In this document: piece by piece, positions 1-64,000 of the stretch | Layout: every line of letters starts with the position of its first letter | Numbering within the stretch: the stretch's first letter is position 1 | IMG/VR virus record: IMGVR_UViG_3300042895_001344 | Coordinates: 153,143 to 217,142 of that record | Length of the DNA stretch: 64,000 bases | Reading direction: 5' to 3' (one strand) | Translations under genes and position numbers: made by a program | Notes under the pieces: generated by a model | Told to the model about the DNA's origin: nothing | What the model saw: the letters and a program-made list of their open reading frames with translations, nothing else | The model's database searches: none

Positions 1-1
1 C

Positions 2-481
2 TCTAAAGTCATAATCAAAAGCATTTCCTTTATCGTCAATTCTGTATGTTATTCTACCAAACGCAGCACCCGCGGTAACTTCAGTAGATGTAAAATATGG
101 ATCATATTGTATTGTATCACCTGAATATTCTGGTTGATATGCGTGTTCTGAAATTTTATCAACATCAGTTGCCAACACAAGTATAGGTGCCACATTACCT
201 TGTTTGTAATTACCCGTTTCAATTGTACTACCAGTGTGGTCATAATCAGGTTGGTCATAACAAGTTTTGAAATCTGTAATTAAATAATGTTTACCTGGTG
301 TTAATGTTGCACCTGTTAAAAGAGAATATAACTCACTATGTGTTACTTCCTCATATATTGAGACACTTAGTAAATTACTTACGCTTACTTTTTTAGTTTC
401 TCCGTTGTTAACTATTGGTAACATATCTCCCGATAAAGGTTCGGTAAGTTCATTTAATAGTGAAATTTTTTGATCTGCCAT
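2..481 (-). CDS. Partial (runs off the window) tail-fibre/structural protein, MADQKISLLNELTEPLSGDMLPIV...
   Basis: Hand translation: ATG at 481, open for 160 codons to the window edge; not in the ORF track. The N-terminus resembles that of 3568..4989, and a TATTTATA motif lies upstream. Confidence 0.75.
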   Translation of the reverse strand, partial: MADQKISLLNELTEPLSGDMLPIVNNGETKKVSVSNLLSVSIYEEVTHSELYSLLTGATLTPGKHYLITDFKTCYDQPDYDHTGSTIETGNYKQGNVAPILVLATDVDKISEHAYQPEYSGDTIQYDPYFTSTEVTAGAAFGRITYRIDDKGNAFDYDFR

Positions 482-502
482 TTTGTGTTTGTTTTTCTTT
501 TA

Positions 503-510
503 TATAAATA
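503..510 (-). promoter_or_regulatory. TATTTATA putative late-promoter motif
   Basis: 21 nt upstream of the ATG at 481; recurrent motif (see findings). Confidence 0.5.
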
Positions 511-546
511 GTTTTATTTTTTGTCTATTACTTAGTATTTTTATTA

Positions 547-3525
547 TTAACTACCGAATGTTATTGATATTGGGTCGGCATATACAAATGGATTAGCCGA
601 TGTTACTGTTTGTGTGGCAGGTCCCGTTTGTATTGTAAAGATTCCGCCAATAGTATCAGCAAAGAACGTACCTGGTGTTGTACTTGTGTATGTTACAGTG
701 TTAGCACCTTGTGTTATAGATATTGTACCACCATTAGTTGCCAATTCAGTAAATTGAGTTGTGTAGTTGGTACCATTACTATCATCTAAATTGAAATAAA
801 TTTCATTAACACCGTTTGATTTATTTGGATTAAATGTTTCAGTTACTTCATTAGTTTCATTATTTCTTATTAAAAATATAGAATTACCATCTGATAACGG
901 TGGTTGTGCATCAAAAATACCTCCTTCATCACTATAGAAATACCACGCACCTATTCCTCCACCTATTGATGTTGGTGTGGGTGTCGGTGTTGGTCCTCCT
1001 AATCCTATACCTACAACGACATCAATCGAACCGCCAGACCATGTGTAAGTATATGTTCCATTAGTTAAACCTAAACTCGATAATGTTTGACCTGTAAATG
1101 TTTGACTACTTGAAATGTTCGCACCTGATGTGTATCCTGTTGGTACAATCAATAAGTATGGTGGTGCCATATTCATGATTACACCAAACGCCTGTCCAGT
1201 ACCTGAACTATGTGGTAATCCAGAACCACTTCCGAAATTACTTGGTACAGATGTGAATCCACTATATGAACTACCTGATGAACCACTAGCCCCACAAACA
1301 AATGTTGCATTACTAATACCTAAACCTCCATTTCCAAATGGTCCAGCACTTGATGATACTAAAGTTAATCCACTAAGGTCAACTGTTCCCGATGCAGACA
1401 TAACAACATTAGAACCTACTTCAGTTATAGTAACTGTCATTGGTGCCGAACCAGATGTTGGTGTTGGAGTTGGTGTACTTGTTGCCGGTAAAGGTGTTGC
1501 AGTACTTGTCGGTTCTGGTGTTGGTGTACTTGTTGCAGCTAAAGGTGTTGGTGTAGGTGTATCTGTTGGTACTCCTGTTGGTGCTGGTGTCGCCGTTGCA
1601 GGTTCAGGTGTACTTGTTGCCTCAGGTGTTGGTGTAGGTGTGTCTGTTGGAACGTTTGTTGGTTCTGTTGTAGACGTAGGTGTTGGAGTTGGTGTCGATT
1701 GACCTGAAACTAATATATCTATATAGAAAACCTCCCCAAATGTAAATGTAGAAACGGGCGAACTTTGTACTAATGATAATTTAGTTGAATCTAAAAAATA
1801 CGAACTATTACTACCGTCATATACCATGGCAATATTTGTACCTGAATATATTGCACTATTTCCATTTTGACATAATGTTACAGTAAATGAAGTACCTACT
1901 GCATTTCCGAAGTATGTTGTTTGGTCTGTTCCATCATTATCAATTTCATTAAAATATAATACCGAAGAATTAGTACCTAATATATTAACGAGATTTAATG
2001 CTGTTGCCGGCATTGTACTTGATATCCAAAGTGACTCACCTGAACTTGGTGTTGTTAATAAATTTGACAACACATAAGGTTTACCACTACATGATGCAAC
2101 TGTTGTTGGTGTAGGGGTTGGTGTTTCAGTAGGTGTCGGTGTTGGTGTTGCGGTTGATGAAACTACTGTTGGTGTAGGTGTTGGTGTCATTTCAGGGAAC
2201 ACAGCTTTTAATGTTGCTGTATCACCAGTAATAGTTACAATGGTGTTAGATGAATTAGGTACAGGTAAATTAACATTAGTACCCTCCCAATTTTGGAATA
2301 ACCCACTACCACTAAACGCAGTAATAGAATATTGTTGATTTTTAACAACACTGATTGTTGTATCTGATGTATATGTGACTCCACCGAATGAAATACCATC
2401 ATAACCCATAACTATATCAATAAATAACGACGCCATTTCTGGTGTTGGTGTTGGTGTAGCGGTTGGACCTGGTGTTGGTGTTGGTGTAGGTGTATTTGAT
2501 GGAATACAGTTAACAATATCCACAAATTGACTATTGGTAAACTGAGATAAGAAATAAAATCCACTACCATCGGTAAGAATGTAATACCCATCAAATAGTA
2601 ATGAAACTGTTTCATTTGAATTTGAACTTACGTAAACATAATCAAAAATTTCACCATCGACATAACCGATAATTGAATCCTGTGCGGAACAACTTGAATT
2701 CATTAAACAATCAAGTGCACTACAAGCGGTGGTTAAATCATTAAAAAATGGACCCGTATTATCGGTATTACCAATTATTGTAATTTGATATGGATGATTA
2801 ATTGGTTCATTCGTTGCCGTTGGTGTACTTGTTGCCGGTAAAGGTGTATCTGTTGGTACGGGAGTTGGTGTACTTGTTGCCGGTAAAGGTGTAGGAGTAT
2901 CAGTTGGTACCGATGTTGAATCTGGCGTTGGTGTAGGAGTTGGGGTTGTTGATGTAGATTCTAATAAAATATTATCCCCATTTTCTTGTAATAAACTATC
3001 ACCATTCTCTTGTAATAAACTATCACCTAAATTATCTGTCGGTGTTGGTGTAGGTGTTGCTGTAGCTGGTAACGGAGTTGGAGTACTAGTTGCCGGTAAA
3101 GGAGTAGGTGTTGCCGTTGGTAAATTTGTAGGTGTAGGGGTTGGTGTTGGTAAATCTTCACCATATGTTGTAAAATAACCGTTATTATTTAACCAAGTTT
3201 TAGCATCACTACCATTTGTAAATGGTTCTAAACCATCTGTTATTGGTAAAACGTTTAATAAATCTAATAAAGATTGTTCGGTTAAATCTGTTGATCTCCA
3301 AAAATTAATATAGGAATCTTCATCCACCGGTGTCGGATGATCTCCCGTTGGTACTTGGTTGGCAATAACATAACCTAACTCTTCATCGGGTCCCATCCAC
3401 CATTTAACCCCACCTGGATCTTGTGAATAATCTTGATCTGAAACACCTATTGCGATGTTTCCAATTTGTATTGTTCCGTCTATGGTGGTACCTGTGTTGT
3501 ATGCGAAGGGTCTTGTTGTTGCCAT
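547..3525 (-). CDS. 992-aa modular Pro/Thr-repeat fibre or decoration protein with a PEP-CTERM-protein-like beta domain
   Basis: Globular segments separated by several (TP)n linkers; LLQENGD repeat; domain starting VTITEVGSNVVMSASGTVDL; no signal peptide. Confidence 0.65.
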   Translation of the reverse strand: MATTRPFAYNTGTTIDGTIQIGNIAIGVSDQDYSQDPGGVKWWMGPDEELGYVIANQVPTGDHPTPVDEDSYINFWRSTDLTEQSLLDLLNVLPITDGLEPFTNGSDAKTWLNNNGYFTTYGEDLPTPTPTPTNLPTATPTPLPATSTPTPLPATATPTPTPTDNLGDSLLQENGDSLLQENGDNILLESTSTTPTPTPTPDSTSVPTDTPTPLPATSTPTPVPTDTPLPATSTPTATNEPINHPYQITIIGNTDNTGPFFNDLTTACSALDCLMNSSCSAQDSIIGYVDGEIFDYVYVSSNSNETVSLLFDGYYILTDGSGFYFLSQFTNSQFVDIVNCIPSNTPTPTPTPGPTATPTPTPEMASLFIDIVMGYDGISFGGVTYTSDTTISVVKNQQYSITAFSGSGLFQNWEGTNVNLPVPNSSNTIVTITGDTATLKAVFPEMTPTPTPTVVSSTATPTPTPTETPTPTPTTVASCSGKPYVLSNLLTTPSSGESLWISSTMPATALNLVNILGTNSSVLYFNEIDNDGTDQTTYFGNAVGTSFTVTLCQNGNSAIYSGTNIAMVYDGSNSSYFLDSTKLSLVQSSPVSTFTFGEVFYIDILVSGQSTPTPTPTSTTEPTNVPTDTPTPTPEATSTPEPATATPAPTGVPTDTPTPTPLAATSTPTPEPTSTATPLPATSTPTPTPTSGSAPMTVTITEVGSNVVMSASGTVDLSGLTLVSSSAGPFGNGGLGISNATFVCGASGSSGSSYSGFTSVPSNFGSGSGLPHSSGTGQAFGVIMNMAPPYLLIVPTGYTSGANISSSQTFTGQTLSSLGLTNGTYTYTWSGGSIDVVVGIGLGGPTPTPTPTSIGGGIGAWYFYSDEGGIFDAQPPLSDGNSIFLIRNNETNEVTETFNPNKSNGVNEIYFNLDDSNGTNYTTQFTELATNGGTISITQGANTVTYTSTTPGTFFADTIGGIFTIQTGPATQTVTSANPFVYADPISITFGS

Positions 3526-3532
3526 TATGTTA

Positions 3533-3540
3533 TATAAATA
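3533..3540 (-). promoter_or_regulatory. TATTTATA putative late-promoter motif
   Basis: 7 nt upstream of the ATG at 3525. Confidence 0.55.
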
Positions 3541-3567
3541 CTTTTATTTTCTGTCTATTTTAATTTT

Positions 3568-4989
3568 TTAGTGTAATCTTTCTATTGAAATAAAGTTATT
3601 AAGATAAGTGTCACCGATTATCAAAATAATTCTATATACTCTATTGTTTGTATCATCTCTTAAAATGTAGGTAGATGTATCACCTTGTCCAGTAAAGTTC
3701 CAATTAAACATTGATGCAGTTGCGGTTGTTGATAATGAAGTTGAACTAACACTTCCCGATGAAGAACCTCCAAAAGCTTGATAATGTGCCGAAATAAATC
3801 CTGTAACAGTATCAGATACTGTTGCGACACTCAACCCCCTATTACCGCTTGATGTTAGAGTTGCTTTAATATTATCTAATGTTACAAATGTTCCAGCATT
3901 TACTATTCCACTTGATTTACACGTCAATTCACCACTAACGCCGGCGGGTGACTTACTTAAATCAAGATATACACCTCTTGCACCTCCACCTTGTTCAAAA
4001 ATTCTTAATCTATTTTGATAAGAATCAATTGTAATTCCACTACCTGTAAGTGAGTTGTTTGTTTGTGATTTTGCTAATAAAATTTCTCCACCTTCATCAC
4101 CACTTCCAGTTCCAATTTGTAATGCAGTTGTTATTATATTCATTGAACCACTTATTATTACCGAACCTGTAATATTTTGAGTTGTTGAAATTGAACCTGT
4201 TGTAATTAAACCCGTATAACTAACAACTCCACTAGTTCCTGATGAACCATTAGAACCCGATGTTCCACTACTACCATTAGAACCTGATGTACCACTTGTA
4301 CCTGACCAACCATTTATTTGGGTTACCATCATAAAACACTGATTTGTGCTAAACCCACCAGTTGAATTACTAAAAGTACTTCTTAGGGCTACTTGTGTCG
4401 TTCCTGTTGTGACAATAATTGCCTCCGCCAATGGTTGCCAAGCTGCAGGAGCGACACTATTAACAACTATTACACCTGCTAGATTTCCTATTAAAGTATT
4501 ACTTGTGGTTACATTTATCCATTGATATTGTGTTTCAGCATTGTTTATATTATTTGCCAATGCAAAACTAGCATTAAGTTTATATGTCTTATTTGCTGCT
4601 AAGGTTATAATACCCGTAGATTGATTATAAGATACCGAACCATTTGATATTGTGGTACCCGATAATATAAAATTATTTCCCGTTGATGGTATGGTTGCAG
4701 TTGATGGTGTAAAATATAACCAATCATTGTCTACGTAACCTGATGTTCCCGATGACCCTGAACTACCGTTTGAACCTGACGAACCCGAAGAACCGTTAGA
4801 CCCCGATGTTCCCGATGAACCGGCAGTTCCTGAAGAACCTAAATCAAGAAATGGTTGACTTGATACCAAATCTTCAATTGATATGCGATTTGATGTGTAC
4901 CCACTACCGCTGGTTGAGGATATCATTAATATATCATCAATTTTTACGGAACCCGTACTAGTTAATTCTGAAACTTTTATTAGTGCCAT
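3568..4989 (-). CDS. Tail-fibre-like protein with Gly-Ser-Ser collagen-like triplets
   Basis: Two G-X-X blocks (GSSGTSGSNGSSG...) flank a beta-rich domain; beta-rich C-terminal domain. Confidence 0.65.
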   Translation of the reverse strand: MALIKVSELTSTGSVKIDDILMISSTSGSGYTSNRISIEDLVSSQPFLDLGSSGTAGSSGTSGSNGSSGSSGSNGSSGSSGTSGYVDNDWLYFTPSTATIPSTGNNFILSGTTISNGSVSYNQSTGIITLAANKTYKLNASFALANNINNAETQYQWINVTTSNTLIGNLAGVIVVNSVAPAAWQPLAEAIIVTTGTTQVALRSTFSNSTGGFSTNQCFMMVTQINGWSGTSGTSGSNGSSGTSGSNGSSGTSGVVSYTGLITTGSISTTQNITGSVIISGSMNIITTALQIGTGSGDEGGEILLAKSQTNNSLTGSGITIDSYQNRLRIFEQGGGARGVYLDLSKSPAGVSGELTCKSSGIVNAGTFVTLDNIKATLTSSGNRGLSVATVSDTVTGFISAHYQAFGGSSSGSVSSTSLSTTATASMFNWNFTGQGDTSTYILRDDTNNRVYRIILIIGDTYLNNFISIERLH

Positions 4990-5013
4990 TTTTATTTATA
5001 TTTTTATAATTTT

Positions 5014-5337
5014 TTATTCAGGTATTAGTATGTTTCCATTTTCATCTGAAATTATGTAAACACCGTTTTCGGTTATTATACCAAACTCATTCGGAGTTGG
5101 ACTTGGTGTATTTGTTATTGTAGGAGTTGGTGTAGGTGTAATTGTTGGAGTGGCAGTTGGTGGAACAGGGGTAGATGTTGGCGTTGGTGTTGGTGTATCT
5201 GTTGGTACCGGTGTTGGTGTACTTGTAGCTGGTAAAGGTGTATCGGTAATTGACGGCGTCGGCGTAGGTGTCCCCGTTGGTGGGGATGTTTGGTTTTTTG
5301 GGACTAAAATGAATTTACCGTTTATCTGCCAAGACAT
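5014..5337 (-). CDS. Small Pro/Thr-repeat structural protein
   Basis: (TP)n core, C-terminal IITENG...DENGNILI motif. Confidence 0.7.
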
Positions 5338-5362
5338 ACATTAAATATTTTGTTTTATGAAA

Positions 5363-7090
5363 TTATATTGGTGTAGGGGTTGGAGTTGGTAAAGTATTCT
5401 GATCTACGAATCCAAAACAAACCGTACAATAGTTTTCTGTTTCAGTGTAATTAAAACTTACGCTACTTACCGTACCATCTATACGGATAATATTAAACCC
5501 TTCAATTCCTGTAAATTGAGTATATTGAGTTCCATTTACTGGGTTTTGGTATGTTGTATCTAGTTCCCAAATTGGTGTGAATGGTGCGGAAACGATAACC
5601 GGAACGGATGTAATTGAATTACCCACACTAGCAAAGGCAATCAAAGGATTTGTAACTGGTTGACTAAATGTTGCGGTAAACACACCCATCGATGTATTTC
5701 GTATTTGAGTTCCACTAACCGGAACATTATATTCTTGAGGGAACGTTGTACCCTCATACATACCTGAACTCTGTATTCCCATACCACCTACACTTTGTGT
5801 AACTGCAATAGTAATACCATTTTGACCTATACCTGATGCGGTTGAATCGGTAACTGAGTTAATAGTCATCCATTGAAATCCTAAACTTACAGGTGTTGCT
5901 GTAGGTGTAACAGTTGGCGTAGGAGTTGGACTTGGTGTCGATGTAGGAACCGGAGTTGGTGAAGGTGTTACTGTTGGTGTTGCCGTTGGTGGAACATATG
6001 CTCTCACGTCATCAACACAAGGTGCATTACATATTTCAAAAGTATATCCTGTTAATGTTCTAAAATTATGTTTAACGTGAATAAAATCTAATGGTTCTTC
6101 ATAATATAATGCCGATTTAATATTAAACCCACATGTTTTTGATGTATTACCAAAATAAGTGTAGTTATATCCTCCACCCCAAGATTGTATTAAAGTTTGT
6201 TCGTCTCTATATGACGGTATAATCTCTTCCCAATTAGTTTCGGTATAAATTAAATTACCATTTAAATAAAACTTTAAATCACCCAATCTCATATCTCTTT
6301 GTTCCGCCCATTTTTTATTTAATTCTTCAACATACTCAGTTGTAATTGTACCACCCGTAACCCAATCTTCTATTGTATTGGTAATTGTGTATCCTGTTGT
6401 GATTTGTGTTGATGTCATTGCGGTGACACCTGTTAATGGTTTAATAAATTCTACCGCATGTGGACCTCTAATTAAATTGTTAAATCCACCCACATTATCC
6501 AAATCACAATCTGTAAATTCTTTATATCTATTAAAAACTATCGTTAAATTAAAATCACTCGTATTTCCTGTTACACATAATACAGGTGTTTGACCATTTA
6601 AAAGACTATGTGTCTCAGTATAACCCGTAGTATTACAATAACCTGAATAATGATATGAAACCCACTTTACCCTACCATCATTTGTAAATTGAAATGATAA
6701 GTTATTATCCAAATAATTTGTATATGTAGTATCACCATCAACCCCGATATAGTAAAAAATCGTACCTCCAGACCAATTTACTGAGTTTCTATTGAATACA
6801 AAATCCAACGTCCAACCCTTTTCTGTTCTTCTTCTAACCGTAAAATCACAGGTATCTCCCGTGTAACGACTAGCAACCGGAACAACCCATGGTTTCTGAT
6901 CGTTTAAAGGTGTGGTTAAACAACTTGAGTCAATTGTAAGAGCACTATATGTGATTGGGGTAGTTAAATCTAACACATCTGTATCGTAATCAACCTCATT
7001 TGTGGTTAATTGATAGTCATAAAGTTCCGATGAATCTAACTTCAAATCCAATTTAGATCCGTAATAGTTTAAAATATTCTGTCTATTCAT
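5363..7090 (-). CDS. Structural protein with a lectin/LamG-like beta region and PT linker
   Basis: The ORF track starts at 7111, but the ATG at 7090 (MNRQNILNYYG) lies 5 nt after a TATTTATA motif; beta-rich sequence. Confidence 0.55.
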   Translation of the reverse strand: MNRQNILNYYGSKLDLKLDSSELYDYQLTTNEVDYDTDVLDLTTPITYSALTIDSSCLTTPLNDQKPWVVPVASRYTGDTCDFTVRRRTEKGWTLDFVFNRNSVNWSGGTIFYYIGVDGDTTYTNYLDNNLSFQFTNDGRVKWVSYHYSGYCNTTGYTETHSLLNGQTPVLCVTGNTSDFNLTIVFNRYKEFTDCDLDNVGGFNNLIRGPHAVEFIKPLTGVTAMTSTQITTGYTITNTIEDWVTGGTITTEYVEELNKKWAEQRDMRLGDLKFYLNGNLIYTETNWEEIIPSYRDEQTLIQSWGGGYNYTYFGNTSKTCGFNIKSALYYEEPLDFIHVKHNFRTLTGYTFEICNAPCVDDVRAYVPPTATPTVTPSPTPVPTSTPSPTPTPTVTPTATPVSLGFQWMTINSVTDSTASGIGQNGITIAVTQSVGGMGIQSSGMYEGTTFPQEYNVPVSGTQIRNTSMGVFTATFSQPVTNPLIAFASVGNSITSVPVIVSAPFTPIWELDTTYQNPVNGTQYTQFTGIEGFNIIRIDGTVSSVSFNYTETENYCTVCFGFVDQNTLPTPTPTPI

Positions 7091-7095
7091 TATAA

Positions 7096-7128
7096 TATAA
7101 ATATCTTTCATAACATTTGATATTTATA
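7096..7128. promoter_or_regulatory. Back-to-back divergent TATTTATA motifs (7096-7103 minus, 7121-7128 plus)
   Basis: Each copy points toward its own divergent gene at the strand switch. Confidence 0.6.
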
Positions 7129-7143
7129 TAAAAGTCTATTTAG

Positions 7144-7893
7144 ATGAATAATTTTATAAAACAGGTAATTGAGGAGAAATTTGCTTCAAAAGCACAACAA
7201 AGGTTCTTCTACGCTAAGGCGAATGAAAAGGGTAAACCCAAGAAAGAAAAGAAGAAATGGTCTAAATGGGCTAAGGAGTTCTCCGATAAAACAGATTATG
7301 ATGAAATCCCCGATAAAGTAGAGAAAGAGGAAGAAGTAGATGAAATCGTGGACGGTGCCGGTAATTTTGCTAAAAGTAAAAAACCAACTAACTCAAGAGC
7401 TGAAGTAACATCAAATTCAACAACTGATGAATTTGTATTAACAGGAGCGGGTCAATCGTCTATATCACCAAAATTAGGTATGGGTTTTAGAAGATATTGG
7501 GGTGAGTCTGATATGAGTAAAGCATTAGGTGCTGAAGATACAATTATGGATGATGCTAATTATGAAGAAGCTAAAAAGAAATTTATTGAGTTGGGTGTAA
7601 CTGACCCAAAGGAATTGGAAGATAGATTAGGACAAATGGGATATGATCCAAAATTACCAGACGATAAGGTGAGATTGGTAGAAAACCCTAAAAAATTCAT
7701 GGAAGAATACATAGATAATCTTTTAAAACAAAAAGGAAAAGATAATGATGTATTACCCAAAGAAGAAGAGGTTGAGGAGATTGAAATCAATCCAATAGTT
7801 GTAAAACAAATAAAATCACTTAAAAATAGTATGAAAACTTATGGTCTTAAACCAGACCATATTTTGAAAGGACTTAAAGACGATAATGAATAA
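7144..7893 (+). CDS. Hypothetical protein, probable virion/internal head protein
   Basis: 249-aa ORF after the motif; N-terminal IKQVIEE and KFASKAQQRFFYA segment. Confidence 0.6.
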   Translation: MNNFIKQVIEEKFASKAQQRFFYAKANEKGKPKKEKKKWSKWAKEFSDKTDYDEIPDKVEKEEEVDEIVDGAGNFAKSKKPTNSRAEVTSNSTTDEFVLTGAGQSSISPKLGMGFRRYWGESDMSKALGAEDTIMDDANYEEAKKKFIELGVTDPKELEDRLGQMGYDPKLPDDKVRLVENPKKFMEEYIDNLLKQKGKDNDVLPKEEEVEEIEINPIVVKQIKSLKNSMKTYGLKPDHILKGLKDDNE

Positions 7894-8377
7894 AGAGTTA
7901 AAAAATAGGGACTTTGATTTACCACAGAACATTTTAGATAAGATCAACCACACGGTTACAGGTCTTAACGGTCAAAATGTGCATGGGGTAATGAGAGCAA
8001 AAAAACTTTTAACCGATAAAAAAGTAACATATGGTCAACTTAAACGTATTATTCATGACATACAAGGTATGGATAAAGTTGCTGATAAAATTAGGTATGA
8101 CTTGGCTGGTGGTGATTTAATGGATACGTGGTCAAAACAATATCTTCAGGGTGAGAGAGATTTAATTCAAAATAGAAAAGAAGGTAGAAAACAGGCTGAT
8201 GATATTTCAAGTACAACGGGAGAAAGAAAAAATAGTTTCTTAACGAAACATACAAAAAAATCAAGTTGGTTACCGTCATTTAAATTTAATTCTAATTCAG
8301 AAAAAAATTCAGTGGCGTCAATAAAATTAACAGGTTTATTTGAACAAGTTAATAGAATAAAAAAATTAATGTTATAA
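7886..8377 (+). CDS. Hypothetical protein ending in LFEQVNRIKKLML
   Basis: ORF coupled to both neighbours. Confidence 0.7.
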   Translation: MNKELKNRDFDLPQNILDKINHTVTGLNGQNVHGVMRAKKLLTDKKVTYGQLKRIIHDIQGMDKVADKIRYDLAGGDLMDTWSKQYLQGERDLIQNRKEGRKQADDISSTTGERKNSFLTKHTKKSSWLPSFKFNSNSEKNSVASIKLTGLFEQVNRIKKLML

Positions 8378-8378
8378 T

Positions 8379-9071
8379 ATGGCAACAAAATTAGATCAAA
8401 TATCAGAACAGTTTAGAAAAGAATCTATTACAAGAAATTCTTATAACGAAAAGAATTTATATAATAGTCAAAATATTAATGCATTATCTAACGGAGATGA
8501 AAAAGGTAAAGGTCAAATTGGTGACAGCGATAAAATCGGTTCAACCACTGACATTCAAAATAGAATTTCAAGTTTAGGTAGAAACACTTACAATGAAAAT
8601 AATCAATATAGTTTAACTAATCCAAATGCATTAGCAGATGGAGATGAAAAAGGAAGAGGTCAAAAAGAAGATAATGTTGCAATTGGAACATCTGTAGATA
8701 TTGCAAATAGAAATTTATTATTAAGTAAAAACACATATAAATTAAATAATAAATATGGTGTTAACAATCCTAATGCAATGTCCGACGGTGATGAAAAAGG
8801 TAAGGGACAAAAAGGTGAAACAGGTGAGGTTGGTTCAAGAACTGACGTGTTAAAAAGAACTGAAAATTTAGTAAAAAATAAGTTTAATAAAAAGAATTTA
8901 TATAATAGTACAAATCCTGATGCAATTTCTGACGGAGATGAAAATGGTAAAGGACCTAAAGATGAAAATGGAACTGTTGGTTCTAAAACTGATATTTTAA
9001 AAAGAACCGAAAATACTGGTAAGAATAGTTATAACTCTAAAAAAGAATATAATAGACATCCAACAGAATAA
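8379..9071 (+). CDS. Protein of four tandem 49-aa repeats (NPNA.SDGDEKG.G)
   Basis: Repeats visible in the translation. Confidence 0.8.
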   Translation: MATKLDQISEQFRKESITRNSYNEKNLYNSQNINALSNGDEKGKGQIGDSDKIGSTTDIQNRISSLGRNTYNENNQYSLTNPNALADGDEKGRGQKEDNVAIGTSVDIANRNLLLSKNTYKLNNKYGVNNPNAMSDGDEKGKGQKGETGEVGSRTDVLKRTENLVKNKFNKKNLYNSTNPDAISDGDENGKGPKDENGTVGSKTDILKRTENTGKNSYNSKKEYNRHPTE

Positions 9072-9820
9072 TGAGTTTTACAAATACAATCTTCAAAATA
9101 CTTGAAGAACAAAATATTTTAAGGACATCAAAAACTAAACCTATAGTTGATTCAATCAAAAATAGGAATAAGATTTCTTTTTTTTATACTGGTCCAAGAA
9201 AACCTGCAAAAGATAGTGTTAAACCTGGTAAAAGAATTGATGCCGAAGCAGTGGCTTTAGGGTTAAGTAAAAGAGGTAATTTAGTTATTCGTGCATATGT
9301 CCAACCACCTTCAGTATCCAAAAAAGGATTTGATAAAACAGGTTGGAGAACTTTTATGGTTAGTAGAATGAGTGATTTAAGAATTAGCGATGAAAAATTT
9401 GATCAGAAGAGACCCGACTATAAAGAAGGTGATGATAAATCAATGAGTGTTACTTACGTAACAACAGATTGGACAAATAAACCTGAGGTTAAGAAACCAA
9501 GGATTGTTAAACCAAAACCAAGTGTCCCTTCGGCAACTGCAACAACTCAATCAACTCCAAGTGTTGACCCGACAACAACAACTACACCTGAGGAACCAAA
9601 AACAACAGAACTACCACAACCAAAAACTCAAACTAAACCTGAGAAAGTTGTACCAAAACCTGAACCAACAAAAACAGAACCTGAAACAACAGAACCTAAA
9701 ACACAAGAATTACCTCAACCAAAACAAACAGAAAAACCAGTTGCAAATCCTGAAGAGGATGAGGAAAATAAAAATTTACAAGAAAGTATTAAAAATATTA
9801 AGCGTTTAATGTTTTCTTAA
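9071..9820 (+). CDS. WYL-like domain protein with Pro/Thr/Lys/Glu tail
   Basis: ISFFYTG...G.R..EAVALG...LVIRAYV...GWRTFMVSRM matches the WYL/SH3-like pattern. Confidence 0.65.
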   Translation: MSFTNTIFKILEEQNILRTSKTKPIVDSIKNRNKISFFYTGPRKPAKDSVKPGKRIDAEAVALGLSKRGNLVIRAYVQPPSVSKKGFDKTGWRTFMVSRMSDLRISDEKFDQKRPDYKEGDDKSMSVTYVTTDWTNKPEVKKPRIVKPKPSVPSATATTQSTPSVDPTTTTTPEEPKTTELPQPKTQTKPEKVVPKPEPTKTEPETTEPKTQELPQPKQTEKPVANPEEDEENKNLQESIKNIKRLMFS

Positions 9821-9853
9821 AATAGTTTATTATAATATAAAATATTTATTAAC

Positions 9854-10423
9854 ATGTCACAACAAGGATCAATATCATCTAACGATTTAATGAAAAAGTT
9901 AGTACAAGCAAAAAAAGTAATGAATAAAGTTGATGGTGGAAATTATGAAAGAGGTCATGTTAATAGTGAAATGTTAAGATCTGATCCTTCAGAATTAATG
10001 GAAATGCAAACACCTCAACAACCTAATACAAGACCTGTGGGTGGTAATATGAGTATTGATAAAATACAAAATTCAAAATTACCTGACGCAATTAAAAAAG
10101 CAATGATGGAAAACCCAATTCAACAAATTTCTTTAAATGATACTTTAGATATGGATTTCGTTAAAGGAGCAAAACGTTTAATGGAACAAGAAGGTGTTGC
10201 AACAAGACCGTCGGCACAACCAAAACAAACTATTGTTAATAATAATATTGACATGAACGCAATCGCAGTTCTTATTGAAAATACAGTTCGTAAAGTAATG
10301 GATGAAAAATTAAATCAAATCCTTACAGCATCCACAACATCATCTATTAATGAAAATTTAGTACTGAAGGTGGGAGACTCTATTTTCAAGGGTAAAATTA
10401 CAGGAGTAAATAAAGCCAAGTAA
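9854..10423 (+). CDS. Hypothetical protein
   Basis: 189-aa ORF, TATTTATT upstream. Confidence 0.7.
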   Translation: MSQQGSISSNDLMKKLVQAKKVMNKVDGGNYERGHVNSEMLRSDPSELMEMQTPQQPNTRPVGGNMSIDKIQNSKLPDAIKKAMMENPIQQISLNDTLDMDFVKGAKRLMEQEGVATRPSAQPKQTIVNNNIDMNAIAVLIENTVRKVMDEKLNQILTASTTSSINENLVLKVGDSIFKGKITGVNKAK

Positions 10424-10475
10424 TTTTGTTTTTCCAATTTTTTTAGTTATATTTTAGACATATAAGTTAATTTAA

Positions 10476-11696
10476 ATGTCAAAAATTAGAATTTTAGCAA
10501 TTCCATCGGATAAGCATGGTGTAGGTAAGTTTAGAATGATGGATCCATTTGTATTCATTTCAGATAAACATTCGGAAGATATTCACGTAGATATTTCGTA
10601 TAATGCGGAAGATAGAGATGATTATTTTTTAAACTACGATATTGTAGTTTTTCATACTTTTATCCATCAAACAAATCACGAACATAACATTAAAAGAATT
10701 AATTGGTTAAAATCCAAAGGTATTATTACTATTATGGATATTGATGACCTATGGTTTGTTGATCAAAGACATCCAATGTATCATGCAATTAAAATGAATA
10801 AAGTTGGTGAGATGAAAATTGACATGTTAAAGACAGTTGATTATGTTAGTACTACCACTCCAATATTTGCAAAAACAATTAAAGATAAATTAAAAGTTAA
10901 TAATGTTGTTGTTTTTCCAAATGCGGTAAATGAAGATGAACCACAGTTTCAAAATAAACCTGTTCAATCAGATAAAGTTAGATTTGGTTGGTTAGGTGGG
11001 TCTTCTCATTTACATGATTTAGAGTTATTGTCTAATGGAATTTCTTCCACATATAATTTATTTAAAGATAAAGTACAATTTGTTTTATGTGGGTTTGATA
11101 CAAGAGGTAGTGTTACTGTGATTGATCAGAGTGGTAAACAACAACAAAGACCTATACAACCAACTGAAACAGTATGGTACAAATATGAAGGATTTTTCAC
11201 AGATGATTTTAAAGTATTAAGTTCTGAATATAAAAATTATTTAGGAACATTTACTCAAGGAGATTACAACGACATAGATGAACCATATAGAAGAAGATGG
11301 ACAAAAGATATTAACAGTTATGCAACAAACTATAACACGTTTGACGTATCATTAGCACCGTTAGTTGATTCGGTATTCAACGCAAATAAATCACAATTAA
11401 AAGTAATTGAAGCGGGATTTTTTAAGAAGGCAATCATTGCAAGTGATGTTGATCCATTTACAATCGATTTAATTTCTGCGGTTGATGAAGGTAAGTTTAA
11501 TGATAAAGGAAACGCATTATTAGTAGGTTCTAAAAAGAACCATAAAGATTGGGCAAAACATATGAAACGTTTAGTTGAAAATCCTAATATGATTGAAGAC
11601 TTAGGTAATCGTTTATATGAAACAGTTAAAGACACATACTCATTAAAGAAAGTATGTAAAGATAGAGTAGAATTTTTTAAATCAATAATAAAATAA
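10476..11696 (+). CDS. GT-B (GT4-like) glycosyltransferase
   Basis: RFGWLGGSSHLHDL; FDVSLAPL...FNANKSQLKVIEAG...IIASDV. Confidence 0.85.
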   Translation: MSKIRILAIPSDKHGVGKFRMMDPFVFISDKHSEDIHVDISYNAEDRDDYFLNYDIVVFHTFIHQTNHEHNIKRINWLKSKGIITIMDIDDLWFVDQRHPMYHAIKMNKVGEMKIDMLKTVDYVSTTTPIFAKTIKDKLKVNNVVVFPNAVNEDEPQFQNKPVQSDKVRFGWLGGSSHLHDLELLSNGISSTYNLFKDKVQFVLCGFDTRGSVTVIDQSGKQQQRPIQPTETVWYKYEGFFTDDFKVLSSEYKNYLGTFTQGDYNDIDEPYRRRWTKDINSYATNYNTFDVSLAPLVDSVFNANKSQLKVIEAGFFKKAIIASDVDPFTIDLISAVDEGKFNDKGNALLVGSKKNHKDWAKHMKRLVENPNMIEDLGNRLYETVKDTYSLKKVCKDRVEFFKSIIK

Positions 11697-11702
11697 AACA
11701 AC

Positions 11703-11939
11703 ATGCATTATTTAGTTACAATCGGTTATGAGACCGAACAAATGGACAGAGAAGGAAACCCTCGTGTTAAAAAGTACAAGTACATTATCGAGGCAGAATC
11801 AGTAGAAGAAGCAACCATTGTTGCATCAAAATACAGAGCTGGTGACACACGTTCAAGTGAAAGTATTTCAGTTGCAAAAATGGCAATTGAATGTATCATT
11901 GACAGTAAGAACACACCCGAGTATTACAAAAGTAAATAA
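11703..11939 (+). CDS. Hypothetical protein
   Basis: 78-aa ORF in operon. Confidence 0.7.
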   Translation: MHYLVTIGYETEQMDREGNPRVKKYKYIIEAESVEEATIVASKYRAGDTRSSESISVAKMAIECIIDSKNTPEYYKSK

Positions 11940-11958
11940 CAATTAAACACCAACTGAT

Positions 11959-12174
11959 ATGGAATTTTATAGTCGTGAGATACAAATTATGCGTCAATCA
12001 CAAAGTAAAATGGCATTGGAATATGTAACATCAGTTGGTGTTTCTGTTACTCTTGAGGAGTTGGTAAGGATTACCGATTTATTTGTGGAGATATGTTTAC
12101 GTCCACAAGATGATAATCTTAAACAAAGAATTAAGGCATTAGATAAATGGTTAGAAGAAAAGAAAAATAAATAA
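11959..12174 (+). CDS. Hypothetical protein
   Basis: 71-aa ORF in operon. Confidence 0.7.
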   Translation: MEFYSREIQIMRQSQSKMALEYVTSVGVSVTLEELVRITDLFVEICLRPQDDNLKQRIKALDKWLEEKKNK

Positions 12175-12175
12175 A

Positions 12176-12808
12176 ATGGACCAAAAAGAAGCTGAAGAAT
12201 ATTTAAAAAAATTAGAAGATTTTGAAAAAACAATCGGAACCGATAATGAAGATGATTTAGATTTAAATTTTATGTCGGAGTTAAATGAATTGTTGACAAA
12301 ATTACAAGAAGAATTACAACCAATTCAACCTGTTACTGAACAAAATATAATTAACACTCAACCAACGATGACGGGTGGGGGTGTTTTAGTTAAAGTAAAA
12401 AAATTAGATACAAATGCGGTTATTCCTTCATATTCAAAAGTTGGTGATGCTGGTATGGATTTAACAATCACAAAAGAAATTGAAAATACATCATTTAGTG
12501 TATCGTATGGTTTTGGTATTGCAATGGAAATTCCTAAAGGTTATGTTGGGTTAGTATTTCCTCGTTCATCAGTTAGAAATCAAGATTTAATATTATCAAA
12601 TTGTGTTGGTGTTATTGATAGTGGATATAGAGGTGAATTACAAGCAACATTTAAGAAAACTCAAGGTTTGGATTCAATTAAATATAAAGTGGGTGAAAGA
12701 GGTGCACAGATTATCATATTACCTTATCCTACTATATATATGACTGAAGTTCCTGAATTATCAGATACTGAAAGAGGTAGTGGTGGATTTGGATCTACGG
12801 GAAAATAG
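12176..12808 (+). CDS. dut: Trimeric dUTPase with acidic N-terminal extension
   Basis: AGMDL, PRSS, GVIDSGYRGE, AQII, RGSGGFGSTG motifs. Confidence 0.97.
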   Translation: MDQKEAEEYLKKLEDFEKTIGTDNEDDLDLNFMSELNELLTKLQEELQPIQPVTEQNIINTQPTMTGGGVLVKVKKLDTNAVIPSYSKVGDAGMDLTITKEIENTSFSVSYGFGIAMEIPKGYVGLVFPRSSVRNQDLILSNCVGVIDSGYRGELQATFKKTQGLDSIKYKVGERGAQIIILPYPTIYMTEVPELSDTERGSGGFGSTGK

Positions 12809-12811
12809 TGA

Positions 12812-12819
12812 TATTTATA
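12812..12819 (+). promoter_or_regulatory. TATTTATA putative late-promoter motif
   Basis: 32 nt upstream of phoH. Confidence 0.5.
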
Positions 12820-12851
12820 AACAATAAACGGATCATTTAAAACTATCAACT

Positions 12852-13583
12852 TTGGCGTATAAAACAAAAACCAAGACAACCAACCACCCACCCGTATTAG
12901 TAGAAGAAAAGAAAGTATCACATAAAGATAGGATTAGACAAATCATCAAACGTCCTAAAGAAAAGTTCCTAACCAAAAACCAAGAAACCTATTGGAATAT
13001 TCTTGGAGAAAATCAAATTACATTATGTTTCGGTCCCGCAGGTGTAGGTAAATCCTACATAGCAATGAAACGTGCAGTAGACCTATTATACGACGATTCT
13101 AACAAGTATGAGAAGATTATCATAGTAAGACCCGCAGTTGAAGCTGAGGAGAAATTAGGGTCACTTCCAGGGGGATTAGAAGAGAAATTAGATCCATACA
13201 TATACCCATCATATTATCTATTAAATAAGATTATCGGGAAAGAGGCTCGTGAAGAACTAAAAGATCAAGGTTATATCGAAGTTGCTGCCCTTGCTTACAT
13301 GAGAGGTTGGAACGTAGATAATACTATCCTTGTTTTTGAAGAAGCTCAAAATGCTACACCATCTCAAATTAAGTTATTATTAACTCGTATCGGTTTTAAT
13401 TCTAAATTCTTTATTTCGGGTGATCTTGAACAATCAGACAAATATCGCGACAAAACAAAATCAGGACTTTACGATGCTAAAATGAGATTACAAGATGTTA
13501 AAGGAATTGGTTTATTTGAATTCGGAATGCAAGATATTGTAAGGAACCCTATCATCGGTGAAATATTGAATAGATACGATTAG
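12852..13583 (+). CDS. phoH: PhoH-family ATPase (TTG start)
   Basis: GPAGVGKS, RPAVEA, LGSLPG, YMRG, FEEAQN, GDLEQSD, DIVRNP. Confidence 0.95.
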   Translation: MAYKTKTKTTNHPPVLVEEKKVSHKDRIRQIIKRPKEKFLTKNQETYWNILGENQITLCFGPAGVGKSYIAMKRAVDLLYDDSNKYEKIIIVRPAVEAEEKLGSLPGGLEEKLDPYIYPSYYLLNKIIGKEAREELKDQGYIEVAALAYMRGWNVDNTILVFEEAQNATPSQIKLLLTRIGFNSKFFISGDLEQSDKYRDKTKSGLYDAKMRLQDVKGIGLFEFGMQDIVRNPIIGEILNRYD

Positions 13584-13620
13584 TATTTACTTATAATTCA
13601 ATTCGTTGTATATTTTTACA

Positions 13621-14307
13621 ATGGAAATATATATTAGTATTGATGGTGTTTTAAGAAATACAATTCAAAAGTTTGATTATCATTATAATGAATCATATTT
13701 CAATAGTGATATTACAATTGAAGATGAAGAAGAAAACACATTTGAATATGCAGTTACTGAACCTATTCAAAATGATAATCTTTTAAATTCTTACAAATTT
13801 CAATCACAAGAAGAGTTTGAAAACTTTTTATTCATTGAATACCCAATTGAAATATTTGGTCATGCTGGATTAAGTTATTCAACTACATTTACCGATTTAC
13901 ATAAAATTTTATTTGATAATCCCGAACATAATTTTACATTAGTTGGGTTGGACGAATTAGGTAAATCTAAACCTGCAACATTATTCTTTTTATCTAAAAA
14001 TGGTTTTCTTGGTAATAATATTAAATTTATTAAAACAAAAGATATTGAAGATAATTGGAAACAATGCGATGTGTGGATCACCGACAATAAAAAGATTATT
14101 GACTTAATTCCTGAGAATAAAACTGGAATCAAATTCAATACCACTTATAATCAATTCTTTACTTATGGTAAAGAAATATCTAAATTAATAGAAATAAACG
14201 AACCATGGTTGAAATCTTTGGAAAAAACTACTACATTGACCTTGACGGAATCACAGAGAAGTGTAGAACAGGAGGAACCATCCCAGACGAAGACGGAACT
14301 GAAGTAA
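13621..14307 (+). CDS. HAD-like 5'(3')-deoxyribonucleotidase-type protein
   Basis: ISIDGVLRN (DxDG-like, first Asp replaced by Ser), DVWITDN, FNTTYNQ. The ATG at 13621 follows a promoter-like TTTA-N19-TATATTTT. Confidence 0.55.
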   Translation: MEIYISIDGVLRNTIQKFDYHYNESYFNSDITIEDEEENTFEYAVTEPIQNDNLLNSYKFQSQEEFENFLFIEYPIEIFGHAGLSYSTTFTDLHKILFDNPEHNFTLVGLDELGKSKPATLFFLSKNGFLGNNIKFIKTKDIEDNWKQCDVWITDNKKIIDLIPENKTGIKFNTTYNQFFTYGKEISKLIEINEPWLKSLEKTTTLTLTESQRSVEQEEPSQTKTELK

Positions 14308-14489
14308 CCGAAGTAAACATATTCAAATACGAAATTATAAAAATGTGTTTGGATAGAGTTTTAGGTGAAATTGACGAAGTTGACGAAGGGCTTGGAAAAT
14401 TTGCACAAGAAGGAACATCAGTATCTTTCAGAATTGCATTTAACACATTAATAAAAAATCAAATTTTAATAGAAGACGAAGATGAGTAA
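14205..14489 (+). CDS. Hypothetical protein
   Basis: 94-aa ORF overlapping the upstream gene by 103 nt. Confidence 0.7.
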   Translation: MVEIFGKNYYIDLDGITEKCRTGGTIPDEDGTEVTEVNIFKYEIIKMCLDRVLGEIDEVDEGLGKFAQEGTSVSFRIAFNTLIKNQILIEDEDE

Positions 14490-15537
14490 AGAAAACATAG
14501 AAAAACTTGAATCAGCCTTAGGAAGGTTAGAAACAAAAGAAAACGTTATATATTTTTTAACGTACGATACTAAAAATAATGCGAGAGCAGCGATTAAACA
14601 TATCTATGATATGGCTTTAACGTTAAAAGAAAATGGACACACTCCAAAAATTTTAACAGAAGATAAATCATATATTAGACCTGAATGGTTAGGTGAAAAA
14701 TATGATGATTTAGAACTTGTTTCAATTAAAGAAGACAAAATCAATATTCAAATTGATGATGTGATTGTTGTTCCTGAATATTATTCAAATGTACTACAAC
14801 AATTATCAAATGTAAGATGTACTAAAGTTATGTTGATACAACAAAAAGAATATATTTTTGAAACATTACCAGTTGGTAGTCGTTGGAGTGATTATGGATT
14901 TGATCGTGTAATCGTAACCACCGAGTCAACTAAAAAATATGTACAAGAATTATTTCCAGAATCTTTAGTTCATATTATCCCACCAATTATTGGTGATAAT
15001 TTTAAACCTACTGAAGGTATTGTAAAACCTTACATTGCAATTAGTTGTAGAGATAGAGTTAAACATAGAAAATTCATTTCTGAATTTTATATCAAATATC
15101 CTCATTTACGTTGGATCACATTTAAAGATATGGTTCAAATGACATATGAAGAATTCTCAGAAGGACTAAAAGATTGTATGGTTTCATTATGGGCCGATGA
15201 CGAATCAACATTTGGTACGTTCCCATTAGAATCAATGAAATCGGGTGTTCCGATTATTGGTAAAATACCAAGTACAGAACCTGATTGGTTAAATGAAAAT
15301 GGTATGTGGACTTATGATGAAAATAAATTAGTTGACATTTTAGGGACATTTGTTTTAGCTTGGTTAGATGGTGTTGAATTAACTGATGAAGTTAAACAAA
15401 AAATGAAAGATACTTTATTACCATATGATACTGAAATAACTAAAAATAATATCTTATCAATTTTCAATTCATTTACCAATAAAAGAGTTGAGACTTTATC
15501 GAAGGCATTAGAAAATCTAAAAAAAGAACAAGAATAA
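14482..15537 (+). CDS. GT-B glycosyltransferase-like protein
   Basis: DDVIVVPE, ESTFGTFPLESMKSGVPIIG. Confidence 0.75.
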   Translation: MSKENIEKLESALGRLETKENVIYFLTYDTKNNARAAIKHIYDMALTLKENGHTPKILTEDKSYIRPEWLGEKYDDLELVSIKEDKINIQIDDVIVVPEYYSNVLQQLSNVRCTKVMLIQQKEYIFETLPVGSRWSDYGFDRVIVTTESTKKYVQELFPESLVHIIPPIIGDNFKPTEGIVKPYIAISCRDRVKHRKFISEFYIKYPHLRWITFKDMVQMTYEEFSEGLKDCMVSLWADDESTFGTFPLESMKSGVPIIGKIPSTEPDWLNENGMWTYDENKLVDILGTFVLAWLDGVELTDEVKQKMKDTLLPYDTEITKNNILSIFNSFTNKRVETLSKALENLKKEQE

Positions 15538-15538
15538 T

Positions 15539-16318
15539 ATGAAAAATATAACAGTAATTTTACCTGTACATAGACTAGATGGCATTTATAAAGAAATGTT
15601 AGATAATTCGATTAAATCAGTTGAACAATTTCATAATGATGTTAACTTATCAATAGTATGTCCACCATCATTAAAAACAGAATTAGTAAATTTATCTGAA
15701 GTTTTAGAAATTGAAGTTATTTCTAACAATGGTAAAACTGATTTTTGTTCTCAAGTAAATTTGGGAATTGAAAAATGTAAAACTGAATGGTTTAGTATTT
15801 TAGAAATTGATGATGAGTATAAATCAATTTGGTTAAAATCAACAAACGAATATGTTAAAACATATACCGATGTTGATGTATTTTTACCTGTAGTTAAGGA
15901 TATTAATGTTGATGGAAATTTTGTAAGTTTTACAAATGAATCAACTTGGGCATATGGGTTTACTGAAAAACAAGGTATATTGGATAATGAAGTTTTATTA
16001 GATTTTCAAAACTATCAAATTAGTGGTGGACTTTATAAAACACAAGTTATTAAAGATAATGGTTCATTAAAAGAAAATATCAAGTTAACATTTGGTTATG
16101 AGTTTTTATTAAGATTAACACATAACAATATTAAGGTTATGACCGTACCAAGAGTAGGATATCAACACTTAAACTTTAGAGAGGATTCGTTATTTTGGTC
16201 ATATAAAAACGATGAAACTAATAAGATTAGTGAAGATGAGGCTAAGTTTTGGTTGGAGACGGCAAAGAAGGAATTTTTCTTTAAAAATAAACGAGATGTA
16301 AATTATGAAATAGCTTAA
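15539..16318 (+). CDS. GT2 (GT-A) glycosyltransferase
   Basis: ITVILPV, QVNLGIEKCKTEWFSILEIDDEY. Confidence 0.8.
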   Translation: MKNITVILPVHRLDGIYKEMLDNSIKSVEQFHNDVNLSIVCPPSLKTELVNLSEVLEIEVISNNGKTDFCSQVNLGIEKCKTEWFSILEIDDEYKSIWLKSTNEYVKTYTDVDVFLPVVKDINVDGNFVSFTNESTWAYGFTEKQGILDNEVLLDFQNYQISGGLYKTQVIKDNGSLKENIKLTFGYEFLLRLTHNNIKVMTVPRVGYQHLNFREDSLFWSYKNDETNKISEDEAKFWLETAKKEFFFKNKRDVNYEIA

Positions 16319-17019
16319 TGCCAAGACCAAGAACCCAAAAAATATATTTTGGGGAGGATCAAGAGAAGGCGGTAGTCAATTACTTAGAAAGTACTGATGA
16401 AGCAGAAAAAAATAAGATATTCAATGAATATTTACGTGAACCCCTAATTATAATGGTCGAATCAATTATTCGACGTTATAAACTTTATAGAAAAGATATG
16501 GAATTTGAAGAGATTCATACAGACACCATGTCCTTTCTTATAACAAAGATCAACAAGTTTGATCATACCAAGAATACCAAAGCATATTCTTATTTTGGTA
16601 CCATCTGTAAAAACTACCTTATGGGTGCAATACAGAAGGATACAAAGGAACAAAACAGACAAGTATCGTATGATGATATATCCTCAGATTTTGAAGATAG
16701 TAAAGACCTTTCATATGTAATTGACGAATTCGTAGTTGATTACGCATCTGTAATTGTAAAACTTACCGTGGATTTAGAAAATTTTGTGGAAAAGGAAAAA
16801 AACCTATCTGATAATGAAAGAAAACTGGGTTATGCATTATTAGAAATTTTTGGAAACTTCGATAAGATATTTCAAGTAGGAGATGGTAATAAATTCAATA
16901 AGAACCTCATTTTACTCTCTTTAAGAGAAATGACCTCATTATCAACAAAAGAGATTAGAGTCTCCCTAAAACGTTACAAGAAATTATATGACGGTATTTT
17001 GGGTGGGTTTTTAGAATAA
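16318..17019 (+). CDS. Sigma-70-like factor, probable late sigma (gp55 analogue)
   Basis: Region-2-like EEIHTDTMSFLITKINKFDHTKNTKAYSYFGTICKNYL. Confidence 0.6.
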   Translation: MPRPRTQKIYFGEDQEKAVVNYLESTDEAEKNKIFNEYLREPLIIMVESIIRRYKLYRKDMEFEEIHTDTMSFLITKINKFDHTKNTKAYSYFGTICKNYLMGAIQKDTKEQNRQVSYDDISSDFEDSKDLSYVIDEFVVDYASVIVKLTVDLENFVEKEKNLSDNERKLGYALLEIFGNFDKIFQVGDGNKFNKNLILLSLREMTSLSTKEIRVSLKRYKKLYDGILGGFLE

Positions 17020-17033
17020 ATCTATTTATTGAT

Positions 17034-17414
17034 ATGAGAACACAAAGAAACAATATTACATTAGATGTTGATTCGGCGTTAGCCTTAATGCAGGAGATCT
17101 ACAACGATGTCGTTGAGAATAGAAATACCGCATCCACCATTTTGAGAAAAATGATGAGTTTTATGAAGGACGCTGAAGATATGAGTACAATCGGACCTGT
17201 TATTAAAGAACAACAGAAGATCCTTAACGATTGTACCGAGAAGAAAATTTCATTAGTTAAATTACAAAGTGTTTTACTTAAACAAACCACCGGTGGGTCT
17301 GGTGGTGGAGGTGGTTCTATGGGTAAATTGACTTTATCTGACGAAGATCGTGAGATTTTGGATAGATTGGTTAATGATGGAAATGATAATAAATCAACTA
17401 ACTATTCATTATAA
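17034..17414 (+). CDS. Hypothetical coiled-coil protein
   Basis: 126-aa ORF. Confidence 0.7.
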   Translation: MRTQRNNITLDVDSALALMQEIYNDVVENRNTASTILRKMMSFMKDAEDMSTIGPVIKEQQKILNDCTEKKISLVKLQSVLLKQTTGGSGGGGGSMGKLTLSDEDREILDRLVNDGNDNKSTNYSL

Positions 17415-19348
17415 TGTTTGACAAATTAAAGACCAAAATTGATTTAATTCAGAAAAGTGTTGATAGTGCATCAGTTAAAATGGAAATTAATTCTGATGAC
17501 TTTATTAAAAAACATGCTCCTAAATTACCAAATTTAGATGCTAAATTAGAACAGTTTAAATCTAAATTAGCAAACAAAAAAAAGAAAAAACAAAATCAAA
17601 AAAATATTTTTGAGGAAGTTATTAGTGTAGTAAATAAATTTTTAGAAGCGGGTAGAAAAGTTAATGATTCAAGTAGATTTCAATCTACTCAAAGATTAAG
17701 ACAACACGTTATTGATTCTGTAGAAGTCACATCTAATTCCGCAAAACAAATTTTAATGGATTGCGTTAAAAGTGCGTTTTTTGCAAATGGAGGAATATGT
17801 GGTACTGATCGATTTCTTACAGGTGCCGATATGGACTCTGTAGTTATTTCACCAAAAGAGATTGATTTTTTAAATATGTTTAGAGTTCCACCAAAAAGTG
17901 ATTATGGTGCAATAATGTATGAAAACCCCAAAAGAACGGGGGGTAATAAAGTTCAAGTAAATACAGGACTATATAATTCATTTACAGGAGGAACATTTGA
18001 ATATGAAACACCAAGTAATAAAACATTATTTACATCAACTTGGAATACAAGTGATCAAACATTTCAAATAAGTGGATTAACACAGGGTCCAGGTCTTGGA
18101 CAATATGGTATTATTAAAGTAGAAGATTTCTTTAATGATTATTATTCAAATATAGAAATGCCAGATTTAAATGAAATTGTAAAGAAAGCGATGTTACTTA
18201 CTTTAAAGGCGGCTAGTGTCAGTGCAGATAAAACCGGTGTAAAAGTCGGAGGATCTGCAACAGGAATGGAAAATCCTTTAGATTTTACCCCTTCATTAGA
18301 TGAGGCAATTAATAACTTGGAAAGAATGTTAAATAAATTGTTTGCTTTTTGTAATAACCAAACCGAACAATTGAGTGGACAAACTCCAACAAATCTATTT
18401 CACGAAAATGAAGAACCCGATGAATTTTATTTTGATTTTGATGACGTTGAAGGAATTGATATAGATTCTGAAGATGCGAGAAGAAGAAAAGTTTTAAAAT
18501 TTGTGGACTGTAACAACTTTGAGGTTCCTTATAATACGGTTCATATTGAGGACTTTATTTATTTAGAAGATAAAACGGATCTAAGAACATTGATAGACGG
18601 TGCATTAAATAAAGCTGCGTCAGATGCATATGAACAATCTAATTTTGCAATTGACTTACCTAGTTTTCAATTATCCATAAATTTATCTTTTATCTTCAAT
18701 ATACCTAAGGCCTTAATAATGAGTGTAATATCACCTAAGATGTTTTTACCATTTGTAATAATTTATAAATTATTCACAGCGGGAGCAAAACAATTGATAT
18801 TCGATGTAAAAACAATAATGAAATTATTGAAAAAGATTTTCTTATGTACAATTAACCAATTGTTTTGGAAATTTTTACGTGAGTTTTGGAAAAGAGTTAA
18901 AGCCGACCTTAAGAATTTTTTAAAAAGAATAATACAAAAAATATTAAGAGATAAGTTTAGAAGATATTATATAGTAATTGCCGCGTTGATTGCATTATTA
19001 AAAAGAATAATTGAAACTGGTATAAATAACTGTGCGGATTTAATTGGTGCAATTGGTGCTGCAATTGACGGCGCATTAAGTGCATCGGGGGGTTTAAACA
19101 TACCAAACGTCCTTTTATTAATTGCAGATAAATTACCTGGTTTTAGTGCGGTTAAAACATCTATGGACGTTAATGAAAAAATGGAAGCGATGGGGATTCC
19201 AACAGGAGATGTAAATGGAGAACCTAACTATCACCTACTATCACATTCAGCGGCGATAGAGGGACTCGCCGATAATTTAGCAAAAACACCATTTATATCA
19301 ATACCTAAAGCATCAGGTATACCGGTTGGTGCATTAATGAAACATTAA
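17414..19348 (+). CDS. Large hypothetical protein, possibly tail/baseplate
   Basis: 644-aa ORF just upstream of the spike-like gene; basic hydrophobic helix near the C-terminus. Confidence 0.55.
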   Translation: MFDKLKTKIDLIQKSVDSASVKMEINSDDFIKKHAPKLPNLDAKLEQFKSKLANKKKKKQNQKNIFEEVISVVNKFLEAGRKVNDSSRFQSTQRLRQHVIDSVEVTSNSAKQILMDCVKSAFFANGGICGTDRFLTGADMDSVVISPKEIDFLNMFRVPPKSDYGAIMYENPKRTGGNKVQVNTGLYNSFTGGTFEYETPSNKTLFTSTWNTSDQTFQISGLTQGPGLGQYGIIKVEDFFNDYYSNIEMPDLNEIVKKAMLLTLKAASVSADKTGVKVGGSATGMENPLDFTPSLDEAINNLERMLNKLFAFCNNQTEQLSGQTPTNLFHENEEPDEFYFDFDDVEGIDIDSEDARRRKVLKFVDCNNFEVPYNTVHIEDFIYLEDKTDLRTLIDGALNKAASDAYEQSNFAIDLPSFQLSINLSFIFNIPKALIMSVISPKMFLPFVIIYKLFTAGAKQLIFDVKTIMKLLKKIFLCTINQLFWKFLREFWKRVKADLKNFLKRIIQKILRDKFRRYYIVIAALIALLKRIIETGINNCADLIGAIGAAIDGALSASGGLNIPNVLLLIADKLPGFSAVKTSMDVNEKMEAMGIPTGDVNGEPNYHLLSHSAAIEGLADNLAKTPFISIPKASGIPVGALMKH

Positions 19349-19351
19349 GAT

Positions 19352-19555
19352 ATGGAAAGTCAAAAATTAATTGAAATTGCAAACGATGTAGAAAATAAAT
19401 CTAATAAAGATTTAATGATTGTTGCGGATGAATTAAATGAGGAATTTGAAAAAACTAAAGAATTAATTATTGATTTAACCAGACATTTAGATGGTGTTGA
19501 AAGTTTATATAATAAGGTTAATAAAGAAATAGAAAAAAGATATACAGGGAAATGA
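19352..19555 (+). CDS. Hypothetical coiled-coil protein
   Basis: 67-aa ORF coupled to the next gene. Confidence 0.65.
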   Translation: MESQKLIEIANDVENKSNKDLMIVADELNEEFEKTKELIIDLTRHLDGVESLYNKVNKEIEKRYTGK

Positions 19556-21066
19556 AAATAATAGATATTGGTAAATGTATTGATAATGTTGATCCTTTAG
19601 GTATTGGTAGAATAAGGGTTAGTCGTTATAACGAATATACGGGACAGAAAGAAGGTGCGATCGACTATGAACCATGGAGTGATAGAGATTTATTTATTGC
19701 CAATCCTTTCTTACCTTCTAATGTCAATTTTATTCCTGAGATTAATCAATCTGTAAAAATAATACAATACAATACTGATAAAGATACAGTAAACGTTGAG
19801 TACATTGCCGGTCCATTTACAACGATGTATGATTATAACGGACAAACATTCTCACAACAAATTGCAAATACCACTTATGGTACTAACGTTAAACATAAAG
19901 CTAATATTAGAAATTCGACAGGTGAATATATAAATAAAAAATCTGAAAATACATTTGCAAAAGAAAAAGATTTTGCAATATATGGTAAGAGTGGTTCTGA
20001 TGTTCTTTTTACAGAAAATGGATTACAATTGAGAGGTGGTAAATTATTATCCAAAGAGGCGGCCAGTACTGTGAATAGACAAACTATGTTAGATTATCCT
20101 TTAATGGCTAAAAAGTCATCAAGGATTTATTTGAAAAAATTCCCTAAAAAAATGAACTTAGAGGAGGTTTTAACTACCGAAAATATAAGTGAAAACAAAG
20201 ATTTAAATTATATTATTGAATATGATGTAAATAGTTTTGTAAATGATGCAACGGGTTATACTATTAGTTTGTATGTTTATAAAGTAAACGGGGCGTTAGG
20301 TGATCTATTTAAAACAAATTATTTTACCGAAAATACCGAGGTTCAATCTTCTTTAATTAAGTTAATTAATGATGACAACACGAACACAACACCCACTTAT
20401 CAAATAACTGTAACATCAATATCCGACATATATAGAGAAATAAGAGATAAAATATTTTTAGTACACGACAAAGGATTAAATGAATTAAACACTCAATATC
20501 CTTCAGATGATATACATCCGTTCTTTTTTAGGCCATACACTAATTTTAAAAGATCTTTATCGACTACGGACGAATTAAATAATAAACAAACTATTTTGAA
20601 TGGAATTAACGTATTAAGAATTGGTCCTGGTGCTGGTTTAATATGGTCAGCAACAAGAGCAAAGGCGGAAGTTAATCCTGTTAATTCGATTGAGAAGGTT
20701 GCTAAAATTGATAATAATACTGCCGAACAAACATTTGGAGCTATGTTAGTGGATAAACTTTATCTATTATCAACTGATTTAGGTACAAACGAATCTACCA
20801 ATCCTGTACCATTTGTCGATTTAAATGGTTATGAATTATCTCAACAAGATTATATAGAAAAAATTGAACCTTCAACCTTTTCAACGGTAAGAGGTGAAAA
20901 TCTATTAAAATTACTTAGTAAAATGATAGAAGTTATTTTTACTCATAGACATAATCCATTAATGCCAATATCGGGTCAATATGATTACGATCATGGTAAT
21001 GAACTTAAGGAACTTTTTAAGACTATTGAAAATGACATTTTAAATAAATCGATTAGAATCAACTAA
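19552..21066 (+). CDS. gp5/VgrG-like baseplate central spike
   Basis: N-terminal OB-fold motif DNVDPLGIGRIRV and P..N.SV; C-terminal RGENL...THRH. Confidence 0.65.
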   Translation: MKIIDIGKCIDNVDPLGIGRIRVSRYNEYTGQKEGAIDYEPWSDRDLFIANPFLPSNVNFIPEINQSVKIIQYNTDKDTVNVEYIAGPFTTMYDYNGQTFSQQIANTTYGTNVKHKANIRNSTGEYINKKSENTFAKEKDFAIYGKSGSDVLFTENGLQLRGGKLLSKEAASTVNRQTMLDYPLMAKKSSRIYLKKFPKKMNLEEVLTTENISENKDLNYIIEYDVNSFVNDATGYTISLYVYKVNGALGDLFKTNYFTENTEVQSSLIKLINDDNTNTTPTYQITVTSISDIYREIRDKIFLVHDKGLNELNTQYPSDDIHPFFFRPYTNFKRSLSTTDELNNKQTILNGINVLRIGPGAGLIWSATRAKAEVNPVNSIEKVAKIDNNTAEQTFGAMLVDKLYLLSTDLGTNESTNPVPFVDLNGYELSQQDYIEKIEPSTFSTVRGENLLKLLSKMIEVIFTHRHNPLMPISGQYDYDHGNELKELFKTIENDILNKSIRIN

Positions 21067-21071
21067 TTTGA

Positions 21072-21079
21072 TATTTATA
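21072..21079 (+). promoter_or_regulatory. TATTTATA putative late-promoter motif
   Basis: 11 nt upstream of the ATG at 21091. Confidence 0.55.
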
Positions 21080-21090
21080 ATAAAAAAGAG

Positions 21091-22512
21091 ATGTCATATA
21101 TACGTTCCTATTTTGAGAAGAATAACACAATTATAAAGGGTTCAACCACAAATACCGCTAAAAATCCAACCACGGAGATTTATTACGGTAATAGCACTTT
21201 TTCTAAATTTATATTTAAGGTTGATTTCACAGATTTAATTGGAAAATTAAGTAATGGAGAATTGACTCTTACAGATATTGGTGTTAGTGGTAATACTGTA
21301 TCACATACATTACACCTAACAAATTGTATATTTGGTGATGAGGGGTTTAAAGGTCAGGGTAGAAGTACTGGTAGACAAAGAGCGACCTCTTTTGATCTAA
21401 TATTATTTGAAATTACCGAAGAATGGGATGAGGGTGTTGGTTTTGACTATGTGAATGCTCCCTCAGATACTACAGACGATAGTACAATTTTTGATCAAAA
21501 CCCATCAAATTGGTACAGTAGAACGACTTTAGACGCTTGGTCAACATCAGGAATTTATGCTGAAAACCCAACTGTGATAGGGACAATACATTTTGATAAT
21601 GGAAATGAAAATATTGATTTTGATTTAACAACTTATATTAATCAAAAATTAAGAAATGAGGTATTAAATTTCGGTACTAAATTAAGTCAAATTAAGGGAT
21701 TTGGATTGGCGTTTTCTTTACCTTATCAAGATCTCACACCTGAATATGATAAGTCAGTTTCGTTCTTTACAAAATATACACAAACATTTTTTGAACCTTA
21801 CGTCGAGACATTTGTAAATGATAGAATTAACGATAATAGAACAAACTTTGCTGCGGGTGTTTATAATTACTTATATCTTTATGTTACTAAAGGTTCTAAT
21901 TTTTATAATTTAGACACTATGCCGATAGTTAATGTTTTAGATTCAAATAACAACGTTATTGATGGTTTAGGTAATCAACAAGAGGTTTCTAGAGTTAAAA
22001 AAGGTGTTTATAAAGTAAAATTAGGTATTGATGGTGATTTGTGTGACGGTAAAAAATTCTTTTACGATCAGTGGACAAACCTTTCGATTGACGGGGTTGA
22101 AATTGATGATGTGAAACAAAAATTTGTTCCTAAACCATTTACCTCACAATATACAATTGGGGAAAATCAAACGGAATTACAAAGATATAAAATACAATAC
22201 TTTGGTATAAAACAAAACGAAAAGATTGTAAGAGGTGAATTGAGAAAAGTAGTTGTAACCATTAAATCTATAGATATTCAAAAAGCCAACTTGTTTGATG
22301 AGGTTTATTTTAGAATGTTTATTAAGGAAGGTACTACAAATGTAAATGTACATGATTGGACATTGTTAGATAAAACTAATGAAAATTCGTTTCATTTTGA
22401 CACTTCAGTTTATATCCCAAGAGAATATTTTATTGAAATTAAAGCTAAAACTCACACTGAAGAAATATTCTATAATGAACATATTAAATTTGAGATTGTC
22501 TCAGAAAAATAA
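21091..22512 (+). CDS. Probable structural (tail/baseplate) protein
   Basis: 473 aa, beta-rich, late motif upstream. Confidence 0.5.
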   Translation: MSYIRSYFEKNNTIIKGSTTNTAKNPTTEIYYGNSTFSKFIFKVDFTDLIGKLSNGELTLTDIGVSGNTVSHTLHLTNCIFGDEGFKGQGRSTGRQRATSFDLILFEITEEWDEGVGFDYVNAPSDTTDDSTIFDQNPSNWYSRTTLDAWSTSGIYAENPTVIGTIHFDNGNENIDFDLTTYINQKLRNEVLNFGTKLSQIKGFGLAFSLPYQDLTPEYDKSVSFFTKYTQTFFEPYVETFVNDRINDNRTNFAAGVYNYLYLYVTKGSNFYNLDTMPIVNVLDSNNNVIDGLGNQQEVSRVKKGVYKVKLGIDGDLCDGKKFFYDQWTNLSIDGVEIDDVKQKFVPKPFTSQYTIGENQTELQRYKIQYFGIKQNEKIVRGELRKVVVTIKSIDIQKANLFDEVYFRMFIKEGTTNVNVHDWTLLDKTNENSFHFDTSVYIPREYFIEIKAKTHTEEIFYNEHIKFEIVSEK

Positions 22513-22515
22513 AAC

Positions 22516-22523
22516 TATTTATA
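22516..22523 (+). promoter_or_regulatory. TATTTATA putative late-promoter motif
   Basis: 4 nt upstream of the ATG at 22528. Confidence 0.55.
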
Positions 22524-22527
22524 TATT

Positions 22528-23181
22528 ATGAAAGTAATTAAACTAAAAGAAAACGATCTTAGAAAATATATTGCTAAGATTATAAAGGAAAATCAATCAA
22601 CCGAAAACTATATGTTTTTCAGTAATTTACAACAAATACATAGACAATGTGAGATGTTGATGAAAATGGATCCACAAGAGTTAGATCAAATTATTAAAAA
22701 CGGTCACGATTGGGCGGACGATCATGTATCTGAAGCTAAGAACAATATGGATCAAGTTTTTGATTTCTTTATGAATGAAACTAAAAGTAAAGATAAACAA
22801 GATGTTACTGCCGATATGGATCAGTTTAGTATGAACGAAGAAGGACAACTTGACGAAAAATGTTGGGATGGGTATAAACAAGTTGGTAGTAAGAAAAAAG
22901 GTGGAAAAATGGTACCGAATTGTGTACCTGTAAGTGAAGCAAGTAGTCCTGCACAACAAGCTGCAATTGCAATCAATATGAAGAAAAAGGGTGTTGAACC
23001 TAAAAATGAGTCATACGGTGAAATAGACGAAAGTAAGAACTGTCCAACAGACCCTGCGAAGTGGGCAGCATCAAAGGCTAAAGCTAAATCTAAATTTGAC
23101 GTCTATCCTTCAGCATATGCAAATGGATTCGCGGCGAAAGATTATAAAGCAAAAGGTGGTGGTTGGAGAAAATGTAAATAG
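22528..23181 (+). CDS. Modular hypothetical protein with KCWDGY...VPNCVP and YPSAYANG mini-domains
   Basis: Small basic modules separated by (L/I/V)xE sites. Confidence 0.6.
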   Translation: MKVIKLKENDLRKYIAKIIKENQSTENYMFFSNLQQIHRQCEMLMKMDPQELDQIIKNGHDWADDHVSEAKNNMDQVFDFFMNETKSKDKQDVTADMDQFSMNEEGQLDEKCWDGYKQVGSKKKGGKMVPNCVPVSEASSPAQQAAIAINMKKKGVEPKNESYGEIDESKNCPTDPAKWAASKAKAKSKFDVYPSAYANGFAAKDYKAKGGGWRKCK

Positions 23182-23943
23182 ATGAATTTAGAAGAGAACA
23201 TACAAAGAATTAAACAAATGATGATTTCTGAGGAGATGGTACAATCTGATGCTTGGAAGTCTTTAAAGAAGACATTAGATGTTCTTAAAAAGAAGAAAAA
23301 AGTTTTACTATTAAGTTGTTCTAATAGACACAATTGGGACGAAAATGATATTGATATACCAAAATCTAAAATGATTGCGATGTATCTTAACGAAGAATTA
23401 GGTGACAAATCCGTTTTAATAGATGTACCTGAACTTAAGATATTTCCTTGTGAAGGTAACGTATCAAGAAAAGACGGAGATTCATGTGGAGTATTAAAAT
23501 CTAAACTTGAAGACAAGGACAAAAATCCTTCAGGTCATCATAGATGTTGGGCAAGTATAAACAACAAATCAGATGAACTTTGGAAAATATCTAAAGAACT
23601 ATTTGAATCGGACGCGGTTATATTTTTTAGTTCAATAAGGTGGGGACAGACAAATATGTATTATCAAAATCTAATTGAAAGACTTAATTGGATTGAAAAT
23701 AGACATACAACACAAAATGAATCAAACATAGTAAAAGATATTGAATCTGGATATATTTGTACGGGACATAATTGGAATGGAAGTAACGTTGTTGATCTAC
23801 AAAAACAAGTTCATTCATTTTATGGATTCAAACCAAACGATGATATATATTGGAATTGGCAGTATACTAAAGATATTAACGACGAAAGTCAAAAATCATA
23901 TAAAGATTCTCATGATAAATTCATAAAAGACACTAAATTATAA
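23182..23943 (+). CDS. Flavodoxin-fold, NADPH-FMN-reductase/iron-sulfur-flavoprotein-like protein
   Basis: VLLLSCSNR, KIFPCEG, ESDAVIFFSSIRWG, LIERL. Confidence 0.75.
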   Translation: MNLEENIQRIKQMMISEEMVQSDAWKSLKKTLDVLKKKKKVLLLSCSNRHNWDENDIDIPKSKMIAMYLNEELGDKSVLIDVPELKIFPCEGNVSRKDGDSCGVLKSKLEDKDKNPSGHHRCWASINNKSDELWKISKELFESDAVIFFSSIRWGQTNMYYQNLIERLNWIENRHTTQNESNIVKDIESGYICTGHNWNGSNVVDLQKQVHSFYGFKPNDDIYWNWQYTKDINDESQKSYKDSHDKFIKDTKL

Positions 23944-23944
23944 T

Positions 23945-24223
23945 ATGAGAATAATAATAACCGAAGACCAAAAAAATAAAATTATGAATAGTAATGATTG
24001 GGTGGAAACAAACGGTAAATTAATTAAAACATTTTATTTTAAAGATTATAAGGAAGTTATGTCATTTGCTAATGAGGTGATGAAAATTGCCAACAAACAA
24101 AATCATCACCCCGATATGACGGTTCATTATGATAATGTAAAGTTATCAATTACAGACCACGATAAGGGTAAGGTGTCCGATAAGTGTCATAAATTTGTTA
24201 ATGAGGTAAATAAAATTATATAA
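23945..24223 (+). CDS. phhB: Pterin-4-alpha-carbinolamine dehydratase
   Basis: F.FKDYKEVMSFAN...ANKQNHHPD...THD-like DHD...SDKC. Confidence 0.85.
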   Translation: MRIIITEDQKNKIMNSNDWVETNGKLIKTFYFKDYKEVMSFANEVMKIANKQNHHPDMTVHYDNVKLSITDHDKGKVSDKCHKFVNEVNKII

Positions 24224-24224
24224 C

Positions 24225-24977
24225 ATGAAAATTATTGTTTCAAAGGAAGATAAAGAATATATAAACGAATGTCTTAAATCAGGTGAGGTTTTAAAAGAAG
24301 ATCTTACAAGGTGGTTTAAAGAGAAGTGGGTAGATGTTAGTAAAAAGGTAGATGGTAAACACCCACCTTGTGGTAGAAAAGATGCTGATGGTAAATCGTA
24401 TCCTAAATGTAGACCTTCTAAAAAAGTGTCTAAAGAAACTCCAAAAGTTGCCTCTTCATATGATAAAAAAGAAAAGAAAGCAATGACTTCACAAAAAAGA
24501 AGAGCAGAAAAGAAAGACCCTAAAGTGGGTAAGGGTAATAAACCAACAATGACTAAATTTGATGAGAATATGGAAAAGAGAACAATAATTCAAATATCTG
24601 AAGATCAATTCGAAAGACTATTTGAATACAACGAAGAAACTCCTGTATTGATATATGAGGATGAGTTTGGATCAATAGAAAATACTAAATTTGAATACGA
24701 CTTAGGTCTTTTAAATGAGGCTGAGTATCAAGGACGTAAAGTTCAACTTGGTAAAATCATGCAAGGGGACGTAAAGAAATCAAAAGTTTATGTTAAGAAC
24801 GATAAAGGTAAAGTCGTTAAAGTAAACTTTGGTTTTGGTGGTAAATCCGCTAAAGGTAAACGAATGGTTATTAAGAAAAATAACCCTGCAAGACGTAAAT
24901 CATTTAGAGCACGTATGAATTGTGATAATCCAGGTCCTCGTTGGAAACCAAGATATTGGGCTTGTAGAACTTGGTAA
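24225..24977 (+). CDS. Two-module basic hypothetical protein (WFKEKWVD...; NNPARRKSFRARMNC)
   Basis: 250-aa ORF; two Cys/Trp/Lys-rich modules joined by an acidic linker. Confidence 0.65.
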   Translation: MKIIVSKEDKEYINECLKSGEVLKEDLTRWFKEKWVDVSKKVDGKHPPCGRKDADGKSYPKCRPSKKVSKETPKVASSYDKKEKKAMTSQKRRAEKKDPKVGKGNKPTMTKFDENMEKRTIIQISEDQFERLFEYNEETPVLIYEDEFGSIENTKFEYDLGLLNEAEYQGRKVQLGKIMQGDVKKSKVYVKNDKGKVVKVNFGFGGKSAKGKRMVIKKNNPARRKSFRARMNCDNPGPRWKPRYWACRTW

Positions 24978-25274
24978 TTAAATTAATTTTTGATTAGATA
25001 TAAAGTATACCCTATCGGACGCATAGAGACCTTTATAGGACGCCTCTTTCTTTTCCACTAACTTACCCATCTGTATTAAATGAAGACCGTTTTTAAGGTC
25101 TATTCCCACTAATAAACGACCTTGCCACTTTTCGTAGGTTGTTTCACGCACATATTTTCCCTCATCGTCCATTTTGAGGTGTTCAATCATCACTTCTTTT
25201 TTAATTTTACACGTAATCCCCCTCTCATCTATGAGTTTGGTTAAGACGTCTAATCGTAGATTTTCGTATTCCAT
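24978..25274 (-). CDS. Hypothetical protein
   Basis: 98-aa ORF with its own host-type promoter. Confidence 0.7.
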   Translation of the reverse strand: MEYENLRLDVLTKLIDERGITCKIKKEVMIEHLKMDDEGKYVRETTYEKWQGRLLVGIDLKNGLHLIQMGKLVEKKEASYKGLYASDRVYFISNQKLI

Positions 25275-25278
25275 AACA

Positions 25279-25310
25279 CAAATATACTATATTTTTTAGA
25301 ATATACCAAA
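25279..25310 (-). promoter_or_regulatory. Bacteroidota housekeeping-type promoter TTTG-N20-TATATTTG
   Basis: Exact match to the -33/-7 consensus, 4 nt before the ATG at 25274. Confidence 0.7.
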
Positions 25311-25313
25311 AAT

Positions 25314-25342
25314 AAAAAACCCCCGATTTCTCGAGGGTTTTT
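25314..25342 (-). terminator. Intrinsic terminator after the major capsid gene
   Basis: AAAAACCCTCGA-GAAA-TCGGGGGTTTTT on the minus strand. Confidence 0.8.
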
Positions 25343-25361
25343 CGTGATATTCCTATTAAGA

Positions 25362-27119
25362 TTATCTTAATGTATCTAAACCAAACACTTGGATACCTTG
25401 TACATCGATTACACCGAAGTAACGGTTGTTCACCATTTTCTTTGCGTAACGTGTCATGATACCTTTGATTGGAGTCATGTTGAATGGATTGTACATTGTA
25501 GGAGTTAATTGTAATGGCACATATGGTGCGTATACATAACCTGCATCTAACAATGATTTTCCTTTATGACCGATCAAGATTTTGTTAGCTGGGAAGTAAG
25601 GATCACGATACACTTGGTAACGACCACCTACTGTACCGATTTTCTCGATACCCATGTTATATTGATCTTGTTCTGGTTCTGCGTTAGAAACGTGGAAATA
25701 CTCTAAATCATCGAATACTGCAGAAACTTCTGAAGAAACAACGATCCAGTTAGCACCACCTCTTAACGTAGTTTTGTGGATTTGAGCAGAAATTTGGTTG
25801 ATTTTTGTAACCAAAGTTTGGTTCCAATCTTTTTGAGTGTAACCTTGTAAAGTTGAGTTTCCAGATCCACCGTATTTCCATCCATTGTAATCCCATTTAG
25901 CTTTCCATGCTGCACCTTTACGTAAGTCACGTAAGATTTCACGGTCAACCTCAGCAGCGATTTGCTCTGATAATAAAGCTGTCAATTCAGCTTCAGCGTC
26001 GATGTTGTGGAACGCACTAACATCTTGTGCTAATTCTGGAGACCAGCTAGCTCTTAATTTTCTTTCAGTTACAGAAACTGTTACTGATTCTAAATCAAAA
26101 GATACTTCACCAATTTGATCTTCAAACTCCAAAGTATCGTACTTGCGATAAGAAGCGTTGAATTCTGTTCTTGCTAAAGTTGAACCTGTTACTTCGTAAT
26201 CAGAAAAACCCGAAGTTGGGTCGTATTTTTGTAAATCTACTTGTACATAGATTTTACCGTCAGTATCACAAATATCGTAGAAATTTTGTGTTGCGTTAGT
26301 TGTTTTAGCACCGTATTCTACAATACCTTTACCGTACTTTTGAGTAACGATATTGATTGGTAATGAAGTACCTGTAGTTGCACCTAAGAAAGCTAATAAG
26401 TTAGCATCTGAAGTGAAAACTTGTAATGAAGCTAAGAATTCTTCAGAATCCATTTCATTACCGTCTGGTCCTTTCAATTTACCTGCACCTGCAGATTCAA
26501 ATCCTTCTAATTCTAAAATTACATAAGATTTAGTTGTACCGGTATTAATAGCAGATGTACTTGTAGTAACTTCACCGTTAGAGAAAGTTGTGAAACCATT
26601 TACAGTTAATGCGCTAACAGAATAAGCACCTTTTGAATAATCAAAAAGACCTTGTTCTAAGTCGTCATTAGCTTCGTAGAAACGATCGTAAAGATTCTTA
26701 GCACCTGTATTATAACCTGCTGTTGCAGCGTCAGAGTTACCTGGCATACCGTAAGGAGAGTAATGACCGTTAGCGTCAGTTCTCTCTTGGATTTTAGGTA
26801 CGAAGAAGAACAATTTACCGATTGGTAAGTTCATAGCTTGTACAGACACGATGTCGTTAGCTAATAATTTAGAGAATACACGACGAATGATAGGGAAAAC
26901 TACAGTCTCGAAAGAACCAGACGCATCAGCTACTGCTGCTTCGTTGATTAAGTAAGACGCTTGGTTTTCATACAATTGCGCGATGTTATCTTTTTGGTGA
27001 CCACCAAGACCCTCTAAGAATCCTAATTCGTCCCATTTTTTAATGGTATCTTCTTTGATAACTCTAAGGTGCTTAAGACCTATGTTACCAACCATACCGC
27101 TTTCTAATAATGCTCCCAT
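25362..27119 (-). CDS. gp23: T4 gp23-like major capsid protein
   Basis: VSVQAMNLPIG, RKLRASWSPELAQD, AEVDREI, YAPYVPL, GIMTRY. Confidence 0.97.
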   Translation of the reverse strand: MGALLESGMVGNIGLKHLRVIKEDTIKKWDELGFLEGLGGHQKDNIAQLYENQASYLINEAAVADASGSFETVVFPIIRRVFSKLLANDIVSVQAMNLPIGKLFFFVPKIQERTDANGHYSPYGMPGNSDAATAGYNTGAKNLYDRFYEANDDLEQGLFDYSKGAYSVSALTVNGFTTFSNGEVTTSTSAINTGTTKSYVILELEGFESAGAGKLKGPDGNEMDSEEFLASLQVFTSDANLLAFLGATTGTSLPINIVTQKYGKGIVEYGAKTTNATQNFYDICDTDGKIYVQVDLQKYDPTSGFSDYEVTGSTLARTEFNASYRKYDTLEFEDQIGEVSFDLESVTVSVTERKLRASWSPELAQDVSAFHNIDAEAELTALLSEQIAAEVDREILRDLRKGAAWKAKWDYNGWKYGGSGNSTLQGYTQKDWNQTLVTKINQISAQIHKTTLRGGANWIVVSSEVSAVFDDLEYFHVSNAEPEQDQYNMGIEKIGTVGGRYQVYRDPYFPANKILIGHKGKSLLDAGYVYAPYVPLQLTPTMYNPFNMTPIKGIMTRYAKKMVNNRYFGVIDVQGIQVFGLDTLR

Positions 27120-27141
27120 TTTTAATATTGGTTTTAATTTT

Positions 27142-28440
27142 TTATTTTATTTTTCTCATCATTTCTTTAATTCTACTGAATTGAGGATTTTCATAAGCTT
27201 TTGACTCAGATAATACCTCTGTAGAAGAAGATGTTGATGGAGTGTTAGAGATTTTTTTCGCAACTGATTCGGTAACCGTAGTTTTTGAACCTAATTCAGT
27301 TTTGATTGTTGAGAATAAAGACTTAGCTTCATTCATAGTAGAAACTGTATCAAATCTCTTTAATATATTCAATTTCTCTTGTTTTGTAGTTGAATGTTCA
27401 GTAAACAAACGTGTAGCGTAAGCTAAGTTTGCATTGAATACTGCAACTTCATTTAGTTTATCCTTGAATAATACTAACGCCTTTTTATATTCAGCATTTT
27501 GTTTTTTCAATGTTTCAACTTGTTCGTTGATACCTGAACCCGCTTTGTACATTTTTTTAGATGGTAAACCAGCTCTTTTCATACCGTTCTTGTTTCCATG
27601 AGGGTTTGATTTTGTACGTGCAGCTTCTGTAGCTTCAACTTTTTTAGGTTCTTCAACCTCGTCTTCCTCGTCTAATTCGATTTCATAGATAGTTTCTTCG
27701 TCAGCTTCTAATTCGTCTTCAGCATCAACATCTTCCATATCGGTTTCTGTATCAACATCAGATTCTAAATCAGAATCAACGTCTGTATCCATTCCACTCA
27801 TATCAACGTCGGAATCAACGTCAGAATCAACATCTGTATCTAAGTCAGCTCCCATGTCCATTCCAGTATCAAGATCAGAATCTTCACTATCTAATTTGAT
27901 AATGTATTCATTTTCTCCGTCACCGAATTCGACATTGTTACCGTCTTTTTTAACTACAATACCATCTTCTGGTTTCATAGCCTTGAATACTTTAAGAACT
28001 TCATCGTCTGAAGCACCTGTCATATCCATAACGTCTTCATCATCCATTGAACCTTCGTCACTCATAGATTCCATATCAGTACCCATATCGGTACCCATGT
28101 CATCCATGTCAACATCAGTGTCAACATCCGAATCAACGTCATCTGTTGAGTCTAAGTTATCGAGGTCTGTATCTGTATCAACATCTGTATCAACGTCTTC
28201 TTCAGATTCATCATCTGTGTCTTCGTCGTCAGCTGTTACATCTTGTTCTGCCTCTTCTTCAGGTTTAGCAACTTCTTCATCAGTTGTTGTTTCTTCCTCT
28301 TCTTCCAATGATTCTTTTAGCAAATCTTTAAGTTCTTCCTTCATTGTTGAAGCAAGTATACCTTTTGCATTTTGCTTTACGGCCTCTTCAAGATTTTGTA
28401 CTTGAAGTAACGCTTGTTCTAAAATTGATTTTTCGCTCAT
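27142..28440 (-). CDS. Prohead core/scaffolding protein (gp22-like) with long acidic tracts
   Basis: Lies between the protease and capsid genes; coiled-coil C-terminal half; D/E-rich middle. Confidence 0.75.
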   Translation of the reverse strand: MSEKSILEQALLQVQNLEEAVKQNAKGILASTMKEELKDLLKESLEEEEETTTDEEVAKPEEEAEQDVTADDEDTDDESEEDVDTDVDTDTDLDNLDSTDDVDSDVDTDVDMDDMGTDMGTDMESMSDEGSMDDEDVMDMTGASDDEVLKVFKAMKPEDGIVVKKDGNNVEFGDGENEYIIKLDSEDSDLDTGMDMGADLDTDVDSDVDSDVDMSGMDTDVDSDLESDVDTETDMEDVDAEDELEADEETIYEIELDEEDEVEEPKKVEATEAARTKSNPHGNKNGMKRAGLPSKKMYKAGSGINEQVETLKKQNAEYKKALVLFKDKLNEVAVFNANLAYATRLFTEHSTTKQEKLNILKRFDTVSTMNEAKSLFSTIKTELGSKTTVTESVAKKISNTPSTSSSTEVLSESKAYENPQFSRIKEMMRKIK

Positions 28441-28467
28441 TGTGAAAATTAATTGTTTTTATTACCT

Positions 28468-28475
28468 TATAAATA
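28468..28475 (-). promoter_or_regulatory. TATTTATA putative late-promoter motif
   Basis: 27 nt upstream of the scaffold ATG. Confidence 0.55.
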
Positions 28476-28529
28476 CTACGATTTATTAAAAAATCGTGTT
28501 TTTTAATGTTCCTGCCCCTAAAAAGTTTA

Positions 28530-29213
28530 TTATTTAGATAGAAATGTATCTAAATTGCCCATAAGTTTAGACATTCTACTGTCAAGTGTTGGTTTCTTAA
28601 TTTCCGCTTCTTGATATTGGTCTCTTTCTGATGGGTCTTTAAAAATATAAGCACCGGGAGTTGATGGTGATGATACTAAATCAAAACAAACTAATTCGAA
28701 ATCATCTTGTACGATGTTTTCTCCTTTAACTTGTTTAAGTGATCCTACACCACGTGAAGAGATACCTAAAGTTGCCCCGTTCATTAATAACATCGCAGCT
28801 TGATCTCCTTTGGTTGAAACGATACCCATCTTCTTCCATCCAGGAGAAGTGAATAACTTGATTTTACCCATAAGGATTCTACCGTCCCACCAAGTTTCTA
28901 AAATTGAATGTGATACTCGATCTAAATCGATTAGTGAAGATGAAGGGTGATTTAATTCATTTAATGCTCCACCCTTTTTAATTAGTGATTGATATTTTTC
29001 GTTTTCTCTCTTAAGTAACATTTCAGGATATATCCTTCCGTTCTTATTTGGAGTATCGAATTTTTGTAAAACAGCATAAAGGATTAGATCTTCAGAGAAG
29101 TCCACACCCTTCATTTCCTGTATAATTTTTTTATTCTCTTCTGGAGATACGTGTCCTGCGTCGTATTCTATTAAAATTCCTGTTCCAAGTTCTTTGGGTC
29201 CTAATATCTTCAT
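28530..29213 (-). CDS. gp21: T4 gp21-like prohead protease
   Basis: NKNGRIYP, ELNHP, DRVSH, GISSRGVGS, FDLVSSPSTPGA. Confidence 0.95.
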   Translation of the reverse strand: MKILGPKELGTGILIEYDAGHVSPEENKKIIQEMKGVDFSEDLILYAVLQKFDTPNKNGRIYPEMLLKRENEKYQSLIKKGGALNELNHPSSSLIDLDRVSHSILETWWDGRILMGKIKLFTSPGWKKMGIVSTKGDQAAMLLMNGATLGISSRGVGSLKQVKGENIVQDDFELVCFDLVSSPSTPGAYIFKDPSERDQYQEAEIKKPTLDSRMSKLMGNLDTFLSK

Positions 29214-29229
29214 TTATAGATTTTATTAC

Positions 29230-29237
29230 TATAAATA
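29230..29237 (-). promoter_or_regulatory. TATTTATA putative late-promoter motif
   Basis: 16 nt upstream of the gp21 ATG. Confidence 0.55.
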
Positions 29238-29251
29238 CATCGATATCCCTA

Positions 29252-29677
29252 TTATTTTTTGGATTTGTAGAAATTGAATAGATTTTTGTCAGAAAGTCCA
29301 TCTTCTATTACCATAGATAGAATATCTTTTACGTTATTTTTAATTTCTTTTGATTTAACGTCGAACTGTTTATCAACATATAATGTGATTTCTAAGTTCA
29401 TAAAAGATCTTTTTTCTAATTTAATTCCCTTTGTTCTAATATCTAAATCAACAATAGATTGTTGTTTAAAATAAGGGTTCTTAAGATTATAAATTATTTC
29501 TTTAACCTTTCGTCTTGATTTATGAATCATATGATCAAAATCATCAGTCTCATTTTCGGCTTGTACCCATGAGTTTAATTTCAAATAAATGGTTTTAAGA
29601 TTCTTAAAATCTACGGTACCATAACCGATCTTTACATCATTGTAAATCCCTAATGGGATATACTTACCTGTTTTCAT
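29252..29677 (-). CDS. Hypothetical protein
   Basis: 141-aa ORF. Confidence 0.7.
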   Translation of the reverse strand: MKTGKYIPLGIYNDVKIGYGTVDFKNLKTIYLKLNSWVQAENETDDFDHMIHKSRRKVKEIIYNLKNPYFKQQSIVDLDIRTKGIKLEKRSFMNLEITLYVDKQFDVKSKEIKNNVKDILSMVIEDGLSDKNLFNFYKSKK

Positions 29678-29779
29678 TAATATTTCATATTATTATTTCT
29701 TATGGTGTTTTTAAAAAATAACTAAAATACTTGGAATAACCAAAAATAATTTCATATATTTGTTGTATATTTATTATAT

Positions 29780-29971
29780 ATGATTATTATAGACTTATCT
29801 AAAGAAAAAAGTATTGAGACAGCGTTAAGAACTTATAAACAAAAAGTTCAAAAAACAAAGCAAGTTCAAAAATTGAGGGAAAGACAACAGTTCGTAAAAC
29901 CTTCCGTTAAAAAAAGAACTGAAAAATTAAAAGCAGTTTATTTACAACAAAAAAGAAATGGACTTAGTTAA
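29780..29971 (+). CDS. rpsU: Ribosomal protein bS21 (Bacteroidota type)
   Basis: SIETALRTYKQK...LRERQQFVKPSVKKR...KAVY. Confidence 0.9.
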   Translation: MIIIDLSKEKSIETALRTYKQKVQKTKQVQKLRERQQFVKPSVKKRTEKLKAVYLQQKRNGLS

Positions 29972-30701
29972 GTCCATTTTTTAATTCGTTTAATCTGTAG
30001 TAATTGTATCTCGACGGAAACATTTGATTTACTTCATCTTTAACAGCATTTAATTTATTTATTAAATCCGTTTCATTTGATTCACTTAAAAGTGTTGATA
30101 CTTGACTTACAATTGATTCTTTTAATTCAGTTGTTTTGGTGATGATCTCATCATAAGGAATAGATAAGATATTTTTTAATTCTTCTTTTTGTGATTCTGA
30201 TAATGTATTAGAATAAAGAGCGTTAAAATTGTTTGTTAACACCGCATTTAATAAATTTTCATTTGGTATCAAGGTTGAATCTTTAGATTCTTTAATTTCT
30301 TTTTTGGTTGTTAAATGATTTACTAAATTCTTTTTTGCATTAACCTTCTTTTCAATATTTGATAGACTATCTTTTTCAATTAAGATATCTAATGAATTGT
30401 ATATTTCATTTTCATTAATTGCCTCTACGTTTATCATTTTATTTAATGATGTACAAAATGTAGTTAAATCATCCATTTGTTGTTTTAAGATACTAATAAC
30501 TCCCTCGACGTATAACTTTGCGGTTTCTTTATCGTCAATATATTTGTTTTCAATTTCTTCATAAAACAAATACATTTCTTTAAAATTTTTATTTTCTTTA
30601 ATTGTTGTTAAAATATTTTTAATCTCACCTTTATTTTCATTGGTGTAAGATTCAGTTAACTTGTTTAATAATTTGGTTTTAATGACCCCGAATTTGTTCA
30701 T
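29964..30701 (-). CDS. Hypothetical head-module protein
   Basis: 245-aa helical ORF coupled to the portal gene. Confidence 0.7.
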   Translation of the reverse strand: MNKFGVIKTKLLNKLTESYTNENKGEIKNILTTIKENKNFKEMYLFYEEIENKYIDDKETAKLYVEGVISILKQQMDDLTTFCTSLNKMINVEAINENEIYNSLDILIEKDSLSNIEKKVNAKKNLVNHLTTKKEIKESKDSTLIPNENLLNAVLTNNFNALYSNTLSESQKEELKNILSIPYDEIITKTTELKESIVSQVSTLLSESNETDLINKLNAVKDEVNQMFPSRYNYYRLNELKNGLN

Positions 30702-30703
30702 GT

Positions 30704-32545
30704 TTAATCGTTTAAGATATCATTTATTTTTGTCTCTATTTCATAAATATTCTGTTGAGCTTTTTCCATATCAAACAGAATATTAAAATCTTCTTTTTCT
30801 TCACCTAACATACCAAGTATTTTAGATTTTTTTGATTTTTTAGCTAATGTAGATTCACTCAAAGGTTCCTCTCCTCCACCCGCTGGTGGCGGTGGTGCTC
30901 CACCTCCCATATCCATTCCTCCACCTCCCATATCCATTCCTCCACCCGCTTCTGCTCCTGCGGCTTCCATTGCCTTTTCTCTATCCTCTTCAGGAATACC
31001 ATACTTAGCATCTACCTCATCAAATACACCTGAACGTTTAATAACATTCTGAGTATTCGTTAATTCAAATCCTAATGCACGTTCTAAACGTTGTTGTTGT
31101 AAGTCTAACATAACTTCACTATCACTAAATCCAAGGATATTTTTCTTAGCCCATGTATGTGATACTGGTAAGATACCCACTTGAGATTGATCCGATGTTG
31201 CGTCTTTATAAAGTGTTACTTTTTCTTTCCATTGTTCAATACGTAATAAATCAGATTGTGCTGATGGGTTAGTTAATGATAATGAGAAATTATTTAATTC
31301 ATCCTCCATACCTAAAAGGTATAATTGAATTAATGCAATTTTATTTAATTCTTGAATAACAGATTTTTGAATTCTATTAATAGTTCTAGCAAAACGAATA
31401 TCCATTAAAGCTAAACTCTTACCTTCACCGACAACTTCTTCAAATCCTAAGAACGCTTTAGGTATACGTAATGCGGCTAACATCTTCTTTTGAATGTATT
31501 CAATATCAGCAATCTCTCCTAAGTTTTGTGCTCCTGGTAATGTTTCAATTGGATTAGATTGTGATGGATCACGAACAGGAATAAAATAATCCTGATCAAC
31601 AGCCATTTGATTATATCTCATATCGACTTGACCGTTACGTGGATCTGAAATCTGATCTCTTTTAAATTTGTTTGCAACACGTTGTACGTAAGATTCAATA
31701 TCCTTATCATCCATATTACCAACGAATACTTTGAATACACGTCTTTCAGGTGCTCTTGATGTTCTATAGATTAACATGGCATCTTCAGCAAGTAAAAGTT
31801 GTTTCCAAATACGTCTAATTTTATCTAACATAGAAGTACCGTAAGGTAACTTTCTATCATCACCTAATAATCTAAAGTGAGCAATTTCCCATGCTTGAAA
31901 TTCCAAATCTTTGTTCTTCCATTGAAAACGTAATTCTCTTGATGGAACTTTTAAATCTCTATTTTGTGTTGTGGTCTTACCCGCGGCACCTTCAATTCTT
32001 TCAATTTCAATATTTGGTAATTGTTGACATCCGATGATACCTTTTTCGGGATCTAACTTTAAATAAACAAAGTTGTCACCATACTTACAAACACCTCTAG
32101 TCCACATTTGTAAGTTAGTATTAACGTCTAATCTGTTATTAAATAAATCTTCTAATATTTCTTTAATTCTATCTGATTCAGAATAGATCGTTAAAATTTG
32201 ACCCTTTTCAGACATTGTAGTGGATTCTTCCGCATATATGTCTAACGCTGCAGATATTTCAGGAGTAAACTCCATCGCCTCATAATCGTAATAAGCTGCT
32301 AATCTATTTGGTTCATAATAAACCGATTGGTTATAGAGAGATTGGTCTAATTTAGTCCATTTATCAGCGATGTATTGACTCTGTTGAGCCTGTAACATTG
32401 CCTTATCATAATCTTCTTTGTTATCTGTTTTTAATAATTCATCTTTACTGAAATTAAATGAAGGTGCCTGTGTTACCTGAGGTTTCCCTGGGTACCCAAA
32501 CATCTTTGTTAATTTCTGAAATACAGTTAAATTTTGATTTGCCAT
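30704..32545 (-). CDS. gp20: T4 gp20-like portal protein
   Basis: EDAMLIYRTSRAPERRVFKVFVGNM, DYFIPVR, IETLPG, AALRIP. Confidence 0.95.
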   Translation of the reverse strand: MANQNLTVFQKLTKMFGYPGKPQVTQAPSFNFSKDELLKTDNKEDYDKAMLQAQQSQYIADKWTKLDQSLYNQSVYYEPNRLAAYYDYEAMEFTPEISAALDIYAEESTTMSEKGQILTIYSESDRIKEILEDLFNNRLDVNTNLQMWTRGVCKYGDNFVYLKLDPEKGIIGCQQLPNIEIERIEGAAGKTTTQNRDLKVPSRELRFQWKNKDLEFQAWEIAHFRLLGDDRKLPYGTSMLDKIRRIWKQLLLAEDAMLIYRTSRAPERRVFKVFVGNMDDKDIESYVQRVANKFKRDQISDPRNGQVDMRYNQMAVDQDYFIPVRDPSQSNPIETLPGAQNLGEIADIEYIQKKMLAALRIPKAFLGFEEVVGEGKSLALMDIRFARTINRIQKSVIQELNKIALIQLYLLGMEDELNNFSLSLTNPSAQSDLLRIEQWKEKVTLYKDATSDQSQVGILPVSHTWAKKNILGFSDSEVMLDLQQQRLERALGFELTNTQNVIKRSGVFDEVDAKYGIPEEDREKAMEAAGAEAGGGMDMGGGGMDMGGGAPPPPAGGGEEPLSESTLAKKSKKSKILGMLGEEKEDFNILFDMEKAQQNIYEIETKINDILND

Positions 32546-32549
32546 TCTA

Positions 32550-32557
32550 TATAAATA
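32550..32557 (-). promoter_or_regulatory. TATTTATA putative late-promoter motif
   Basis: 4 nt upstream of the portal ATG. Confidence 0.55.
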
Positions 32558-32599
32558 CTTTTCTTTATAATATAAACTAAAATAATGATAAACTAAACA

Positions 32600-34378
32600 T
32601 TATCTACGTTTACCAAATAACCAAGAATTCTCTTGATATGTTTGTTTACTGACATTCATATTATTATCTCGATAATATAAATTATTATTATCCGTTCCCA
32701 TTGAACCTATTTGATCAAATGCGGTACCATATGAATAGAATGATTTACTTGTCTCATATGATCTTTCACTCATAGTCCAAGAATCTAACATTGCTTTGTT
32801 CGCATTTTCGTTCTTTTGTAATAAATTAAATGATACATCCGCAGCATATAAAGCCATTGACATACCCATAATAGCATCATCATGTGTTCCTTTCATATGA
32901 TCAGGTCTACCGTTCATATAAACAAACGTGTTAAGTTCGTTTAATAATCTTGCAGATCTAACAATAAATCCTTTTCTAAGTTGTTCCTCAAATGCTGCAA
33001 CAATTTGAGTTCTTTTGTTGTTAAAGTTAAGACCTGGTATTTTCTCCATCGCCTTAGCGTTATAGTCCCAAATGTTTTGAGTATTAACACCCTCAACGTA
33101 TACGTTTTTGTAATTTAACTCAGTTAATTTTCTTGATGTTGCAACTCCCATTCCACCTGTAATATCCGTTACAATAAACGCATTACCATATAGGATAGCC
33201 CATTTGTATGCAACTGCCGCTAAGTCATCGGGAGGTATTTTACCAATATATTCTGCAACCTGTTCCCTATCATCAAAATCTATAATTGATATAGCCGAAA
33301 AATCCTCACTATCTCCTCTACTAACATCCACACCCATAATATAACGATGACCAATTATTGGTTCTTTCCATTGCCAAAACGTAGCCTGCATGTATTTTTC
33401 AATAGGTTCTCTAATCATGTTTTTAGCAATATTCTCTTGAATATCACCAGGGATAACACCATCTCCCGAACCTAAGAAATCACATTCCAACTCCTGAGCA
33501 ATTTTACGTCTATCGTATTTAAATTTCTTAGACATTGACTCAAACCACGAAGAAAATGGTTTATAACCATCCTCTAAAAGTTTGTTATATTCTTTCATAT
33601 CAAAATCATGTAAAACAACTTCATCGTCATTATATTGTTCTCTATTCAACATGTAATGACAGATGTCCTGACATTTAACCCAATGTAAATCTTTGGTGTA
33701 ACGAGGGTCTTTAAACCACCTTAAATCTGTTATATGGAAATCATTGATTCCACGTAATGCTTGGTCGTAAACACCGTAATAGATAGGGTCATAACCATTT
33801 GGAGTGGAGATAAGAATAATCTTACCACCCGTTGATAGGGACGCCATAGATGCTGCCCAAAAATCATCACCTGCTTCAATATATGCTGCCTCATCAAATA
33901 CAAGTATGGTAGGTGTATAACCACGAAGGGCATCCGCTGAAGTTGCAACCGCCTTAACCTCACAACCATTATTTAATCTAAATCTACTCTCTGAGTTTTT
34001 ATCAGGTGAGAACCCAACATTTAACCATTCAGGCCATTGTTCCAAGAAGTGTCTAACCTTATTAGCCATCTCCACCGCAGTATCACGTTTGTTTGCAATA
34101 AGTAGAACTCTCTCAGGATTATCGGGTTTTGCTAATTGTAATTTTTTTGATAACCATGCGGCCGTTACTGTTGTTACACCCGCCTGTCTATATTTTCTTG
34201 TAATGTTTTCGTTGTAATCTTCGTAGTCCTTTATTAGTTGAATTTGATCTTCAAACAGGTCCATTGGGACATACTTCTTCTGTGTATTATCGAATGTTTG
34301 TAAATACGTTCTAAGTGCATACGGAGTATCTTTTATAATCTTTGCATACTCAATTAATTGTTCCGTTCTGGTATTCAT
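32600..34378 (-). CDS. gp17: T4 gp17-like terminase large subunit
   Basis: KYRQAGVTT, LVFDEAAYI, ISTPNG, QELEC, MGVDVSRG, HDDAIM. Confidence 0.95.
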   Translation of the reverse strand: MNTRTEQLIEYAKIIKDTPYALRTYLQTFDNTQKKYVPMDLFEDQIQLIKDYEDYNENITRKYRQAGVTTVTAAWLSKKLQLAKPDNPERVLLIANKRDTAVEMANKVRHFLEQWPEWLNVGFSPDKNSESRFRLNNGCEVKAVATSADALRGYTPTILVFDEAAYIEAGDDFWAASMASLSTGGKIILISTPNGYDPIYYGVYDQALRGINDFHITDLRWFKDPRYTKDLHWVKCQDICHYMLNREQYNDDEVVLHDFDMKEYNKLLEDGYKPFSSWFESMSKKFKYDRRKIAQELECDFLGSGDGVIPGDIQENIAKNMIREPIEKYMQATFWQWKEPIIGHRYIMGVDVSRGDSEDFSAISIIDFDDREQVAEYIGKIPPDDLAAVAYKWAILYGNAFIVTDITGGMGVATSRKLTELNYKNVYVEGVNTQNIWDYNAKAMEKIPGLNFNNKRTQIVAAFEEQLRKGFIVRSARLLNELNTFVYMNGRPDHMKGTHDDAIMGMSMALYAADVSFNLLQKNENANKAMLDSWTMSERSYETSKSFYSYGTAFDQIGSMGTDNNNLYYRDNNMNVSKQTYQENSWLFGKRR

Positions 34379-34383
34379 ATATG

Positions 34384-34391
34384 TATAAATA
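34384..34391 (-). promoter_or_regulatory. TATTTATA putative late-promoter motif
   Basis: 5 nt upstream of the terminase ATG, just after a terminator. Confidence 0.55.
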
Positions 34392-34396
34392 CAAAA

Positions 34397-34422
34397 AAAG
34401 GTGGTTATTGTAAACCACCTTT
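34397..34422 (-). terminator. Intrinsic terminator
   Basis: AAAGGTGGTT-6 nt-AACCACCTTT inverted repeat with U-run on the minus strand. Confidence 0.75.
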
Positions 34423-34425
34423 GTA

Positions 34426-35844
34426 TTATTTCGTAGGTCTGTCTAACCCTAACTCGTCAAATAGACTGTCATCATCATCTTCTTCATCATTACCACCACT
34501 TGGTAAATCAACACCTAAATTATTTAAAAAACCCTTTAATTCATCGTTATCAGTTTCATCACTTATACCTGTTAAGTCCTCGTCAAATTCCGCCATCGTT
34601 TGTTCGTAATCGTAATTGTTGATGTCCTCTTCAATTGCACGAACCAATGTTTCCATTAAACGATTTCCATTCTCAGAATTAGAAACTATTTCTTTCATGA
34701 ATACTAAGAATTCCTTTGCTGGTTTTTTGAATATATGTTGGAATACCATTAATTGAATAATTCCTTTATCTTCATCTGTCAATACATCTTCAGGGAATTT
34801 AGATCTAATTCTATCCCAAATTGCAGGTCCTAAACGTAAATCCCACATTTCTTTTTCCAATGTATCTTCACTATCTTCAATTGCTGTAAAGTCTTCTTCA
34901 TTACCTTCTTCATCTCTTTTTCTACCTTGTAATGCAACTAACTCTAAAGTTCCTTTAATCAATTCGTGTATTAAAACTGGAAAGTTTACTGCTCTTGCTT
35001 TAACTGTCGGTGGATCAGTTTGTCTATCAACATCTTCTCTACCTGCAATATTACCAGCTTGACCCATTGCTTTCATGGTATCATTAGGTAATTGCCAATA
35101 TAATGCGTCGTTTACTGACATCATAATTCCGTAAAGACCAACAAGCCTGTCGTTACCAACAATTTGACTAATTCTCTCTTCAGCGTAATGATACATGTAA
35201 TGACCTCTTTTAGATGCACCTTGTATAATTGTATTTATAAATCTTCTTTTTGCTTTTTCTAAGTCAAGTTTCTCTAAATCATTAACGATTTCAATTTCGT
35301 TACCAAAATTCATTTCTTCTTCACCACCTTCTTCTTCACCACCTTCTTCTTCACCACCTTCTTCTTCACCTTCTTGGTCGTGATTAAAATCTTCAGGGTT
35401 GAATTCCCCCATACCAATAATTTTTGCATCATATTGAACTGACCCTTCAGGAATACCTAATTCCTTCATAACTAATTCAATCGCTAACGCTTCTAATTCT
35501 CCTCTGTGGTTTTGTTCAAACTGTAAGATTTGGTTGTGAGCACTCATCATTTGTTGCATCAATGGAGACATACCTTGTGTACCTCTAATAGTGGCATTTG
35601 TACCGGTATATTGTCTCATTTTAGCAACAACTTGTCTATATCTTTCTGAAGCTAATAGTTCTTGGAAGTTCTTGTTAGGTTCATCCCCTGTTTCAGGGAA
35701 AGGTATTTTTTGCAATGGGGTTTCTCCCGCAGCTAAATCATCTTGTACCCCTTGGTCAGGTCTATCCTGACTATCAAAATCCATTGGCATTTCATTCAAA
35801 TTTTCTTGAATTAAAGATAAGAGTTTTTTCTTAGAAAATTGCAT
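34426..35844 (-). CDS. Acidic hypothetical protein, probably head-associated
   Basis: 472 aa; GGEEE repeats; PVLIHELIKG segment. Confidence 0.6.
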   Translation of the reverse strand: MQFSKKKLLSLIQENLNEMPMDFDSQDRPDQGVQDDLAAGETPLQKIPFPETGDEPNKNFQELLASERYRQVVAKMRQYTGTNATIRGTQGMSPLMQQMMSAHNQILQFEQNHRGELEALAIELVMKELGIPEGSVQYDAKIIGMGEFNPEDFNHDQEGEEEGGEEEGGEEEGGEEEMNFGNEIEIVNDLEKLDLEKAKRRFINTIIQGASKRGHYMYHYAEERISQIVGNDRLVGLYGIMMSVNDALYWQLPNDTMKAMGQAGNIAGREDVDRQTDPPTVKARAVNFPVLIHELIKGTLELVALQGRKRDEEGNEEDFTAIEDSEDTLEKEMWDLRLGPAIWDRIRSKFPEDVLTDEDKGIIQLMVFQHIFKKPAKEFLVFMKEIVSNSENGNRLMETLVRAIEEDINNYDYEQTMAEFDEDLTGISDETDNDELKGFLNNLGVDLPSGGNDEEDDDDSLFDELGLDRPTK

Positions 35845-35849
35845 TTTAA

Positions 35850-37013
35850 TTACTTTTTTTTCTCCTCGGCCATTTTTGCCTTTGGTTTAGGGTTTGTCCC
35901 TGGTCCAGGTTGAAAAGGAGTTTTTCTTGGATCTTCTCTTCTTGTTGGAGTTGGTCTTGTACCAGGTTTAGTTGATGGTGCGGGTTTTGAAGGTGCAGTT
36001 TTTGGTTCCGCACTTACAATGGCATCATATGACATAAACTCAGGAATACCGTTGTGTCCCTTTTTAACTTTAGGACCGAATTGGTGGGTCATTGTTTCAG
36101 ACTCATTAAGTTTAGATTGGATAAGTTCCATAATTTCGTTTTTAGACGTAAAGCTATGAAATTCTTTGTTCTCCACCAAACCTTTAACCCAATTTTTTAC
36201 TTCTTTAACATCTACCTTTTTACACTTACATTTAGATTCTACCTTTTCACACTCATCACATTTTTTAATATTTTTAAGTTGTGGGAAATCTTCTTTAGAT
36301 TTCTGTAATGCCTTTTCACTTCTTTCATTGTGATAGTCACCCTCTTCTACTTCACTCTCTTTCTTTTCTTTTCTCTTATTATAACCATTAAAATCTGGAC
36401 TTGGTGGTTTTCCTGGATTAAATGGATTTTTTCCCTTTTTTTCTTTAGACTCGTTATCCTTTTTCCAACTATCAACAAATTTACCAAGTTCTTTTTCAAC
36501 TTCATGATCTTCAGGATCTCTACCTAAATCTTTTTTTAATTTTTCTTTAGTTGCACCTATCATAATACCATGTAAAGATTCGTCCACTTCTCCCTCTTCA
36601 GTTTCGTCAACTTCTTTTTTCTTAGGGGTAGATTTCTTTTTAGGAGTTCCACCAAATACCGTTGAACTACTTGATTTTGAACCTTTAATAGTTAAACCCA
36701 TATCCGCTTCGCTCACATCTTCCTTTGTTTCACCCTTCTTTTCTTTATTCAAGATTGCAAAGTCGTCAGCATCTATTTTACCGTTCTTGTTTTTATCAAT
36801 TTTATTTTGTTTTCCTTTTAAAATTTCTTTAACCTCAACAGTTTTATTTGGATCATTTGCCAATTTCTGAATTTCAGGATTGGATGCCATAGCTTGTGTA
36901 GTTGTTACAATTCTTTCTGATAAATCGTTAAGTTGTTTATCGGTAAAATTAACTAATGTCTTTTCAGAAAAACCTTCTTTTAAAAGTCTTCCTATTAATT
37001 CTGTTCTTTTCAT
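35850..37013 (-). CDS. Lys/Glu-rich hypothetical protein with one EF-hand-like loop
   Basis: DKNKNGKIDADD. Confidence 0.6.
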   Translation of the reverse strand: MKRTELIGRLLKEGFSEKTLVNFTDKQLNDLSERIVTTTQAMASNPEIQKLANDPNKTVEVKEILKGKQNKIDKNKNGKIDADDFAILNKEKKGETKEDVSEADMGLTIKGSKSSSSTVFGGTPKKKSTPKKKEVDETEEGEVDESLHGIMIGATKEKLKKDLGRDPEDHEVEKELGKFVDSWKKDNESKEKKGKNPFNPGKPPSPDFNGYNKRKEKKESEVEEGDYHNERSEKALQKSKEDFPQLKNIKKCDECEKVESKCKCKKVDVKEVKNWVKGLVENKEFHSFTSKNEIMELIQSKLNESETMTHQFGPKVKKGHNGIPEFMSYDAIVSAEPKTAPSKPAPSTKPGTRPTPTRREDPRKTPFQPGPGTNPKPKAKMAEEKKK

Positions 37014-37411
37014 GATTCCTTGAATTTTATTTCTTCTTTTAAGAGGATAAACCCTCTTGATTTTAATTTTTTTGTTACGTTTTCAATTGGTTCCGCAAAC
37101 TTAAATGTTAGTCTTTCTTCTGTATTTTCAAAATCAAACTTTTCCCAAGCCATTGAAATTACACCATCTACAGCATCAATAACTCCGAAATGATCGGAGT
37201 CTTGAACTAATTCTAATTGTAAATCTGTATCTTTTAATAAACCAACTACGTCAACATATTCGATGTCAGGTGATTTAGACCGTTGGCAAGCCGAAGCAGG
37301 TATAACGAACCAATCGCCCATATCAATTTCAGTGGTCTCACTGAATACGAATTCGTATTGTTTTTGACCTTTGTAATCTGACCCAATTTCATTGACATAT
37401 ATTAGATGCAT
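37010..37411 (-). CDS. Hypothetical protein
   Basis: 133-aa ORF coupled to both neighbours. Confidence 0.7.
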   Translation of the reverse strand: MHLIYVNEIGSDYKGQKQYEFVFSETTEIDMGDWFVIPASACQRSKSPDIEYVDVVGLLKDTDLQLELVQDSDHFGVIDAVDGVISMAWEKFDFENTEERLTFKFAEPIENVTKKLKSRGFILLKEEIKFKES

Positions 37412-37413
37412 TT

Positions 37414-38385
37414 TTATTTAAAATATTTGCTTAATGTATCACCAATTGCAGCCTTTATTTCGTCCAAATCTAATTCTTTAGTTTCATCTTCCGCGTCCAT
37501 TTCACCTTCTTCTTTAATTGAATACTTACTCAAATTTACTTCATCGGTATCCATTGGGGTATTAACGAATTCATCTAAAGCTGACATTGAATCGTATTCG
37601 TTCATATCTAATTCAGGTTCAGCAGATGGAGCAGGTTCTTCACCTGTTGGTTCTTCAGAACCCATTCCACCTTCTTCTTCCTCTCTTTCAAATTTCTTAG
37701 CAACATCTTCAATATCTTCATCTGATAATTTATCTAAATCAACTGCAGAAATAATCATGTTTAAAATGTATTTGATATCATCACTTTCCATTCTATCATG
37801 TAAATCTCTTAATTCTTGACCTAATTTACCAGCGTATTTTTGAGCTTCAGCCATGTAAGATGATCTCTTACCAGCATCTTCATCTTCACCACCTTCAGCA
37901 GGAGGAGCATCTGTAGGTGCATCCATTGGAACTTCACCTTCAGGAGATGGGGGAGGAACGTCACCTGATGCATCAGCCGCAGGTGCTGGAGGTAAATCCA
38001 TCGGTGCTTCAGGCATTGGAGCCTCTTGTTGAGGTTTGTTTTGCTTTAACACATATTTTGTTGCTTCCTGTAGTTCTTCCTGTCCTTTCAACAATTCAAG
38101 TCGTTTGAACGCTTCGGCATACGAAGAGAACTTATTCTTGTTCTTCATGAACATACCACCGATATAATCGAGTGATGATTCATTTAATCCTCTCTTTACA
38201 TAGTAACCGTCTTTTTCTTTAACGACACCATATACACCCCCGTTTTTAGATTCTTTCACTAATTCGGGTTTACTCGAAGAACGACTGTTATTTTTATTAC
38301 TGTTGAAGTATGTTAATTCAAGGATTCTTTTTAACTTGTCGTCCCCGTTTAATTTTTCACTTCCTAGTGGTTTTAATTCTGCCAT
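37414..38385 (-). CDS. Acidic, Pro-rich hypothetical protein
   Basis: 323-aa ORF; TATTTATA at 38421-38428 upstream. Confidence 0.65.
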   Translation of the reverse strand: MAELKPLGSEKLNGDDKLKRILELTYFNSNKNNSRSSSKPELVKESKNGGVYGVVKEKDGYYVKRGLNESSLDYIGGMFMKNKNKFSSYAEAFKRLELLKGQEELQEATKYVLKQNKPQQEAPMPEAPMDLPPAPAADASGDVPPPSPEGEVPMDAPTDAPPAEGGEDEDAGKRSSYMAEAQKYAGKLGQELRDLHDRMESDDIKYILNMIISAVDLDKLSDEDIEDVAKKFEREEEEGGMGSEEPTGEEPAPSAEPELDMNEYDSMSALDEFVNTPMDTDEVNLSKYSIKEEGEMDAEDETKELDLDEIKAAIGDTLSKYFK

Positions 38386-38456
38386 TTTATAAAATTGTTA
38401 AGATATACTTATTCTTATCCTATAAATACATAGATATATAGAAAAATTAGGTATAA

Positions 38457-39209
38457 TTATTGTGTTATAGACAATTTCCTGTCCTTAAGTTGCGTTTTTA
38501 GTCTTAAAAGTTTTTGGATGTATCCGTTTCTTCTTAATAATTTGAATGTTAGATTTTCATAAGAATATTCCCCACCCGACTCTAAACCACTCTGTCTAAA
38601 CTCTTTTATCTTTTTTCTAAGATCTTCAAGTTGATCAATGGTGATTTCTTTTGGGTTTTGTACTAACCGATCTATCTTTTTTCCAAACTCTTCACCCTTC
38701 TCTAAAATCTTTCTGTCATCAATATTCGGTTTATCTTTTTCAGGTTCTACAATCCATTTATTATGTAATACGGAGTAAACACCTGATGACACATGTTCCT
38801 CATTTACATCTTGGACGTAAACCTCAACATCATAACCTTTTATTTTAATATCATATTTTTCATTCCACACGTTTTTCTTCGCATCGAAAAACTCTTTTAA
38901 GATATCCATTTCATATTTGGATTCTTCAAAGTCAATAAGAATATGTAAATCAACGTCGGAGTATTGTGACCAATTATAGTTCGCTAAAGATCCAGTGAGA
39001 ACTACATCATGTATAAAAAACTCAACCCCCAAACTTTCAATAAAGTCATTAGATACCTCAAGAAGTCTTTTTTTAATTTCATCACGCATAACAAAATGAC
39101 CCTTTTTCTCCTCAAAAATTTGATCGGATAAAGTTTCTTTTGTTTCGAAAGATTTTACAATTTGTTTGTCTTTCTTTTTTCCCTCAATAAGTTCTTCAAA
39201 TAAACTCAT
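38457..39209 (-). CDS. Pol-beta superfamily nucleotidyltransferase
   Basis: GSLANY...SDVDLHI (GS + DxD) and third acidic strand DVEVYVQD. Confidence 0.8.
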   Translation of the reverse strand: MSLFEELIEGKKKDKQIVKSFETKETLSDQIFEEKKGHFVMRDEIKKRLLEVSNDFIESLGVEFFIHDVVLTGSLANYNWSQYSDVDLHILIDFEESKYEMDILKEFFDAKKNVWNEKYDIKIKGYDVEVYVQDVNEEHVSSGVYSVLHNKWIVEPEKDKPNIDDRKILEKGEEFGKKIDRLVQNPKEITIDQLEDLRKKIKEFRQSGLESGGEYSYENLTFKLLRRNGYIQKLLRLKTQLKDRKLSITQ

Positions 39210-39451
39210 CCTTTTTTAGTATAGTTATGTGCTTTAGCGATATTTTCGTTAAAGTATTTTCCTTGGGATTCAGATAACCTAAATTTGGTGAACTTAGACC
39301 AAGGAACTTTATTATACTCATAAATACTTCCGTTATTGAATATAACGGTCAAGTCTTCTGTTTCTGTATGGTAAGAGACTTCTTTAAGATTGGATGATTG
39401 GACAACGACAGTAATAAGTTTACCATCAATTTTTTCTGATATTATTCCCAT
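39206..39451 (-). CDS. KTSC-domain protein
   Basis: SSNLKEVSY...LTVIFNNGSIYEYNKVP...SESQGKYFNENI. Confidence 0.9.
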   Translation of the reverse strand: MGIISEKIDGKLITVVVQSSNLKEVSYHTETEDLTVIFNNGSIYEYNKVPWSKFTKFRLSESQGKYFNENIAKAHNYTKKG

Positions 39452-39493
39452 ATTATATTGTTTATATATTATAGATAATAAATATCAAAAAAT

Positions 39494-39516
39494 AAACCCC
39501 TCATTTAGAGGGGTTT
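39494..39516 (-). terminator. Intrinsic terminator between the two KTSC genes
   Basis: AAACCCCTC-5 nt-GAGGGGTTT. Confidence 0.65.
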
Positions 39517-39523
39517 AAGTTAG

Positions 39524-39775
39524 TTAGATACTTTTAACTTTTCTCGTCTTAAACTGACTCACAATGTTCTCGTTTAAGAACTTACCTTGTGATTTAGCCA
39601 ATCTAAACTTTGTAAAAGTTGTAGACGGAACGTTTTGGTACTCATAAGATTTACCTGTTGTAAAGGTAACTCTTAAATTTTCTTTTAAAGTGTCGTAAGA
39701 CGCAGCCTTTAAACTAGTGGAAGCGATTGATACGGTGATCATCTTTCCGTTGATTTTTTCTTTTTTTACTGACAT
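39524..39775 (-). CDS. KTSC-domain protein (paralog)
   Basis: STSLKAASY...LRVTFTTGKSYEYQNVP...AKSQGKFLNENI. Confidence 0.88.
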   Translation of the reverse strand: MSVKKEKINGKMITVSIASTSLKAASYDTLKENLRVTFTTGKSYEYQNVPSTTFTKFRLAKSQGKFLNENIVSQFKTRKVKSI

Positions 39776-39842
39776 GGTGTTAAATTTTATATTATAAATC
39801 TACACAAATATATCCATAAAAAAAAATTTTAGAGAAAATATT

Positions 39843-40199
39843 TTAATTCAATGAAATCAATCTTTCTAAACTTTTCTTCTTATCAATTGGTAATGAAAGA
39901 GTTAGAACTCCGTTTTCTACTTTTCCTTCGATTTCTTTTTCTTTAACATCTTCTGGAATATTGTAGGATTTCACAAAACTTCCAATAAAATGATGTGTAT
40001 TATCACTCTCTTCTTTTTGGTAAGTGATCTTTAACACACCTTCTTTGGTAGAAATTTTAAGGTCTTCCTTTGTTAAACCAGGAACACTGATGGATACCGT
40101 GTATCCTAATTCATCTTTTTCGATGTTAGTTTCAGGAGTAGATAGAAATCCCTTCGTGTCCAATCCTCTAAAAAATGGGTCTTTAAATAATGTAATCAT
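39843..40199 (-). CDS. Small heat-shock protein (Hsp20)
   Basis: VPGLTKEDLKI, F.KSYNIP, GKVENGVLTLSLP. Confidence 0.92.
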   Translation of the reverse strand: MITLFKDPFFRGLDTKGFLSTPETNIEKDELGYTVSISVPGLTKEDLKISTKEGVLKITYQKEESDNTHHFIGSFVKSYNIPEDVKEKEIEGKVENGVLTLSLPIDKKKSLERLISLN

Positions 40200-40323
40200 A
40201 ATATATTGTTTTTATACTCTCTTACTAACAAAATTTTTGCCAACACATTAATTTAGACAACTTGTCATAGTTTTTTAATTTTATTTGACAACTTGTCATT
40301 AAAATAAATTTATACACAACCGT

Positions 40324-40354
40324 TTTGTTTTTAGTTCGATTTATGTTATGTTTG
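40324..40354 (+). promoter_or_regulatory. Bacteroidota-type promoter TTTG-N19-TATGTTTG
   Basis: Exact consensus upstream of the ATG at 40379. Confidence 0.7.
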
Positions 40355-40378
40355 TACTGTAAACTAAACTTATTATTT

Positions 40379-42412
40379 ATGTCAGTAGATTTTTTTGAGG
40401 ATGGACCAACCACGAACCCCAAGAAGGTTAGAAAAGGGTCAAACACACCAATCTTGGACAATTTCTCTCGTGATCTTATTAAGATGGCTGAAGAGGGTAA
40501 AATTGATCCTGTAGTTGGTAGGGATAAAGAGGTAAAAAGAATTGCTCAAATTCTATCTCGTAAAAAGAAAAACAACGCGGTAATTGTTGGAGAGGCTGGT
40601 GTCGGTAAATCAGCGTTAGTTGAAAAATTAGCATTAATGATATACAAAGGAGATTGTCCTTCAAATCTCTTAGACAAACGTATCATGTCTTTGGATTTAA
40701 CTTCATTAGTTGCCGGTACAAAATACCGTGGACAATTTGAAGAGAGAATTAAAGCAATTATCAACGAATTACAAGAGGCTCCAAACGTAATCATCTTTAT
40801 TGATGAATTACATACTATGGTTGGTGCCGGTAATGCGAGTGGTGCGATGGATGCTGCAAATATTTTAAAACCCGCATTAGCACGTGGTGAATTACAATGT
40901 ATTGGTGCAACAACATTTGATGAATTTAAAAAACATATTGAAAAAGACGCAGCATTAGTTCGTCGTTTTCAAAAAATAGTTTTACAAGAACCAACCGAAG
41001 AAGAAACATTAGAAATTCTTAAAAACTTAACAACATCATATCAAGACTTTCACAAAGTAAGTTATGAAGAAGGTGTTTTAGAAACTATTGTTAAACTTTC
41101 AGGTCGTTATATTACTGATAGACAATTTCCTGATAAGGCAATTGACGTATTAGATGAATTAGGTTCTGAAAAAAGAGTATCGTCTAAAATTCCTGAAGTA
41201 ATTGAAAAATTAAAAAAGGAAATTGACATTATTAAAGAAAAGAAAGTTCAAGTTGTAAAAAGTCAAAATTACGAACAAGCTGCGAAGCTTCGTGATGAAG
41301 AAAGGAAGGTCACAACAAAATTAGATGAAGAAAAATTAAAGTGGTCCGACAAACAAAAAGATAATAAAATACCGGTTTCATTAGATGATGTTTACGACAT
41401 CGTTAGTGATATGACGGGAGTTCCAATTACTAAACTTGACACTAAAGAAACTAAGAAGTTATTAGAACTTGAAAATATTTTATCTTCAAAAGTAATTGGT
41501 CAAGACGAAGCGGTTAAAACAATCTCTAAGGCAATTAGAAGAAATCGTGTAGGTATCAAAGAAGCAAATAAACCAATCGGTTCATTTATTTTTATCGGAT
41601 CAACAGGTGTTGGTAAAACATATCTTGCAAAGTCAATTGCTGAAACCTTATTTGGTGATCCTGATAAAATTATCCGTGTTGATATGAGTGAGTATATGGA
41701 GAAACATAATGTATCTAAATTAATCGGTTCTCCACCGGGTTATGTCGGTTATGATGAAGGGGGTCAGTTGACTGAGAAGATTAAAAATAACCCATTCTCT
41801 GTCGTTTTATTTGATGAAATTGAGAAGGCTCATAAAGACGTGTTTAATATCTTACTCCAAATTTTAGATGAAGGACATTTAACAGATTCATTTGGTAGAA
41901 AAATTAATTTCACAAATACAATTGTTATCATGACATCTAACGTAGGAGCTAAACGTGTATCTGATTTAGGTGCAGGTGTTGGATTTAAAACTTCATCAAG
42001 TGAAGAACAACAATATGAAGTTAGAAAGACAATGATTCAAAAGGCATTGAAACAACAATTCAATCCTGAGTTTTTAAATCGTATTGACGATATCATTCTA
42101 TTCAATTCATTAAATGATGAAACGTTAAGAAAAATTATTGGAATTGAAGTTAATAATTTAAACAAACGTTTAATTAATAAGAACTACAAAATTAATTTCG
42201 ATAAAACGGTTATCAATAGAATTTATGAATTGAACTCACAAGAAGAGTACGGTGCACGTCCGTTAAAACGTATTATACAAAATCTTTGTGAAGACTTTTT
42301 GAGTGAGGAAATTTTAAAAGGTACAATTTTAGAAAATGTACAATATATTTTGAAATATAAGGACGAAAATTTAACTATCACTAAAAAAACCACCAATATT
42401 GAATCAAAATAA
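40379..42412 (+). CDS. clpC: ClpC-type AAA+ chaperone lacking the Clp N-domain
   Basis: GEAGVGKS and GSTGVGKT Walker A motifs, IDELH and FDEIEK Walker B motifs, UVR-type middle domain, GVGF loop. The start is moved from 40325 to the ATG at 40379, after the promoter. Confidence 0.9.
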   Translation: MSVDFFEDGPTTNPKKVRKGSNTPILDNFSRDLIKMAEEGKIDPVVGRDKEVKRIAQILSRKKKNNAVIVGEAGVGKSALVEKLALMIYKGDCPSNLLDKRIMSLDLTSLVAGTKYRGQFEERIKAIINELQEAPNVIIFIDELHTMVGAGNASGAMDAANILKPALARGELQCIGATTFDEFKKHIEKDAALVRRFQKIVLQEPTEEETLEILKNLTTSYQDFHKVSYEEGVLETIVKLSGRYITDRQFPDKAIDVLDELGSEKRVSSKIPEVIEKLKKEIDIIKEKKVQVVKSQNYEQAAKLRDEERKVTTKLDEEKLKWSDKQKDNKIPVSLDDVYDIVSDMTGVPITKLDTKETKKLLELENILSSKVIGQDEAVKTISKAIRRNRVGIKEANKPIGSFIFIGSTGVGKTYLAKSIAETLFGDPDKIIRVDMSEYMEKHNVSKLIGSPPGYVGYDEGGQLTEKIKNNPFSVVLFDEIEKAHKDVFNILLQILDEGHLTDSFGRKINFTNTIVIMTSNVGAKRVSDLGAGVGFKTSSSEEQQYEVRKTMIQKALKQQFNPEFLNRIDDIILFNSLNDETLRKIIGIEVNNLNKRLINKNYKINFDKTVINRIYELNSQEEYGARPLKRIIQNLCEDFLSEEILKGTILENVQYILKYKDENLTITKKTTNIESK

Positions 42413-43058
42413 TCTTTGGGTATTTGGAGATTCCTTTTCTGTTCCATTTAAAAAAATAGAAAAGGAATGTCCTTATGTCCATTATAAAGGGTACTGTCCA
42501 AAAATATATTCAGAACTTTTATCTGAAAAATTAGAATATAATTTAATTGATATGTCAATTGGTGGATGTTCTAATTATAGTTTATTCCATAAATTTATTG
42601 ACTGTGTAGAAAAAATTAAACCTAATGACATTTTAATATTTGGTTGGACACAACCAATTAGATTTAGGGTTGCATCTAAACATAATGATTTTTATGACGT
42701 TATGATTGCGGTTGTAAAACATATGACTGACATGTTTACACTTAAAGTTGATACGTTACAGGACATAACAATTAATCGAAATGAAAATTCCGTTTATTAC
42801 ACCGAATTATCGGATTACATAAAACTTATAAATTTTACATTAAAAAATAATAAAATAATTCATTGGACTTGGGTAGAACCATCTAATAAATTTTTTACTG
42901 ATGAAAAACAATATGAAAAAGCATATTATGATTTATTAGAACCATATAAAAAATATCTTTTAATAAAAGAAGAAACAAATAAAGAAATTGACGATTTTCA
43001 TTATGGTGAAATTGCTCATTTAGAATTATCAGAAGATTTATATAAAAAAATAATGTAA
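42399..43058 (+). CDS. SGNH/GDSL-like hypothetical protein (start uncertain, TTG)
   Basis: VFGDSFS, GGCSN, D.HY motifs. Confidence 0.55.
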   Translation: MNQNNLWVFGDSFSVPFKKIEKECPYVHYKGYCPKIYSELLSEKLEYNLIDMSIGGCSNYSLFHKFIDCVEKIKPNDILIFGWTQPIRFRVASKHNDFYDVMIAVVKHMTDMFTLKVDTLQDITINRNENSVYYTELSDYIKLINFTLKNNKIIHWTWVEPSNKFFTDEKQYEKAYYDLLEPYKKYLLIKEETNKEIDDFHYGEIAHLELSEDLYKKIM

Positions 43059-43094
43059 ATAGTTGACTTTTTATTAAAGTTATATATATTTATA

Positions 43095-43198
43095 TCACTA
43101 TAGGTTCTCTTTGTCGATTACCTTTTCGTTTTTCAAAAGTAAGTGGGGTTGAACCCACCCAAAGACCTTAAACCCCGACATCTCGTTGGGGTTTTTTT
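43095..43198 (+). ncRNA. Candidate ~100-nt structured small RNA
   Basis: Bounded by a promoter-like GTTG-N19-TATATTTA and a terminator; no ATG; multibranch fold. Confidence 0.4.
43170..43198 (+). terminator. Intrinsic terminator
   Basis: AAACCCCGAC-ATCTC-GTTGGGGTTT plus T-run. Confidence 0.8.
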
Positions 43199-43242
43199 AT
43201 GTAATTTGGTTTTATCGTTAAACTTTCGTATATTTACTATAT

Positions 43243-43461
43243 ATGAAAAAAGTAACATTTATTTTAGCTCTTGGTGTAGCACTTACACTAACAGCATGTG
43301 GTTCAGGGTCAGCCGCAACAGAAACAACAGACTCTACAGTAGCTCCTGTTGCAGATACAACTGCAGTAGTCGCTGATTCAACAGTATCACCTGTAGAAGG
43401 TGGTGGTGTTTTATTAAAAGAAGGTGCTGAAAAACCAGTATCTAATGAAGAAGTAAAATAA
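43243..43461 (+). CDS. Small lipoprotein with three D-S/T-T motifs
   Basis: MKK + hydrophobic stretch + LTAC lipobox; own promoter (TTTG-N20-TATATTTA) and terminator. Confidence 0.75.
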   Translation: MKKVTFILALGVALTLTACGSGSAATETTDSTVAPVADTTAVVADSTVSPVEGGGVLLKEGAEKPVSNEEVK

Positions 43462-43465
43462 GAAA

Positions 43466-43497
43466 TAGGGGTTGGTTTATTCTGACCCCCATTTTTT
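43466..43497 (+). terminator. Intrinsic terminator
   Basis: GGGGTTG...TGACCCC imperfect stem followed by a T-run. Confidence 0.55.
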
Positions 43498-43514
43498 AAT
43501 CCTAAATCTCTCCT

Positions 43515-43943
43515 ATGGATATTACAAACGAGACACAAGGCGAATTAATATTATTACGAGGTTTACCTGGTTCAGGTAAAACAACTCTAGCAAAAATCAT
43601 ACTACAACTTAGAAGTACGGACGAACCTGAAATTTTATCTGCCGATGATTTTTTCGAAGATAAAGAAGGTGATTACAATTTTGATCCTACTAAATTAAAA
43701 GAAGCTCATAACTATTGTCAATTTAGATGCTCAGAAAGAATGAGACAACAAAAGGCAAAGATAGTTGTTGCAAATACTTTTACCCAAGAATGGGAAATGG
43801 ACGAATATTTTAAAATGGCTGAAAGATACAATTATCGTGTTCATACAGTGGTTGTTGAAAACAGACATGGTAATGAAAATATTCATGGGGTTCCCGAAGA
43901 TAAACTTCAACAAATGAAGAATAGATTTCAAGTTAAACTTTAA
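43515..43943 (+). CDS. P-loop polynucleotide-kinase-like protein (AAA_33/N4BP2 type)
   Basis: LRGLPGSGKTT, SADDFF, VVANTFT, IHGVP. Confidence 0.8.
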   Translation: MDITNETQGELILLRGLPGSGKTTLAKIILQLRSTDEPEILSADDFFEDKEGDYNFDPTKLKEAHNYCQFRCSERMRQQKAKIVVANTFTQEWEMDEYFKMAERYNYRVHTVVVENRHGNENIHGVPEDKLQQMKNRFQVKL

Positions 43944-44185
43944 TGAGTCAATTTATTTCTTCTTTTATTGAATCCATAAATCCAAAACCAAAGATGAAAT
44001 TTCACGCTAACTTACATAGAAACCAATGGTCAATATATCCATTACCTTTTGTTTATTTTTATTTTGAAACATGTCAACCAGATTCTCATGTATCAATTTG
44101 GAAAAACAAAATATGTGGAGTATATTTGTCCTTTAATTGGTTGAAACATACTTACAACATCGGAATCCACAAAACAATAAACTAA
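43943..44185 (+). CDS. Hypothetical protein
   Basis: 80-aa ORF coupled on both sides. Confidence 0.6.
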   Translation: MSQFISSFIESINPKPKMKFHANLHRNQWSIYPLPFVYFYFETCQPDSHVSIWKNKICGVYLSFNWLKHTYNIGIHKTIN

Positions 44186-45255
44186 TGTTAGAGATTTTAG
44201 AGAAATATTATACTGATGGTTTGTTACATAAACAAACACATCCTACTAAAGATTTGACTATATGGAATTATTCTCCTAAAGTTCAATACGAAAGATTGTG
44301 GGATGATATTACTTTGCAATGCCGTGGATTGGTGACCAATTCAAAAGGTGATATTGTTGCAAGACCATTTAAGAAATTCTTTAACTACGAAGAACATAAA
44401 CCAGAAGATATTCCAAATGAAACTTATGTTGTTTATGAAAAGATGGATGGATCATTAGGTATTCTTTTTAATTATGAAGGAGAATGGATATTATCCACTC
44501 GTGGTTCTTTTACATCACCGCAAGCAATTAAAGGAAAAGAAATTCTTGATAGACACGACATCAGTGCGTGGAGAAAAGACAACACATATTTGTTTGAAAT
44601 TATTTATCCTGAAAATAGAATTGTTGTTGATTACAAAGGTGAAGAAAAATTAGTTGTTCTTGGTGCTTTTCATACTGAAAGTGGAATGGAAATACCTGAT
44701 AGTAGTTTATTTTGGACACAAGATTCAGGATTTGAAGTTGCTATGACATACAAAACTTGGGGAGAAGGATATGATTTACTTAAAGAAGAAATATCTAAAG
44801 ATAGAGAAGGATATGTAATTAAATTTAAGAATGGTTTTCGTATGAAAATCAAAGGAGAAGAATATAAAAGATTACATAAAATATTAACCAACTTTTCATC
44901 CAAAGATATTTGGGAATTATTGAGGGATGGAAAACCTATGGATGAATTTTTAGATAGGGTACCTGATGAATTTTACAAGTGGGTTAAACAACAAGTGAGT
45001 TCTTTTGAATATGCCAAATACAGAATTGGTGAACATTGTGGTAAGATACACGATTATTTTAGATATGGAAAATATGGTGATGTGGACCCAATGCCAACAA
45101 AAAAAGATTTTGCGTTACATTTAGAAAAATGTAATGTTGAGACATTTTATAGACCAATATTATTTGCAATGTGGGACGGAAAACCATATGAACATATTAT
45201 TTGGAGAATAATGAAACCTAAATACGAAAAACCATTTAAGAAAGATGAAAATTAA
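44185..45255 (+). CDS. T4 Rnl1-type RNA ligase
   Basis: CRGLV, KKFFN, EKMDGSLG (motif I), FEII, EGYVI, MKIK; likely start is the ATG at 44185. Confidence 0.92.
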   Translation: MLEILEKYYTDGLLHKQTHPTKDLTIWNYSPKVQYERLWDDITLQCRGLVTNSKGDIVARPFKKFFNYEEHKPEDIPNETYVVYEKMDGSLGILFNYEGEWILSTRGSFTSPQAIKGKEILDRHDISAWRKDNTYLFEIIYPENRIVVDYKGEEKLVVLGAFHTESGMEIPDSSLFWTQDSGFEVAMTYKTWGEGYDLLKEEISKDREGYVIKFKNGFRMKIKGEEYKRLHKILTNFSSKDIWELLRDGKPMDEFLDRVPDEFYKWVKQQVSSFEYAKYRIGEHCGKIHDYFRYGKYGDVDPMPTKKDFALHLEKCNVETFYRPILFAMWDGKPYEHIIWRIMKPKYEKPFKKDEN

Positions 45256-45733
45256 TAATAGATTGAGATTATACCTTGACGATATAAGAACTCCTGTGGA
45301 TGATGATTGGATTGTTGTGAGAAATTATGATGAATTTGTTGCACAAATAAAATTACATGGATTAGGTAATTTTGAAGTTATATCCTTAGATCATGATTTA
45401 GGTGAAGGTGCTATGGTGGAATACTATACAAATGTAAAAAATAATTATATGTTGGATTACAACAACATAGAAGAAAGAACGGGAATGGATTGTTGTAGAT
45501 ATTTGGTTAGTGAGAGTATGAACGAAAAAATACCCTTACCTCAAGTATATATACATTCCGCAAACCCTATTGGTTCCGCAAATATGATGGGATATATCAA
45601 CAATTATTTAATGAATTGTAGACTACCTCAAACCTGTGTAAGAGTTCAAATTAATCACACCATTAATGAAATCCACATGTTATCCCCTGAAGCACGTAAA
45701 GCAAAGTGGGATCGTAGTATGGAGAATGAATAA
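45245..45733 (+). CDS. Cyclic-phosphate-processing receiver-like domain protein
   Basis: LYLDDIR, SLDHDLG, TGMD, IHSANPIG. Confidence 0.8.
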   Translation: MKINNRLRLYLDDIRTPVDDDWIVVRNYDEFVAQIKLHGLGNFEVISLDHDLGEGAMVEYYTNVKNNYMLDYNNIEERTGMDCCRYLVSESMNEKIPLPQVYIHSANPIGSANMMGYINNYLMNCRLPQTCVRVQINHTINEIHMLSPEARKAKWDRSMENE

Positions 45734-45800
45734 TTCTTGGATATTCAAAAAAAATCATTATTTTTACGTTCATAACTAAACAAACTAAACACTTACCCAC

Positions 45801-46139
45801 ATGGAAAATTTGGATCAACCAAAAAGAAGAAAGAAACCTTATAAAGAATTGATTATCAATGGAATTTATAAGGATTGGAAAAGTTTTTACGAACCAAACA
45901 AAGAAGACATTTATAAATCTATAATTGAAATTTTTGAGGAGTTTAAAAACACAAGAAAAAAATCTTTAGTATTAAAACTTTCAGCTAAGTTTAAAAACAC
46001 TGATTGGAATACAGAATTTGAATTTCATCGTAATGAAACCATTGTTTTAAAAAGAGATATTTTACCTTTTTTTGAAGAAAATGAAGATTATGAAATGTGT
46101 GGTCAAGTATTAAATTTACATAAAGAATTGACTTCTTAA
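45801..46139 (+). CDS. Hypothetical protein with a C-terminal UVR-like motif
   Basis: FFEENEDYEMCGQV. Confidence 0.55.
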   Translation: MENLDQPKRRKKPYKELIINGIYKDWKSFYEPNKEDIYKSIIEIFEEFKNTRKKSLVLKLSAKFKNTDWNTEFEFHRNETIVLKRDILPFFEENEDYEMCGQVLNLHKELTS

Positions 46140-46197
46140 AATATAATTAATATATTAGTAAAGTATCAGGAGAGAGGTACATTTATTTTTTGTCAAG

Positions 46198-46228
46198 TCC
46201 TCGAGGTTTATACTTCGGGGATTTTTTT
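46198..46228 (+). terminator. Intrinsic terminator at the convergence with the envelope module
   Basis: TCCTCGAGG-TTATA-CTTCGGGGA plus T-run. Confidence 0.75.
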
Positions 46229-47835
46229 TATAATACCATTCTACTACCTATTTGGAAATTACTTAAAAAATCAGAAAATGGTTTGGTGTTTCCACTCATT
46301 TTGTAGTTTGCGGAGAACCCAAATCTCTTACTAATTTTATAATCAAATGCTGCACCTAATAAAAATCCCATATGTCTATTGACTGTTGTTACACCCGTTG
46401 CACTATTATAACTTATAGGTGCAAACATTGTAAATACCTGTGGTGATATTGTTAATTTTTTATTATACTGATAAGGTTTAGTCCAAAACACAATTGCAGA
46501 TGTAGCCATATTGTATTCAAACCCACCCGTCTCATCGTTTTTAAGTAATAGATTAATTACACCCACATTATAACCATATGTTCCTTTTTTTGCAGTTGGT
46601 TTGATGTATGTATATCCTAATAAATTCATATAGTTTCCACCTAAGTACGCAATTCCAGTTCCGTATGAATGTATTGCGTCTAATTGTCCATCTTCGGTCA
46701 TTCCCATTTTTGTTATACCACCCGTCATTACGATTGAACTTAAATTACTATTCACCATCAATCCAGCACTATAACTCACATCACCTGCTAACGATGATTT
46801 ACTAAGTCCTAATGATATAGACGCTAAGAAACTACCCGGAGTTGCTTCCATAACACTTATATCCGATGCCAATAGTGTTGGATTTGTTACCTCTTGTTTT
46901 TTCTTTTTTTCTTCTTCTTTTTTCTTTTCTTCCTCTTTCTTTTTCTCTTCCTCTTTTTTAGCTTCTTCTTTCTTCTCTTCTTCTTTTTTGGCTTCTTCCT
47001 TTTTCTCCTCAGTCTTTTTTTCTTCTGATTTCTTTTCTTCGGTTTTTGCTTCTTCTTTCTTTTCTTCTGTTTTAGCTTCAGTTTTCTTTTCTTCGGTTTT
47101 TTGTTCTGCAGGTTTGTCCGATTTAGTTTCAGCAGGTTTTGCCTCCGCGGGTTTTGCTTCAGCAGGTTTTGCTTCTGTTGATGATGAACTACCACCACTT
47201 GCAGGAGGTGGAGATGAACTACCACTTGCGGGTGGTGGTGCAGCTGCCGGTGGAGGTGCTGCCGTTGGTGGGGGTGCAGTGACTACGGGTGGTGGGGGTG
47301 GTGGTGCAATGTTTATTGGTGGTGGTGTTGCTGCATTTGCCGCTGCAGAACTTGCTGCCGCACTTGCCGATGAACTTGCTGCCGATGATGCCGATGAACT
47401 TGCAGCCTTTGCCGCAGCCTCTGCAGCCGCCTTTGCTGCAGCATCTGCGGCAGCTTTTGCGGCGGCGTCCGATGCCGCTTTTGCTGCGGCATCTGCAGCT
47501 GCCTTTGCGGCTGCGTCAGCGGCAGCTCTTGCTGCAGCATCTGCGGCAGCTCTCGCGGCAGCTTCTTGTGCCAATCTTATATTATCATTTATAGGACAAG
47601 GAGTTGAAAATATTGAATTTACCCATACTTGAAACGCACCACTACTCATGTCAGCTAATGTAACTATTTTAGATTTACCTCTAATAACTGCAACCGTTTG
47701 ATTTTGACCAAAGGGAATTGTTACCACATAGACTTTATTGTCACATGGATCAATATATGTTTGTGTTATAGTACTTTGACTAAACGACTTAACATAAAAA
47801 AATAATATTAGGAGAGAGATAATATATTTTTTCAT
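46228..47835 (-). CDS. Exported protein with a long Ala/Pro/Lys/Glu linker and C-terminal outer-membrane beta-barrel
   Basis: Signal peptide ...VKSFS|Q; AAADAAAK, poly-Pro and EEKK tracts; amphipathic strands; ISPQVF motif. Confidence 0.7.
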   Translation of the reverse strand: MKKYIISLLILFFYVKSFSQSTITQTYIDPCDNKVYVVTIPFGQNQTVAVIRGKSKIVTLADMSSGAFQVWVNSIFSTPCPINDNIRLAQEAAARAAADAAARAAADAAAKAAADAAAKAASDAAAKAAADAAAKAAAEAAAKAASSSASSAASSSASAAASSAAANAATPPPINIAPPPPPPVVTAPPPTAAPPPAAAPPPASGSSSPPPASGGSSSSTEAKPAEAKPAEAKPAETKSDKPAEQKTEEKKTEAKTEEKKEEAKTEEKKSEEKKTEEKKEEAKKEEEKKEEAKKEEEKKKEEEKKKEEEKKKKQEVTNPTLLASDISVMEATPGSFLASISLGLSKSSLAGDVSYSAGLMVNSNLSSIVMTGGITKMGMTEDGQLDAIHSYGTGIAYLGGNYMNLLGYTYIKPTAKKGTYGYNVGVINLLLKNDETGGFEYNMATSAIVFWTKPYQYNKKLTISPQVFTMFAPISYNSATGVTTVNRHMGFLLGAAFDYKISKRFGFSANYKMSGNTKPFSDFLSNFQIGSRMVL

Positions 47836-47841
47836 TATTCG

Positions 47842-48570
47842 TTATTCAAATTTTTCATTATAATCTTTTATTGTAAATGGACAATATACTGAATATCTAA
47901 TGTCTTTTGATAAGTTTTTAGTTACCTCATGTACGTAATTGTATTTTTGATGTTCAATCAACACACATTTATTAAAATTTGGTAAAACTTCTATTTCACC
48001 ATTTTTAGTATAAAGTTTTAATAATGACCCATCATCAAATTTTCTATCGTTGTTTATAAAAAATACAGCAGTAAATAATCTTTCACCATTTGGGTCACTA
48101 TCAAAATGTTTCTTAATAAATGATCCTTCTGGATATACATTTATATGACCAACTAATGAATCTTTAAAATTTGGTTTAATTTTTTTATTAAATAATTCAA
48201 ATAATATGTTTTCGTAACATTTAGATATTAGATCATAAATTCCATTAGTTTTTAACAAACTACTATTATGTGTTAATAAAAAATTAAAATAATCATTTTC
48301 ATTAAATCCATATTGATCATTTAATTTATTTAAAAAACAATAATCTGTATAATTCAATGAATATGAATCTACTATTTTATTGTATCTTATTGGATCTATT
48401 TCTTTAACTTTATTTTCCACATCATTTGACCATTGTAAAAACCCTAACGAGCTATTAATCTCATCAACATTTACGTCAAAATTAATTAATGATGTATTAA
48501 GTTTAACAAACTCATCTTTAGTAAGATAATTTTCTAAATCAAATATTTTATAGTCAAAATCTAAATTCAT
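47842..48570 (-). CDS. 2OG-Fe(II) oxygenase (prolyl-hydroxylase-like)
   Basis: HFD, GSLL, VHEV, RYS. Confidence 0.8.
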   Translation of the reverse strand: MNLDFDYKIFDLENYLTKDEFVKLNTSLINFDVNVDEINSSLGFLQWSNDVENKVKEIDPIRYNKIVDSYSLNYTDYCFLNKLNDQYGFNENDYFNFLLTHNSSLLKTNGIYDLISKCYENILFELFNKKIKPNFKDSLVGHINVYPEGSFIKKHFDSDPNGERLFTAVFFINNDRKFDDGSLLKLYTKNGEIEVLPNFNKCVLIEHQKYNYVHEVTKNLSKDIRYSVYCPFTIKDYNEKFE

Positions 48571-49415
48571 TATTTGTTATTTAAACCTATTGATATTTGT
48601 GTGTATCCTCTTATTGGGTCGGTATCTAATTTTAATGTAACGAATTTAAAATCTTTTATAATACCAACTTTAAATGTGGTAAATGATGAATTTGATTTTG
48701 GAAATGAAATACCACCTAAGTCATCTTTACCTTGCCATCTAATAACTTCATTACCAAATCCTACCATACCATGTATTCCTATTTTACCAATTCTTTTACC
48801 ACCACCAACATAGAAAGTTGATTCTTTTTTCCAATCTTCTTTACTAAGTGGAAAGTCGACATTGTTAATTTGACCATATGGATAATAGCTATTTTGGTCT
48901 ATTGCGTAAGTCATTACATAATCCATAATAAAATATCCTCTCTTGTCACCAATCGTTCCCCAATAAGAAATTTGTTTATTATTTGTATGTCCAAATCCAA
49001 AGGAGGTATAAACACGTTCTTTTCTAATAGTATCTCTTTTTCCACCTTCATATATATGAATTACACTTCTTTGTCTCCATCCGTAATCATCATACCAAAT
49101 ATAAGGCATTGGTTGATACCATCCCCAGTTTCCCCAATAGTAACCAAATTGATTATTTCTATTCCAATTTTGAACACGTACTCTACCACGTTGGTCTGGT
49201 TGTGATTGTTGAGGTTGATTATTTCTCCAACTACTTACATTATTTTGTTGTGGTACAGATGGTTGAACTCTTGTTTGAGTTGATTGTGATGTTTGTGATG
49301 ATGCTGGAACACTTCCACCAGTTTGTCTCCAAGAACTAACTTGGGAATATAACATTATTGTGCAGAATAATATTAATATTAATATTAAACCTGTAACTAA
49401 TAAAACCTTTTTCAT
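48570..49415 (-). CDS. Exported protein, probable small outer-membrane beta-barrel
   Basis: Signal peptide ...MLYS|Q; Gln-rich and aromatic low-complexity region; alternating Gly/aromatic strands. Confidence 0.55.
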   Translation of the reverse strand: MKKVLLVTGLILILILFCTIMLYSQVSSWRQTGGSVPASSQTSQSTQTRVQPSVPQQNNVSSWRNNQPQQSQPDQRGRVRVQNWNRNNQFGYYWGNWGWYQPMPYIWYDDYGWRQRSVIHIYEGGKRDTIRKERVYTSFGFGHTNNKQISYWGTIGDKRGYFIMDYVMTYAIDQNSYYPYGQINNVDFPLSKEDWKKESTFYVGGGKRIGKIGIHGMVGFGNEVIRWQGKDDLGGISFPKSNSSFTTFKVGIIKDFKFVTLKLDTDPIRGYTQISIGLNNK

Positions 49416-49591
49416 ACTGTTTCAGTTAAAATTGTGGTTAGTAAATAACCGGTTATTATTGGGAATGGTGAAAATATTAAAAAAAAGAACAATAACCTCC
49501 AAACCAATGGATCAACATTTGTACGGTGACTTAAACCACTACATACACCAAAAAAAACTTTGTCGTCGTGAACTCTTTTAAACTTTTTCAT
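49412..49591 (-). CDS. pspC: PspC-domain membrane protein (59 aa, absent from the ORF track)
   Basis: Hand translation MKKFKRVHDDKVFFGVCSGLSHRTNVDPLVWRLLFFFLIFSPFPIITGYLLTTILTETV; TGA overlaps the next ATG; TATTTATA 4 nt upstream. Confidence 0.85.
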   Translation of the reverse strand: MKKFKRVHDDKVFFGVCSGLSHRTNVDPLVWRLLFFFLIFSPFPIITGYLLTTILTETV

Positions 49592-49595
49592 ATAA

Positions 49596-49603
49596 TATAA
49601 ATA
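49596..49603 (-). promoter_or_regulatory. TATTTATA putative late-promoter motif
   Basis: Just after a terminator and before pspC. Confidence 0.55.
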
Positions 49604-49607
49604 TTAA

Positions 49608-49631
49608 AAAAGGGGTTATAAAACCCCTTTT
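49608..49631 (-). terminator. Intrinsic terminator
   Basis: AAAAGGGGTT-4 nt-AACCCCTTTT. Confidence 0.75.
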
Positions 49632-49849
49632 AAACATATTCTATCTAATTCTTCTTGCCTTAAACCTATGGTTGAATCTATTTGTCCTCCGTCGGATAAA
49701 ATGTTTACTAAATAAAGACCAAATTTTTTATCACTTATCTCAATTTCTTGCCCATGTATAAACCCCATATCCATCAATTTTAATCTCATACATGGTGTAC
49801 AATTTTCACAAGGATTATTTTGTGGAACGTCCACTACTTCATATTTCAT
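49616..49849 (-). CDS. feoA: FeoA-like SH3 protein with an N-terminal CxxCxxC
   Basis: RLKLMDMGFIHGQEIEI...IGLRQEE. Confidence 0.7.
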   Translation of the reverse strand: MKYEVVDVPQNNPCENCTPCMRLKLMDMGFIHGQEIEISDKKFGLYLVNILSDGGQIDSTIGLRQEELDRICLKGVL

Positions 49850-50577
49850 TATTTCGTGAATATACCTTTTTTAATCATTCTATCAAGGATGTTAGCACAT
49901 GCAATGTCTAAAGCTTTCTTTGTTGCAATACTAATTGTTGATTGATTGAACTTAATTGGGTCAATGGTCGCATCCGATAAAAGGGTTAACTCTCTTTTTG
50001 TTGTTGCCTCACCTAAACCTGACCCACCAAATACTACACCTGTTTCAGCATCAGTAAATCTAACCTGAAGACCTATACGAGTTACCATATTGTCTTTAAT
50101 ACCGTCTTTTAGGTTAATAGTTTCGTCTTCTGACACCGAGTAGTCATAACACTCAATCGTAACAAAATACTTCGCCAAATTGATTTTACCACGACCGTCT
50201 AATTTATTCTCAGAAATACCCGCAGCAGACGCTTGGAATTGTTTTACCATCCTATTCTTAATTTCTGTCTTATCCTCGGTAAATTTGAATCTATTTAAGT
50301 TTTCAAGGTATTCCATTGAAATGTTAGCAACACCCAAACCAACACGTTTTTCTTTTAACTCAGGATACATTTCATACATCTCATCAGAAATGCCTGCCTT
50401 TAATATTTGAATTGGAATTTGAGGACCGTCGTAATCCATGTAAGCACTTATGTCTCGTTTTTTTTCAAAATCTGCTTTATACTGTTCGGTTTTTGTTGAT
50501 CCTATTGTTTGTCCCATTGCATTATCTGCAATTAAACAGGTTAAAATAAAAATTAAAAATATTATTAAATGTCTCAT
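49849..50577 (-). CDS. CsgG/HfaB-like exported protein
   Basis: Signal peptide ...NAMG|Q; GVANISMEYL.N.NRFKFTE; IGLQVRFTDAETGVV.G.G.G; C-terminal A.KKAL helix. Confidence 0.65.
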   Translation of the reverse strand: MRHLIIFLIFILTCLIADNAMGQTIGSTKTEQYKADFEKKRDISAYMDYDGPQIPIQILKAGISDEMYEMYPELKEKRVGLGVANISMEYLENLNRFKFTEDKTEIKNRMVKQFQASAAGISENKLDGRGKINLAKYFVTIECYDYSVSEDETINLKDGIKDNMVTRIGLQVRFTDAETGVVFGGSGLGEATTKRELTLLSDATIDPIKFNQSTISIATKKALDIACANILDRMIKKGIFTK

Positions 50578-50586
50578 AGTTTTATA

Positions 50587-51330
50587 TTAAGGGTTCCATT
50601 TATTTAATGCACTTATGTAGTTACTCGTCATATGATCTTTGGCAGTATTACCTGTGAATACAGCTTTAAGATATTCACCAACTCTTTGCCAATCAATCAT
50701 CCATTTTTTAACTTTACCCTCACTATCAATACGTAATTCAGTATTAACGTGGTGATATCCAATATTTGGGGCACGAGTAACAACATCTAAATTATTAACA
50801 ATCCTTAATGATTCAATTGATGATTTATCAAAGTTCTGTTTGAATACTTTATTACCAACTCTTGGACTACCGATAGTACAACATATAATTTTATTTGATT
50901 TATAAATTGAATAAATCTCATATGCACATAAGGTAGAAACTGCAGCTCCCAAACTGTGACCGCAAACAATAATATTATCAACTTCACCCTCCCCACCTAA
51001 TGTGGATAATGCTTTTTCAAATGATTTATAAGTTTCGTCTTTAACAGCGTCCCAAGATGATTTAAATCCAATGTGAACTTTTTCACCATCTTGAACAAAT
51101 GGAACTTTATCAATTGATGCGTCGTTTTGGAAATCCTTTTTAGAAGAACTTCCTCTCCAAACGATATAGATAGATTTATCCTTTGTGGCAACAAATCCTT
51201 GTGTATCTGTTTTTTTATCGTCAATCCATTTAATTAATTTTAATCTTTGTGCTTTAAAATCAATGTCTTTTTGTTCTGAATATACTTTCTCGGTTAAACC
51301 GACATTGTATAGTATTTCGTTTTTTGTCAT
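50587..51330 (-). CDS. Class-3 lipase (alpha/beta hydrolase)
   Basis: VWRGS, VHIGF, GHSLG, TIGSPRVG, VNNLDVVTRAP, Y.HV, DH. Confidence 0.92.
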   Translation of the reverse strand: MTKNEILYNVGLTEKVYSEQKDIDFKAQRLKLIKWIDDKKTDTQGFVATKDKSIYIVWRGSSSKKDFQNDASIDKVPFVQDGEKVHIGFKSSWDAVKDETYKSFEKALSTLGGEGEVDNIIVCGHSLGAAVSTLCAYEIYSIYKSNKIICCTIGSPRVGNKVFKQNFDKSSIESLRIVNNLDVVTRAPNIGYHHVNTELRIDSEGKVKKWMIDWQRVGEYLKAVFTGNTAKDHMTSNYISALNKWNP

Positions 51331-51354
51331 TGTGTATTTGTTTTTGTTATAATA

Positions 51355-51591
51355 TTACTGTCTTGCTGGCCATATACCACGAGTGGCTATTATGTATTTC
51401 ATACCATCCATAGGTGGTTCCATTTTAGGTACCGCAAATAAATTTGGTGTTGCTCCGTATCTATCTTGCAGTAATACATATAACGCCTCATTTTCCCTTA
51501 TGTTTAATAATTGTCCGTTGCATTCTACATATCCTTGAGGAGCGTAGCCTCCTGCAAATAATTTAATTGCCCCAATTAATTCTTCTTCCAT
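51355..51591 (-). CDS. Stand-alone phage tail-collar domain protein
   Basis: IGAIKLFAGGYAPQGYVECNGQLL...ALYVLL...YG; YIIATRGIWP. Confidence 0.85.
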   Translation of the reverse strand: MEEELIGAIKLFAGGYAPQGYVECNGQLLNIRENEALYVLLQDRYGATPNLFAVPKMEPPMDGMKYIIATRGIWPARQ

Positions 51592-51594
51592 AGT

Positions 51595-52668
51595 TTATTG
51601 TGTTTTTGTTTTAGATTGATCACCCTTCTTTAAAAATATATCAAATATTGTTTTAGGACTGTATTCTACAAGTAATATTAAACCCTTCCTCAACGTAGAG
51701 TTTTTTACAACGTGATTTAAAATATCTTTAATAACCTCTTTAATGGCGAAATTTTTAGTGTCAAAATATGTTCCATCAAAATATCTTGGACTTGTTCCCT
51801 CACCACCTGGTGAACCGTGATGAGCACCTATAGAGGTACGCCAATAATCAGCATGATTTTGCCATTCAGGAACTGAAACCAATTCAGGTGAATCAAAAAA
51901 TAAATTCCACGATAATACATTACCCTTTTGTAACATATTACCAGTACCTAAGTTAAAAAGATTTAAAAAGTATTGATTAAACTTATCTAATTTGTGATCA
52001 CTTGTTGTTACCATTCCTCCTATTTCTACATTGATATGTCCTGTACTATATGCTTCTTCCTTTATTGCAAATTCAGGATTTTTAAATCTTGGTGATAAAC
52101 CCTTTCCGAGTTGAAATATAGGTTCTTTAGGATTTCCTGGTAGATGTGTTAAAACACGAATAGCATTTTCTTTGTTGATAGGATACTTACGAGAACTGTA
52201 TTTTAATAATGGCCAAATTGCTCTTAATAGACCACCTTGATTTTCACCTGGTGTTAACCAAATTTTTCCCTCAACCATCATATCCGCAGCAATTTCCTTT
52301 GTGTCTTCATTAACCCATCCTCTTTGTCCCGTAACTGTTACTTCCACATTGATACAAATCTCATCTCCAATCCACATCCCTTGTTGAGGACAGATTATGG
52401 AATAAATTCTACCTTCATTGGTATATCCTATTCTTGAAATATAAGGAGCAAATTGTACATAACAACGTTTTGGGTCTTTTTCCCCATTTAGGGTATTCCA
52501 ACTAAACATTGGCCATTTAACACCCCATTGTCTTTGTAGTAAATTAATGTTATCCATATTACCCAACATAGGTAATGAGGTTAAATCTGTGGTAGGATAT
52601 AGCATTTTCTTTTGTTTTTCAGATGGAAAACCACCTTGCCATCCCGTAGGAATTTGTTCGTTTGTCAT
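51595..52668 (-). CDS. Hypothetical protein
   Basis: 357-aa ORF; TATTTATA at 52679-52686 upstream. Confidence 0.7.
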   Translation of the reverse strand: MTNEQIPTGWQGGFPSEKQKKMLYPTTDLTSLPMLGNMDNINLLQRQWGVKWPMFSWNTLNGEKDPKRCYVQFAPYISRIGYTNEGRIYSIICPQQGMWIGDEICINVEVTVTGQRGWVNEDTKEIAADMMVEGKIWLTPGENQGGLLRAIWPLLKYSSRKYPINKENAIRVLTHLPGNPKEPIFQLGKGLSPRFKNPEFAIKEEAYSTGHINVEIGGMVTTSDHKLDKFNQYFLNLFNLGTGNMLQKGNVLSWNLFFDSPELVSVPEWQNHADYWRTSIGAHHGSPGGEGTSPRYFDGTYFDTKNFAIKEVIKDILNHVVKNSTLRKGLILLVEYSPKTIFDIFLKKGDQSKTKTQ

Positions 52669-52691
52669 ATTCTTTTAATATAAATACACAA

Positions 52692-52716
52692 AAAAGGGAG
52701 TTTTTAACTCCCTTTT
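52692..52716 (-). terminator. Intrinsic terminator
   Basis: AAAAGGGAGTT-TTT-AACTCCCTTTT. Confidence 0.8.
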
Positions 52717-52719
52717 ATA

Positions 52720-52968
52720 CTAACCTTCTGTTTCTTCTTTCTTTTTGTGAGAGAATTTATCCAAAGTATCTGCACCCATTCCAATTCCCGTGATTAACAT
52801 CACCGCATTCACCAATTCAGGTGATGGAGCGAAATCCGCGTGAGAGAACGAATTTAAAATCATCGTAATACATAGGAATAAAGCACCTATCATTGCTATT
52901 ACCGGCTTTACCGATATTGATCCTCTTTCATCTTTGAAAATTTCAATAACCCATTGTTTAAAATTCAT
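52720..52968 (-). CDS. Two-TM small membrane protein (holin-like)
   Basis: Two hydrophobic helices, charged C-terminal tail. Confidence 0.55.
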   Translation of the reverse strand: MNFKQWVIEIFKDERGSISVKPVIAMIGALFLCITMILNSFSHADFAPSPELVNAVMLITGIGMGADTLDKFSHKKKEETEG

Positions 52969-52997
52969 AGTTTTTTATTTTTTGTCTTTTGTTTATT

Positions 52998-53666
52998 TTA
53001 TCCTTCCGTATGCATTTCTGCATTTTCATCTTTAATTTTACCACATTTTAAACACTCCTCAATGCCATCACCATCCAAGTCACCCCAAACGTGTTCACAT
53101 TGTCTATGTGCGAAATACATATCTATTTTACCGTCACCATCAAAATCAATACCATCTATTGTACCATCACCATCTTCATCAACCTCAACACCTGTTCTTG
53201 GTTGTGATTTGAAAGGACTTTCAACAACTTGAGGATTATTTGGTTCTGATTTTACCTCTACTTTGTTTGCCTCAATTAAGTTGATTTCATGTGCGTTCTT
53301 TGCGGCTTGCACAAATGCATCTGGAATCAATGGAGTGTTATTTGGTGGAGTTACAGGCATATCAGCAGTATTACTCATTGACGTACCATCTTCTTCGTCC
53401 ATTTTCTGAACTAACATCTTATCCTTATCAGTATCACTAAACCAATAGTCAATGATTTTACCATAACTACCGATAAACGCTCCTAATAATAATAAAAGAA
53501 GTTCTTTCCATTCTCCTTCAATCGTAGATTTATTTAATATACCAAAGAACATTCCTCCAATAATAATCATAAATCCACCTAACACTATCGCAGTGATATA
53601 CCACCTGCGTTTCATCATATTTGCTAATAAATCCTTAAATCCGCTTGGCGGTTGTTCATTACTCAT
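52998..53666 (-). CDS. Two-TM membrane protein with DxDGDG Ca-binding-like repeats and a CxHxW...CxxC tail
   Basis: DEDGDGTIDGIDFDGDGKID; CEHVWGDLDGDGIEECLKCG. Confidence 0.65.
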   Translation of the reverse strand: MSNEQPPSGFKDLLANMMKRRWYITAIVLGGFMIIIGGMFFGILNKSTIEGEWKELLLLLLGAFIGSYGKIIDYWFSDTDKDKMLVQKMDEEDGTSMSNTADMPVTPPNNTPLIPDAFVQAAKNAHEINLIEANKVEVKSEPNNPQVVESPFKSQPRTGVEVDEDGDGTIDGIDFDGDGKIDMYFAHRQCEHVWGDLDGDGIEECLKCGKIKDENAEMHTEG

Positions 53667-53683
53667 CTTTTTTTAATTTAAAA

Positions 53684-53998
53684 TTACCATTTAGGTGCTT
53701 CTTCTTTAAACTCATCACCTTCTTTTTTCTTAGGTTTTGGTGCTGGCGCCGGTTTAGCACTACCGTCTCCACCTTTATTGATGATTACAGTTTTACCACC
53801 ACCCGATTGTTGAGTTTGTGAATTGGTAATGTTGATTACAGGTGCCGCTTGTTGAACGGGAGCCTCTTTTTCGTCACCACCTGTTAATTTTGTTGTAAAC
53901 CAACCACCCACACCTAATGTGATGGTGCTTACTAAACCGATAATGATGTTCTTAATTGAACCACCTGTACTTTCTGATTTTTCTTGTTCTTCTGCCAT
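53684..53998 (-). CDS. Single-TM protein with a Pro/Gly/Lys-rich tail
   Basis: IIIGLVSTITLGVGGWF followed by low-complexity sequence. Confidence 0.65.
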   Translation of the reverse strand: MAEEQEKSESTGGSIKNIIIGLVSTITLGVGGWFTTKLTGGDEKEAPVQQAAPVINITNSQTQQSGGGKTVIINKGGDGSAKPAPAPKPKKKEGDEFKEEAPKW

Positions 53999-54030
53999 AA
54001 TTTTGTGTTTTTTGTCTTTATATAATTATC

Positions 54031-54399
54031 TTAAATTTTATTAAAATCTGTAATTCCTAACATATTACCCGCAACATCGTATAATGCAATCCTATACGCT
54101 GAAGATGGTAAAGCGGATGTATACACCCTTAAAATGTTATCACCAACCTTAACCTCACTTGTTGATTTTGATACCACTCTATTGGAAATATCAAAAATCT
54201 TAACGGTTACAGTTTGAGCAACATCACTTTTTATGTTCATTGCAACTTCATTTGTTATAAATGAAGTTTCTAATTTTAATCCCACTGAACTTGAGATTTT
54301 AAGGTTGTCACTAATCACTTGTGGTTGCATTGGTATGTCTACTTTTCTACATCCAACAAGTAAGATTAATCCAAAGAGTACGAGAGATACTTTTTTCAT
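54031..54399 (-). CDS. Lipoprotein consisting of a T9SS-CTD-like Ig domain
   Basis: LVGC lipobox; VTVKIFDISNRVV...G.N.L.V.TSALPSSAYRIAL. Confidence 0.6.
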   Translation of the reverse strand: MKKVSLVLFGLILLVGCRKVDIPMQPQVISDNLKISSSVGLKLETSFITNEVAMNIKSDVAQTVTVKIFDISNRVVSKSTSEVKVGDNILRVYTSALPSSAYRIALYDVAGNMLGITDFNKI

Positions 54400-54411
54400 T
54401 TTTTGTCTTGT

Positions 54412-54765
54412 TTAATTTATAATTATTCTTGTTTTACCTATTTGATTATTATTTTGATCCTTTAACACGACACTTAGGTTTTTTGTCGGTAAAGTATTAG
54501 TAAATATTTTAAGAGAGTTTAATCCTACTTTACCAGTAAACCTTTCCCTTGATACTACTTGGTTTTGAACCGTATCAATCATTGTTAAAGTATATACTCC
54601 TCCTGTAGTTAAATTAATATTAATAACATCCCCGTTTTTTACCTTATTTTCAGATAAGGAGAAAAATTCCACATTTGTCGGTGACACAGGTGTAAACGGA
54701 ACCATTTTTTTGCACGATATTATAAAAACCATACAACACAATAATATAATTTTGATACGTTTCAT
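54412..54765 (-). CDS. Lipoprotein paralog with a T9SS-CTD-like domain
   Basis: IISC lipobox; YTLTMID...VV...G.NSLKIFTNTLP. Confidence 0.55.
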   Translation of the reverse strand: MKRIKIILLCCMVFIISCKKMVPFTPVSPTNVEFFSLSENKVKNGDVININLTTGGVYTLTMIDTVQNQVVSRERFTGKVGLNSLKIFTNTLPTKNLSVVLKDQNNNQIGKTRIIIN

Positions 54766-54768
54766 ATT

Positions 54769-55662
54769 TTAAAATTGAAAGTTTGTTCCTATCATAAATA
54801 GAATTGGATTACTCTTTTTATACCCAACCGATTCACTTAATTTATTCCAAGTTGTGTTATATCTAACATTAGTATTCAATACAAATTTTTTAGTTATTTT
54901 CCAATCAATAGATGTACCATAATATAAGTCCAAATTGAAATCATCTACATATGCTAAATCCGATTCAGTCCCATCTTTGAATACTTTGTAGATATCACTC
55001 ATTGCAAATATTTGTGGTGAGATGTTTACTCTCTTTGTTTTGAATGTATACGTATACATTGCCATACCTCTATAACTAATTTGACTTGATGATGGCATTT
55101 GTGGATATATTAAATCTTTAAAATCACCATTTTCATCTACTATATATTTTCCTTCCCATTGACCTTGATAACTTCCCCAAAACGATTTTGACGCAATCAC
55201 ACTATAACCAAATGTTCCAAACTTTTTAGTTCTGAATACATCAATGAATGATAGAGAAATATCTTTTTGAAAATCAAAATCGGTTGAATAGAATGATTGT
55301 AATGTAGTAGTTCTTGTATTCGTATTTCTACTGAAACCATAACCCACACCATAGTAGTTCCATATTGGATTTATTGATGATGCGAATGAGTGACCCCATT
55401 TACCATTTTTAGATGATTTACTATATCCTAAATTTAAGGTAGTAGATACTTGTTTTCCAATTACACCTACTGATAAATTTGAGGATGAAAGAACATCTTT
55501 TGAAAAATCAATATATGACTCTAATATACCTAAATTATTCCAATCACCACTTTCTCCAAATAATTCTTTTGGTGATAGTTGTAAGGTATCTGGTTTTACA
55601 ATTTGTGCGTTTGTAACAAATGTTGTCAAAATTAGTGACAGAATTAATAATAGTTTTTTCAT
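54769..55662 (-). CDS. Outer-membrane beta-barrel protein
   Basis: Signal peptide ...VTNA|Q; amphipathic strands; ISPQIF; C-terminal Phe (GTNFQF). Confidence 0.75.
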   Translation of the reverse strand: MKKLLLILSLILTTFVTNAQIVKPDTLQLSPKELFGESGDWNNLGILESYIDFSKDVLSSSNLSVGVIGKQVSTTLNLGYSKSSKNGKWGHSFASSINPIWNYYGVGYGFSRNTNTRTTTLQSFYSTDFDFQKDISLSFIDVFRTKKFGTFGYSVIASKSFWGSYQGQWEGKYIVDENGDFKDLIYPQMPSSSQISYRGMAMYTYTFKTKRVNISPQIFAMSDIYKVFKDGTESDLAYVDDFNLDLYYGTSIDWKITKKFVLNTNVRYNTTWNKLSESVGYKKSNPILFMIGTNFQF

Positions 55663-58271
55663 TAATTTATTTTTATTTTTAATGATTTTCCATCTTTATT
55701 AACTGCGTCCGTTGAACCTATTGAAATTAAACCCAATATGTTATCCAATTTTGTGTTTGACGAAAATGAAATCTTATATGTTGTTGTCTTATCTAAACTT
55801 GTACTACCATCACTTACCAAAGAACCTAAATTAATGTAATTACCCTTGTTGGTTGCATAGTTGGTAGGTGAACCTTTTGTGGTAAATTGTATTCCTTTAA
55901 AATTTAAGACCGAATTATCGTAGTTTAATTGAAATTGAGTTCCTACCACGTTTTGTTGTAATGGGTCAAATGTGATGTAAGCATAAACACTATCACCAAT
56001 TACTTCGGTCATAATAGATGCGTTGATGTCAGTTGATATTGGTGTACTCATTGATGTTCTAACTGTCATCGTTGTGATATTATTTGATGGAGGAGTTGCC
56101 GAATGTGATAAGTTTACATCACCTTTCCAACTAACAGCCAAATCGTAGTTATAACTTATTACATTATCTAATAAACTAAAATTATAAGTTTTTCCTGCAA
56201 AATTTTGAAAAGAACTCCAAGTTGACTTACCAATTTTATTATAAATTGAATCAGGTATCAAACGTATTGTATTATCCAAAGTATAATTACTAACTAAGTT
56301 TTGTACACCCGTTAAATTTTGTAATAATTTGAAACAATCCGCTTCATTAAATAAACCATCATCATTTACATCTGCGTTTTTATATTGAATTCCGTAAGTA
56401 AACTCATTACCACTTTGATTTCCAAATATACCACCATTTGCCAATTCCTTAAATGCCAAATACACATCTGATACTGTTACGATACTATTATACAAAGTTT
56501 TTAATTGTGTACTATCATATTCTTGTAATTCCATTTTGTGTTGTTTGAACGCACCTTGTTGGGTAAGTCCAATACCACATGCAAATGCATAGTCGGTATT
56601 TGAACCATTCATATTTCTAATATATTGATTATATGCAGAAGTTCCATCGGTTACTTTTGTTAATGGAGATGGAACAGTATATTGTGCCCAACCATTATTG
56701 TCATGTGATGTATATGTAACAGGCCCATCATACGCATCTAATATTTTTACATTTGATATTTTCGTTGGGTCTATACTTCCAACTTGTCTCATATCAATTA
56801 ACAATCTACTATTACCATTTAACCAACTTGCATTTGGATTTGTATAAGACCACTCTACCCCACCCGGAGATATAGTTGCTTTGTATGATGCAGGTGCCGA
56901 TACGAATTGGTAACTTAATCCCCATCCACCATAACCCGATGTTGATACTCCATTACGAGTTGAACCAACATATTCACTTAACCCCTGTACTACTTTAATA
57001 TAAACTTCTTTTGTTTGTCCGTCTGATATTACACCAGCATGTACCGCTGCGGCTGGAATATATGAATCACTTGTATAGATATCGGTTCCCCATATTGCTC
57101 CACCTGTTGTACCTGTTATTGTTATTCTATATATCTTACCAATATCCGATTCATTAAATTGTTGCATATCGGATGTTCCTGCTGTTAATGGAATACCAGT
57201 TGTATAAATCTTTGAAGTATCTATTTGATTTGAAAGAAATACTTTACCCAAACCACTCAATGATTTATAACCATCCGCCGCTGCCCAATTTGAATATGTG
57301 TCGTTTCTTTTGAATATCTGTGCTAAGAATTTTGTTTTATCTATTGAAGTATTAAACTTAAATCCAAATAATGCTTTTATAGTTTCTCCGTTTGAATGTG
57401 TTACTGAATTGGTATAGAACTCCGTAAATGTTGCATCATCGGGATTAGACCAAGTTCCATATTCAATTACATATGGGTTACTCCAATTGTTTGATAAGTC
57501 ATTCCATTGATTACCATTCCATTTTGTTACTGCATAATCCTCACTATGATTATATCCGTTTGGTTCACCATTTGCCCAATTATTATACACACCTGGTCGG
57601 TTTCCGGCAGTTGGTCCGTTGGATGTTTTCATCACAGTCCCCTTTTCAGGACCCGCATCAATTACCCAAGTTCCATCTATAACTTCATCTGTTGCTGCAA
57701 ACCATATATTTGATTGTGGTACATTAGCTTGAATAAATAAATCTTCCGATGATGATGTTAGTGTTAATAGATAACCCGTCTGTCCTTTGAATGTTGTTGT
57801 TAACGCAATTGCTCTTGCGTTTGTATAAGTTGTACCGGTTGTTACGGGTTTGTAAAAGTGACCATTTACTCCATTGAAATAATATCCTGGTTGATTAACA
57901 GTTGCGGCCACTGAAATATTAATATCACCAATTACTGTTCCTGTGTTTATTTTTAGAGACGCTAACGCAGTATTAATACTTGCCATTGTTCCAGTTACCA
58001 CTAAACGAGTTTTATTACCACTTAAAGTAAATCCACTTGCTGCCGTTAAACCCGTTGTTGTGTTTAATACGAATGTTGTACCTGATGGTGGATTGACTAA
58101 ACTTATAGAAGCAAGTAAAGTAGATGTTGCACCAAATCCACTTAATGAAAATCCACTAGCGTCTTGTCCTGTGGTATTCACAGTAAATGATTTAGGGTCT
58201 GGAGCCGTTACTGACTGACCAAACCCTAAAAATGATATAAATAAAAATAATACTACTAATAGTTTCTTCAT
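55662..58271 (-). CDS. Exported adhesin-like protein: C-type lectin + LCCL + dockerin-like + cohesin-like domains
   Basis: Signal peptide ...LGFG|Q; GYLLTLTS.SE, WANGEPN, WNDL; IWGTDIYTSDS.I.AAAVHAG; ADVNDDG; GTQFQLNYD. Confidence 0.8.
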   Translation of the reverse strand: MKKLLVVLFLFISFLGFGQSVTAPDPKSFTVNTTGQDASGFSLSGFGATSTLLASISLVNPPSGTTFVLNTTTGLTAASGFTLSGNKTRLVVTGTMASINTALASLKINTGTVIGDINISVAATVNQPGYYFNGVNGHFYKPVTTGTTYTNARAIALTTTFKGQTGYLLTLTSSSEDLFIQANVPQSNIWFAATDEVIDGTWVIDAGPEKGTVMKTSNGPTAGNRPGVYNNWANGEPNGYNHSEDYAVTKWNGNQWNDLSNNWSNPYVIEYGTWSNPDDATFTEFYTNSVTHSNGETIKALFGFKFNTSIDKTKFLAQIFKRNDTYSNWAAADGYKSLSGLGKVFLSNQIDTSKIYTTGIPLTAGTSDMQQFNESDIGKIYRITITGTTGGAIWGTDIYTSDSYIPAAAVHAGVISDGQTKEVYIKVVQGLSEYVGSTRNGVSTSGYGGWGLSYQFVSAPASYKATISPGGVEWSYTNPNASWLNGNSRLLIDMRQVGSIDPTKISNVKILDAYDGPVTYTSHDNNGWAQYTVPSPLTKVTDGTSAYNQYIRNMNGSNTDYAFACGIGLTQQGAFKQHKMELQEYDSTQLKTLYNSIVTVSDVYLAFKELANGGIFGNQSGNEFTYGIQYKNADVNDDGLFNEADCFKLLQNLTGVQNLVSNYTLDNTIRLIPDSIYNKIGKSTWSSFQNFAGKTYNFSLLDNVISYNYDLAVSWKGDVNLSHSATPPSNNITTMTVRTSMSTPISTDINASIMTEVIGDSVYAYITFDPLQQNVVGTQFQLNYDNSVLNFKGIQFTTKGSPTNYATNKGNYINLGSLVSDGSTSLDKTTTYKISFSSNTKLDNILGLISIGSTDAVNKDGKSLKIKIN

Positions 58272-58274
58272 AAA

Positions 58275-59927
58275 TTATTCAACAATCAAATTAATCTTGT
58301 TTCCGTTTCCATCAACCGCGTCAGCTAAAACTGTATAAAATAAACCCGCCGTATTTGTTATGGTTTCTTTCGGTATAAAAGTTAATTTGTAAGGTGTCCC
58401 TATTTTAATTCTACCAGTTTTCATTTGATCCATTGAACCGAATGTTAATCTACCATCTCCATTTGTTGAGAAGTTAGTTACGTTTGGACCGGCGTCAAAT
58501 GATATATTATCAAATGTTAATTTTGAATTGTCATATTGTAAGATTACCTCTAATCCCGCTAATCCGTCTTTTGTTAATGTTCCCGTTAATACAACTTTAC
58601 CATTAACAATTGTAGAGTTTAATCCTAATGTTGCCTTTTCAATTGTTGGTGTATATGACATTGATTGAACTGAAAATGATTTGATTGATGAGGTACTTTT
58701 TTCATTAATTGAGTTTAAGTAAGTTCCTGCTGCAATTCTACTTGCGATTACATCAGGGTCAGATGAATGAGACCAATCCAAATCACCACCCCATGCGTAT
58801 ACCATATCTACCGATTGATTTGATGATGTTACTTTTGTTTTGTAAGTAGGTACACCATCTAACCAACTTTGATTTAATAAACCACTATACCATTTGAATA
58901 AACCACTATTTGTACTCAATGGAATCCATGCACTATCTTTTACATTAGCGATACCCATTACATATGCAAACATATAATATGAATCACTTTCACTAAACAC
59001 ACTTTTACTCTTTGTAATTTGACCTATATTCTTTTGTAATTGTGGTCTTGTAAAATAAGTTTTTACACCCGCGATATCCGTTTGTGAAATACCTAAAAAT
59101 GCTTTATATGCGTCTGATACTGTTATAATGTTATTCATAAAAGTTTTTCCTGTTGCACCATACATCCACACCGCCAAACTATCTCCCACTTTCACTTCTG
59201 TTGTAAATGTCGCCTCACCACTTGCATCTAATACTTTTGTTGCAATTGGTGTTACTGTAAAATCAATTGTACCATCTGTTTTTATTGGAAATAATGCAAC
59301 ACTGTGTGCGGTAATATCATATCCTGTTGGGAATAAAACTCTTAGTTTGAACTGAGACGTATTACCAACAACATTTGTTAAAGACATTGTACCTGGATCA
59401 GTTGTAATTGGTGTAATGTATGCACTTGTTGCATCAATTGAATATGATAAGTCTAATTTATGAATGTCGGTATACGCACCCAAATCTTTGATTACATATT
59501 TTTGAGTTGCAACATCTCCGTTGATAGATGCATCGGTTCTTTGAACAGTTAATTGACCAACATTCCAATCTGCGTTGGCTGCGTAACCCCATGGAGATAT
59601 TAGATATTGTGCATATAAATCTTTAGCTGTAATACTATTTGCTGCACTTGAAGTAAATTTATAAGACGACCAACCTGTGTAGAATGTTTGAACTGATGTT
59701 CCTTGTGAGAACGTCGTTGAAACATATGAAAGTGCCTTATTGTTAAATTGATATCTCAACCAAAAATAACGAGGCGTGGTTGTACCTCTCGCAACCGTGT
59801 ATTTAACTGAAACCGTATCACCAACCTTTAACCCTGTTGTAGGTGTCACAGATTGGTTGACAGTTAATTGTGCATTTGTTGCTATGGATATTACTAGTAT
59901 TCCAAGTAGCGTTAATAGTTTTTTCAT
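58275..59927 (-). CDS. Exported protein with dockerin-like and cohesin-like domains, paralog of 55662..58271
   Basis: Signal peptide ...ATNA|Q; ITVSDAY; GGDLDWSHS; GLEVILQYDNSKLTF. Confidence 0.7.
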   Translation of the reverse strand: MKKLLTLLGILVISIATNAQLTVNQSVTPTTGLKVGDTVSVKYTVARGTTTPRYFWLRYQFNNKALSYVSTTFSQGTSVQTFYTGWSSYKFTSSAANSITAKDLYAQYLISPWGYAANADWNVGQLTVQRTDASINGDVATQKYVIKDLGAYTDIHKLDLSYSIDATSAYITPITTDPGTMSLTNVVGNTSQFKLRVLFPTGYDITAHSVALFPIKTDGTIDFTVTPIATKVLDASGEATFTTEVKVGDSLAVWMYGATGKTFMNNIITVSDAYKAFLGISQTDIAGVKTYFTRPQLQKNIGQITKSKSVFSESDSYYMFAYVMGIANVKDSAWIPLSTNSGLFKWYSGLLNQSWLDGVPTYKTKVTSSNQSVDMVYAWGGDLDWSHSSDPDVIASRIAAGTYLNSINEKSTSSIKSFSVQSMSYTPTIEKATLGLNSTIVNGKVVLTGTLTKDGLAGLEVILQYDNSKLTFDNISFDAGPNVTNFSTNGDGRLTFGSMDQMKTGRIKIGTPYKLTFIPKETITNTAGLFYTVLADAVDGNGNKINLIVE

Positions 59928-59929
59928 AG

Positions 59930-60577
59930 TTATTTAACAAATAATTTAGTTATTAATTTATCCGCCGATTTTTTTAAGGCGTTACTAAGTGACGTTTGAT
60001 TAAATTGACCTCCCTCATCAACAATTAATGTTGACATTGATATTTCTGAAGATGATTCTTCGACCATTATTTCCTTTTCTTTTTTACCATCCTTATATAA
60101 AGTTCCTTTCATACGAATGACAACTTCTTCTTCATTTTTGTGAAAAACAGAAATGTTCTTTTTTGTTGTAAGAACATCTAAATAAATGATTTGAACTTTT
60201 AATTTGTATGGGGCTGAAGGTGTTAAATCATAACCCTTTTCTTGTAAGAATTCTTCCAATGTATTTTTTACACCGAAAGCTAAATTTCTATTACCTGCCA
60301 ATTTACCCATCTTAACTTCATTGGTAACACTCTCCACCCAAATATGGTCTTCAGCCACATAGAATATATTTTCAGGTGAGTTCTTGAATGTACCATCAAT
60401 CCTCCACGAAATCCAATTTGAGATGTCTCTTGTTATTTCTCTTTGGCCTGAAAATTCCAAAACCGCCATGGATATACCGAATATCATTCCAAATATTACC
60501 CATGATATCGCAAAGTATAAAAAACCTAAAAAGATTTTTTCTTTAATATTAATTGATAGTGTTCTTAATTTTTCCAT
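59930..60577 (-). CDS. Membrane-anchored CsgG-like protein (paralog of 49849..50577)
   Basis: N-terminal TM helix; LAFGVKNTLEEFL; FNQTSLSNALKK. Confidence 0.55.
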   Translation of the reverse strand: MEKLRTLSINIKEKIFLGFLYFAISWVIFGMIFGISMAVLEFSGQREITRDISNWISWRIDGTFKNSPENIFYVAEDHIWVESVTNEVKMGKLAGNRNLAFGVKNTLEEFLQEKGYDLTPSAPYKLKVQIIYLDVLTTKKNISVFHKNEEEVVIRMKGTLYKDGKKEKEIMVEESSSEISMSTLIVDEGGQFNQTSLSNALKKSADKLITKLFVK

Positions 60578-60664
60578 ACTGTTCTGAGTTTACAATTCCC
60601 TCAGAACCACATATTAATATAATACATAATATCTTGAGAGAGATACGTTTATTTTTTGTCTGTC

Positions 60665-60672
60665 TATAAATA
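60665..60672 (-). promoter_or_regulatory. TATTTATA putative late-promoter motif heading the envelope operon
   Basis: 87 nt upstream of the ATG at 60577. Confidence 0.5.
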
Positions 60673-60772
60673 CTATTGAATTAGTCTACTGATGAAACTC
60701 ATGAGTTATTTTATTGAAAATATTTTGTTTTCATAAAAAAATATCTTATATTATAATATTAAATAAATTATT

Positions 60773-61555
60773 ATGGGAAATTTTAAACATCTCACAGAAT
60801 TGGAAATTCAACAAATGACATTTGATTGGAGATACCGAGGATTTACAACATTAGAACTCTTAACAGAAGAAGAATGTGACGAAATCAATGACGAACTTGA
60901 ACGTTTACGTCAGGAGAGAAAAGGAACATTAACAGACGATGGTAAGGAGTGGGGTGAATGGGATCCATTCGCATATCCACATAAATTATCGGATAAACTT
61001 GCAAAACTATATGTTCACCCTAAATTAATTGAAGCTTGTCAGTTTCTAATGGAAGGTGAAATTGTTGGGATGCAAAGTTGGGCATACTTTAAACCACCAG
61101 GACAATTAGGTAGAGATATGCACCAAAACGCCTTTTACACGGGTTGTAAACACAATGAAATTATCAATACGGCATTAGCATTGGATAACCACGACAACAG
61201 TAATGGTTCCGTGTGGAACTACGAAGGTTCACATAGATTACAAACCTTACCAATTGAGGTTGATGAGGAAAGAACAAAAACTAATCCATCGTTTTGGAGA
61301 AATGAAAGAGGTAAACCTTGTATTATGCCTGAGGGACACGATTTCCGTAAGGTAGAAGGAATTCTAAAAAAAGGACAAGTGGTTTTATTACACTCACATT
61401 GTGTACACGGGTCGGAAGCTAACAACTCAAATAGAATGAGAAGAAACTTTTTAGGTGGATTCTTAAAAAAAGGTGCATTTTACAATCAGGGAAGTCATAT
61501 GAAACGTGAACCAATTGATGTATATGAACTTAGAGATAAACATTGGAGTGAATAG
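60773..61555 (+). CDS. PhyH-family 2OG-Fe(II) dioxygenase with a non-canonical HQN motif
   Basis: GFTTLELLT.EEC, YFKPPG, MHQN, GSHR, VHGSEAN.S.RMR. Confidence 0.85.
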   Translation: MGNFKHLTELEIQQMTFDWRYRGFTTLELLTEEECDEINDELERLRQERKGTLTDDGKEWGEWDPFAYPHKLSDKLAKLYVHPKLIEACQFLMEGEIVGMQSWAYFKPPGQLGRDMHQNAFYTGCKHNEIINTALALDNHDNSNGSVWNYEGSHRLQTLPIEVDEERTKTNPSFWRNERGKPCIMPEGHDFRKVEGILKKGQVVLLHSHCVHGSEANNSNRMRRNFLGGFLKKGAFYNQGSHMKREPIDVYELRDKHWSE

Positions 61556-61575
61556 TAGTATATTGTTATATTGAT

Positions 61576-61605
61576 AACCCTCACCTTAAAAAGTGGGGGT
61601 TTTTT
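61576..61605 (+). terminator. Intrinsic terminator
   Basis: AACCCTCAC-8 nt-GTGGGGGTT plus T-run. Confidence 0.7.
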
Positions 61606-61624
61606 GTAAAAGATTAAAAATAAT

Positions 61625-61655
61625 TTTGTATATTCGTATATATTTATTATCTTTG
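61625..61655 (+). promoter_or_regulatory. Bacteroidota-type promoter TTTG-N19-TATCTTTG driving the tRNA cluster
   Basis: Exact consensus match. Confidence 0.7.
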
Positions 61656-61693
61656 TAAAATAAGTGGTTCTTTGACATATTGAAATAAAATAA

Positions 61694-61766
61694 GCCTCGT
61701 TAGCTCAGTTGGTAGAGCAAGTCATTTGTAATGATTAGGTCTGCGGTTCAAGTCCGTAACGAGGCT
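61694..61766 (+). tRNA. trnT: tRNA-Thr(TGT)
   Basis: GCCTCGT/ACGAGGC acceptor, AGTCA-TTTGTAA-TGATT anticodon arm, GGTTCAA T-loop. Confidence 0.93.
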
Positions 61767-62036
61767 CAACAGGTGACGACGGTGGTGTGACCCCACTGTC
61801 TATGAATCTCAACTATCCGTTTGAATCTAGATGTAGAACGGTGAGAGTAGAGTTACTATAAGTTGGAGTAATTAACCATTAAGCGAAAAGTAACCTCCGA
61901 TTCATGAATCAGTCTCGGACATGATGTACATAGATGGTACGAAAAACCTGTAACTTTTTGAAACTAACTCAACGAGGACTTTGTTAACCAGTGCATGACA
62001 CGGAGGTGCAACTTAAGTTGGGTTGGAATCAAACAC

Positions 62037-62109
62037 GCTTCCTTAGCTCAGTTGGTAGAGCGCAAAACTGTTAATTTTGAAGTCGGGGGATCGTGACCCT
62101 CAGGGAGCG
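62037..62109 (+). tRNA. trnN: tRNA-Asn(GTT)
   Basis: GCTTCCT/AGGGAGC acceptor, CAAAA-CTGTTAA-TTTTG; T-loop ATCGTGA. Confidence 0.88.
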
Positions 62110-62202
62110 CAACGTGATAATCACTCCACGCAAGTGGTAAGCACCCGGCAGTAACACCGGGATGGCAATGTGGTTATTAAGAGGTAAGGAAAAGACTAAA
62201 AT

Positions 62203-62277
62203 GGGAATGTAGCTCAGTTGGTTAGTAGCAGTGCTCTCATAAAGCAAAGGTCTTTGGTTCAAATCCAAACTTTCCCA
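62203..62277 (+). tRNA. tRNA with CAT anticodon (elongator Met or Ile2; not initiator-like)
   Basis: GGGAATG/CTTTCCC acceptor with one mismatch, loop CTCATAA, GGTTCAAATCC. Confidence 0.8.
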
Positions 62278-62471
62278 CACGATTCGGTTAGTCACCGAAT
62301 AGTATGTCCAATATGATGAGAAATGGTTTGACAACCATATGGAAACGTACATTGACGTATAGGAAGAACGTCAGGGGACATCACCCCGACCTCGTGAGGA
62401 CGAAATGATTATTCCTAACCCGAAAGGGGACAGCTAAGACACCTGTGAGTTGGATAAATAAAGGTGTCAAC

Positions 62472-62557
62472 GGAGAGATGGCAGAGTTGGTCTATCGCGA
62501 CAGTCTTGAAAACTGTAGACTGTAACAGGTCCGTGGGTTCGAATCCTACTCTCTCCG
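62472..62557 (+). tRNA. trnS: tRNA-Ser(TGA)
   Basis: GGAGAGA/TCTCTCC, ACAGT-CTTGAAA-ACTGT, long variable arm, GGTTCGAATCC. Confidence 0.95.
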
Positions 62558-62820
62558 CTGTAGAGTTTGCCCGTGGTAACGGTCTAATGGGGAAACCTTG
62601 TAGACTTCTCGCGTCAAAACCCAAAACACTGATCTACTGGTGCTTGGGCTAAATGTAGAAAAAAAACGGGATCTTTTTTAATCACAAATAAAAATGTGAG
62701 CTATAATAAAGTAGCCAATTATAAGCCAACATAAAGCTGTTGGATACAGACGGAGTAATTAACCAGAGTATAGTGCAACAATTGTGATATTATAACAAAT
62801 ACCCATTTGAGTGATTATTT

Positions 62821-62892
62821 GTTCTTGTCGACTAAGGGTTAGGTCACCTCCCTTTCACGGAGGTAATACGGGTTCGAATCCCGTCGAGAATA
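62821..62892 (+). tRNA. trnE: tRNA-Glu(TTC)
   Basis: GTTCTTG/CGAGAAT, CCTCC-CTTTCAC-GGAGG, GGTTCGAATCC. Confidence 0.92.
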
Positions 62893-62930
62893 CATTTTGT
62901 TTATTGGAATATTTTTTGTATATTATCATC

Positions 62931-63281
62931 ATGAAACCGCAGATTTTTAATTTACTTACATCAATTTCACTTTTCCTATTAGGATCGGTTGGTCATTGGT
63001 ATATAATGTATTGGCAATTTAAAATGGAAAATTGGATTAAGACTCCGTGGCCTTATTTAATTGCAGTCGGTTGTACGTTCTTGTGGATTAAAGCATCTCA
63101 TTATGGTGTAAAAGCGTTTAATGGTGAAATGTGGAGTAATAGATTTATATTTTTTGTGACAGGTATTATGATTGCATCGGTTCTTTATCCGTACCATTTT
63201 GGTCAACCGTTCACAATGAAAACCGCAGTTCAATTACTGTTGGCTTTCACAATTATTATTATATCATTATTTTGGAAATAA
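62931..63281 (+). CDS. Small 4-TM membrane protein (DMT/SMR-like)
   Basis: ATG at 62931 after TTTG-N19-TATATTAT; the longer ORF call runs through tRNA-Glu; four hydrophobic helices. Confidence 0.6.
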   Translation: MKPQIFNLLTSISLFLLGSVGHWYIMYWQFKMENWIKTPWPYLIAVGCTFLWIKASHYGVKAFNGEMWSNRFIFFVTGIMIASVLYPYHFGQPFTMKTAVQLLLAFTIIIISLFWK

Positions 63282-63294
63282 AAAATTAAAAGTT

Positions 63295-63525
63295 ATGTTT
63301 ATAGGTTATTATGTTATTTGTGTTATTTATTGTTTGTATCAGTTGTTTAAAAATTTAGACAAAAGATATTCTAACGACCCAACAGGTGGTTCACCAGAAT
63401 TAGATACTATCATGGTTTTAGTAATGGCTTGGATACTTGCCCCCGTTGATGTTTCATTGACTTGGATTCGTTGGTATAGGGAAGCTGAAGAAGCAAGAAG
63501 AAGACAAGGTAGTAGATTTTTATAA
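63295..63525 (+). CDS. Small membrane protein
   Basis: Two hydrophobic segments. Confidence 0.6.
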   Translation: MFIGYYVICVIYCLYQLFKNLDKRYSNDPTGGSPELDTIMVLVMAWILAPVDVSLTWIRWYREAEEARRRQGSRFL

Positions 63526-63691
63526 GATATGGGACTCCGATGGAAGTCCGCAAGAAGAATAGATGTTTTTCATCCATCAAATATCAATAGTGCTGACTGC
63601 TACGGAGATACAAGACAGAAGTGAAGGAACTGTTCCTATTGATTATTTTGTTTTTTAACAAAAAATTCCTATATTATTAAAAATAGAAAAT

Positions 63692-63907
63692 ATGAAGTGT
63701 TTAAAAAACGTAAAAACGGGAAACATTATTAGAGTTGATGAAAAACAAGCCTATCAAATGGCTGGTTCAACATGGAAATACACAACTAAAACAGAATGGA
63801 AAGGTATTGTAACTGAATCACCAAAAGAGAATGTTGAAGTTGGACATGATATGGGTGGATCATATGAAATTAAAAAAGAAAAAAAATCTAAAAAAGTTTC
63901 AAAATAA
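63692..63907 (+). CDS. Small basic hypothetical protein
   Basis: 71-aa ORF after TTTG-N19-TATATTAT. Confidence 0.65.
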   Translation: MKCLKNVKTGNIIRVDEKQAYQMAGSTWKYTTKTEWKGIVTESPKENVEVGHDMGGSYEIKKEKKSKKVSK

Positions 63908-63939
63908 TTTGGAATATTAGAAAACATTTCTTATCTTTG
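63908..63939 (+). promoter_or_regulatory. Bacteroidota-type promoter TTTG-N20-TATCTTTG
   Basis: Exact consensus match; the target lies at or beyond the window edge. Confidence 0.7.
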
Positions 63940-64000
63940 TAAAAGAAAGGAACAATCAGTAAAAATGTACCTGAAGTGAGAGCGACAAGTTTGCTACACC

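What the first reader, a model, noticed from the sequence alone, without database searches (positions are those of the whole stretch)
503..60672. Genome-wide TATTTATA motif: the T4 late promoter in reverse orientation
Seen: TATTTATA in the sense orientation at 503, 3533, 7096, 7121, 12812, 21072, 22516, 28468, 29230, 32550, 34384, 38421, 43087, 49596, 52679 and 60665. TATTTATT variants lie at 9843, 17023, 29768 and 61641. They sit mostly 4-35 nt before start codons of structural genes, often just after terminators, and flip with gene strand. One opposite-orientation copy is at 4993-5000. Established: the T4 gp55 late promoter is TATAAATA, the exact reverse complement. Inference: this is a distinct late promoter. 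Copies only 4-5 nt from the ATG (portal, terminase, pspC) would give nearly leaderless mRNAs; alternatively the motif is an mRNA-level translation enhancer. The AT-rich background was not formally controlled.
Basis: partly seen in the sequence, partly recalled or inferred. Interest (0 to 1): 0.65.

Follow-up and report, generated by a model that had tools for sequence, protein, structure and literature searches.

The report
Late-gene promoter of a jumbo phage
An exact 8-letter DNA word, TATTTATA, sits just upstream of the virion genes of this large T4-like phage and its distant relatives and is most likely their late promoter, read by a phage sigma factor related to T4 gp55; it differs from the T4 word by two central letters rather than being a truly reversed copy.

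Summary
All 16 listed TATTTATA copies are at the stated coordinates. In the whole 217-kb record, 34 of 63 copies lie in the 3.9% of DNA that is non-coding. It occurs in sense orientation within 60 nt upstream of 29 genes, against 4-5.5 expected from AT-matched models; the reverse complement occurs 6 times, as expected by chance. The same analysis recovers TATAAATA as the top asymmetric word in T4. TATTTATA is also sense-enriched in a complete 336-kb relative (61 vs 13), Flavobacterium phage immuto (24 vs 6) and Mel-JY01 (13 vs 2), upstream of terminase, portal, protease, sheath and tube genes. ORF 16318-17019 is a gp55-like sigma factor: T4 gp55 is its best structural match among 48,161 chains. 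The late-promoter reading is therefore supported, but only by comparison, because no RNA data could be obtained. "Reverse orientation" is a formal coincidence: both words share TAT..ATA and differ only at positions 4-5, one of which sits in a gp55 base pocket whose residues differ here. Motif-to-ATG spacing peaks at 4 nt, matching Flavobacterium promoter-to-start geometry, so many late mRNAs are probably leaderless. The TATTTATT variants are not enriched, and one of them lies inside a host-type promoter.

The parts
503..510 (-). TATTTATA, 21 nt upstream of ORF 2-481 (-)
3533..3540 (-). TATTTATA, 7 nt upstream of the 992-aa ORF 547-3525 (-)
7096..7103 (-). TATTTATA, 5 nt upstream of the in-frame ATG at 7090 of ORF 5363-7090 (-). 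It is one half of a back-to-back divergent pair.
   Evidence: kept in 23 of 27 distinct relatives' upstream sequences
7121..7128 (+). TATTTATA, 15 nt upstream of ORF 7144-7893 (+). It is the other half of the divergent pair.
   Evidence: 28 of 29 relatives
12812..12819 (+). TATTTATA, 32 nt upstream of the TTG start of the PhoH-like gene 12852-13583. It heads the + strand run of genes that ends with the sigma gene.
16318..17019 (+). gp55-like sigma factor (233 aa), the proposed reader of the motif
   Evidence: phrog_234 E 1e-4; T4 gp55 chain 7d7c_F E 9e-4; hhalign of the family profile against T4 gp55 E 5.6e-5; AF2 model pLDDT 89.6; best structural match among 48,161 PDB chains is T4 gp55, Z 10.7
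17023..17030 (+). TATTTATT variant, 3 nt upstream of ORF 17034-17414, directly after the sigma gene. Probably a weak or decayed site.
   Evidence: Exact TATTTATA at this place in 13 of 49 relatives, in immuto and in three divergent contigs
21072..21079 (+). TATTTATA, 11 nt upstream of ORF 21091-22512
   Evidence: 28 of 48 relatives
22516..22523 (+). TATTTATA, 4 nt upstream of ORF 22528-23181
28468..28475 (-). TATTTATA, 27 nt upstream of ORF 27142-28440, which sits in the scaffold-gene position. The Gp23 major capsid gene 25362-27119 follows with no motif of its own.
   Evidence: (30 of 31 relatives)
29230..29237 (-). TATTTATA, 16 nt upstream of the prohead protease gene 28530-29213
   Evidence: 31 of 32 relatives
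32550..32557 (-). TATTTATA, 4 nt upstream of the portal gene 30704-32545
   Evidence: 43 of 45 distinct upstream sequences
34384..34391 (-). TATTTATA, 5 nt upstream of the large terminase gene 32600-34378, directly after the terminator hairpin 34397-34422
   Evidence: (35 of 40 relatives)
38421..38428 (-). TATTTATA, 35 nt upstream of ORF 37414-38385
   Evidence: 18 of 18 relatives; spacing 33-40
49596..49603 (-). TATTTATA, 4 nt upstream of the PspC-domain ORF 49412-49591, directly after the terminator 49608-49631
52679..52686 (-). TATTTATA, 10 nt upstream of ORF 51595-52668, directly after the terminator 52692-52716
43087..43094 (+). Intergenic TATTTATA with no start codon nearby, followed by a terminator-like hairpin at 43170-43194. 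Function uncertain.
60665..60672 (-). Intergenic TATTTATA, 87 nt upstream of ORF 59930-60577. Function uncertain.
4993..5000 (+). The one opposite-strand intergenic copy. On the - strand it reads TATAAATA, 3 nt upstream of the collagen-like tail-fibre gene 3568-4989. It may be a tolerated AA variant or a chance copy.
29755..29775 (+). A host-type -7 box (TATATTTG, 29755-29762; its TTG lies upstream at 29731), followed 5 nt later by the TATTTATT variant (29768-29775), 4 nt upstream of small ORF 29780-29971. Possible tandem host-type and late signals.
   Evidence: exact TATTTATA here in 8 of 37 relatives
61626..61655 (+). Host-type promoter (TTG, spacer, TATCTTTG) upstream of the tRNA cluster.

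Best explanation
TATTTATA is the core promoter of a phage-specific, probably late, transcription class. The phage is a distant T4-like jumbo myovirus. The record is a 65%-complete fragment, and close relatives reach 336 kb. The host is almost certainly a member of the Bacteroidota.

The phage relies on host RNA polymerase. Some genes carry host-type promoters (TTG, 17-21 nt, TAnnTTTG). The TATTTATA genes, which include the virion genes, are proposed to be read by host core polymerase carrying the phage gp55-like sigma encoded at 16318-17019. As in T4, the signal is one exact AT-only octamer with no -35-type partner.

It differs from T4's TATAAATA only at octamer positions 4 and 5. If the octamer is read as in T4, these are T4 positions -10 and -9. 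The two adenines that T4 gp55 buries in deep pockets (-12 and -8) are kept.

The octamer probably occupies the register of the Flavobacterium -7 box (-12 to -5). Transcription would then start 4-5 nt after it. The large class of sites 3-5 nt from the ATG would give leaderless mRNAs, and the remaining sites would give short A-rich leaders.

Shown: enrichment, polarity, position, conservation across distant relatives, and the sigma-like fold. Inferred: which protein reads the motif, the start site, the timing of expression and the leaderless status.
For: 1. Statistics. There are 29 sense-upstream copies against 4-5.5 expected. The reverse complement is at expectation. TATTTATA ranks first among the 56 same-composition words. 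34 of 63 copies lie in the 3.9% of DNA that is intergenic.
2. Only the exact octamer is enriched. There is no conserved upstream element, and the base before the octamer is almost never T. This matches the T4 late-promoter architecture (PMC2988020).
3. Positive control. The same script on T4 returns TATAAATA as the top asymmetric 8-mer, 21 sense and 5 antisense.
4. Independent lineages. Complete relative G001: 61 sense, 13 antisense. Flavobacterium phage immuto (sigma 27% identical): 24 vs 6, upstream of TerL, portal, sheath, tube, hub, tape measure and fibre genes. Mel-JY01: 13 vs 2. Three contigs with sigmas 33-35% identical each carry the octamer right after the sigma gene.
5. Within the IMG/VR relatives, the octamer is kept at the same genes (for example 43/45, 35/40, 31/32, 30/31, 18/18). 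It is absent in relatives of most genes that lack it in the window (0-4 copies), except where the window has a TATTTATT variant (8-13 copies). The spacer to the ATG changes length by indels.
6. Downstream genes include homologues of T4 late genes: TerL, portal, protease, the scaffold-position gene plus Gp23, sheath and gp15, plus tube in relative G001.
7. The factor. Sequence, profile and structure searches all point to gp55 or sigma domain 2. There is one copy per genome. No phage RNA polymerase was detected.
8. Pocket residues. T4 Y97 (the -12 pocket), R57 and F86 are kept. H95 of the -9 pocket is Tyr or Phe in this family (PMC7892883). This is the position where the motif differs.
9. Geometry. 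Spacing is bimodal with a sharp mode at 4 nt; 31 of 61 sites in G001 are at 3-7 nt. Host-type TAnnTTTG promoters in the same genome show the same 3-5 nt class. Flavobacterium -7 boxes lie 4-5 nt from the start site (PMC6847099).
10. Context. Back-to-back copies fill a 53-nt divergent intergenic region (7091-7143). Three sites directly follow terminators.
Against: - There is no transcript evidence of any kind.
- "Late" is inferred from gene content. At least one copy lies upstream of a primase-like gene, and many downstream genes have no known function.
- Homology of the sigma to gp55 is weak at sequence level (E 1e-3 to 6e-5). Helical folds give middling Z scores by chance.
- The T4 partners gp33 and gp45 were not found in the complete relative, so the activation mechanism may differ from T4.
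- The sigma gene itself sits downstream of a TATTTATA site. No earlier promoter for it was identified.
- About a quarter of exact copies lie inside genes and are presumably silent.
- Conservation flanking the sites in close relatives is also high (0.66-0.98 per column), so footprinting at that distance is not sharp.
Confidence: 0.75

Rival explanations
1. The octamer acts in the mRNA as a translation enhancer, for example an AU-rich site for ribosomal protein S1 in a host that lacks Shine-Dalgarno pairing.
For: It is AU-only and strand-specific, and it often lies within 20 nt of the start codon. Bacteroidota do not use Shine-Dalgarno sequences (PMC6847099).
Against: - Only the exact 8-mer is enriched, and no one-mismatch variant is. 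AU-rich enhancers are degenerate.
- Spacing runs from 3 to about 40 nt and drifts by indels between relatives. At 33-40 nt the word lies outside a ribosome footprint.
- Most genes lack the octamer and instead carry A-rich AATAAAA-type sequences.
- A host promoter element shows the same 3-5 nt spacing class.
- The word co-occurs with a gp55-like sigma in six lineages.
Confidence: 0.07
2. The octamer is an RNA processing site: a sequence-specific endoribonuclease cuts polycistronic transcripts just upstream of start codons.
For: It is strand-specific, intergenic, an exact word and close to start codons. Published 5'-end maps by primer extension cannot always tell processing from initiation (caveat in PMC2988020).
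Against: - Back-to-back copies occupy a 53-nt divergent intergenic region (7091-7143) that leaves no room for other promoters.
- Copies directly after strong terminators need a new start.
- No candidate nuclease was identified.
- The architecture and the accompanying sigma match a T4-type promoter.
Confidence: 0.06
3. The octamer is a promoter, but it is read by a host sigma factor (the housekeeping sigma or an alternative one), not by the phage gp55-like protein.
For: It matches the Flavobacterium -7 consensus TAHHTTTG at six of eight positions and appears to share its register (PMC6847099, PMC9723704). No binding experiment links the phage protein to the word.
Against: - The two mismatches fall on T-7 and G-5, which are nearly invariant in host promoters (PMC6847099).
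- There is no -33-type element.
- Genuine host-type promoters occur separately in the same genome.
- The word tracks the phage sigma family across hosts and lineages.
Confidence: 0.1
4. It is literally an inverted T4 late promoter: the T4-type word is read on the other strand and drives antisense transcription away from the adjacent genes.
For: The word is the exact reverse complement of TATAAATA (sequence identity only).
Against: - Antisense transcription would run into the upstream gene or terminator and would leave the virion genes without promoters.
- The tight 4-nt spacing to the downstream ATG has no meaning under this model.
- The relation follows automatically from a two-base change in a self-complementary frame.
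Confidence: 0.02

Closest known systems
Bacteriophage T4 late promoters (TATAAATA) read by gp55 with gp33 and the gp45 sliding clamp
   Same: - A single exact AT-only octamer and no -35 element.
- Tens of copies per genome, in either polarity, upstream of virion genes (T4: 50 sites, 32 perfect; PMC2988020).
- A small sigma-domain-2 protein of the gp55 type is encoded by the phage.
- Six of the eight letters are identical, including the adenines that T4 gp55 places in its deep -12 and -8 pockets (PMC7892883).
   Different: - The central two letters are TT, not AA. No T4-family consensus cited in the review has this (PMC2988020).
- The -9 pocket residue H95 is Tyr or Phe.
- The sigma carries an extra C-terminal helical domain (residues 142-233) that T4 gp55 lacks.
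- gp33 and gp45 were not detected.
- The octamer sits about 1 nt closer to the inferred start.
- Half of the sites abut the start codon, whereas T4 late mRNAs have Shine-Dalgarno leaders.
Bacteroidota housekeeping promoters (-33 TTTG / -7 TAnnTTTG)
   Same: - The element is the same length.
- It has the same apparent register relative to start codons.
- T-12, A-11, T-8 and T-6 are shared.
- Genuine examples occur in this phage.
   Different: - A replaces T at -7 and A replaces G at -5, two nearly invariant positions.
- There is no upstream TTG.
Leaderless mRNAs of bacteria and archaea
   Same: A promoter element at a fixed short distance from an ATG, so that the transcript would begin at or next to the start codon.
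   Different: - Leaderless mRNAs are about 5.5% of mRNAs in Flavobacterium psychrophilum (PMC9723704).
- In the complete relative, roughly half of the octamer-led genes are of this type (inferred, not measured).

Membership tests
T4-type late transcription system | Promoter is a single roughly 8-bp AT-rich -10-like element with no -35 element | tested here: met
   An alignment of 29 sites shows an invariant octamer and no conserved column from -30 to -2.
T4-type late transcription system | Consensus TATAAATA in the direction of transcription | tested here: not met
   The sense word is TATTTATA (29 against 6 in the record, 61 against 13 in G001). T4 run through the same script gives TATAAATA, 21 against 5.
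T4-type late transcription system | Phage encodes a gp55-family sigma (sigma domain 2 only) | tested here: met
   phrog_234; 7d7c_F gp55 E 9e-4; hhalign E 5.6e-5; top structural hit is gp55, Z 10.7. Caveat: the protein has an additional C-terminal domain.
T4-type late transcription system | Co-activator gp33 | tested here: inconclusive
   phrog_254 finds nothing in the record or in the complete relative. The protein is small and fast-evolving, so absence is not shown.
T4-type late transcription system | Sliding clamp gp45 as activator | tested here: inconclusive
   PF09116, PF02916 and PF00712 find nothing in G000 or G001. A divergent clamp cannot be excluded.
T4-type late transcription system | Sites precede late (virion and packaging) genes | tested here: met
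   TerL, portal, protease, the scaffold-position gene plus Gp23, sheath and gp15-like, plus tube in relative G001. The same holds in immuto.
T4-type late transcription system | Transcripts start a fixed distance downstream and appear late, dependent on replication | not testable with these tools
Bacteroidota sigma-A promoter | -7 box TAnnTTTG with nearly invariant T-7 and G-5 | tested here: not met
   The octamer has A at both positions (sequence; PMC6847099).
Bacteroidota sigma-A promoter | Upstream TTG / TTTG element 17-21 nt away | tested here: not met
   No conserved upstream column. Genuine TTG-spacer-TAnnTTTG promoters are found elsewhere in the genome.
mRNA translation enhancer / ribosome-binding element | Constrained distance to the start codon and tolerance of sequence variants | tested here: not met
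   Spacing is 3 to about 40 nt and varies by indels. Variants are not enriched.

The most novel reading that the evidence does not exclude
A very abundant, mostly uncultured clade of jumbo T4-like phages, probably infecting Bacteroidota, runs its late programme with a re-tuned gp55-type sigma. This sigma reads TATTTATA, may work without the gp33/gp45 clamp coupling that defines T4 late transcription, and places the promoter so close to the ATG that about half of the late transcription units are made as leaderless mRNAs. This would be a natural specificity switch at a gp55 base pocket (H95 to Tyr/Phe with A-to-T at the matching motif position), combined with a leaderless late-expression strategy not described for the T4 family.
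Probability: 0.35. Interest if true: 0.65.

Novelty: new variant of a known kind. Interest (0 to 1): 0.55.

Why it matters
- It would give the first promoter model for a large, environmentally abundant group of phages. The sigma family has at least 1,284 clusters at 50% identity. The model allows operon and timing prediction in their genomes.
- It offers a natural experiment on how gp55-type sigmas read individual bases: one pocket residue and one motif position appear to change together.
- The apparent lack of gp33 and gp45 asks whether clamp-coupled activation is really general in the T4 superfamily.
- The spacing data predict unusually frequent leaderless translation in a phylum where it is rare in the host.
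- It also corrects an attractive but empty idea. The "reversed T4 promoter" is a consequence of a self-complementary frame, not of inverted recognition.

Tried and rejected
- **Raw two-strand count in the window:** only weakly significant. Orientation and position had to be modelled.
- **One-mismatch variants:** no sense enrichment as a class. TATTTATT does rank among the more frequent words ending 3-7 nt from starts (6 genes). They remain possible weak sites.
- **Sigma-70-type promoter scan:** fewer matches than in shuffles. E. coli-type promoters are rejected as the organising signal.
- **Foldseek against the PDB:** sigma factors at the top but no hit below E 0.001. The exhaustive VIA-align search was needed.
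- **Family profile against PDB sequences:** housekeeping sigmas scored ahead of gp55. The protein is safely a sigma-domain-2 protein. "gp55-like" rests on the pairwise, hhalign and structural results.
- **gp33, gp45, beta clamp, multisubunit and T7-like RNA polymerase:** none found. The T7-like model rang in no control genome, so that negative is uninformative.
- **Divergent-junction census:** only 30 of 72 junction sides in G001 had a late or host-type box in the strict intergenic DNA. My crude ORF calls make this inconclusive.
- **Footprinting in the 80-100% identical relatives:** the flanks are also conserved. The distant relatives carry the argument instead.
- **Rhodothermus phage RM378:** no gp55 homologue detected by phmmer, so its related word could not be tied to a factor.
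- **Gene calls:** they come from a simple longest-ORF script, not a trained gene finder. Several starts had to be corrected by hand (7090; the TTG at 12852; the 59-aa PspC ORF).

Full report
**What the window is.** The 64-kb window is the last part of a single 217,142-bp IMG/VR virus record with 31.6% G+C. CheckV rates the record 65% complete. A close relative, G001, is 335,630 bp and rated 100% complete.

The phage is a distant T4-like myovirus. It has homologues of:
- T4 large terminase, portal, prohead protease, Gp23 capsid, sheath, tube and gp15;
- the gp41 helicase and gp61 primase;
- a family B DNA polymerase.

The nearest named phages are Microcystis phage Mel-JY01 (portal 42% identical) and Flavobacterium phage vB_FspM_immuto (37%). 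The group is very common in metagenomes: hundreds of IMG/VR contigs and at least 7,933 hits for one protein.

**Checking the observation.** Four more copies lie inside genes (19021, 19929, 35232, 58236).

Counted on both strands without regard to position, the window is only mildly enriched: 21 against 13.5 +/- 3.9. The real signal is oriented and positional.
- In the whole record, 34 of 63 copies lie in the 3.9% of DNA that is intergenic.
- In the 60 nt upstream of genes, read in the sense of the gene, the word occurs 29 times. Order 1-3 Markov models trained on those same AT-rich regions predict 3.9-5.5 (sd about 2.3; maximum 17 in 300 simulations).
- The reverse complement occurs 6 times against 6-9 expected.
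- TATTTATA is the commonest of the 56 words with the same base composition, whose mean is 5.5.
- The window alone gives 11 against 2.0 +/- 1.3. The sense-to-antisense split has binomial p = 1e-4.

As a positive control I ran the same script on phage T4. Its top asymmetric 8-mer is TATAAATA, 21 sense and 5 antisense.

**Anatomy of the signal.**
- Only the exact octamer is enriched. No one-mismatch variant shows a sense bias (TATTTATT 8 sense, 8 antisense).
- No upstream column between -30 and -2 is conserved.
- The base just before the octamer is T in only 1 of 29 sites.

This is the architecture of T4 late promoters: one tightly kept octamer and nothing at -35 (PMC2988020; 50 sites in T4, 32 of them perfect).

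The spacing from the octamer to the start codon is bimodal. In the complete relative, 31 of 61 sites lie 3-7 nt from the ATG, with a sharp mode at 4 nt. The rest spread over 10-42 nt.

In the window:
- portal (d=4), terminase (d=5), PspC (d=4), ORF 22528 (d=4) and ORF 5363-7090 (d=5) belong to the short class;
- three sites (34384, 49596, 52679) directly follow strong terminator hairpins;
- copies 7096 and 7121 sit back to back in a 53-nt divergent intergenic region.

**Comparative evidence.**
- Among IMG/VR relatives with 80-100% protein identity, the octamer is kept upstream of the same genes. Counts of distinct upstream sequences: portal 43/45, terminase 35/40, protease 31/32, ORF 27142 30/31, ORF 37414 18/18.
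- In most genes that lack the octamer in the window, relatives lack it too (0-4 copies). The exceptions are genes where the window has a TATTTATT variant (8-13 copies).
- The spacer to the ATG changes length by indels, for example 18-27, 13-20 and 33-40 nt. Flanking columns are also fairly conserved at this distance, so this is not a sharp footprint.
- The stronger test is distant relatives with unalignable intergenic DNA. Flavobacterium phage immuto has 24 sense against 6 antisense copies, upstream of terminase, portal, sheath, tube, baseplate hub, tape measure and fibre genes.
- Mel-JY01 has 13 against 2, with a slightly longer consensus.
- Three short metagenomic contigs, whose sigma-like proteins are only 33-35% identical to the window's, each carry the octamer in the gap right after that gene.
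- The window has the variant TATTTATT at that place (17023). Thirteen of 49 relatives have the exact word there.

**The proposed reader of the motif.** ORF 16318-17019 (233 aa) gives weak but convergent sequence matches:
- the PHROG late sigma family, E 1e-4;
- T4 gp55 in PDB entry 7d7c, E 9e-4;
- Pfam Sigma70_r2, E 1.3e-3, below the cut-off;
- phrog_234 in the six-frame genome search, E 5e-6, one copy per genome.

Its family is large: 1,284 clusters at 50% identity. A 41-member profile aligns to T4 gp55 with hhalign E 5.6e-5 and to domain 2 of housekeeping sigmas.

An AlphaFold model (pLDDT 89.6) was searched without pre-filtering against 48,161 PDB representatives. T4 gp55 is the top hit (Z 10.7, 116 residues). 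A run of sigma domain-2 structures follows. Z values near 10 are not decisive for helical proteins on their own, but the list is coherent and agrees with the sequence results.

Residues 142-233 form an extra helical domain that T4 gp55 lacks. It aligns weakly with a sigma-4 region (Z 5.6).

No multisubunit RNA polymerase was found. The T7-type search was uninformative, because its model matched no control genome. Together with the host-type promoters, this suggests the phage depends on the host enzyme.

**Why "reverse orientation" is not the right description.** TATAAATA and TATTTATA share the frame TAT..ATA, which is its own reverse complement. Any change of the central AA to TT therefore yields the reverse complement automatically. 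The two words differ at two positions.

In the T4 open complex, gp55 flips non-template bases -12, -9 and -8 into pockets (PMC7892883). With the octamer at -13 to -6 (PMC2988020), these are octamer positions 2, 5 and 6. Positions 2 and 6, the two deep-pocket adenines, are unchanged here. Position 5, in the shallow -9 pocket lined by N13 and H95, and position 4 are the ones that differ.

In all alignments:
- T4 Y97, R57 and F86 are matched by identical residues;
- H95 is matched by Tyr90, which is Phe in immuto and Mel-JY01;
- T99 is matched by Gly94;
- the partner of N13 depends on the alignment (Gly12 or Glu13) but is not Asn.

I read this as a specificity variant read in the normal direction. 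The residue-to-base link is an inference from weak alignments.

**Host-type promoters and geometry.** The genomes also contain clear Bacteroidota-type promoters: TTG, 17-21 nt, then TAnnTTTG. With TTTG as the upstream element, G001 has 16 sense against 3 antisense. Window examples are at 25279-25309 (-), 29731-29762, 44098-44128, 61626-61655 and 63909-63939.

[quoted passage not shown] They also give a second promoter class.

Some host-type boxes also lie 3-5 nt from an ATG. In Flavobacterium the -7 box occupies -12 to -5, with 4-5 nt to the start site (PMC6847099, PMC9723704). If TATTTATA sits in the same register, a 4-nt gap puts the first transcribed base on the A of the ATG. That explains the sharp mode and predicts leaderless mRNAs for about half of the octamer-led genes. 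Only about 5.5% of mRNAs are leaderless in Flavobacterium psychrophilum (PMC9723704).

Against the host consensus TAHHTTTG, the octamer differs at T-7 and G-5, which are nearly invariant in host promoters. Host sigma-A is therefore unlikely to use it.

**Rivals.**
- **Translation enhancer.** The exact-word requirement, the 3-40 nt range of spacing and the fact that most genes do without the word all argue against it.
- **RNA processing site.** This is hard to reconcile with back-to-back copies in a short divergent gap and with copies placed right after terminators.
- **Reading by a host sigma.** This cannot be excluded without biochemistry.
- **Literal inverted T4 promoter.** It would point transcription away from the genes it so precisely abuts.

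**Limits.**
- "Late" rests on gene content. One copy precedes a primase-like gene.
- gp33 and gp45 were not detected even in the complete relative. That may mean divergence or a different activation mechanism.
- Gene calls are from a simple script.
- The held literature contains no paper linking TATTTATA to a phage promoter. That is not proof of novelty.

**Verdict.** The late-promoter interpretation and the nominated sigma are supported by statistics, comparison and structure. The "reversed T4 promoter" framing and the variant list are not supported. I classify it as a new variant of a known kind, a T4-type late promoter and sigma pair with altered specificity. It carries a testable and less ordinary corollary: widespread leaderless late mRNAs.

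Noticed in passing
window 25279-25309 (-), 29731-29762 (+), 44098-44128 (+), 61626-61655 (+), 63909-63939 (+): Bacteroidota-type promoters (TTG, 17-21 nt, TAnnTTTG), often beginning TTGGAATAT. They point to a Bacteroidota host and form a second, probably early, promoter class. Some lie only 3-5 nt from an ATG.
   Followed up: partly
whole record, 60 nt upstream of genes: A-rich words of the AATAAAA type occur upstream of 58 genes in sense against 6 in antisense, and there are no Shine-Dalgarno sequences. This resembles the A-rich initiation regions of Flavobacteriia.
   Followed up: no
window 61694-62893: A cluster of five tRNA genes (Thr, Asn, Met, Ser, Glu) downstream of a host-type promoter.
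   Followed up: partly
window 43059-43514: An ORF-poor stretch with three terminator-like hairpins (43170-43194, 43385-43405, 43468-43489), a TATTTATA copy at 43087 and a TTGACT/TATATT pair. It may encode small RNAs. No Rfam family matches.
   Followed up: partly
Rhodothermus phage RM378 (L187-L193): A related word, TTATTTAAA, is the top asymmetric upstream 8-mer (27 against 11), with a spacing peak about 5-6 nt from start codons. No gp55 homologue was detectable by phmmer. A TATTTA core may be common to T4-like phages of Bacteroidota-related hosts.
   Followed up: partly
Flavobacterium phage immuto, record positions 120597, 131296, 145346 (L003): At three sites the octamer overlaps a T4-type word, reading TATTTATAAATA, so both versions are present 4 nt apart upstream of the portal gene and two other genes.
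   Followed up: no
window 16741-17019 (residues 142-233 of the sigma-like protein): An extra C-terminal helical domain absent from T4 gp55. It aligns weakly with a sigma-4 region (3mzy_A, Z 5.6), yet no -35-type element accompanies the octamer.
   Followed up: partly
window 7886-16318: A run of glycosyltransferase-like genes and a PhoH-like gene lies directly upstream of the sigma gene on the same strand. The only recognisable signal ahead of the sigma gene is the TATTTATA at 12812, so how the sigma is first expressed is unclear.
   Followed up: no
whole record G000 and relatives: The record is a 65%-complete fragment. Relatives reach 324-336 kb, and the group is extremely abundant in the metagenome collections.
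   Followed up: partly
window 4993-5000: On the - strand this copy reads TATAAATA, 3 nt upstream of the collagen-like tail-fibre gene 3568-4989. This is the same tight spacing as the main class, so the factor may tolerate AA at the centre. No counterpart was found in the complete relative.
   Followed up: partly

What the first reader, a model, noticed from the sequence alone, without database searches (positions are those of the whole stretch)
46228..60672. Top candidate: 14.4-kb phage-encoded outer-membrane surface-display/secretion module
Seen: 18 contiguous minus-strand genes in three units, each with TATTTATA at its start and, for the first two, a terminator at the end (60665 to 52692; 52679 to 49608; 49596 to 46228). 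Most products are envelope-targeted: six signal peptides, two lipoproteins and several TM proteins. They include CsgG-like proteins, beta-barrels, adhesin-like cargo, T9SS-CTD-like domains, PspC, FeoA and a lipase. Established: CsgG forms an outer-membrane secretion pore, and cohesin/dockerin pairs assemble surface complexes. Inference: late in infection the phage builds its own export and anchoring apparatus to put lectin adhesins on the host surface. Possible roles are cell aggregation to bring in new hosts, receptor masking, grazing avoidance or vesicle-associated release. Virion proteins of tailed phages do not normally carry Sec signals, so this is unlikely to be a tail module. I do not know of a described phage system like it.
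Basis: partly seen in the sequence, partly recalled or inferred. Interest (0 to 1): 0.92.

Follow-up and report, generated by a model that had tools for sequence, protein, structure and literature searches.

The report
Conserved phage cell-envelope lectin module
A large T4-like phage of Bacteroidota carries a conserved late-gene block that sends sugar-binding proteins, outer-membrane barrels, lipoproteins and CsgG/LpoB-fold proteins into the host envelope, probably to decorate or remodel the infected cell's surface, and no such phage system has been described.

Summary
There are 18 contiguous minus-strand genes, three TATTTATA sites and two terminators. I count six Sec signals, two lipoproteins and several membrane proteins.

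Comparison with about 90 related viral loci splits the block in two.
- **Conserved core (9-12 genes), collinear in 65 of 81 loci:** g01, g02, g03, (g04), g05, g06, g07, g08, (g09), g13, (g16), g18.
- **Unrelated inserts (6 genes):** the 357-aa protein, the tail-collar fragment, lipase, FeoA, PspC and the 2OG oxygenase.

What the core encodes:
- g13 has the CsgG/LpoB fold, but no lipid anchor and no membrane hairpins, so a pore is not supported.
- g18 ends in a confident 12-stranded outer-membrane barrel, and g04 is its paralogue.
- g02 and g03 are secreted proteins with cohesin-like C-termini. The g03 sugar-binding head swaps between C-type lectin and PA14 across phages.

In distant relatives, including the cultured Flavobacterium phage immuto, the cohesin protein ends in a bona fide T9SS sorting domain. 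In this clade that domain is missing, and two weakly CTD-like lipoproteins follow instead, always two for two.

Surface display of lectins is therefore plausible, probably through the host T9SS rather than a phage-built pore. The function is untested. The module is phage-specific, abundant in freshwater metagenomes and undescribed in the literature I searched.

The parts
60665..60672 (-). TATTTATA promoter-like motif heading unit 1, 87 nt before the g01 start
   Evidence: The same motif precedes portal, TerL and other virion genes, and immuto gp013.
59930..60577 (-). g01 (215 aa): an N-terminal membrane segment fused to a small CsgG/LpoB/YajG-like periplasmic domain. Core gene.
   Evidence: Lipoprotein_16 24.7 bits against a cutoff of 25. 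Short orthologues of 157-172 aa have cleavable signals. It shares an FNQxS..A.KK C-terminal motif with g13. The bacterial L106 paralogue hits both the g01 and g13 profiles.
58275..59927 (-). g02 (550 aa): secreted protein with a dockerin-like segment and a C-terminal cohesin-like domain (nt 58278-58646). Core gene.
   Evidence: Signal peptide ending NAQ. Profile A6 hits PDB cohesins, 4ums at E 1e-4. Present in 90 loci.
55662..58271 (-). g03 (869 aa): secreted modular lectin. Domains: C-type lectin (nt 57468-57782, with EPN at 236 and WND at 256), LCCL (56922-57101), dockerin-like segment (about 56232-56438) and cohesin-like C-terminus (55665-56051). Core gene.
   Evidence: The head swaps to PA14 in other phages, and orthologues fall into three length classes.
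54769..55662 (-). g04 (297 aa): signal peptide plus an outer-membrane beta-barrel ending ..NFQF. Paralogue of the g18 barrel. Variable (46 loci).
   Evidence: hhalign A5 against A4: 95% probability, E 1.8e-8 over 202 columns. 844 clusters, all hypothetical.
54412..54765 (-). g05 (117 aa): lipoprotein with a beta-sandwich domain that weakly resembles T9SS CTDs. Core gene.
   Evidence: Invariant lipobox Cys. Paralogue of g06. DUF3244 and Por_Secre_tail hits are below threshold.
54031..54399 (-). g06 (122 aa): lipoprotein, paralogue of g05. Core gene.
   Evidence: DUF3244 20.2 bits, Por_Secre_tail 15.7 bits, TIGR04183 16.8 bits, all below cutoff. Always two lipoproteins with two cohesin proteins, in 66/66 loci.
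53684..53998 (-). g07 (104 aa): single-pass inner-membrane protein with a variable Pro/Lys-rich periplasmic tail and a conserved C-terminal peptide ..DEFKEEAPKW. Core gene.
   Evidence: Retained next to g13 in the most distant viral loci.
52998..53666 (-). g08 (222 aa): membrane protein with three DxDxDG loops and a CxH..CxxC motif. Core gene.
52720..52968 (-). g09 (82 aa): protein with two membrane segments and a charged C-terminus, so shaped like a holin. Present in 48 loci.
   Evidence: No family hit.
52692..52716 (-). Terminator-like hairpin plus T-run ending unit 1
52679..52686 (-). TATTTATA motif heading unit 2, 10 nt before g10
51595..52668 (-). g10 (357 aa): no signal peptide, no known family. 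Insert, not core.
   Evidence: Found with g11 and g12 but without the module in L085, L086, L089 and L095. No PDB, Pfam or PHROG hit.
51355..51591 (-). g11 (78 aa): phage tail-collar domain fragment. Insert.
   Evidence: Collar 52.1 bits. Present in 16 loci.
50587..51330 (-). g12 (247 aa): class-3 lipase with no signal peptide. Insert.
   Evidence: Lipase_3 95.9 bits, phrog_21992. Present in 29 loci.
49849..50577 (-). g13 (242 aa): secreted CsgG/LpoB-superfamily protein. The most conserved core gene.
   Evidence: AF2 model pLDDT 74.8. Foldseek top hit CsgG at E 6e-7 with TM about 0.5, then PelC, GNA1162, FlgT and LptE. Distant relatives hit Pfam CsgG at 45.8 and 28.6 bits, and LpoB. 5668 clusters at 90% identity.
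49616..49849 (-). g14 (77 aa): FeoA-domain protein. Insert.
   Evidence: FeoA 25.0 bits against a cutoff of 23. Present in 23 loci.
49608..49631 (-). Terminator-like hairpin plus T-run ending unit 2. Its upstream end overlaps the 3' end of g14 (49616-49849).
49596..49603 (-). TATTTATA motif heading unit 3, 4 nt before g15
49412..49591 (-). g15 (59 aa): PspC-domain membrane protein. Insert.
   Evidence: PspC 54.6 bits. Present in 17 loci. Not called by the public gene caller.
48570..49415 (-). g16 (281 aa): secreted protein, Q/N/W-rich, with a beta-rich C-terminal part. Fold unknown. Variable (39 loci).
   Evidence: Not related to the g18 barrel and no PDB hit.
47842..48570 (-). g17 (242 aa): cytoplasmic 2OG-Fe(II) oxygenase. 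Insert.
   Evidence: 2OG-FeII_Oxy_3 37.5 bits. Present in 8 loci.
46228..47835 (-). g18 (535 aa): signal peptide, a 65-aa N-domain with two Cys, a 228-aa A/K/E/P-rich spacer and a C-terminal 12-stranded outer-membrane barrel (nt 46231-46896). Core gene.
   Evidence: AF2 model pLDDT 88.5. Foldseek hits FapF (TM 0.66), NanC, OmpG and the autotransporter beta-domains EspP, BrkA and NalP. Immuto gp018 has the same layout with an S/T/G-rich spacer. Composition.

Best explanation
**What it is.** This is a phage-specific cell-envelope module, probably expressed late, in a large T4-like phage of Bacteroidota. Nine to twelve of the 18 genes form the module. The other six are unrelated inserts.

**Shown**
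- The phage makes two Sec-exported modular proteins, g02 and g03. g03 has an exchangeable sugar-binding head (C-type lectin here, PA14 elsewhere). Both have a constant dockerin-like segment and a C-terminal cohesin-like domain.
- Alongside these it makes two small lipoproteins (g05, g06) and two CsgG/LpoB-fold periplasmic proteins (g01, g13).
- It also makes a 12-stranded outer-membrane barrel that carries a small domain on a long spacer (g18), with a free-standing paralogue (g04).
- Two or three inner-membrane proteins complete the set (g07, g08, g09).

**Inferred**
- The lectin proteins end up on or in the outer membrane of the infected cell.
- They get there through the host type IX secretion system rather than a phage-made pore.
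  - In distant relatives the cohesin protein carries a real T9SS sorting domain.
  - In this clade that domain appears to have split off as the two lipoproteins, one per cohesin protein. These would act as adaptor and lipid anchor.
- The CsgG/LpoB-fold proteins, the barrels and the inner-membrane proteins form an accompanying envelope complex whose role is not determined.
- The biological pay-off is unknown. Masking of surface glycans or receptors, cell-cell or cell-particle adhesion, and envelope stabilisation are all possible.
For: **Phage identity.**

**Conservation.**
- Core genes are present in 68-90 of about 90 IMG/VR loci, on contigs up to 335 kb.
- 65 of 81 loci are collinear and on one strand.

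**Envelope targeting.** Variable leader sequences precede conserved mature N-termini that start with Gln, and the lipobox Cys is invariant.

**Lectin heads.**
- Lectin_C with EPN and WND motifs, plus LCCL.
- Lectin_C and PA14 swap between orthologues.

**Cohesin.**
- Profile hit to PDB cohesins.
- Pfam Cohesin scores above cutoff in orthologues L075, L101, L103 and L104 and in immuto gp015.

**T9SS link.**
- Por_Secre_tail scores: 34.6 bits in immuto gp015 (TIGR04183 44.8), 44.5 in L103 and 43.1 in L104.
- Distribution is complementary: a fused CTD with no lipoprotein, or no CTD with a lipoprotein immediately downstream.
- In this clade the count is 2 cohesin proteins to 2 lipoproteins in 66/66 loci.
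- The L101 lipoprotein scores 20.1 bits on Por_Secre_tail, matched up to its C-terminus.

**Folds.** g13 matches CsgG/LpoB. g18 is a 12-stranded barrel, and g04 is homologous to it.

**Timing.** The upstream motif is shared with virion genes.

**Phage-specific.**
Against: - Nothing here shows where the proteins end up or what they do.
- In this clade no protein reaches the curated T9SS CTD threshold.
- Profile comparison of g05/g06 with true CTDs is weak: 25% and 2% probability.
- A lipoprotein made only of a CTD has no precedent known to me.
- Dockerin likeness is below significance, with E 0.02-0.9.
- 'Late' rests only on a shared motif, not on expression data.
- The roles of g01, g13, g18, g04, g07 and g08 are not explained by T9SS export.
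- Their strict conservation suggests they do something essential that this account leaves open.
- g09 is shaped like a holin, and g07 has the layout of an inner-membrane spanin, so part of the block could serve lysis.
Confidence: 0.45

Rival explanations
1. The phage builds its own outer-membrane exporter. A CsgG-like ring (g13, g01) together with FapF-like or autotransporter-like 12-stranded barrels (g18, g04) translocates g02/g03 as unfolded chains and anchors them by cohesin-dockerin contacts.
For: - g13 matches CsgG best and belongs to that superfamily.
- The g18 barrel matches FapF best by TM-score (0.66), and also autotransporter beta-domains.
- FapF and CsgG are both channels for unfolded secreted proteins (established knowledge).
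- In this clade the cargo lacks a T9SS domain.
- The components are strictly co-conserved.
Against: - g13 has a signal-peptidase-I signal rather than a lipobox.
- Its mature form is about 40 aa shorter than what I recall for mature CsgG (about 262 aa).
- The tip of its only long hairpin (SVSEDETINLKDGIKDN) is charged.
- Bacterial relatives use the domain as a periplasmic module on caspases and kinases.
- Matches to 12-stranded barrels are generic: NanC, OmpG and PcoB score alike.
- No plug helix or coiled coil is predicted before the barrel.
- Relatives clearly use the T9SS.
Confidence: 0.15
2. Part or all of the core is the phage's lysis and outer-membrane-disruption apparatus. g09 (and g08) would act as holin and antiholin. 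g07 together with g05/g06, or with the tethered g18, would be a spanin-like bridge across the periplasm.
For: - g09 is 82 aa with two membrane segments and a charged C-terminus.
- g07 is a type-II inner-membrane protein with a conserved C-terminal peptide, encoded right after two outer-membrane lipoproteins.
- The block carries the late-type motif.
- No spanin, holin or endolysin is recognised elsewhere in the window.
Against: - No holin, spanin or endolysin family hit was found in Pfam or PHROGs.
- The g07 periplasmic tail is low-complexity, not coiled-coil.
- g05/g06 are 100-aa beta-sandwich proteins with no extra Cys, unlike o-spanins.
- Lysis does not explain lectin, PA14 and cohesin proteins with swapping heads.
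- g09 is missing in about half of the loci.
Confidence: 0.1
3. The module works inside the periplasm to keep the envelope intact during a long infection by a large phage. The LpoB/CsgG-fold proteins would modulate peptidoglycan synthases. The tethered barrel and g07 would link the membranes, and the lectins would bind peptidoglycan or glycan intermediates.
For: - Relatives of g13 also hit LpoB, the PBP1b activator family.
- The g18 spacer (A/K/E/P-rich, 228 aa) resembles periplasm-spanning TolA/TonB linkers.
- Stress genes lie nearby or inside the block: PspC, a ClpB-like gene and HSP20.
Against: - In relatives the cohesin protein has a T9SS sorting domain, which means export beyond the periplasm.
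- EPN-type C-type lectin and PA14 heads that swap between phages look like binders of variable surface glycans.
- There is no direct evidence for any contact with peptidoglycan enzymes.
Confidence: 0.12
4. It is a tail, baseplate or other virion module.
For: - Weak PHROG tail-fibre hits for g18 (E 1.4e-3) and g11.
- The promoter motif is shared with virion genes.
Against: - There are six conserved cleavable signal peptides, two lipoproteins and true outer-membrane barrels.
- The g18 PHROG hit falls in its low-complexity spacer.
- g11 is an insert.
Confidence: 0.02
5. It is a host chromosomal island recently captured by this phage.
For: The single components belong to bacterial superfamilies, and one bacterial-looking locus (L106, an Ignavibacteriales MAG) has a g13-like lipoprotein beside a paralogue and a barrel.
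Against: - Only 7 hits were found in 185,579 species genomes, all in MAGs. Several are contigs of 110-250 kb that carry the rest of the module.
- The module is conserved across divergent phages down to 38-55% identity, including a cultured one.
- Its base composition matches the rest of the window.
Confidence: 0.03

Closest known systems
CsgG curli secretion channel (Pfam PF03783), with the related LpoB and PelC lipoproteins
   Same: g13 shares the fold (Foldseek E 6e-7). Through intermediate relatives it also shares the family signal (CsgG 45.8 bits, LpoB 30.2 bits). g01 is a smaller paralogue, about the size of PelC, LptE or YajG.
   Different: g13 has no lipid anchor, no two hydrophobic membrane hairpins and no curli genes nearby. 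It is encoded by a phage. Its bacterial relatives are fused to caspases or kinases.
T9SS type-A CTD cargo of Bacteroidota (Por_Secre_tail / TIGR04183)
   Same: Related phages (immuto gp015, L103, L104) encode a Sec signal, a cohesin domain and a CTD that scores above the curated cutoffs. The inferred hosts are T9SS-bearing Bacteroidota.
   Different: In this window the cohesin proteins lack the CTD. Only two small lipoproteins resemble it weakly. Phage-encoded T9SS cargo has not been described in the papers I could search.
Cellulosome-type cohesin-dockerin assemblies
   Same: The C-terminal domains of g02 and g03 match cohesin structures and the Pfam Cohesin model. An upstream segment (DVNDDGLFNEADCFKLLQNL) looks like one dockerin calcium loop with its helix.
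   Different: No enzymes are attached. The dockerin likeness is below significance and only one canonical loop is present. The context is a Gram-negative envelope and a phage.
FapF amyloid transporter and type Va autotransporter beta-domains (12-stranded barrels)
   Same: g18 has an N-terminal domain, a long linker and a C-terminal 12-stranded barrel. FapF gives the best TM-score (0.66).
   Different: No coiled coil, plug helix or autotransporter family hit is seen. The N-domain is only about 65 aa. The linker is a low-complexity spacer whose composition differs between clades.
Phage-encoded envelope accessory genes (lambda Lom and Bor, T5 Llp, Cor, seroconversion operons)
   Same: These are phage genes whose products go to the host envelope and change its surface properties.
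   Different: Those are one to three genes, mostly in temperate phages. Here 9-12 co-conserved genes sit in a large virulent-type T4-like phage behind a virion-type promoter motif.
Two-component spanins with a holin
   Same: The gene order is outer-membrane lipoproteins, then a type-II inner-membrane protein, then small membrane proteins.
   Different: There is no coiled coil, no proline-rich short lipoprotein, no family hit and no adjacent endolysin.

Membership tests
CsgG family (PF03783) | Sequence match to the family model | tested here: inconclusive
   g13 itself gives no Pfam hit at E<=0.1. Relatives reached by its profile do hit CsgG: L106 28.6 bits, P0258 45.8, P0265 32.5 and P0158 27.2, against a cutoff of 20.8.
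CsgG family (PF03783) | CsgG-like alpha/beta fold | tested here: met
   AF2 model with pLDDT 74.8. The top 13 Foldseek PDB hits are all CsgG (E down to 6e-7, TM 0.43-0.50), followed by PelC at rank 14.
CsgG family (PF03783) | N-terminal lipobox Cys (outer-membrane lipoprotein) | tested here: not met
   All 23 aligned orthologues have a leader ending in Gln with no Cys at the cleavage site. The bacterial relative L106 does have a lipobox.
CsgG family (PF03783) | Two amphipathic membrane-spanning beta-hairpins that form the 36-stranded pore | tested here: not met
   The low-confidence loops are 11 and 14 aa and hydrophilic. The tip of the one long hairpin (137-176) is SVSEDETINLKDGIKDN.
CsgG family (PF03783) | Nonameric ring | not testable with these tools
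   No multimer prediction was available.
T9SS type-A CTD cargo | C-terminal sorting domain above the curated cutoff (PF18962 27 bits; TIGR04183 23 bits) | tested here: not met
   In the window, g06 scores 15.7 and 16.8 bits, and g02, g03 and g05 give no TIGR04183 or window-copy Pfam hit; among 36 g05/g06 orthologues, 10 gave sub-threshold Por_Secre_tail hits. The feature is met in relatives: immuto gp015 34.6 and 44.8, L103 44.5, L104 43.1.
T9SS type-A CTD cargo | Sec signal peptide and a host that has a T9SS | tested here: inconclusive
   Signal peptides are present. The host is inferred to be Bacteroidota from Gln-first mature ends, the host of the closest isolate (Flavobacterium) and the MAG bin names. 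The host itself is unknown.
Cohesin (PF00963) | Match to the family model or to solved cohesins | tested here: met
   g03 scores 21.5 bits, below the 24.1 cutoff. Orthologues pass: L075 24.4, L101 31.0, L103 36.8, L104 37.8 and immuto gp015 36.7. The family profile hits the cohesin 4ums at E 1e-4 and other cohesins.
Dockerin (PF00404) | Two tandem calcium-loop-plus-helix segments | tested here: inconclusive
   There is one canonical loop with helix at g03 634-653, preceded by a helix without a loop at 598-610. In the profile search, 7 of 10 weak PDB hits are dockerins, but with E 0.14-0.9. No Pfam hit.
C-type lectin domain (PF00059) | Family match plus the calcium/sugar motifs EPN (or QPD) and WND | tested here: met
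   24.0 bits against a cutoff of 22.6. EPN at 236-238 and WND at 256-258. Weak PDB hits to CEL-I, MBP and SP-D over the same stretch.
Outer-membrane beta-barrel | Closed barrel with an even number of strands, a signal peptide and a hydrophobic or aromatic C-terminal residue | tested here: met
   g18 C-terminus: 12 long strands at pLDDT 88.5, with all top hits being OM barrels. It ends in L, or in F in some orthologues. g04 ends in F and is homologous to it.
FapF / type Va autotransporter | Plug or linker helix in the barrel lumen, with a coiled-coil or passenger domain upstream | tested here: not met
   The model shows no helix before strand 1. No family hit. The upstream part is a low-complexity spacer plus a 65-aa domain.
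Two-component spanin / holin | i-spanin with a periplasmic coiled coil, a short Pro-rich o-spanin lipoprotein, and a holin family match | tested here: not met
   No Pfam or PHROG hit for g05 to g09 beyond the weak CTD-type ones. The g07 tail is low-complexity. g05/g06 are about 100-aa beta-rich domains.

The most novel reading that the evidence does not exclude
Large phages of Bacteroidota hijack the host type IX secretion system late in infection. They use it to coat the infected cell with a self-assembling scaffold of cohesin/dockerin-like lectins whose sugar-binding heads swap between phages.

In this clade the T9SS sorting domain would have been split from the cargo into lipoprotein adaptors (g05/g06). 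These would carry the folded cargo out piggy-back and then serve as its lipid anchor. A dedicated set of CsgG/LpoB-fold proteins, a tethered 12-stranded barrel and an inner-membrane protein would organise the site.

This would be the first phage-encoded surface-display system and the first split T9SS signal.
Probability: 0.22. Interest if true: 0.88.

Novelty: new variant of a known kind. Interest (0 to 1): 0.7.

Why it matters
Phages are known to alter host surfaces with single accessory genes. A 9-12-gene envelope module, strictly conserved in an abundant clade of large freshwater Bacteroidota phages, would be a different scale of host remodelling. The g13 family alone has 5668 clusters at 90% identity.

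If the lectins are displayed on the cell, several things follow:
- The phage controls what the infected cell sticks to, or which glycans it hides.
- This bears on superinfection, loss of progeny to cell debris, particle attachment and carbon flow in lakes.
- The T9SS link would add viruses to the users of that secretion system, and could reveal a split form of its sorting signal.
- It offers compact parts for surface display in Flavobacteria.

A cultured, non-pathogenic model already exists: Flavobacterium phage immuto on Flavobacterium sp. LMO8. The question is therefore directly testable.

Tried and rejected
**Searches that gave nothing or little**
- PHROG scans of all 18 proteins gave almost nothing.
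- Nucleotide search of GenBank phages found no relative.
- Sequence-only PDB searches found nothing useful for g13, g02, g10 or the g16 profile.
- NCBIfam gave no names for the window proteins.
- Word-indexed protein searches for g13 and g04 returned only close, unnamed relatives.
- Six literature searches and one paper look-up found no description of the module.

**Ideas tested and rejected**
- g16 as a third member of the g18/g04 barrel family: hhalign probability 0.1%.
- The g05/g06 profile detecting the true CTDs in related loci: no hits.
- hhalign of g05/g06 against two true CTDs: only 2% and 25% probability.
- TATTTATA as a module-specific signal: rejected, because it is genome-wide.
- Treating the 18 genes as one functional unit: rejected by synteny.
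- A virion or tail reading, and a recent host island: both rejected (see rivals).

**Not done**
- No endolysin was seen in the window from the precomputed Pfam labels. Only 64 kb of a genome of at least 217 kb is in view.
- I did not search g09 for holin relatives, because the chance of a named hit seemed low.

Full report
**1. What the window is**

The 64-kb window is part of a large T4-like phage.
- It encodes a Gp23-type major capsid protein (25362-27119), a T4-type portal (30704-32545), a gp21-like prohead protease, a large terminase (32600-34378) and a T4 RNA ligase 1 homologue.
- It also encodes a ClpB-like chaperone, HSP20, PhoH, dUTPase and ribosomal protein S21.
- The same DNA occurs in IMG/VR contigs of 91 and 217 kb, and relatives reach 335 kb.
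- The closest isolates by capsid protein are Microcystis phage Mel-JY01 (about 38% identity) and Flavobacterium phage vB_FspM_immuto (about 39% identity). Only immuto also carries the module.
- There is no nucleotide-level relative in GenBank phages.
- A Bacteroidota host is inferred from three things:
  - signal peptides that all cleave before Gln;
  - T9SS sorting domains in relatives;
  - the bin names of mis-binned contigs (Flavobacterium, Sediminibacterium, 'Bacteroidetes').

**2. The observation**

All the stated features are present.
- There are 18 contiguous minus-strand ORFs between 46228 and 60577.
- TATTTATA lies at 60665, 52679 and 49596.
- Terminator-like hairpins lie at 52716-52692 and 49631-49608.

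The motif is real but not particular to this block.
- 16 of the 21 copies in the window are intergenic, although only 9.3% of the window is non-coding.
- 13 lie within 100 nt upstream of a same-strand gene, including portal, terminase, the protease and the scaffold-position gene. They usually sit only 4-35 nt before the ATG.
- It marks the first gene of the equivalent module in immuto. In related loci it is found before g01 and g13 but never before internal genes.

I read it as the phage's late-type promoter element. That reading is an inference from the company it keeps, not from expression data.

The count of targeting signals also holds.
- Six signal peptides: g02, g03, g04, g13, g16, g18.
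- Two lipoproteins: g05, g06.
- Membrane proteins: g01, g07, g08, g09, g15.
- Orthologue alignments show variable leaders in front of conserved mature ends, and an invariant lipobox cysteine.

**3. Core genes and inserts**

I ran tblastn of the 18 proteins against 98 related viral loci.
- Core set, present in 68-90 loci: g01, g02, g03, g05, g06, g07, g08, g13, g18.
- Variable members: g04 (46 loci), g09 (48) and g16 (39).
- Rare genes: g10 (25), g11 (16), g12 (29), g14 (23), g15 (17) and g17 (8).
- The cassette g10-g11-g12(-g14) also occurs in loci that lack the module (L085, L086, L089, L095). It is therefore a separate mobile insert.
- Among 81 loci with at least six core genes, 65 are fully collinear on one strand.

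So are a tail-collar fragment, a 2OG oxygenase and an unknown 357-aa protein.

**4. The parts**

*g13*
- It is the most conserved gene, at 72-98% identity across most loci and about 49% in the most divergent (L049/L075). It has 5668 clusters at 90% identity in the large protein collection, all unnamed.
- A profile search of 1.84 billion representatives finds only 288 relatives.
- An AlphaFold model (pLDDT 74.8) matches CsgG best (E 6e-7, TM about 0.5). PelC, GNA1162, FlgT and LptE follow.
- Distant relatives found by the profile score above the Pfam CsgG cutoff and also hit LpoB.
- Those relatives are bacterial lipoproteins fused to caspase domains, or the extracytoplasmic end of Ser/Thr kinases.
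- g13 itself has no lipobox and no hydrophobic hairpins. Its one long hairpin has a charged tip.
- So the fold claim is right, but the pore inference does not follow.

*g01*
- It is a smaller paralogue. It gives a borderline YajG-type hit and shares a C-terminal motif with g13. A bacterial intermediate hits both profiles.
- Its N-terminal membrane segment exists as a separate small gene next to g13 in other phages. This fusion/fission pattern links these proteins functionally.

*g18*
- It has a signal peptide, a 65-aa N-domain with two cysteines, a 228-aa spacer rich in Ala, Lys, Glu and Pro, and a C-terminal domain.
- The C-terminal domain models confidently (pLDDT 88.5) as a 12-stranded outer-membrane barrel.
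- The best structural matches are FapF (TM 0.66), NanC, OmpG and the autotransporter beta-domains.
- Immuto gp018 has the same layout with an S/T/G-rich spacer. The spacer therefore acts as a tether of variable composition.

*g04 and g16*
- g04 is a free-standing paralogue of the g18 barrel (hhalign 95%, E 2e-8).
- g16 is secreted and beta-rich, but it is not detectably related and its fold is unknown.

*g02 and g03*
- Both are secreted multidomain proteins.
- g03 has a C-type lectin domain with the EPN and WND sugar/calcium motifs, an LCCL domain, a dockerin-like calcium loop with helix, and a C-terminal cohesin-like domain.
- g02 shares the last two modules.
- g03 orthologues fall into three length classes. 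The head is C-type lectin in some phages and PA14 in others, and LCCL occurs only in the longest class.
- A constant C-terminal 'handle' with an exchangeable glycan-binding head is the signature of an adhesin or lectin under diversifying pressure.

*g05 and g06*
- They are paralogous lipoproteins.
- They hit DUF3244 and the T9SS sorting-domain models only weakly (18 and 10 of 36 orthologues, best E 3e-4).

*g07, g08 and g09*
- g07 is a single-pass inner-membrane protein with a variable tail and a conserved C-terminal peptide.
- g08 has three DxDxDG loops and a Cys/His motif.
- g09 is shaped like a holin.

**5. The T9SS link**

In immuto, gp015 is a signal peptide plus cohesin plus a sorting domain that passes both curated cutoffs (Pfam 34.6 bits, TIGR04183 44.8 bits). 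The same architecture occurs in L103 (44.5 bits) and L104 (43.1 bits).

The arrangement differs between clades in a complementary way.
- Where the sorting domain is fused (L103, L104), no lipoprotein lies between the cohesin gene and g07.
- In the intermediate clade (L101, L102) the cohesin protein lacks the sorting domain. A 118-123-aa lipoprotein follows it directly. Its C-terminus reads like a sorting domain, and L101 scores 20.1 bits matched to the very end.
- In the window's clade there are two cohesin proteins and two such lipoproteins in 66 of 66 loci.

The simplest reading is that the sorting domain and the lipoproteins are evolutionary counterparts, related by gene fission or fusion. 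That remains an inference, because direct profile comparison is weak.

It does show that the wider family uses the host T9SS to put a cohesin protein outside the cell.

**6. Is it borrowed from the host?**

- A pattern scan of 185,579 species genomes with the g13 alignment gave seven hits, all in MAGs.
- Several are 110-250-kb contigs that carry the rest of the module, so they are probably mis-binned phage.
- One (L106, Ignavibacteriales, 38% identity) has a bacterial-looking neighbourhood. It has a g13-like lipoprotein, a paralogue, a transglutaminase/TPR protein, a cyclase and a barrel. It has no lectin or cohesin genes.
- The scan used only two peptide patterns, so distant bacterial copies could have been missed.
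- On present evidence the module is phage-specific.

**7. Verdict**

- The block is real, conserved and envelope-directed. I found no description of it.
- The best account is late production of modular lectin/cohesin proteins destined for the outer membrane or cell surface, most likely via the host T9SS. An accompanying complex of CsgG/LpoB-fold proteins, barrels and inner-membrane proteins has an open role (confidence about 0.45).
- A virion role and a recent host island are unlikely.
- The purpose is unknown. Receptor or glycan masking would fit the swapping heads, but it is a guess.

Noticed in passing
window 39843-42412: The phage encodes a ClpB-like double-AAA chaperone (40325-42412, +) next to an HSP20 gene (39843-40199, -) and two small KTSC-domain genes. 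A 269-nt stretch inside the chaperone gene (40704-40972) is 78.5% identical to DNA of Staphylococcus phage SA 1306 Kay.
   Followed up: no
window about 29780-29971 (+): A ribosomal protein S21 gene sits inside the head-morphogenesis block, between the portal-side genes and the prohead protease (precomputed Pfam).
   Followed up: no
window-wide, for example 32550, 34384, 22516, 49596: The (G/A)TATTTATA motif often ends only 4-5 nt before the ATG. If it is a -10-type element, this implies leaderless or nearly leaderless transcripts. The same spacing is seen before immuto gp013 (L099 10515).
   Followed up: partly
L013 15629-19077: In a related 209-kb viral contig the module has gained a TonB-dependent-receptor-like gene (Plug 35.1 bits, OMP_b-brl_3 88.4 bits) and a 400-aa lipoprotein between g08/g09 and g13. 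The site seems to collect envelope genes.
   Followed up: no
window 50587-52668 and 49616-49849; L085, L086, L089, L095: The cassette g10 (unknown, 357 aa), g11 (tail-collar fragment), g12 (class-3 lipase) and sometimes g14 (FeoA) travels as a unit. It occurs in other phage loci without the envelope module.
   Followed up: partly
window 59930-60577; L012 5706-5915, L041 6430-6645, L062 5266-5493, L077 4436-4666: The N-terminal membrane segment of g01 is a separate 70-77-aa gene placed just upstream of g13 in other phages, where g01 instead has a cleavable signal peptide.
   Followed up: partly
window 52998-53666: g08 carries three DxDxDG calcium-loop-like motifs (163, 174, 196) and a CxH...CxxC motif (190, 205). 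Which side of the membrane this region faces is unclear.
   Followed up: no
window 46887-47632: Several long ORFs on both strands over g18 (for example 46988-47632, +) are artefacts of its low-complexity Ala/Lys/Glu/Pro spacer.
   Followed up: yes
window 60773-61555 and 47842-48570: Two 2OG-dependent dioxygenase-type genes sit at or beside the module: PhyH in the divergent upstream gene, and 2OG-FeII_Oxy_3 in g17. Neither has a signal peptide.
   Followed up: no
window 54412-54765: The public gene call for g05 starts at an internal Met (97 aa) and so drops the lipoprotein signal, which is conserved in all orthologues. g15 (PspC, 59 aa) is not called at all.
   Followed up: yes

What the first reader, a model, noticed from the sequence alone, without database searches (positions are those of the whole stretch)
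46228..60577. The envelope module is built from four paralog pairs
Seen by direct comparison. CsgG-like pair: LAFGVKNTLEEFL / VGLGVANISMEYL and FNQTSLSNALKK / FNQSTISIATKK. Barrel pair: ISPQVFTM / ISPQIFAM and GAAFDYKISKRF / GTSIDWKITKKF. Adhesin pair: IVTVSDVYLAF / IITVSDAYKAF, WKGDVNLSHS / WGGDLDWSHS, GTQFQLNYDNS / GLEVILQYDNS and DAVNKDGK / DAVDGNGN. The two CTD-like lipoproteins are adjacent. Inference: a heteromeric machine with two related subunits at each position, or two parallel subsystems from an old duplication.
Basis: seen in the sequence. Interest (0 to 1): 0.75.

Follow-up and report, generated by a model that had tools for sequence, protein, structure and literature searches.

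The report
Phage-encoded host envelope gene module
A large T4-like phage of freshwater Bacteroidota carries a conserved 14-kb block of genes for exported membrane, lipoprotein and sugar-binding adhesin proteins. Three of its four claimed "gene pairs" are true duplicates, but relatives that get by with single copies show the pairs are not an obligate two-by-two machine.

Summary
The window is the last 64 kb of a 217-kb IMG/VR contig from a T4-like jumbo phage; relatives reach about 335 kb. Region 46228-60577 is a minus-strand block encoding exported envelope proteins.

**The four claimed pairs**
- Adhesin pair C1/C2: confirmed (hhalign E 2.6e-26).
- Lipoprotein pair D1/D2: confirmed (E 1.3e-19).
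- Barrel pair B1/B2: confirmed (E 7.5e-11).
- "CsgG-like" pair: not significant by sequence (probability 19-43%). The two proteins probably share only the CsgG/LptE/YajG fold class.

**Distribution in relatives**
- More than 100 related phage contigs carry the module, as does the cultured Flavobacterium phage immuto (gp013-gp019).
- G1 and G2 always co-occur.
- B2 is missing in 14 of 55 relatives that keep B1.
- Distant relatives have one adhesin, one lipoprotein and one barrel.
- So the pairs are lineage-specific duplications, not a required heteromer at each position.

**Likely function**
The signal peptides follow the Bacteroidetes Q-rule. A late-type promoter motif precedes each of the three transcription units. 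The adhesins carry swappable lectin heads on a conserved dockerin/cohesin-like tail. In immuto the cohesin domain is fused to a genuine T9SS sorting domain. My best reading is a late-expressed module that remodels the surface of the infected cell. That function is inferred and has not been tested.

The parts
60665..60672 (-). TATTTATA late-promoter-like motif, 88 nt upstream of G1. Proposed start of transcription unit 1.
   Evidence: The same motif sits just upstream of the portal, TerL and the large structural genes. Of 63 copies in the genome, 33 lie in the 4.9% that is intergenic, and 35 are sense-upstream of a gene versus 10 for the reverse-orientation control.
59930..60577 (-). G1: 215 aa with an N-terminal transmembrane anchor and a periplasmic YajG/Lipoprotein_16-like domain.
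   Evidence: Pfam PF03923 at 24.7 bits, E 2.2e-5. 33 of 39 family members hit it. Always present together with G2.
58275..59927 (-). C2: 550-aa exported adhesin-like protein. Its C-terminal ~290 aa are paralogous to C1, and its dockerin-like calcium loop is degenerate.
   Evidence: C2 forms one clade with 99% support.
55662..58271 (-). C1: 869-aa exported adhesin-like protein. It has a C-type lectin domain (164-268), an LCCL domain (391-450), a dockerin-like EF-hand loop (~605-649) and a cohesin-like domain (~759-824).
   Evidence: Pfam. Family scan finds Cohesin in 10 of 21 members, and the variable heads are Lectin_C, PA14, LCCL or GLEYA. A PDB profile search matches cohesins at E 1.3e-5.
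54769..55662 (-). B2: 297-aa outer-membrane beta-barrel candidate ending in ...NFQF. Residues 57-296 are paralogous to the B1 barrel.
   Evidence: The AF2 model is all-beta with about 13 strands but low confidence (pLDDT 54.6). Fold hits are generic OM barrels such as NanC, TamA, BamA and EspP. The family has only 29 representatives among 1.84 billion.
54412..54765 (-). D2: 117-aa lipoprotein with a beta-sandwich that resembles a T9SS CTD.
   Evidence: The lipobox Cys is invariant in the family alignment. Paralogous to D1.
54031..54399 (-). D1: 122-aa lipoprotein with a CTD-like or DUF3244-like beta-sandwich.
   Evidence: Pfam DUF3244 E 6e-4 and Por_Secre_tail E 0.019, both below cut-off. TIGR04183 E 0.005. 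Family scan.
53684..53998 (-). g09: 104-aa single-pass membrane protein with a Pro/Lys-rich tail. It is a conserved core member of the module.
   Evidence: Present in 50 of 55 relatives and in immuto as gp016, E 7.5e-19.
52998..53666 (-). g08: 222-aa membrane protein with two hydrophobic helices, an Asp-rich DxDxDG stretch and a Cys cluster.
   Evidence: Sequence. Present in 44 of 55 relatives. No Pfam or PHROG match.
52720..52968 (-). g07: 82-aa protein of unknown function, the last gene of transcription unit 1.
   Evidence: present in 33 of 55 relatives.
52679..52716 (-). Intrinsic-terminator hairpin (52716-52692) followed directly by a TATTTATA motif (52686-52679). This marks the boundary between transcription units 1 and 2.
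51595..52668 (-). g06: 357-aa variable cargo gene with no signal peptide and no family match.
   Evidence: Seen in only a minority of relatives.
50587..51330 (-). Class-3 lipase with a GHSLG motif and no signal peptide. A variable cargo gene.
   Evidence: Pfam Lipase_3 E 2.6e-27. Present in 13 of 55 relatives.
49849..50577 (-). G2: 242-aa exported protein with a CsgG-like fold. It is highly conserved and is not a lipoprotein (signal peptidase I site ...MG|Q).
49596..49631 (-). Terminator hairpin (49631-49608) followed by a TATTTATA motif (49603-49596). This marks the boundary between transcription units 2 and 3.
48570..49415 (-). X281: 281-aa exported protein rich in Gln, Trp, Tyr and Gly, of unknown function.
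   Evidence: Present in 28 of 55 relatives. Shows no relation to B1 or B2.
47842..48570 (-). 2OG-Fe(II) oxygenase, a rare cargo gene.
   Evidence: Pfam PF13640 E 4.6e-9. Present in few relatives.
46228..47835 (-). B1: 535 aa. It has a signal peptide, a small Cys-containing N-domain (TYIDPC), a ~250-aa Ala-, Pro- and Lys/Glu-rich linker, and a C-terminal beta-barrel (residues 320-534).
   Evidence: This barrel type is the one kept in the minimal modules and in immuto gp018.

Best explanation
Region 46228-60577 is an accessory gene module of a T4-like jumbo phage that infects Bacteroidota. It encodes proteins exported into the host cell envelope.

Conserved core:
- G1, a membrane-anchored YajG-like protein.
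- One or two lectin-headed adhesins (C) with a conserved dockerin-like plus cohesin-like tail.
- One or two small CTD-like lipoproteins (D), matched in copy number to C.
- g09, a small membrane protein.
- G2, a CsgG-fold protein.
- One or two outer-membrane beta-barrels (B).

Evolution: the C1/C2, D1/D2 and B1/B2 pairs arose by duplication within one sub-lineage. G1 and G2 are old, distinct components that at most share a fold class.

Proposed mechanism (inferred, not shown):
1. The module is transcribed late, from three units that carry the promoter motif seen upstream of structural genes.
2. The proteins are exported by Sec.
3. G2, the barrel or barrels, G1 and g09 form or assist an outer-membrane platform.
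4. The lectin adhesins are displayed on that platform or tethered to it through their cohesin/dockerin-like tails and the CTD-like partners.
5. This changes what the infected cell or its debris sticks to. Possible outcomes are receptor masking or exclusion, or clumping with fresh hosts or particles.
For: Phage identity:
- gp23-type capsid protein, gp20 portal and TerL in the window.
- The window lies in a virus record of 217 kb.

Export into the envelope:
- Nine or ten exported proteins cluster here.
- All six signal peptidase I sites are followed by Gln, which is the Bacteroidetes Q-rule (PMC5837995; precedent in phages PMC10367356).
- The lipobox Cys is invariant in the D family.
- B2 is all-beta, ends in Phe and matches OM barrels.
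- G2 has the CsgG fold.

Host:
- The cultured relative immuto infects Flavobacterium.
- MAG hits are in Sediminibacterium and Flavobacterium.

Conservation and core:
-.
- Immuto gp013-gp019 holds lectin, cohesin, g09, G2, B1-like and G1-like genes.

Adhesin character:
- Lectin_C, PA14, LCCL and GLEYA heads are swapped on a conserved tail.
- The tail matches cohesins and, weakly, dockerins.

Link between C and D, and to the T9SS:
- Their copy numbers are coupled.
- Immuto gp015 fuses a cohesin domain to a Por_Secre_tail CTD that scores above the Pfam cut-off.

Late expression:
- The TATTTATA motif and the terminator-motif cassettes.
Against: - No experiment or direct localisation supports any of this.
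- Signal peptides were judged by eye; no predictor was run.
- The B2 model has low confidence.
- G2 lacks the lipid anchor that CsgG has, and no oligomer was tested.
- D1 and D2 score below threshold for the T9SS sorting domain.
- The promoter class is inferred from one motif. Its timing was not measured.
- RNA-library fragments do not prove transcription.
- A lipase here, and an endolysin inside the module in one relative, fit a lysis role equally well.
- Only 65% of the genome is available.
Confidence: 0.5

Rival explanations
1. The module is a superinfection-exclusion or receptor-masking system. Outer-membrane and periplasmic proteins of the TraT, Llp or Cor type, together with lectins that bind the host's own surface glycans, would block adsorption of other phages, or of progeny to infected cells and debris. 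This overlaps with the best explanation but commits to one outcome.
For: - The lectin heads are hypervariable while the tails are conserved, as expected for parts that track host surface diversity.
- The module is phage-specific. G1 was not found in 400 sampled Bacteroidota genomes.
Against: - Classic exclusion proteins are single small genes expressed early, whereas this is a 9-15-gene block with a late-type motif.
- The available 217 kb holds no paralog of the lectin heads, in the tail genes or elsewhere.
Confidence: 0.2
2. The module is a lysis or envelope-disruption cassette. g08 and g09 would act as holin-like membrane proteins, D1/D2 and G1 as spanin-like outer- and inner-membrane partners, and the lipase (or an endolysin in relatives) as the degradative enzyme.
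For: - The late-type promoter motif.
- A class-3 lipase inside the block.
- A GH19-like endolysin inserted between the D-like gene and g09 in L124.
- Small membrane proteins and lipoproteins lying side by side.
Against: - Lectin, cohesin, LCCL and PA14 adhesins and a CsgG-fold protein have no place in known lysis systems.
- The D proteins are folded beta-sandwiches, unlike the short Pro-rich o-spanins.
- The lipase and endolysin are sporadic cargo (13 of 55 relatives and 1 locus respectively).
- A second cluster of small exported and membrane proteins at genome positions 79.8-84.0 kb, also with late motifs, is a more ordinary lysis candidate.
- Immuto's annotated endolysin lies about 8 kb away.
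Confidence: 0.12
3. One reading: an obligate heteromeric machine with two related subunits at each of four positions, or two parallel subsystems created by one old block duplication.
For: - Three true paralog pairs.
- C and D are duplicated together.
- After duplication, C1 keeps an intact calcium-binding dockerin-like loop while C2 has lost it. This could reflect division of labour within a C1-C2 complex.
Against: - B2 is lost in 14 of 55 relatives that keep B1.
- Modules with single C, single D and single B exist, including in a cultured phage.
- G1/G2 is not a demonstrable paralog pair, and both members are present even in the minimal modules.
- L025 has B2 together with a single C, so the duplications were not one event.
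Confidence: 0.08
4. The adhesin-like proteins are virion decorations or fibres, and the apparent signal peptides are not used for export.
For: - Lectin and Ig-like domains are common on phage fibres and heads (PMC7824862).
- The promoter motif is the one shared with structural genes.
Against: - Q-rule cleavage sites, invariant lipoboxes, a beta-barrel with a C-terminal Phe and a T9SS sorting domain in immuto gp015 all point to export.
- The block lies outside the structural region, next to tRNAs and accessory genes.
- There are no PHROG structural matches.
Confidence: 0.07

Closest known systems
Flavobacterium phage vB_FspM_immuto gp013-gp019 (NC_055915, Immutovirus; cultured on Flavobacterium sp. 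LMO8)
   Same: - Same gene set in compact form: lectin protein, cohesin protein, g09 homologue, G2 homologue (55% identity), B1-like barrel with the TYTDPC N-domain, and a G1-like protein.
- All signal peptides are followed by Gln.
- The phage has a T4-type capsid.
   Different: - The genome is 160 kb.
- The adhesin functions are split over three smaller genes.
- The cohesin domain is fused to a genuine T9SS CTD instead of being followed by separate CTD-like lipoproteins.
- The G1-like protein has a cleavable signal peptide and lies after the barrel.
- There are no duplicated pairs.
- The genes are annotated only as hypothetical, lectin or cohesin proteins.
CsgG curli secretion channel (also HfaB, PelC and LptE of the same fold class)
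   Different: - No Pfam CsgG match.
- No lipobox.
- No csgE, csgF or curlin-like genes nearby.
- Oligomeric state and membrane hairpins were not tested.
- G1 matches YajG rather than CsgG.
T9SS cargo with C-terminal sorting domains, and cohesin-dockerin assemblies (cellulosome-type scaffolds)
   Same: - Bacteroidota host.
- CTD-like beta-sandwich in D1 and D2.
- A real CTD fused to a cohesin domain in immuto gp015.
- Cohesin-like and EF-hand dockerin-like segments in the tail of C.
   Different: - In this window the CTD-like unit is a free-standing lipoprotein, not the C-terminus of a cargo protein, and it scores below the family cut-offs.
- The dockerin-like part has one calcium loop rather than the duplicated pair.
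- No binding has been shown.
Phage and plasmid outer-membrane 'moron' or exclusion proteins (lambda Lom and Bor, T5 Llp, F TraT)
   Same: They are phage-borne exported outer-membrane barrels and lipoproteins that alter the host surface. The fold of TraT is related to that of G1 and G2 (the comparison with Lom, Bor and Llp rests on general knowledge).
   Different: Those are single genes, often from temperate elements or expressed early. This is a conserved multi-gene block in lytic T4-like phages, with lectin adhesins and a late-type promoter motif.

Membership tests
CsgG family (PF03783) - tested on G2 | Sequence match to the family model | tested here: not met
   No Pfam hit at E <= 1. No NCBIfam hit. 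A PDB profile search found nothing. The only sequence-derived leads are language-model feature hits.
CsgG family (PF03783) - tested on G2 | The CsgG alpha/beta fold | tested here: met
CsgG family (PF03783) - tested on G2 | N-terminal lipobox cysteine (an outer-membrane lipoprotein) | tested here: not met
   The family alignment has no conserved Cys after the signal peptide. Gln at +1 is nearly invariant, which indicates a signal peptidase I site.
CsgG family (PF03783) - tested on G2 | Nonameric ring with transmembrane beta-hairpins, and partner genes csgE, csgF and curlins | not tested
   No oligomer was predicted. No curli-type partner turned up in the Pfam scans of the block.
YajG / Lipoprotein_16 (PF03923) - tested on G1 | Sequence match to the family model at its cut-off | tested here: inconclusive
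   24.7 bits against a cut-off of 25. 33 of 39 family members match at E <= 0.1, best 7.1e-6.
YajG / Lipoprotein_16 (PF03923) - tested on G1 | Lipoprotein signal | tested here: not met
   G1 has a long N-terminal hydrophobic anchor and no lipobox. The immuto homologue has a cleavable signal peptide.
Paralog pair G1/G2 | Significant sequence or profile similarity between the two proteins | tested here: inconclusive
   BLASTP E 0.018. hhalign 18.9% and 43%. No HMM cross-hits. Immuto gp019 hits both HMMs, at 25 and 13 bits. The G2 model matches the AlphaFold model of YajG at E 1.3e-4.
Paralog pairs C1/C2, D1/D2 and B1/B2 | Significant profile-profile similarity over a whole domain | tested here: met
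   hhalign E 2.6e-26, 1.3e-19 and 7.5e-11 respectively. HMM cross-hits number 216, 214 and 106 ORFs.
T9SS type A sorting domain (PF18962 / TIGR04183) - tested on D1 and D2 | Match at the family cut-off and a position at the C-terminus of a cargo protein | tested here: not met
   D1 scores 15.7 bits against a cut-off of 27. 4 of 19 family members match, best E 1e-3. The domain makes up the whole lipoprotein. The feature is met only in immuto gp015, at 34.6 bits.
Cohesin (PF00963) - tested on the C-terminal domain of C1 and C2 | Match to the cohesin model | tested here: inconclusive
   C1 scores 21.5 bits against a cut-off of 24.1. 10 of 21 family members match, best 3.4e-7. The family profile hits PDB cohesins at E 1.3e-5 and 3.7e-4. 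The immuto gp015 cohesin domain aligns to it at 93% probability.
Dockerin (PF00404) - tested on C1 residues ~605-649 | Duplicated 22-residue calcium-binding segments | tested here: not met
   Only one DxNxDGxxxxxD loop is present, with E 0.11 and PDB dockerin matches at E 0.03-0.06. The loop is degenerate in C2.
Outer-membrane beta-barrel protein - tested on B1 and B2 | All-beta transmembrane barrel with a C-terminal aromatic residue | tested here: inconclusive
   The B2 model has about 13 long strands but pLDDT 54.6. Fold hits are generic barrels with TM-scores of 0.34-0.48. B2 ends in F while B1 ends in L. No Pfam barrel family matches.
Phage spanin/holin lysis cassette | Adjacent holin, endolysin, i-spanin and o-spanin genes | tested here: not met
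   There is no endolysin in the block. The 217 kb holds no homologue of the GH19-like endolysin found in L124. No PHROG lysis families match.

The most novel reading that the evidence does not exclude
Late in infection, an abundant clade of T4-like Bacteroidota phages installs its own outer-membrane platform in the host: a CsgG-fold ring plus a beta-barrel, anchored from the inner membrane by G1 and g09. On this platform it builds a cellulosome-like scaffold of interchangeable lectin adhesins, joined by cohesin/dockerin-like modules and handled through the T9SS or CTD-like partners. The infected cell or its remains would then be glued to fresh hosts or particles, a phage-driven 'flocculation' strategy, or would act as a decoy.
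Probability: 0.2. Interest if true: 0.8.

Novelty: new variant of a known kind. Interest (0 to 1): 0.55.

Why it matters
Single phage genes that alter the host surface are well known. A conserved, multi-component, envelope-targeted module in lytic jumbo phages has not been described in the papers I could search.

The phage clade is very abundant in lakes. There are more than 6,500 90%-identity clusters of G2 alone, and the region is held in at least 16 lake metagenome runs. Whatever the module does, it therefore acts on a large share of infections of freshwater Bacteroidota.

A cultured phage-host pair, immuto and Flavobacterium sp. LMO8, carries the compact version. The function is therefore directly testable.

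For the finding itself, the lesson is more modest. Three pairs are ordinary lineage-specific duplications, and the fourth is a shared fold class.

Tried and rejected
- **Complex prediction on the C1 and C2 C-terminal domains:** score 0.20 against a mark of 0.32, so no verdict. This is not evidence either way.
- **PHROGs:** no match for any core protein.
- **PDB sequence-profile searches:** nothing for G2 or B2.
- **The search for homologous proteins with the G2 profile:** the results were saturated by thousands of near-identical phage proteins and gave no distant relatives.
- **Distant B2 relatives P0137 and P0147:** they lie on contigs of 1.4-2.4 kb, so there is no usable context. The partial upstream ORF in L142 starts with a B1-like YTYTDPC motif.
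- **Bacterial counterparts in 400 sampled Bacteroidota genomes:** G1 was found only in the MAG that carries a phage contig. The C tail gave only partial cohesin-like or dockerin-like matches in giant proteins.
- **Capsid genes in the two MAGs with the module:** none found. The contig shares other genes with this phage, so it is probably a binned phage fragment.
- **Megablast of the region against GenBank phages:** no match.
- **Paralogs of the adhesin heads, the B1 N-domain, X281 or g06 elsewhere in the 217 kb:** none.
- **Enlarged G1 and G2 profiles:** they raised hhalign only to 43%.
- **Metatranscriptome contigs:** short pieces 90-99% identical to the module genes were found in four lake runs, but DNA carry-over cannot be excluded.
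- **The 'moraphage' lineage (PMC12619734):** considered as the identity of this clade and rejected, because the paper places moraphages outside the T4 group.

Full report
**What the window is.** The window is the last 64 kb of a 217,142-bp IMG/VR virus record that CheckV rates 65% complete. It carries a gp23-type major capsid protein, a gp20-type portal and a T4-type large terminase. It also carries a cluster of five tRNAs and RNA-repair genes. Related contigs reach 333-335 kb. This is therefore a T4-like jumbo phage with about 30% GC.

**Anatomy of the region.** From 60577 down to 46228, every gene lies on the minus strand. I use these names:
- G1: 59930-60577
- C2: 58275-59927
- C1: 55662-58271
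- B2: 54769-55662
- D2: 54412-54765
- D1: 54031-54399
- g09, g08 and g07
- g06 and a class-3 lipase
- G2: 49849-50577
- X281
- a 2OG-Fe(II) oxygenase
- B1: 46228-47835

A crude genome-wide scan shows that exported proteins concentrate here and in one other small cluster. B1, X281, G2, B2, C1 and C2 have classical signal peptides, each followed by Gln. D1 and D2 have lipoboxes. G1, g08 and g09 have membrane helices.

**Checking the four pairs.** All the quoted motifs are in the sequences. I collected about 137 related loci from IMG/VR, built a family alignment for each gene, and compared all families with hhalign.
- C1/C2: 99.7% probability, E 2.6e-26, over the C-terminal ~280 residues.
- D1/D2: 99.2%, E 1.3e-19.
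- B1/B2: 97.1%, E 7.5e-11, covering B1 residues 320-534 and B2 residues 57-296.
- Every other family pair fell to the level of signal-peptide matches.
- At the HMM-to-sequence level, 216, 214 and 106 ORFs hit both members of the C, D and B pairs. None hit both G1 and G2.

For G1/G2 specifically:
- BLASTP gives E 0.018 over 16 residues.
- hhalign gives 18.9%, or 43% with enlarged profiles, and only over the C-terminal helix.

So three pairs are confirmed, and the fourth is not confirmed as a paralog pair.

**What G1 and G2 are.**
- G2 folds with moderate confidence (pLDDT 75.7).
- Among Swiss-Prot models the best match is the Neisseria lipoprotein NMB1126/NMB1164 (E 8e-12), then CsgG and YajG.
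- G2 has no Pfam CsgG match.
- Unlike CsgG it has no lipobox. The family consensus shows a signal peptidase I site with Gln at +1.
- G1 has an N-terminal membrane anchor and a domain that matches Pfam YajG/Lipoprotein_16 just under the cut-off. 33 of 39 family members match it.
- Since the G2 model also matches the YajG model, the two proteins probably share one fold class.
- The G1-like protein of phage immuto (gp019) hits the G1 HMM at 25 bits.

I read this as distant relatedness within a superfamily, not as a duplication within this module.

**What the other parts are.**
- B2: the model is all-beta with about 13 long strands and ends in ...NFQF, but it has low confidence. It matches only generic outer-membrane barrels. 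The family is tiny, with 29 representatives among 1.84 billion proteins.
- B1: the same barrel sits behind a small Cys-containing N-domain and a ~250-residue linker rich in Ala, Pro and Lys/Glu.
- C proteins: these are modular. C1 has C-type lectin and LCCL domains. Across relatives the heads are Lectin_C, PA14, LCCL or GLEYA, while the tail is conserved. The tail profile matches solved cohesins (E 1.3e-5) and, weakly, dockerins. C1 keeps a canonical calcium-binding loop that C2 has lost.
- D1 and D2: small lipoproteins with an invariant lipobox Cys. Their beta-sandwich resembles the T9SS sorting domain but scores below the cut-offs.

**Comparative genomics.** The block is conserved in more than 100 viral contigs. 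In 55 dereplicated loci with enough flanking sequence:
- B1 and B2 are both present in 34.
- B1 alone is present in 14. In these loci C1 abuts D2 with no gene between them.
- B2 alone is present in 7. Some of these may simply be truncated.
- No locus lacks a barrel altogether.
- Two C and two D genes occur in 45 loci.

G1 and G2 always co-occur, 42/42 and 58/58. More distant relatives have one C, one D-like lipoprotein directly after it and one B1-type barrel, and still have both G1 and G2. L025 has a single C but does have B2. In a tree of the C tails, C2 forms one clade (99% support) and the single-copy forms make another. The C, D and B pairs are therefore lineage-specific duplications, and the C and D copy numbers are coupled. 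This argues against an obligate heteromer at each position and against a single block duplication.

**A cultured relative.** Flavobacterium phage vB_FspM_immuto (160 kb, host Flavobacterium sp. LMO8) has a G2 homologue at 55% identity and a related capsid protein. Around that homologue lie:

| Gene | Content |
|---|---|
| gp013 | signal peptide + C-type lectin |
| gp014 | exported protein, unknown function |
| gp015 | signal peptide + cohesin + T9SS Por_Secre_tail domain (34.6 bits, above the cut-off of 27) |
| gp016 | g09 homologue |
| gp017 | G2 homologue |
| gp018 | B1-like barrel protein |
| gp019 | G1-like protein |

The fusion of a cohesin domain to a real sorting domain, where this window has a cohesin-tailed adhesin followed by CTD-like lipoproteins, is gene-fusion evidence that C and D work together. 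It also ties the module to T9SS-type surface display.

**Host.** Several lines point to Bacteroidota:
- The Gln after every signal peptidase I site is the Bacteroidetes Q-rule (PMC5837995). It has been noted before in Bacteroidota phage proteins (PMC10367356).
- The immuto host is a Flavobacterium.
- MAG hits lie in Sediminibacterium, Flavobacterium and Flavobacteriaceae.

The G1 family was not found in 400 sampled Bacteroidota genomes, apart from one MAG that holds a phage contig. The intact C tail was not found in them either. As far as I searched, the module is phage-specific.

**Transcription.** The octamer TATTTATA occurs 63 times in the 217 kb.
- 33 copies lie in the 4.9% of the genome that is intergenic.
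- 35 lie in sense orientation within 150 nt upstream of a gene, against 10 for the reverse-orientation control.
- The motif precedes the portal, TerL and many very large, presumably structural, genes.

Within the block it occurs upstream of G1. It also occurs directly after terminator-like hairpins upstream of g06 and of X281. That gives three transcription units: G1 to g07, g06-lipase-G2, and X281-oxygenase-B1. I infer late expression from this, but the timing has not been measured. Short pieces of the genes appear in contigs from four lake metatranscriptome runs, which does not prove transcription.

**Interpretation.**
- Best supported: a late-expressed, Sec-exported module that builds or modifies a structure in the outer envelope of the infected cell and presents interchangeable lectin adhesins.
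- Consequence for the phage: masking or exclusion, or clumping with new hosts. This is open.
- Lysis role: a weaker rival, suggested by the lipase here and by an endolysin inside the module in one relative.
- Virion role: unlikely, given the export signals.
- C1/C2 heterodimer prediction: no verdict.

**Novelty.** The duplications themselves are ordinary. The module matches no described system in the libraries and papers I could search. The clade that carries it is very abundant in lakes. The existence of a cultured carrier makes it testable.

Noticed in passing
window 503-60672 (e.g. 32550-32557, 34384-34391, 52679-52686, 49596-49603, 60665-60672): TATTTATA, read in the sense of the downstream gene, behaves like this phage's late promoter. 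It is strongly enriched in intergenic DNA and sits upstream of the portal, TerL and the large structural genes. At three sites it directly follows a terminator hairpin. It is the reverse complement of the T4 late consensus TATAAATA.
   Followed up: partly
L159 5749-11631 (NC_055915 10527-16409): The cultured Flavobacterium phage immuto carries a compact version of the module (gp013-gp019). It includes a protein that fuses a cohesin domain to a T9SS sorting domain.
   Followed up: yes
L023 13887-14111, L066 13053-13280, L008 5706-5918 and about 20 other loci: In many relatives a 68-78-aa gene lies next to G2. It matches only the N-terminal membrane piece of G1 (W[KR]IDGxFKNNPDNIWYEGP), while the G1 gene proper is shorter. 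This looks like a domain fission that links the G1 anchor to G2.
   Followed up: partly
L124 13014-13613: One relative has a GH19-like endolysin inserted inside the module, between the D-like lipoprotein and g09. No homologue of it exists in the 217 kb held for this phage.
   Followed up: partly
window 40199-40325: Two copies of GACAACTTGTCAT lie in the divergent intergenic region upstream of the ClpB-like ATPase gene. They could be an operator or an early promoter element.
   Followed up: no
window 43515-45733 and 61694-62893: An RNA-repair gene set (a PNK-like ATPase, a T4 Rnl1-type RNA ligase and a cREC_REC protein) lies near a cluster of five tRNA genes (Thr, Asn, Met, Ser, Glu).
   Followed up: no
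window 46880-47640: The B1 linker is extreme low-complexity sequence: AAAKAAADAAA repeats, then poly-Pro, then Lys/Glu-rich repeats. It produces spurious long ORFs on both strands.
   Followed up: no
genome positions 79863-83968 (outside the window): A second small cluster of membrane, signal-peptide and lipoprotein genes lies here, two of them preceded by the late motif. It is a more ordinary candidate for the lysis cassette.
   Followed up: no
window 47842-48570 and 60773-61555: Two Fe(II)/2-oxoglutarate-type oxygenases sit within or beside the module: a 2OG-FeII_Oxy_3 protein and a PhyH protein. The first is a rare insert among relatives.
   Followed up: no
L025, L124, L137, L144, L145 (C-terminal ends of the single-copy adhesins); L159 5749-6747: The single-copy C proteins carry an extra C-terminal strand ending ...IKLTGYNNF. 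Immuto gp013 ends ...ITRVGYNN. This motif resembles an outer-membrane beta-signal and is absent from C1 and C2.
   Followed up: no
window 25362-27119: The major capsid protein is 585 aa. The gp23 domain covers only residues ~307-569, so there is a long N-terminal extension.
   Followed up: no
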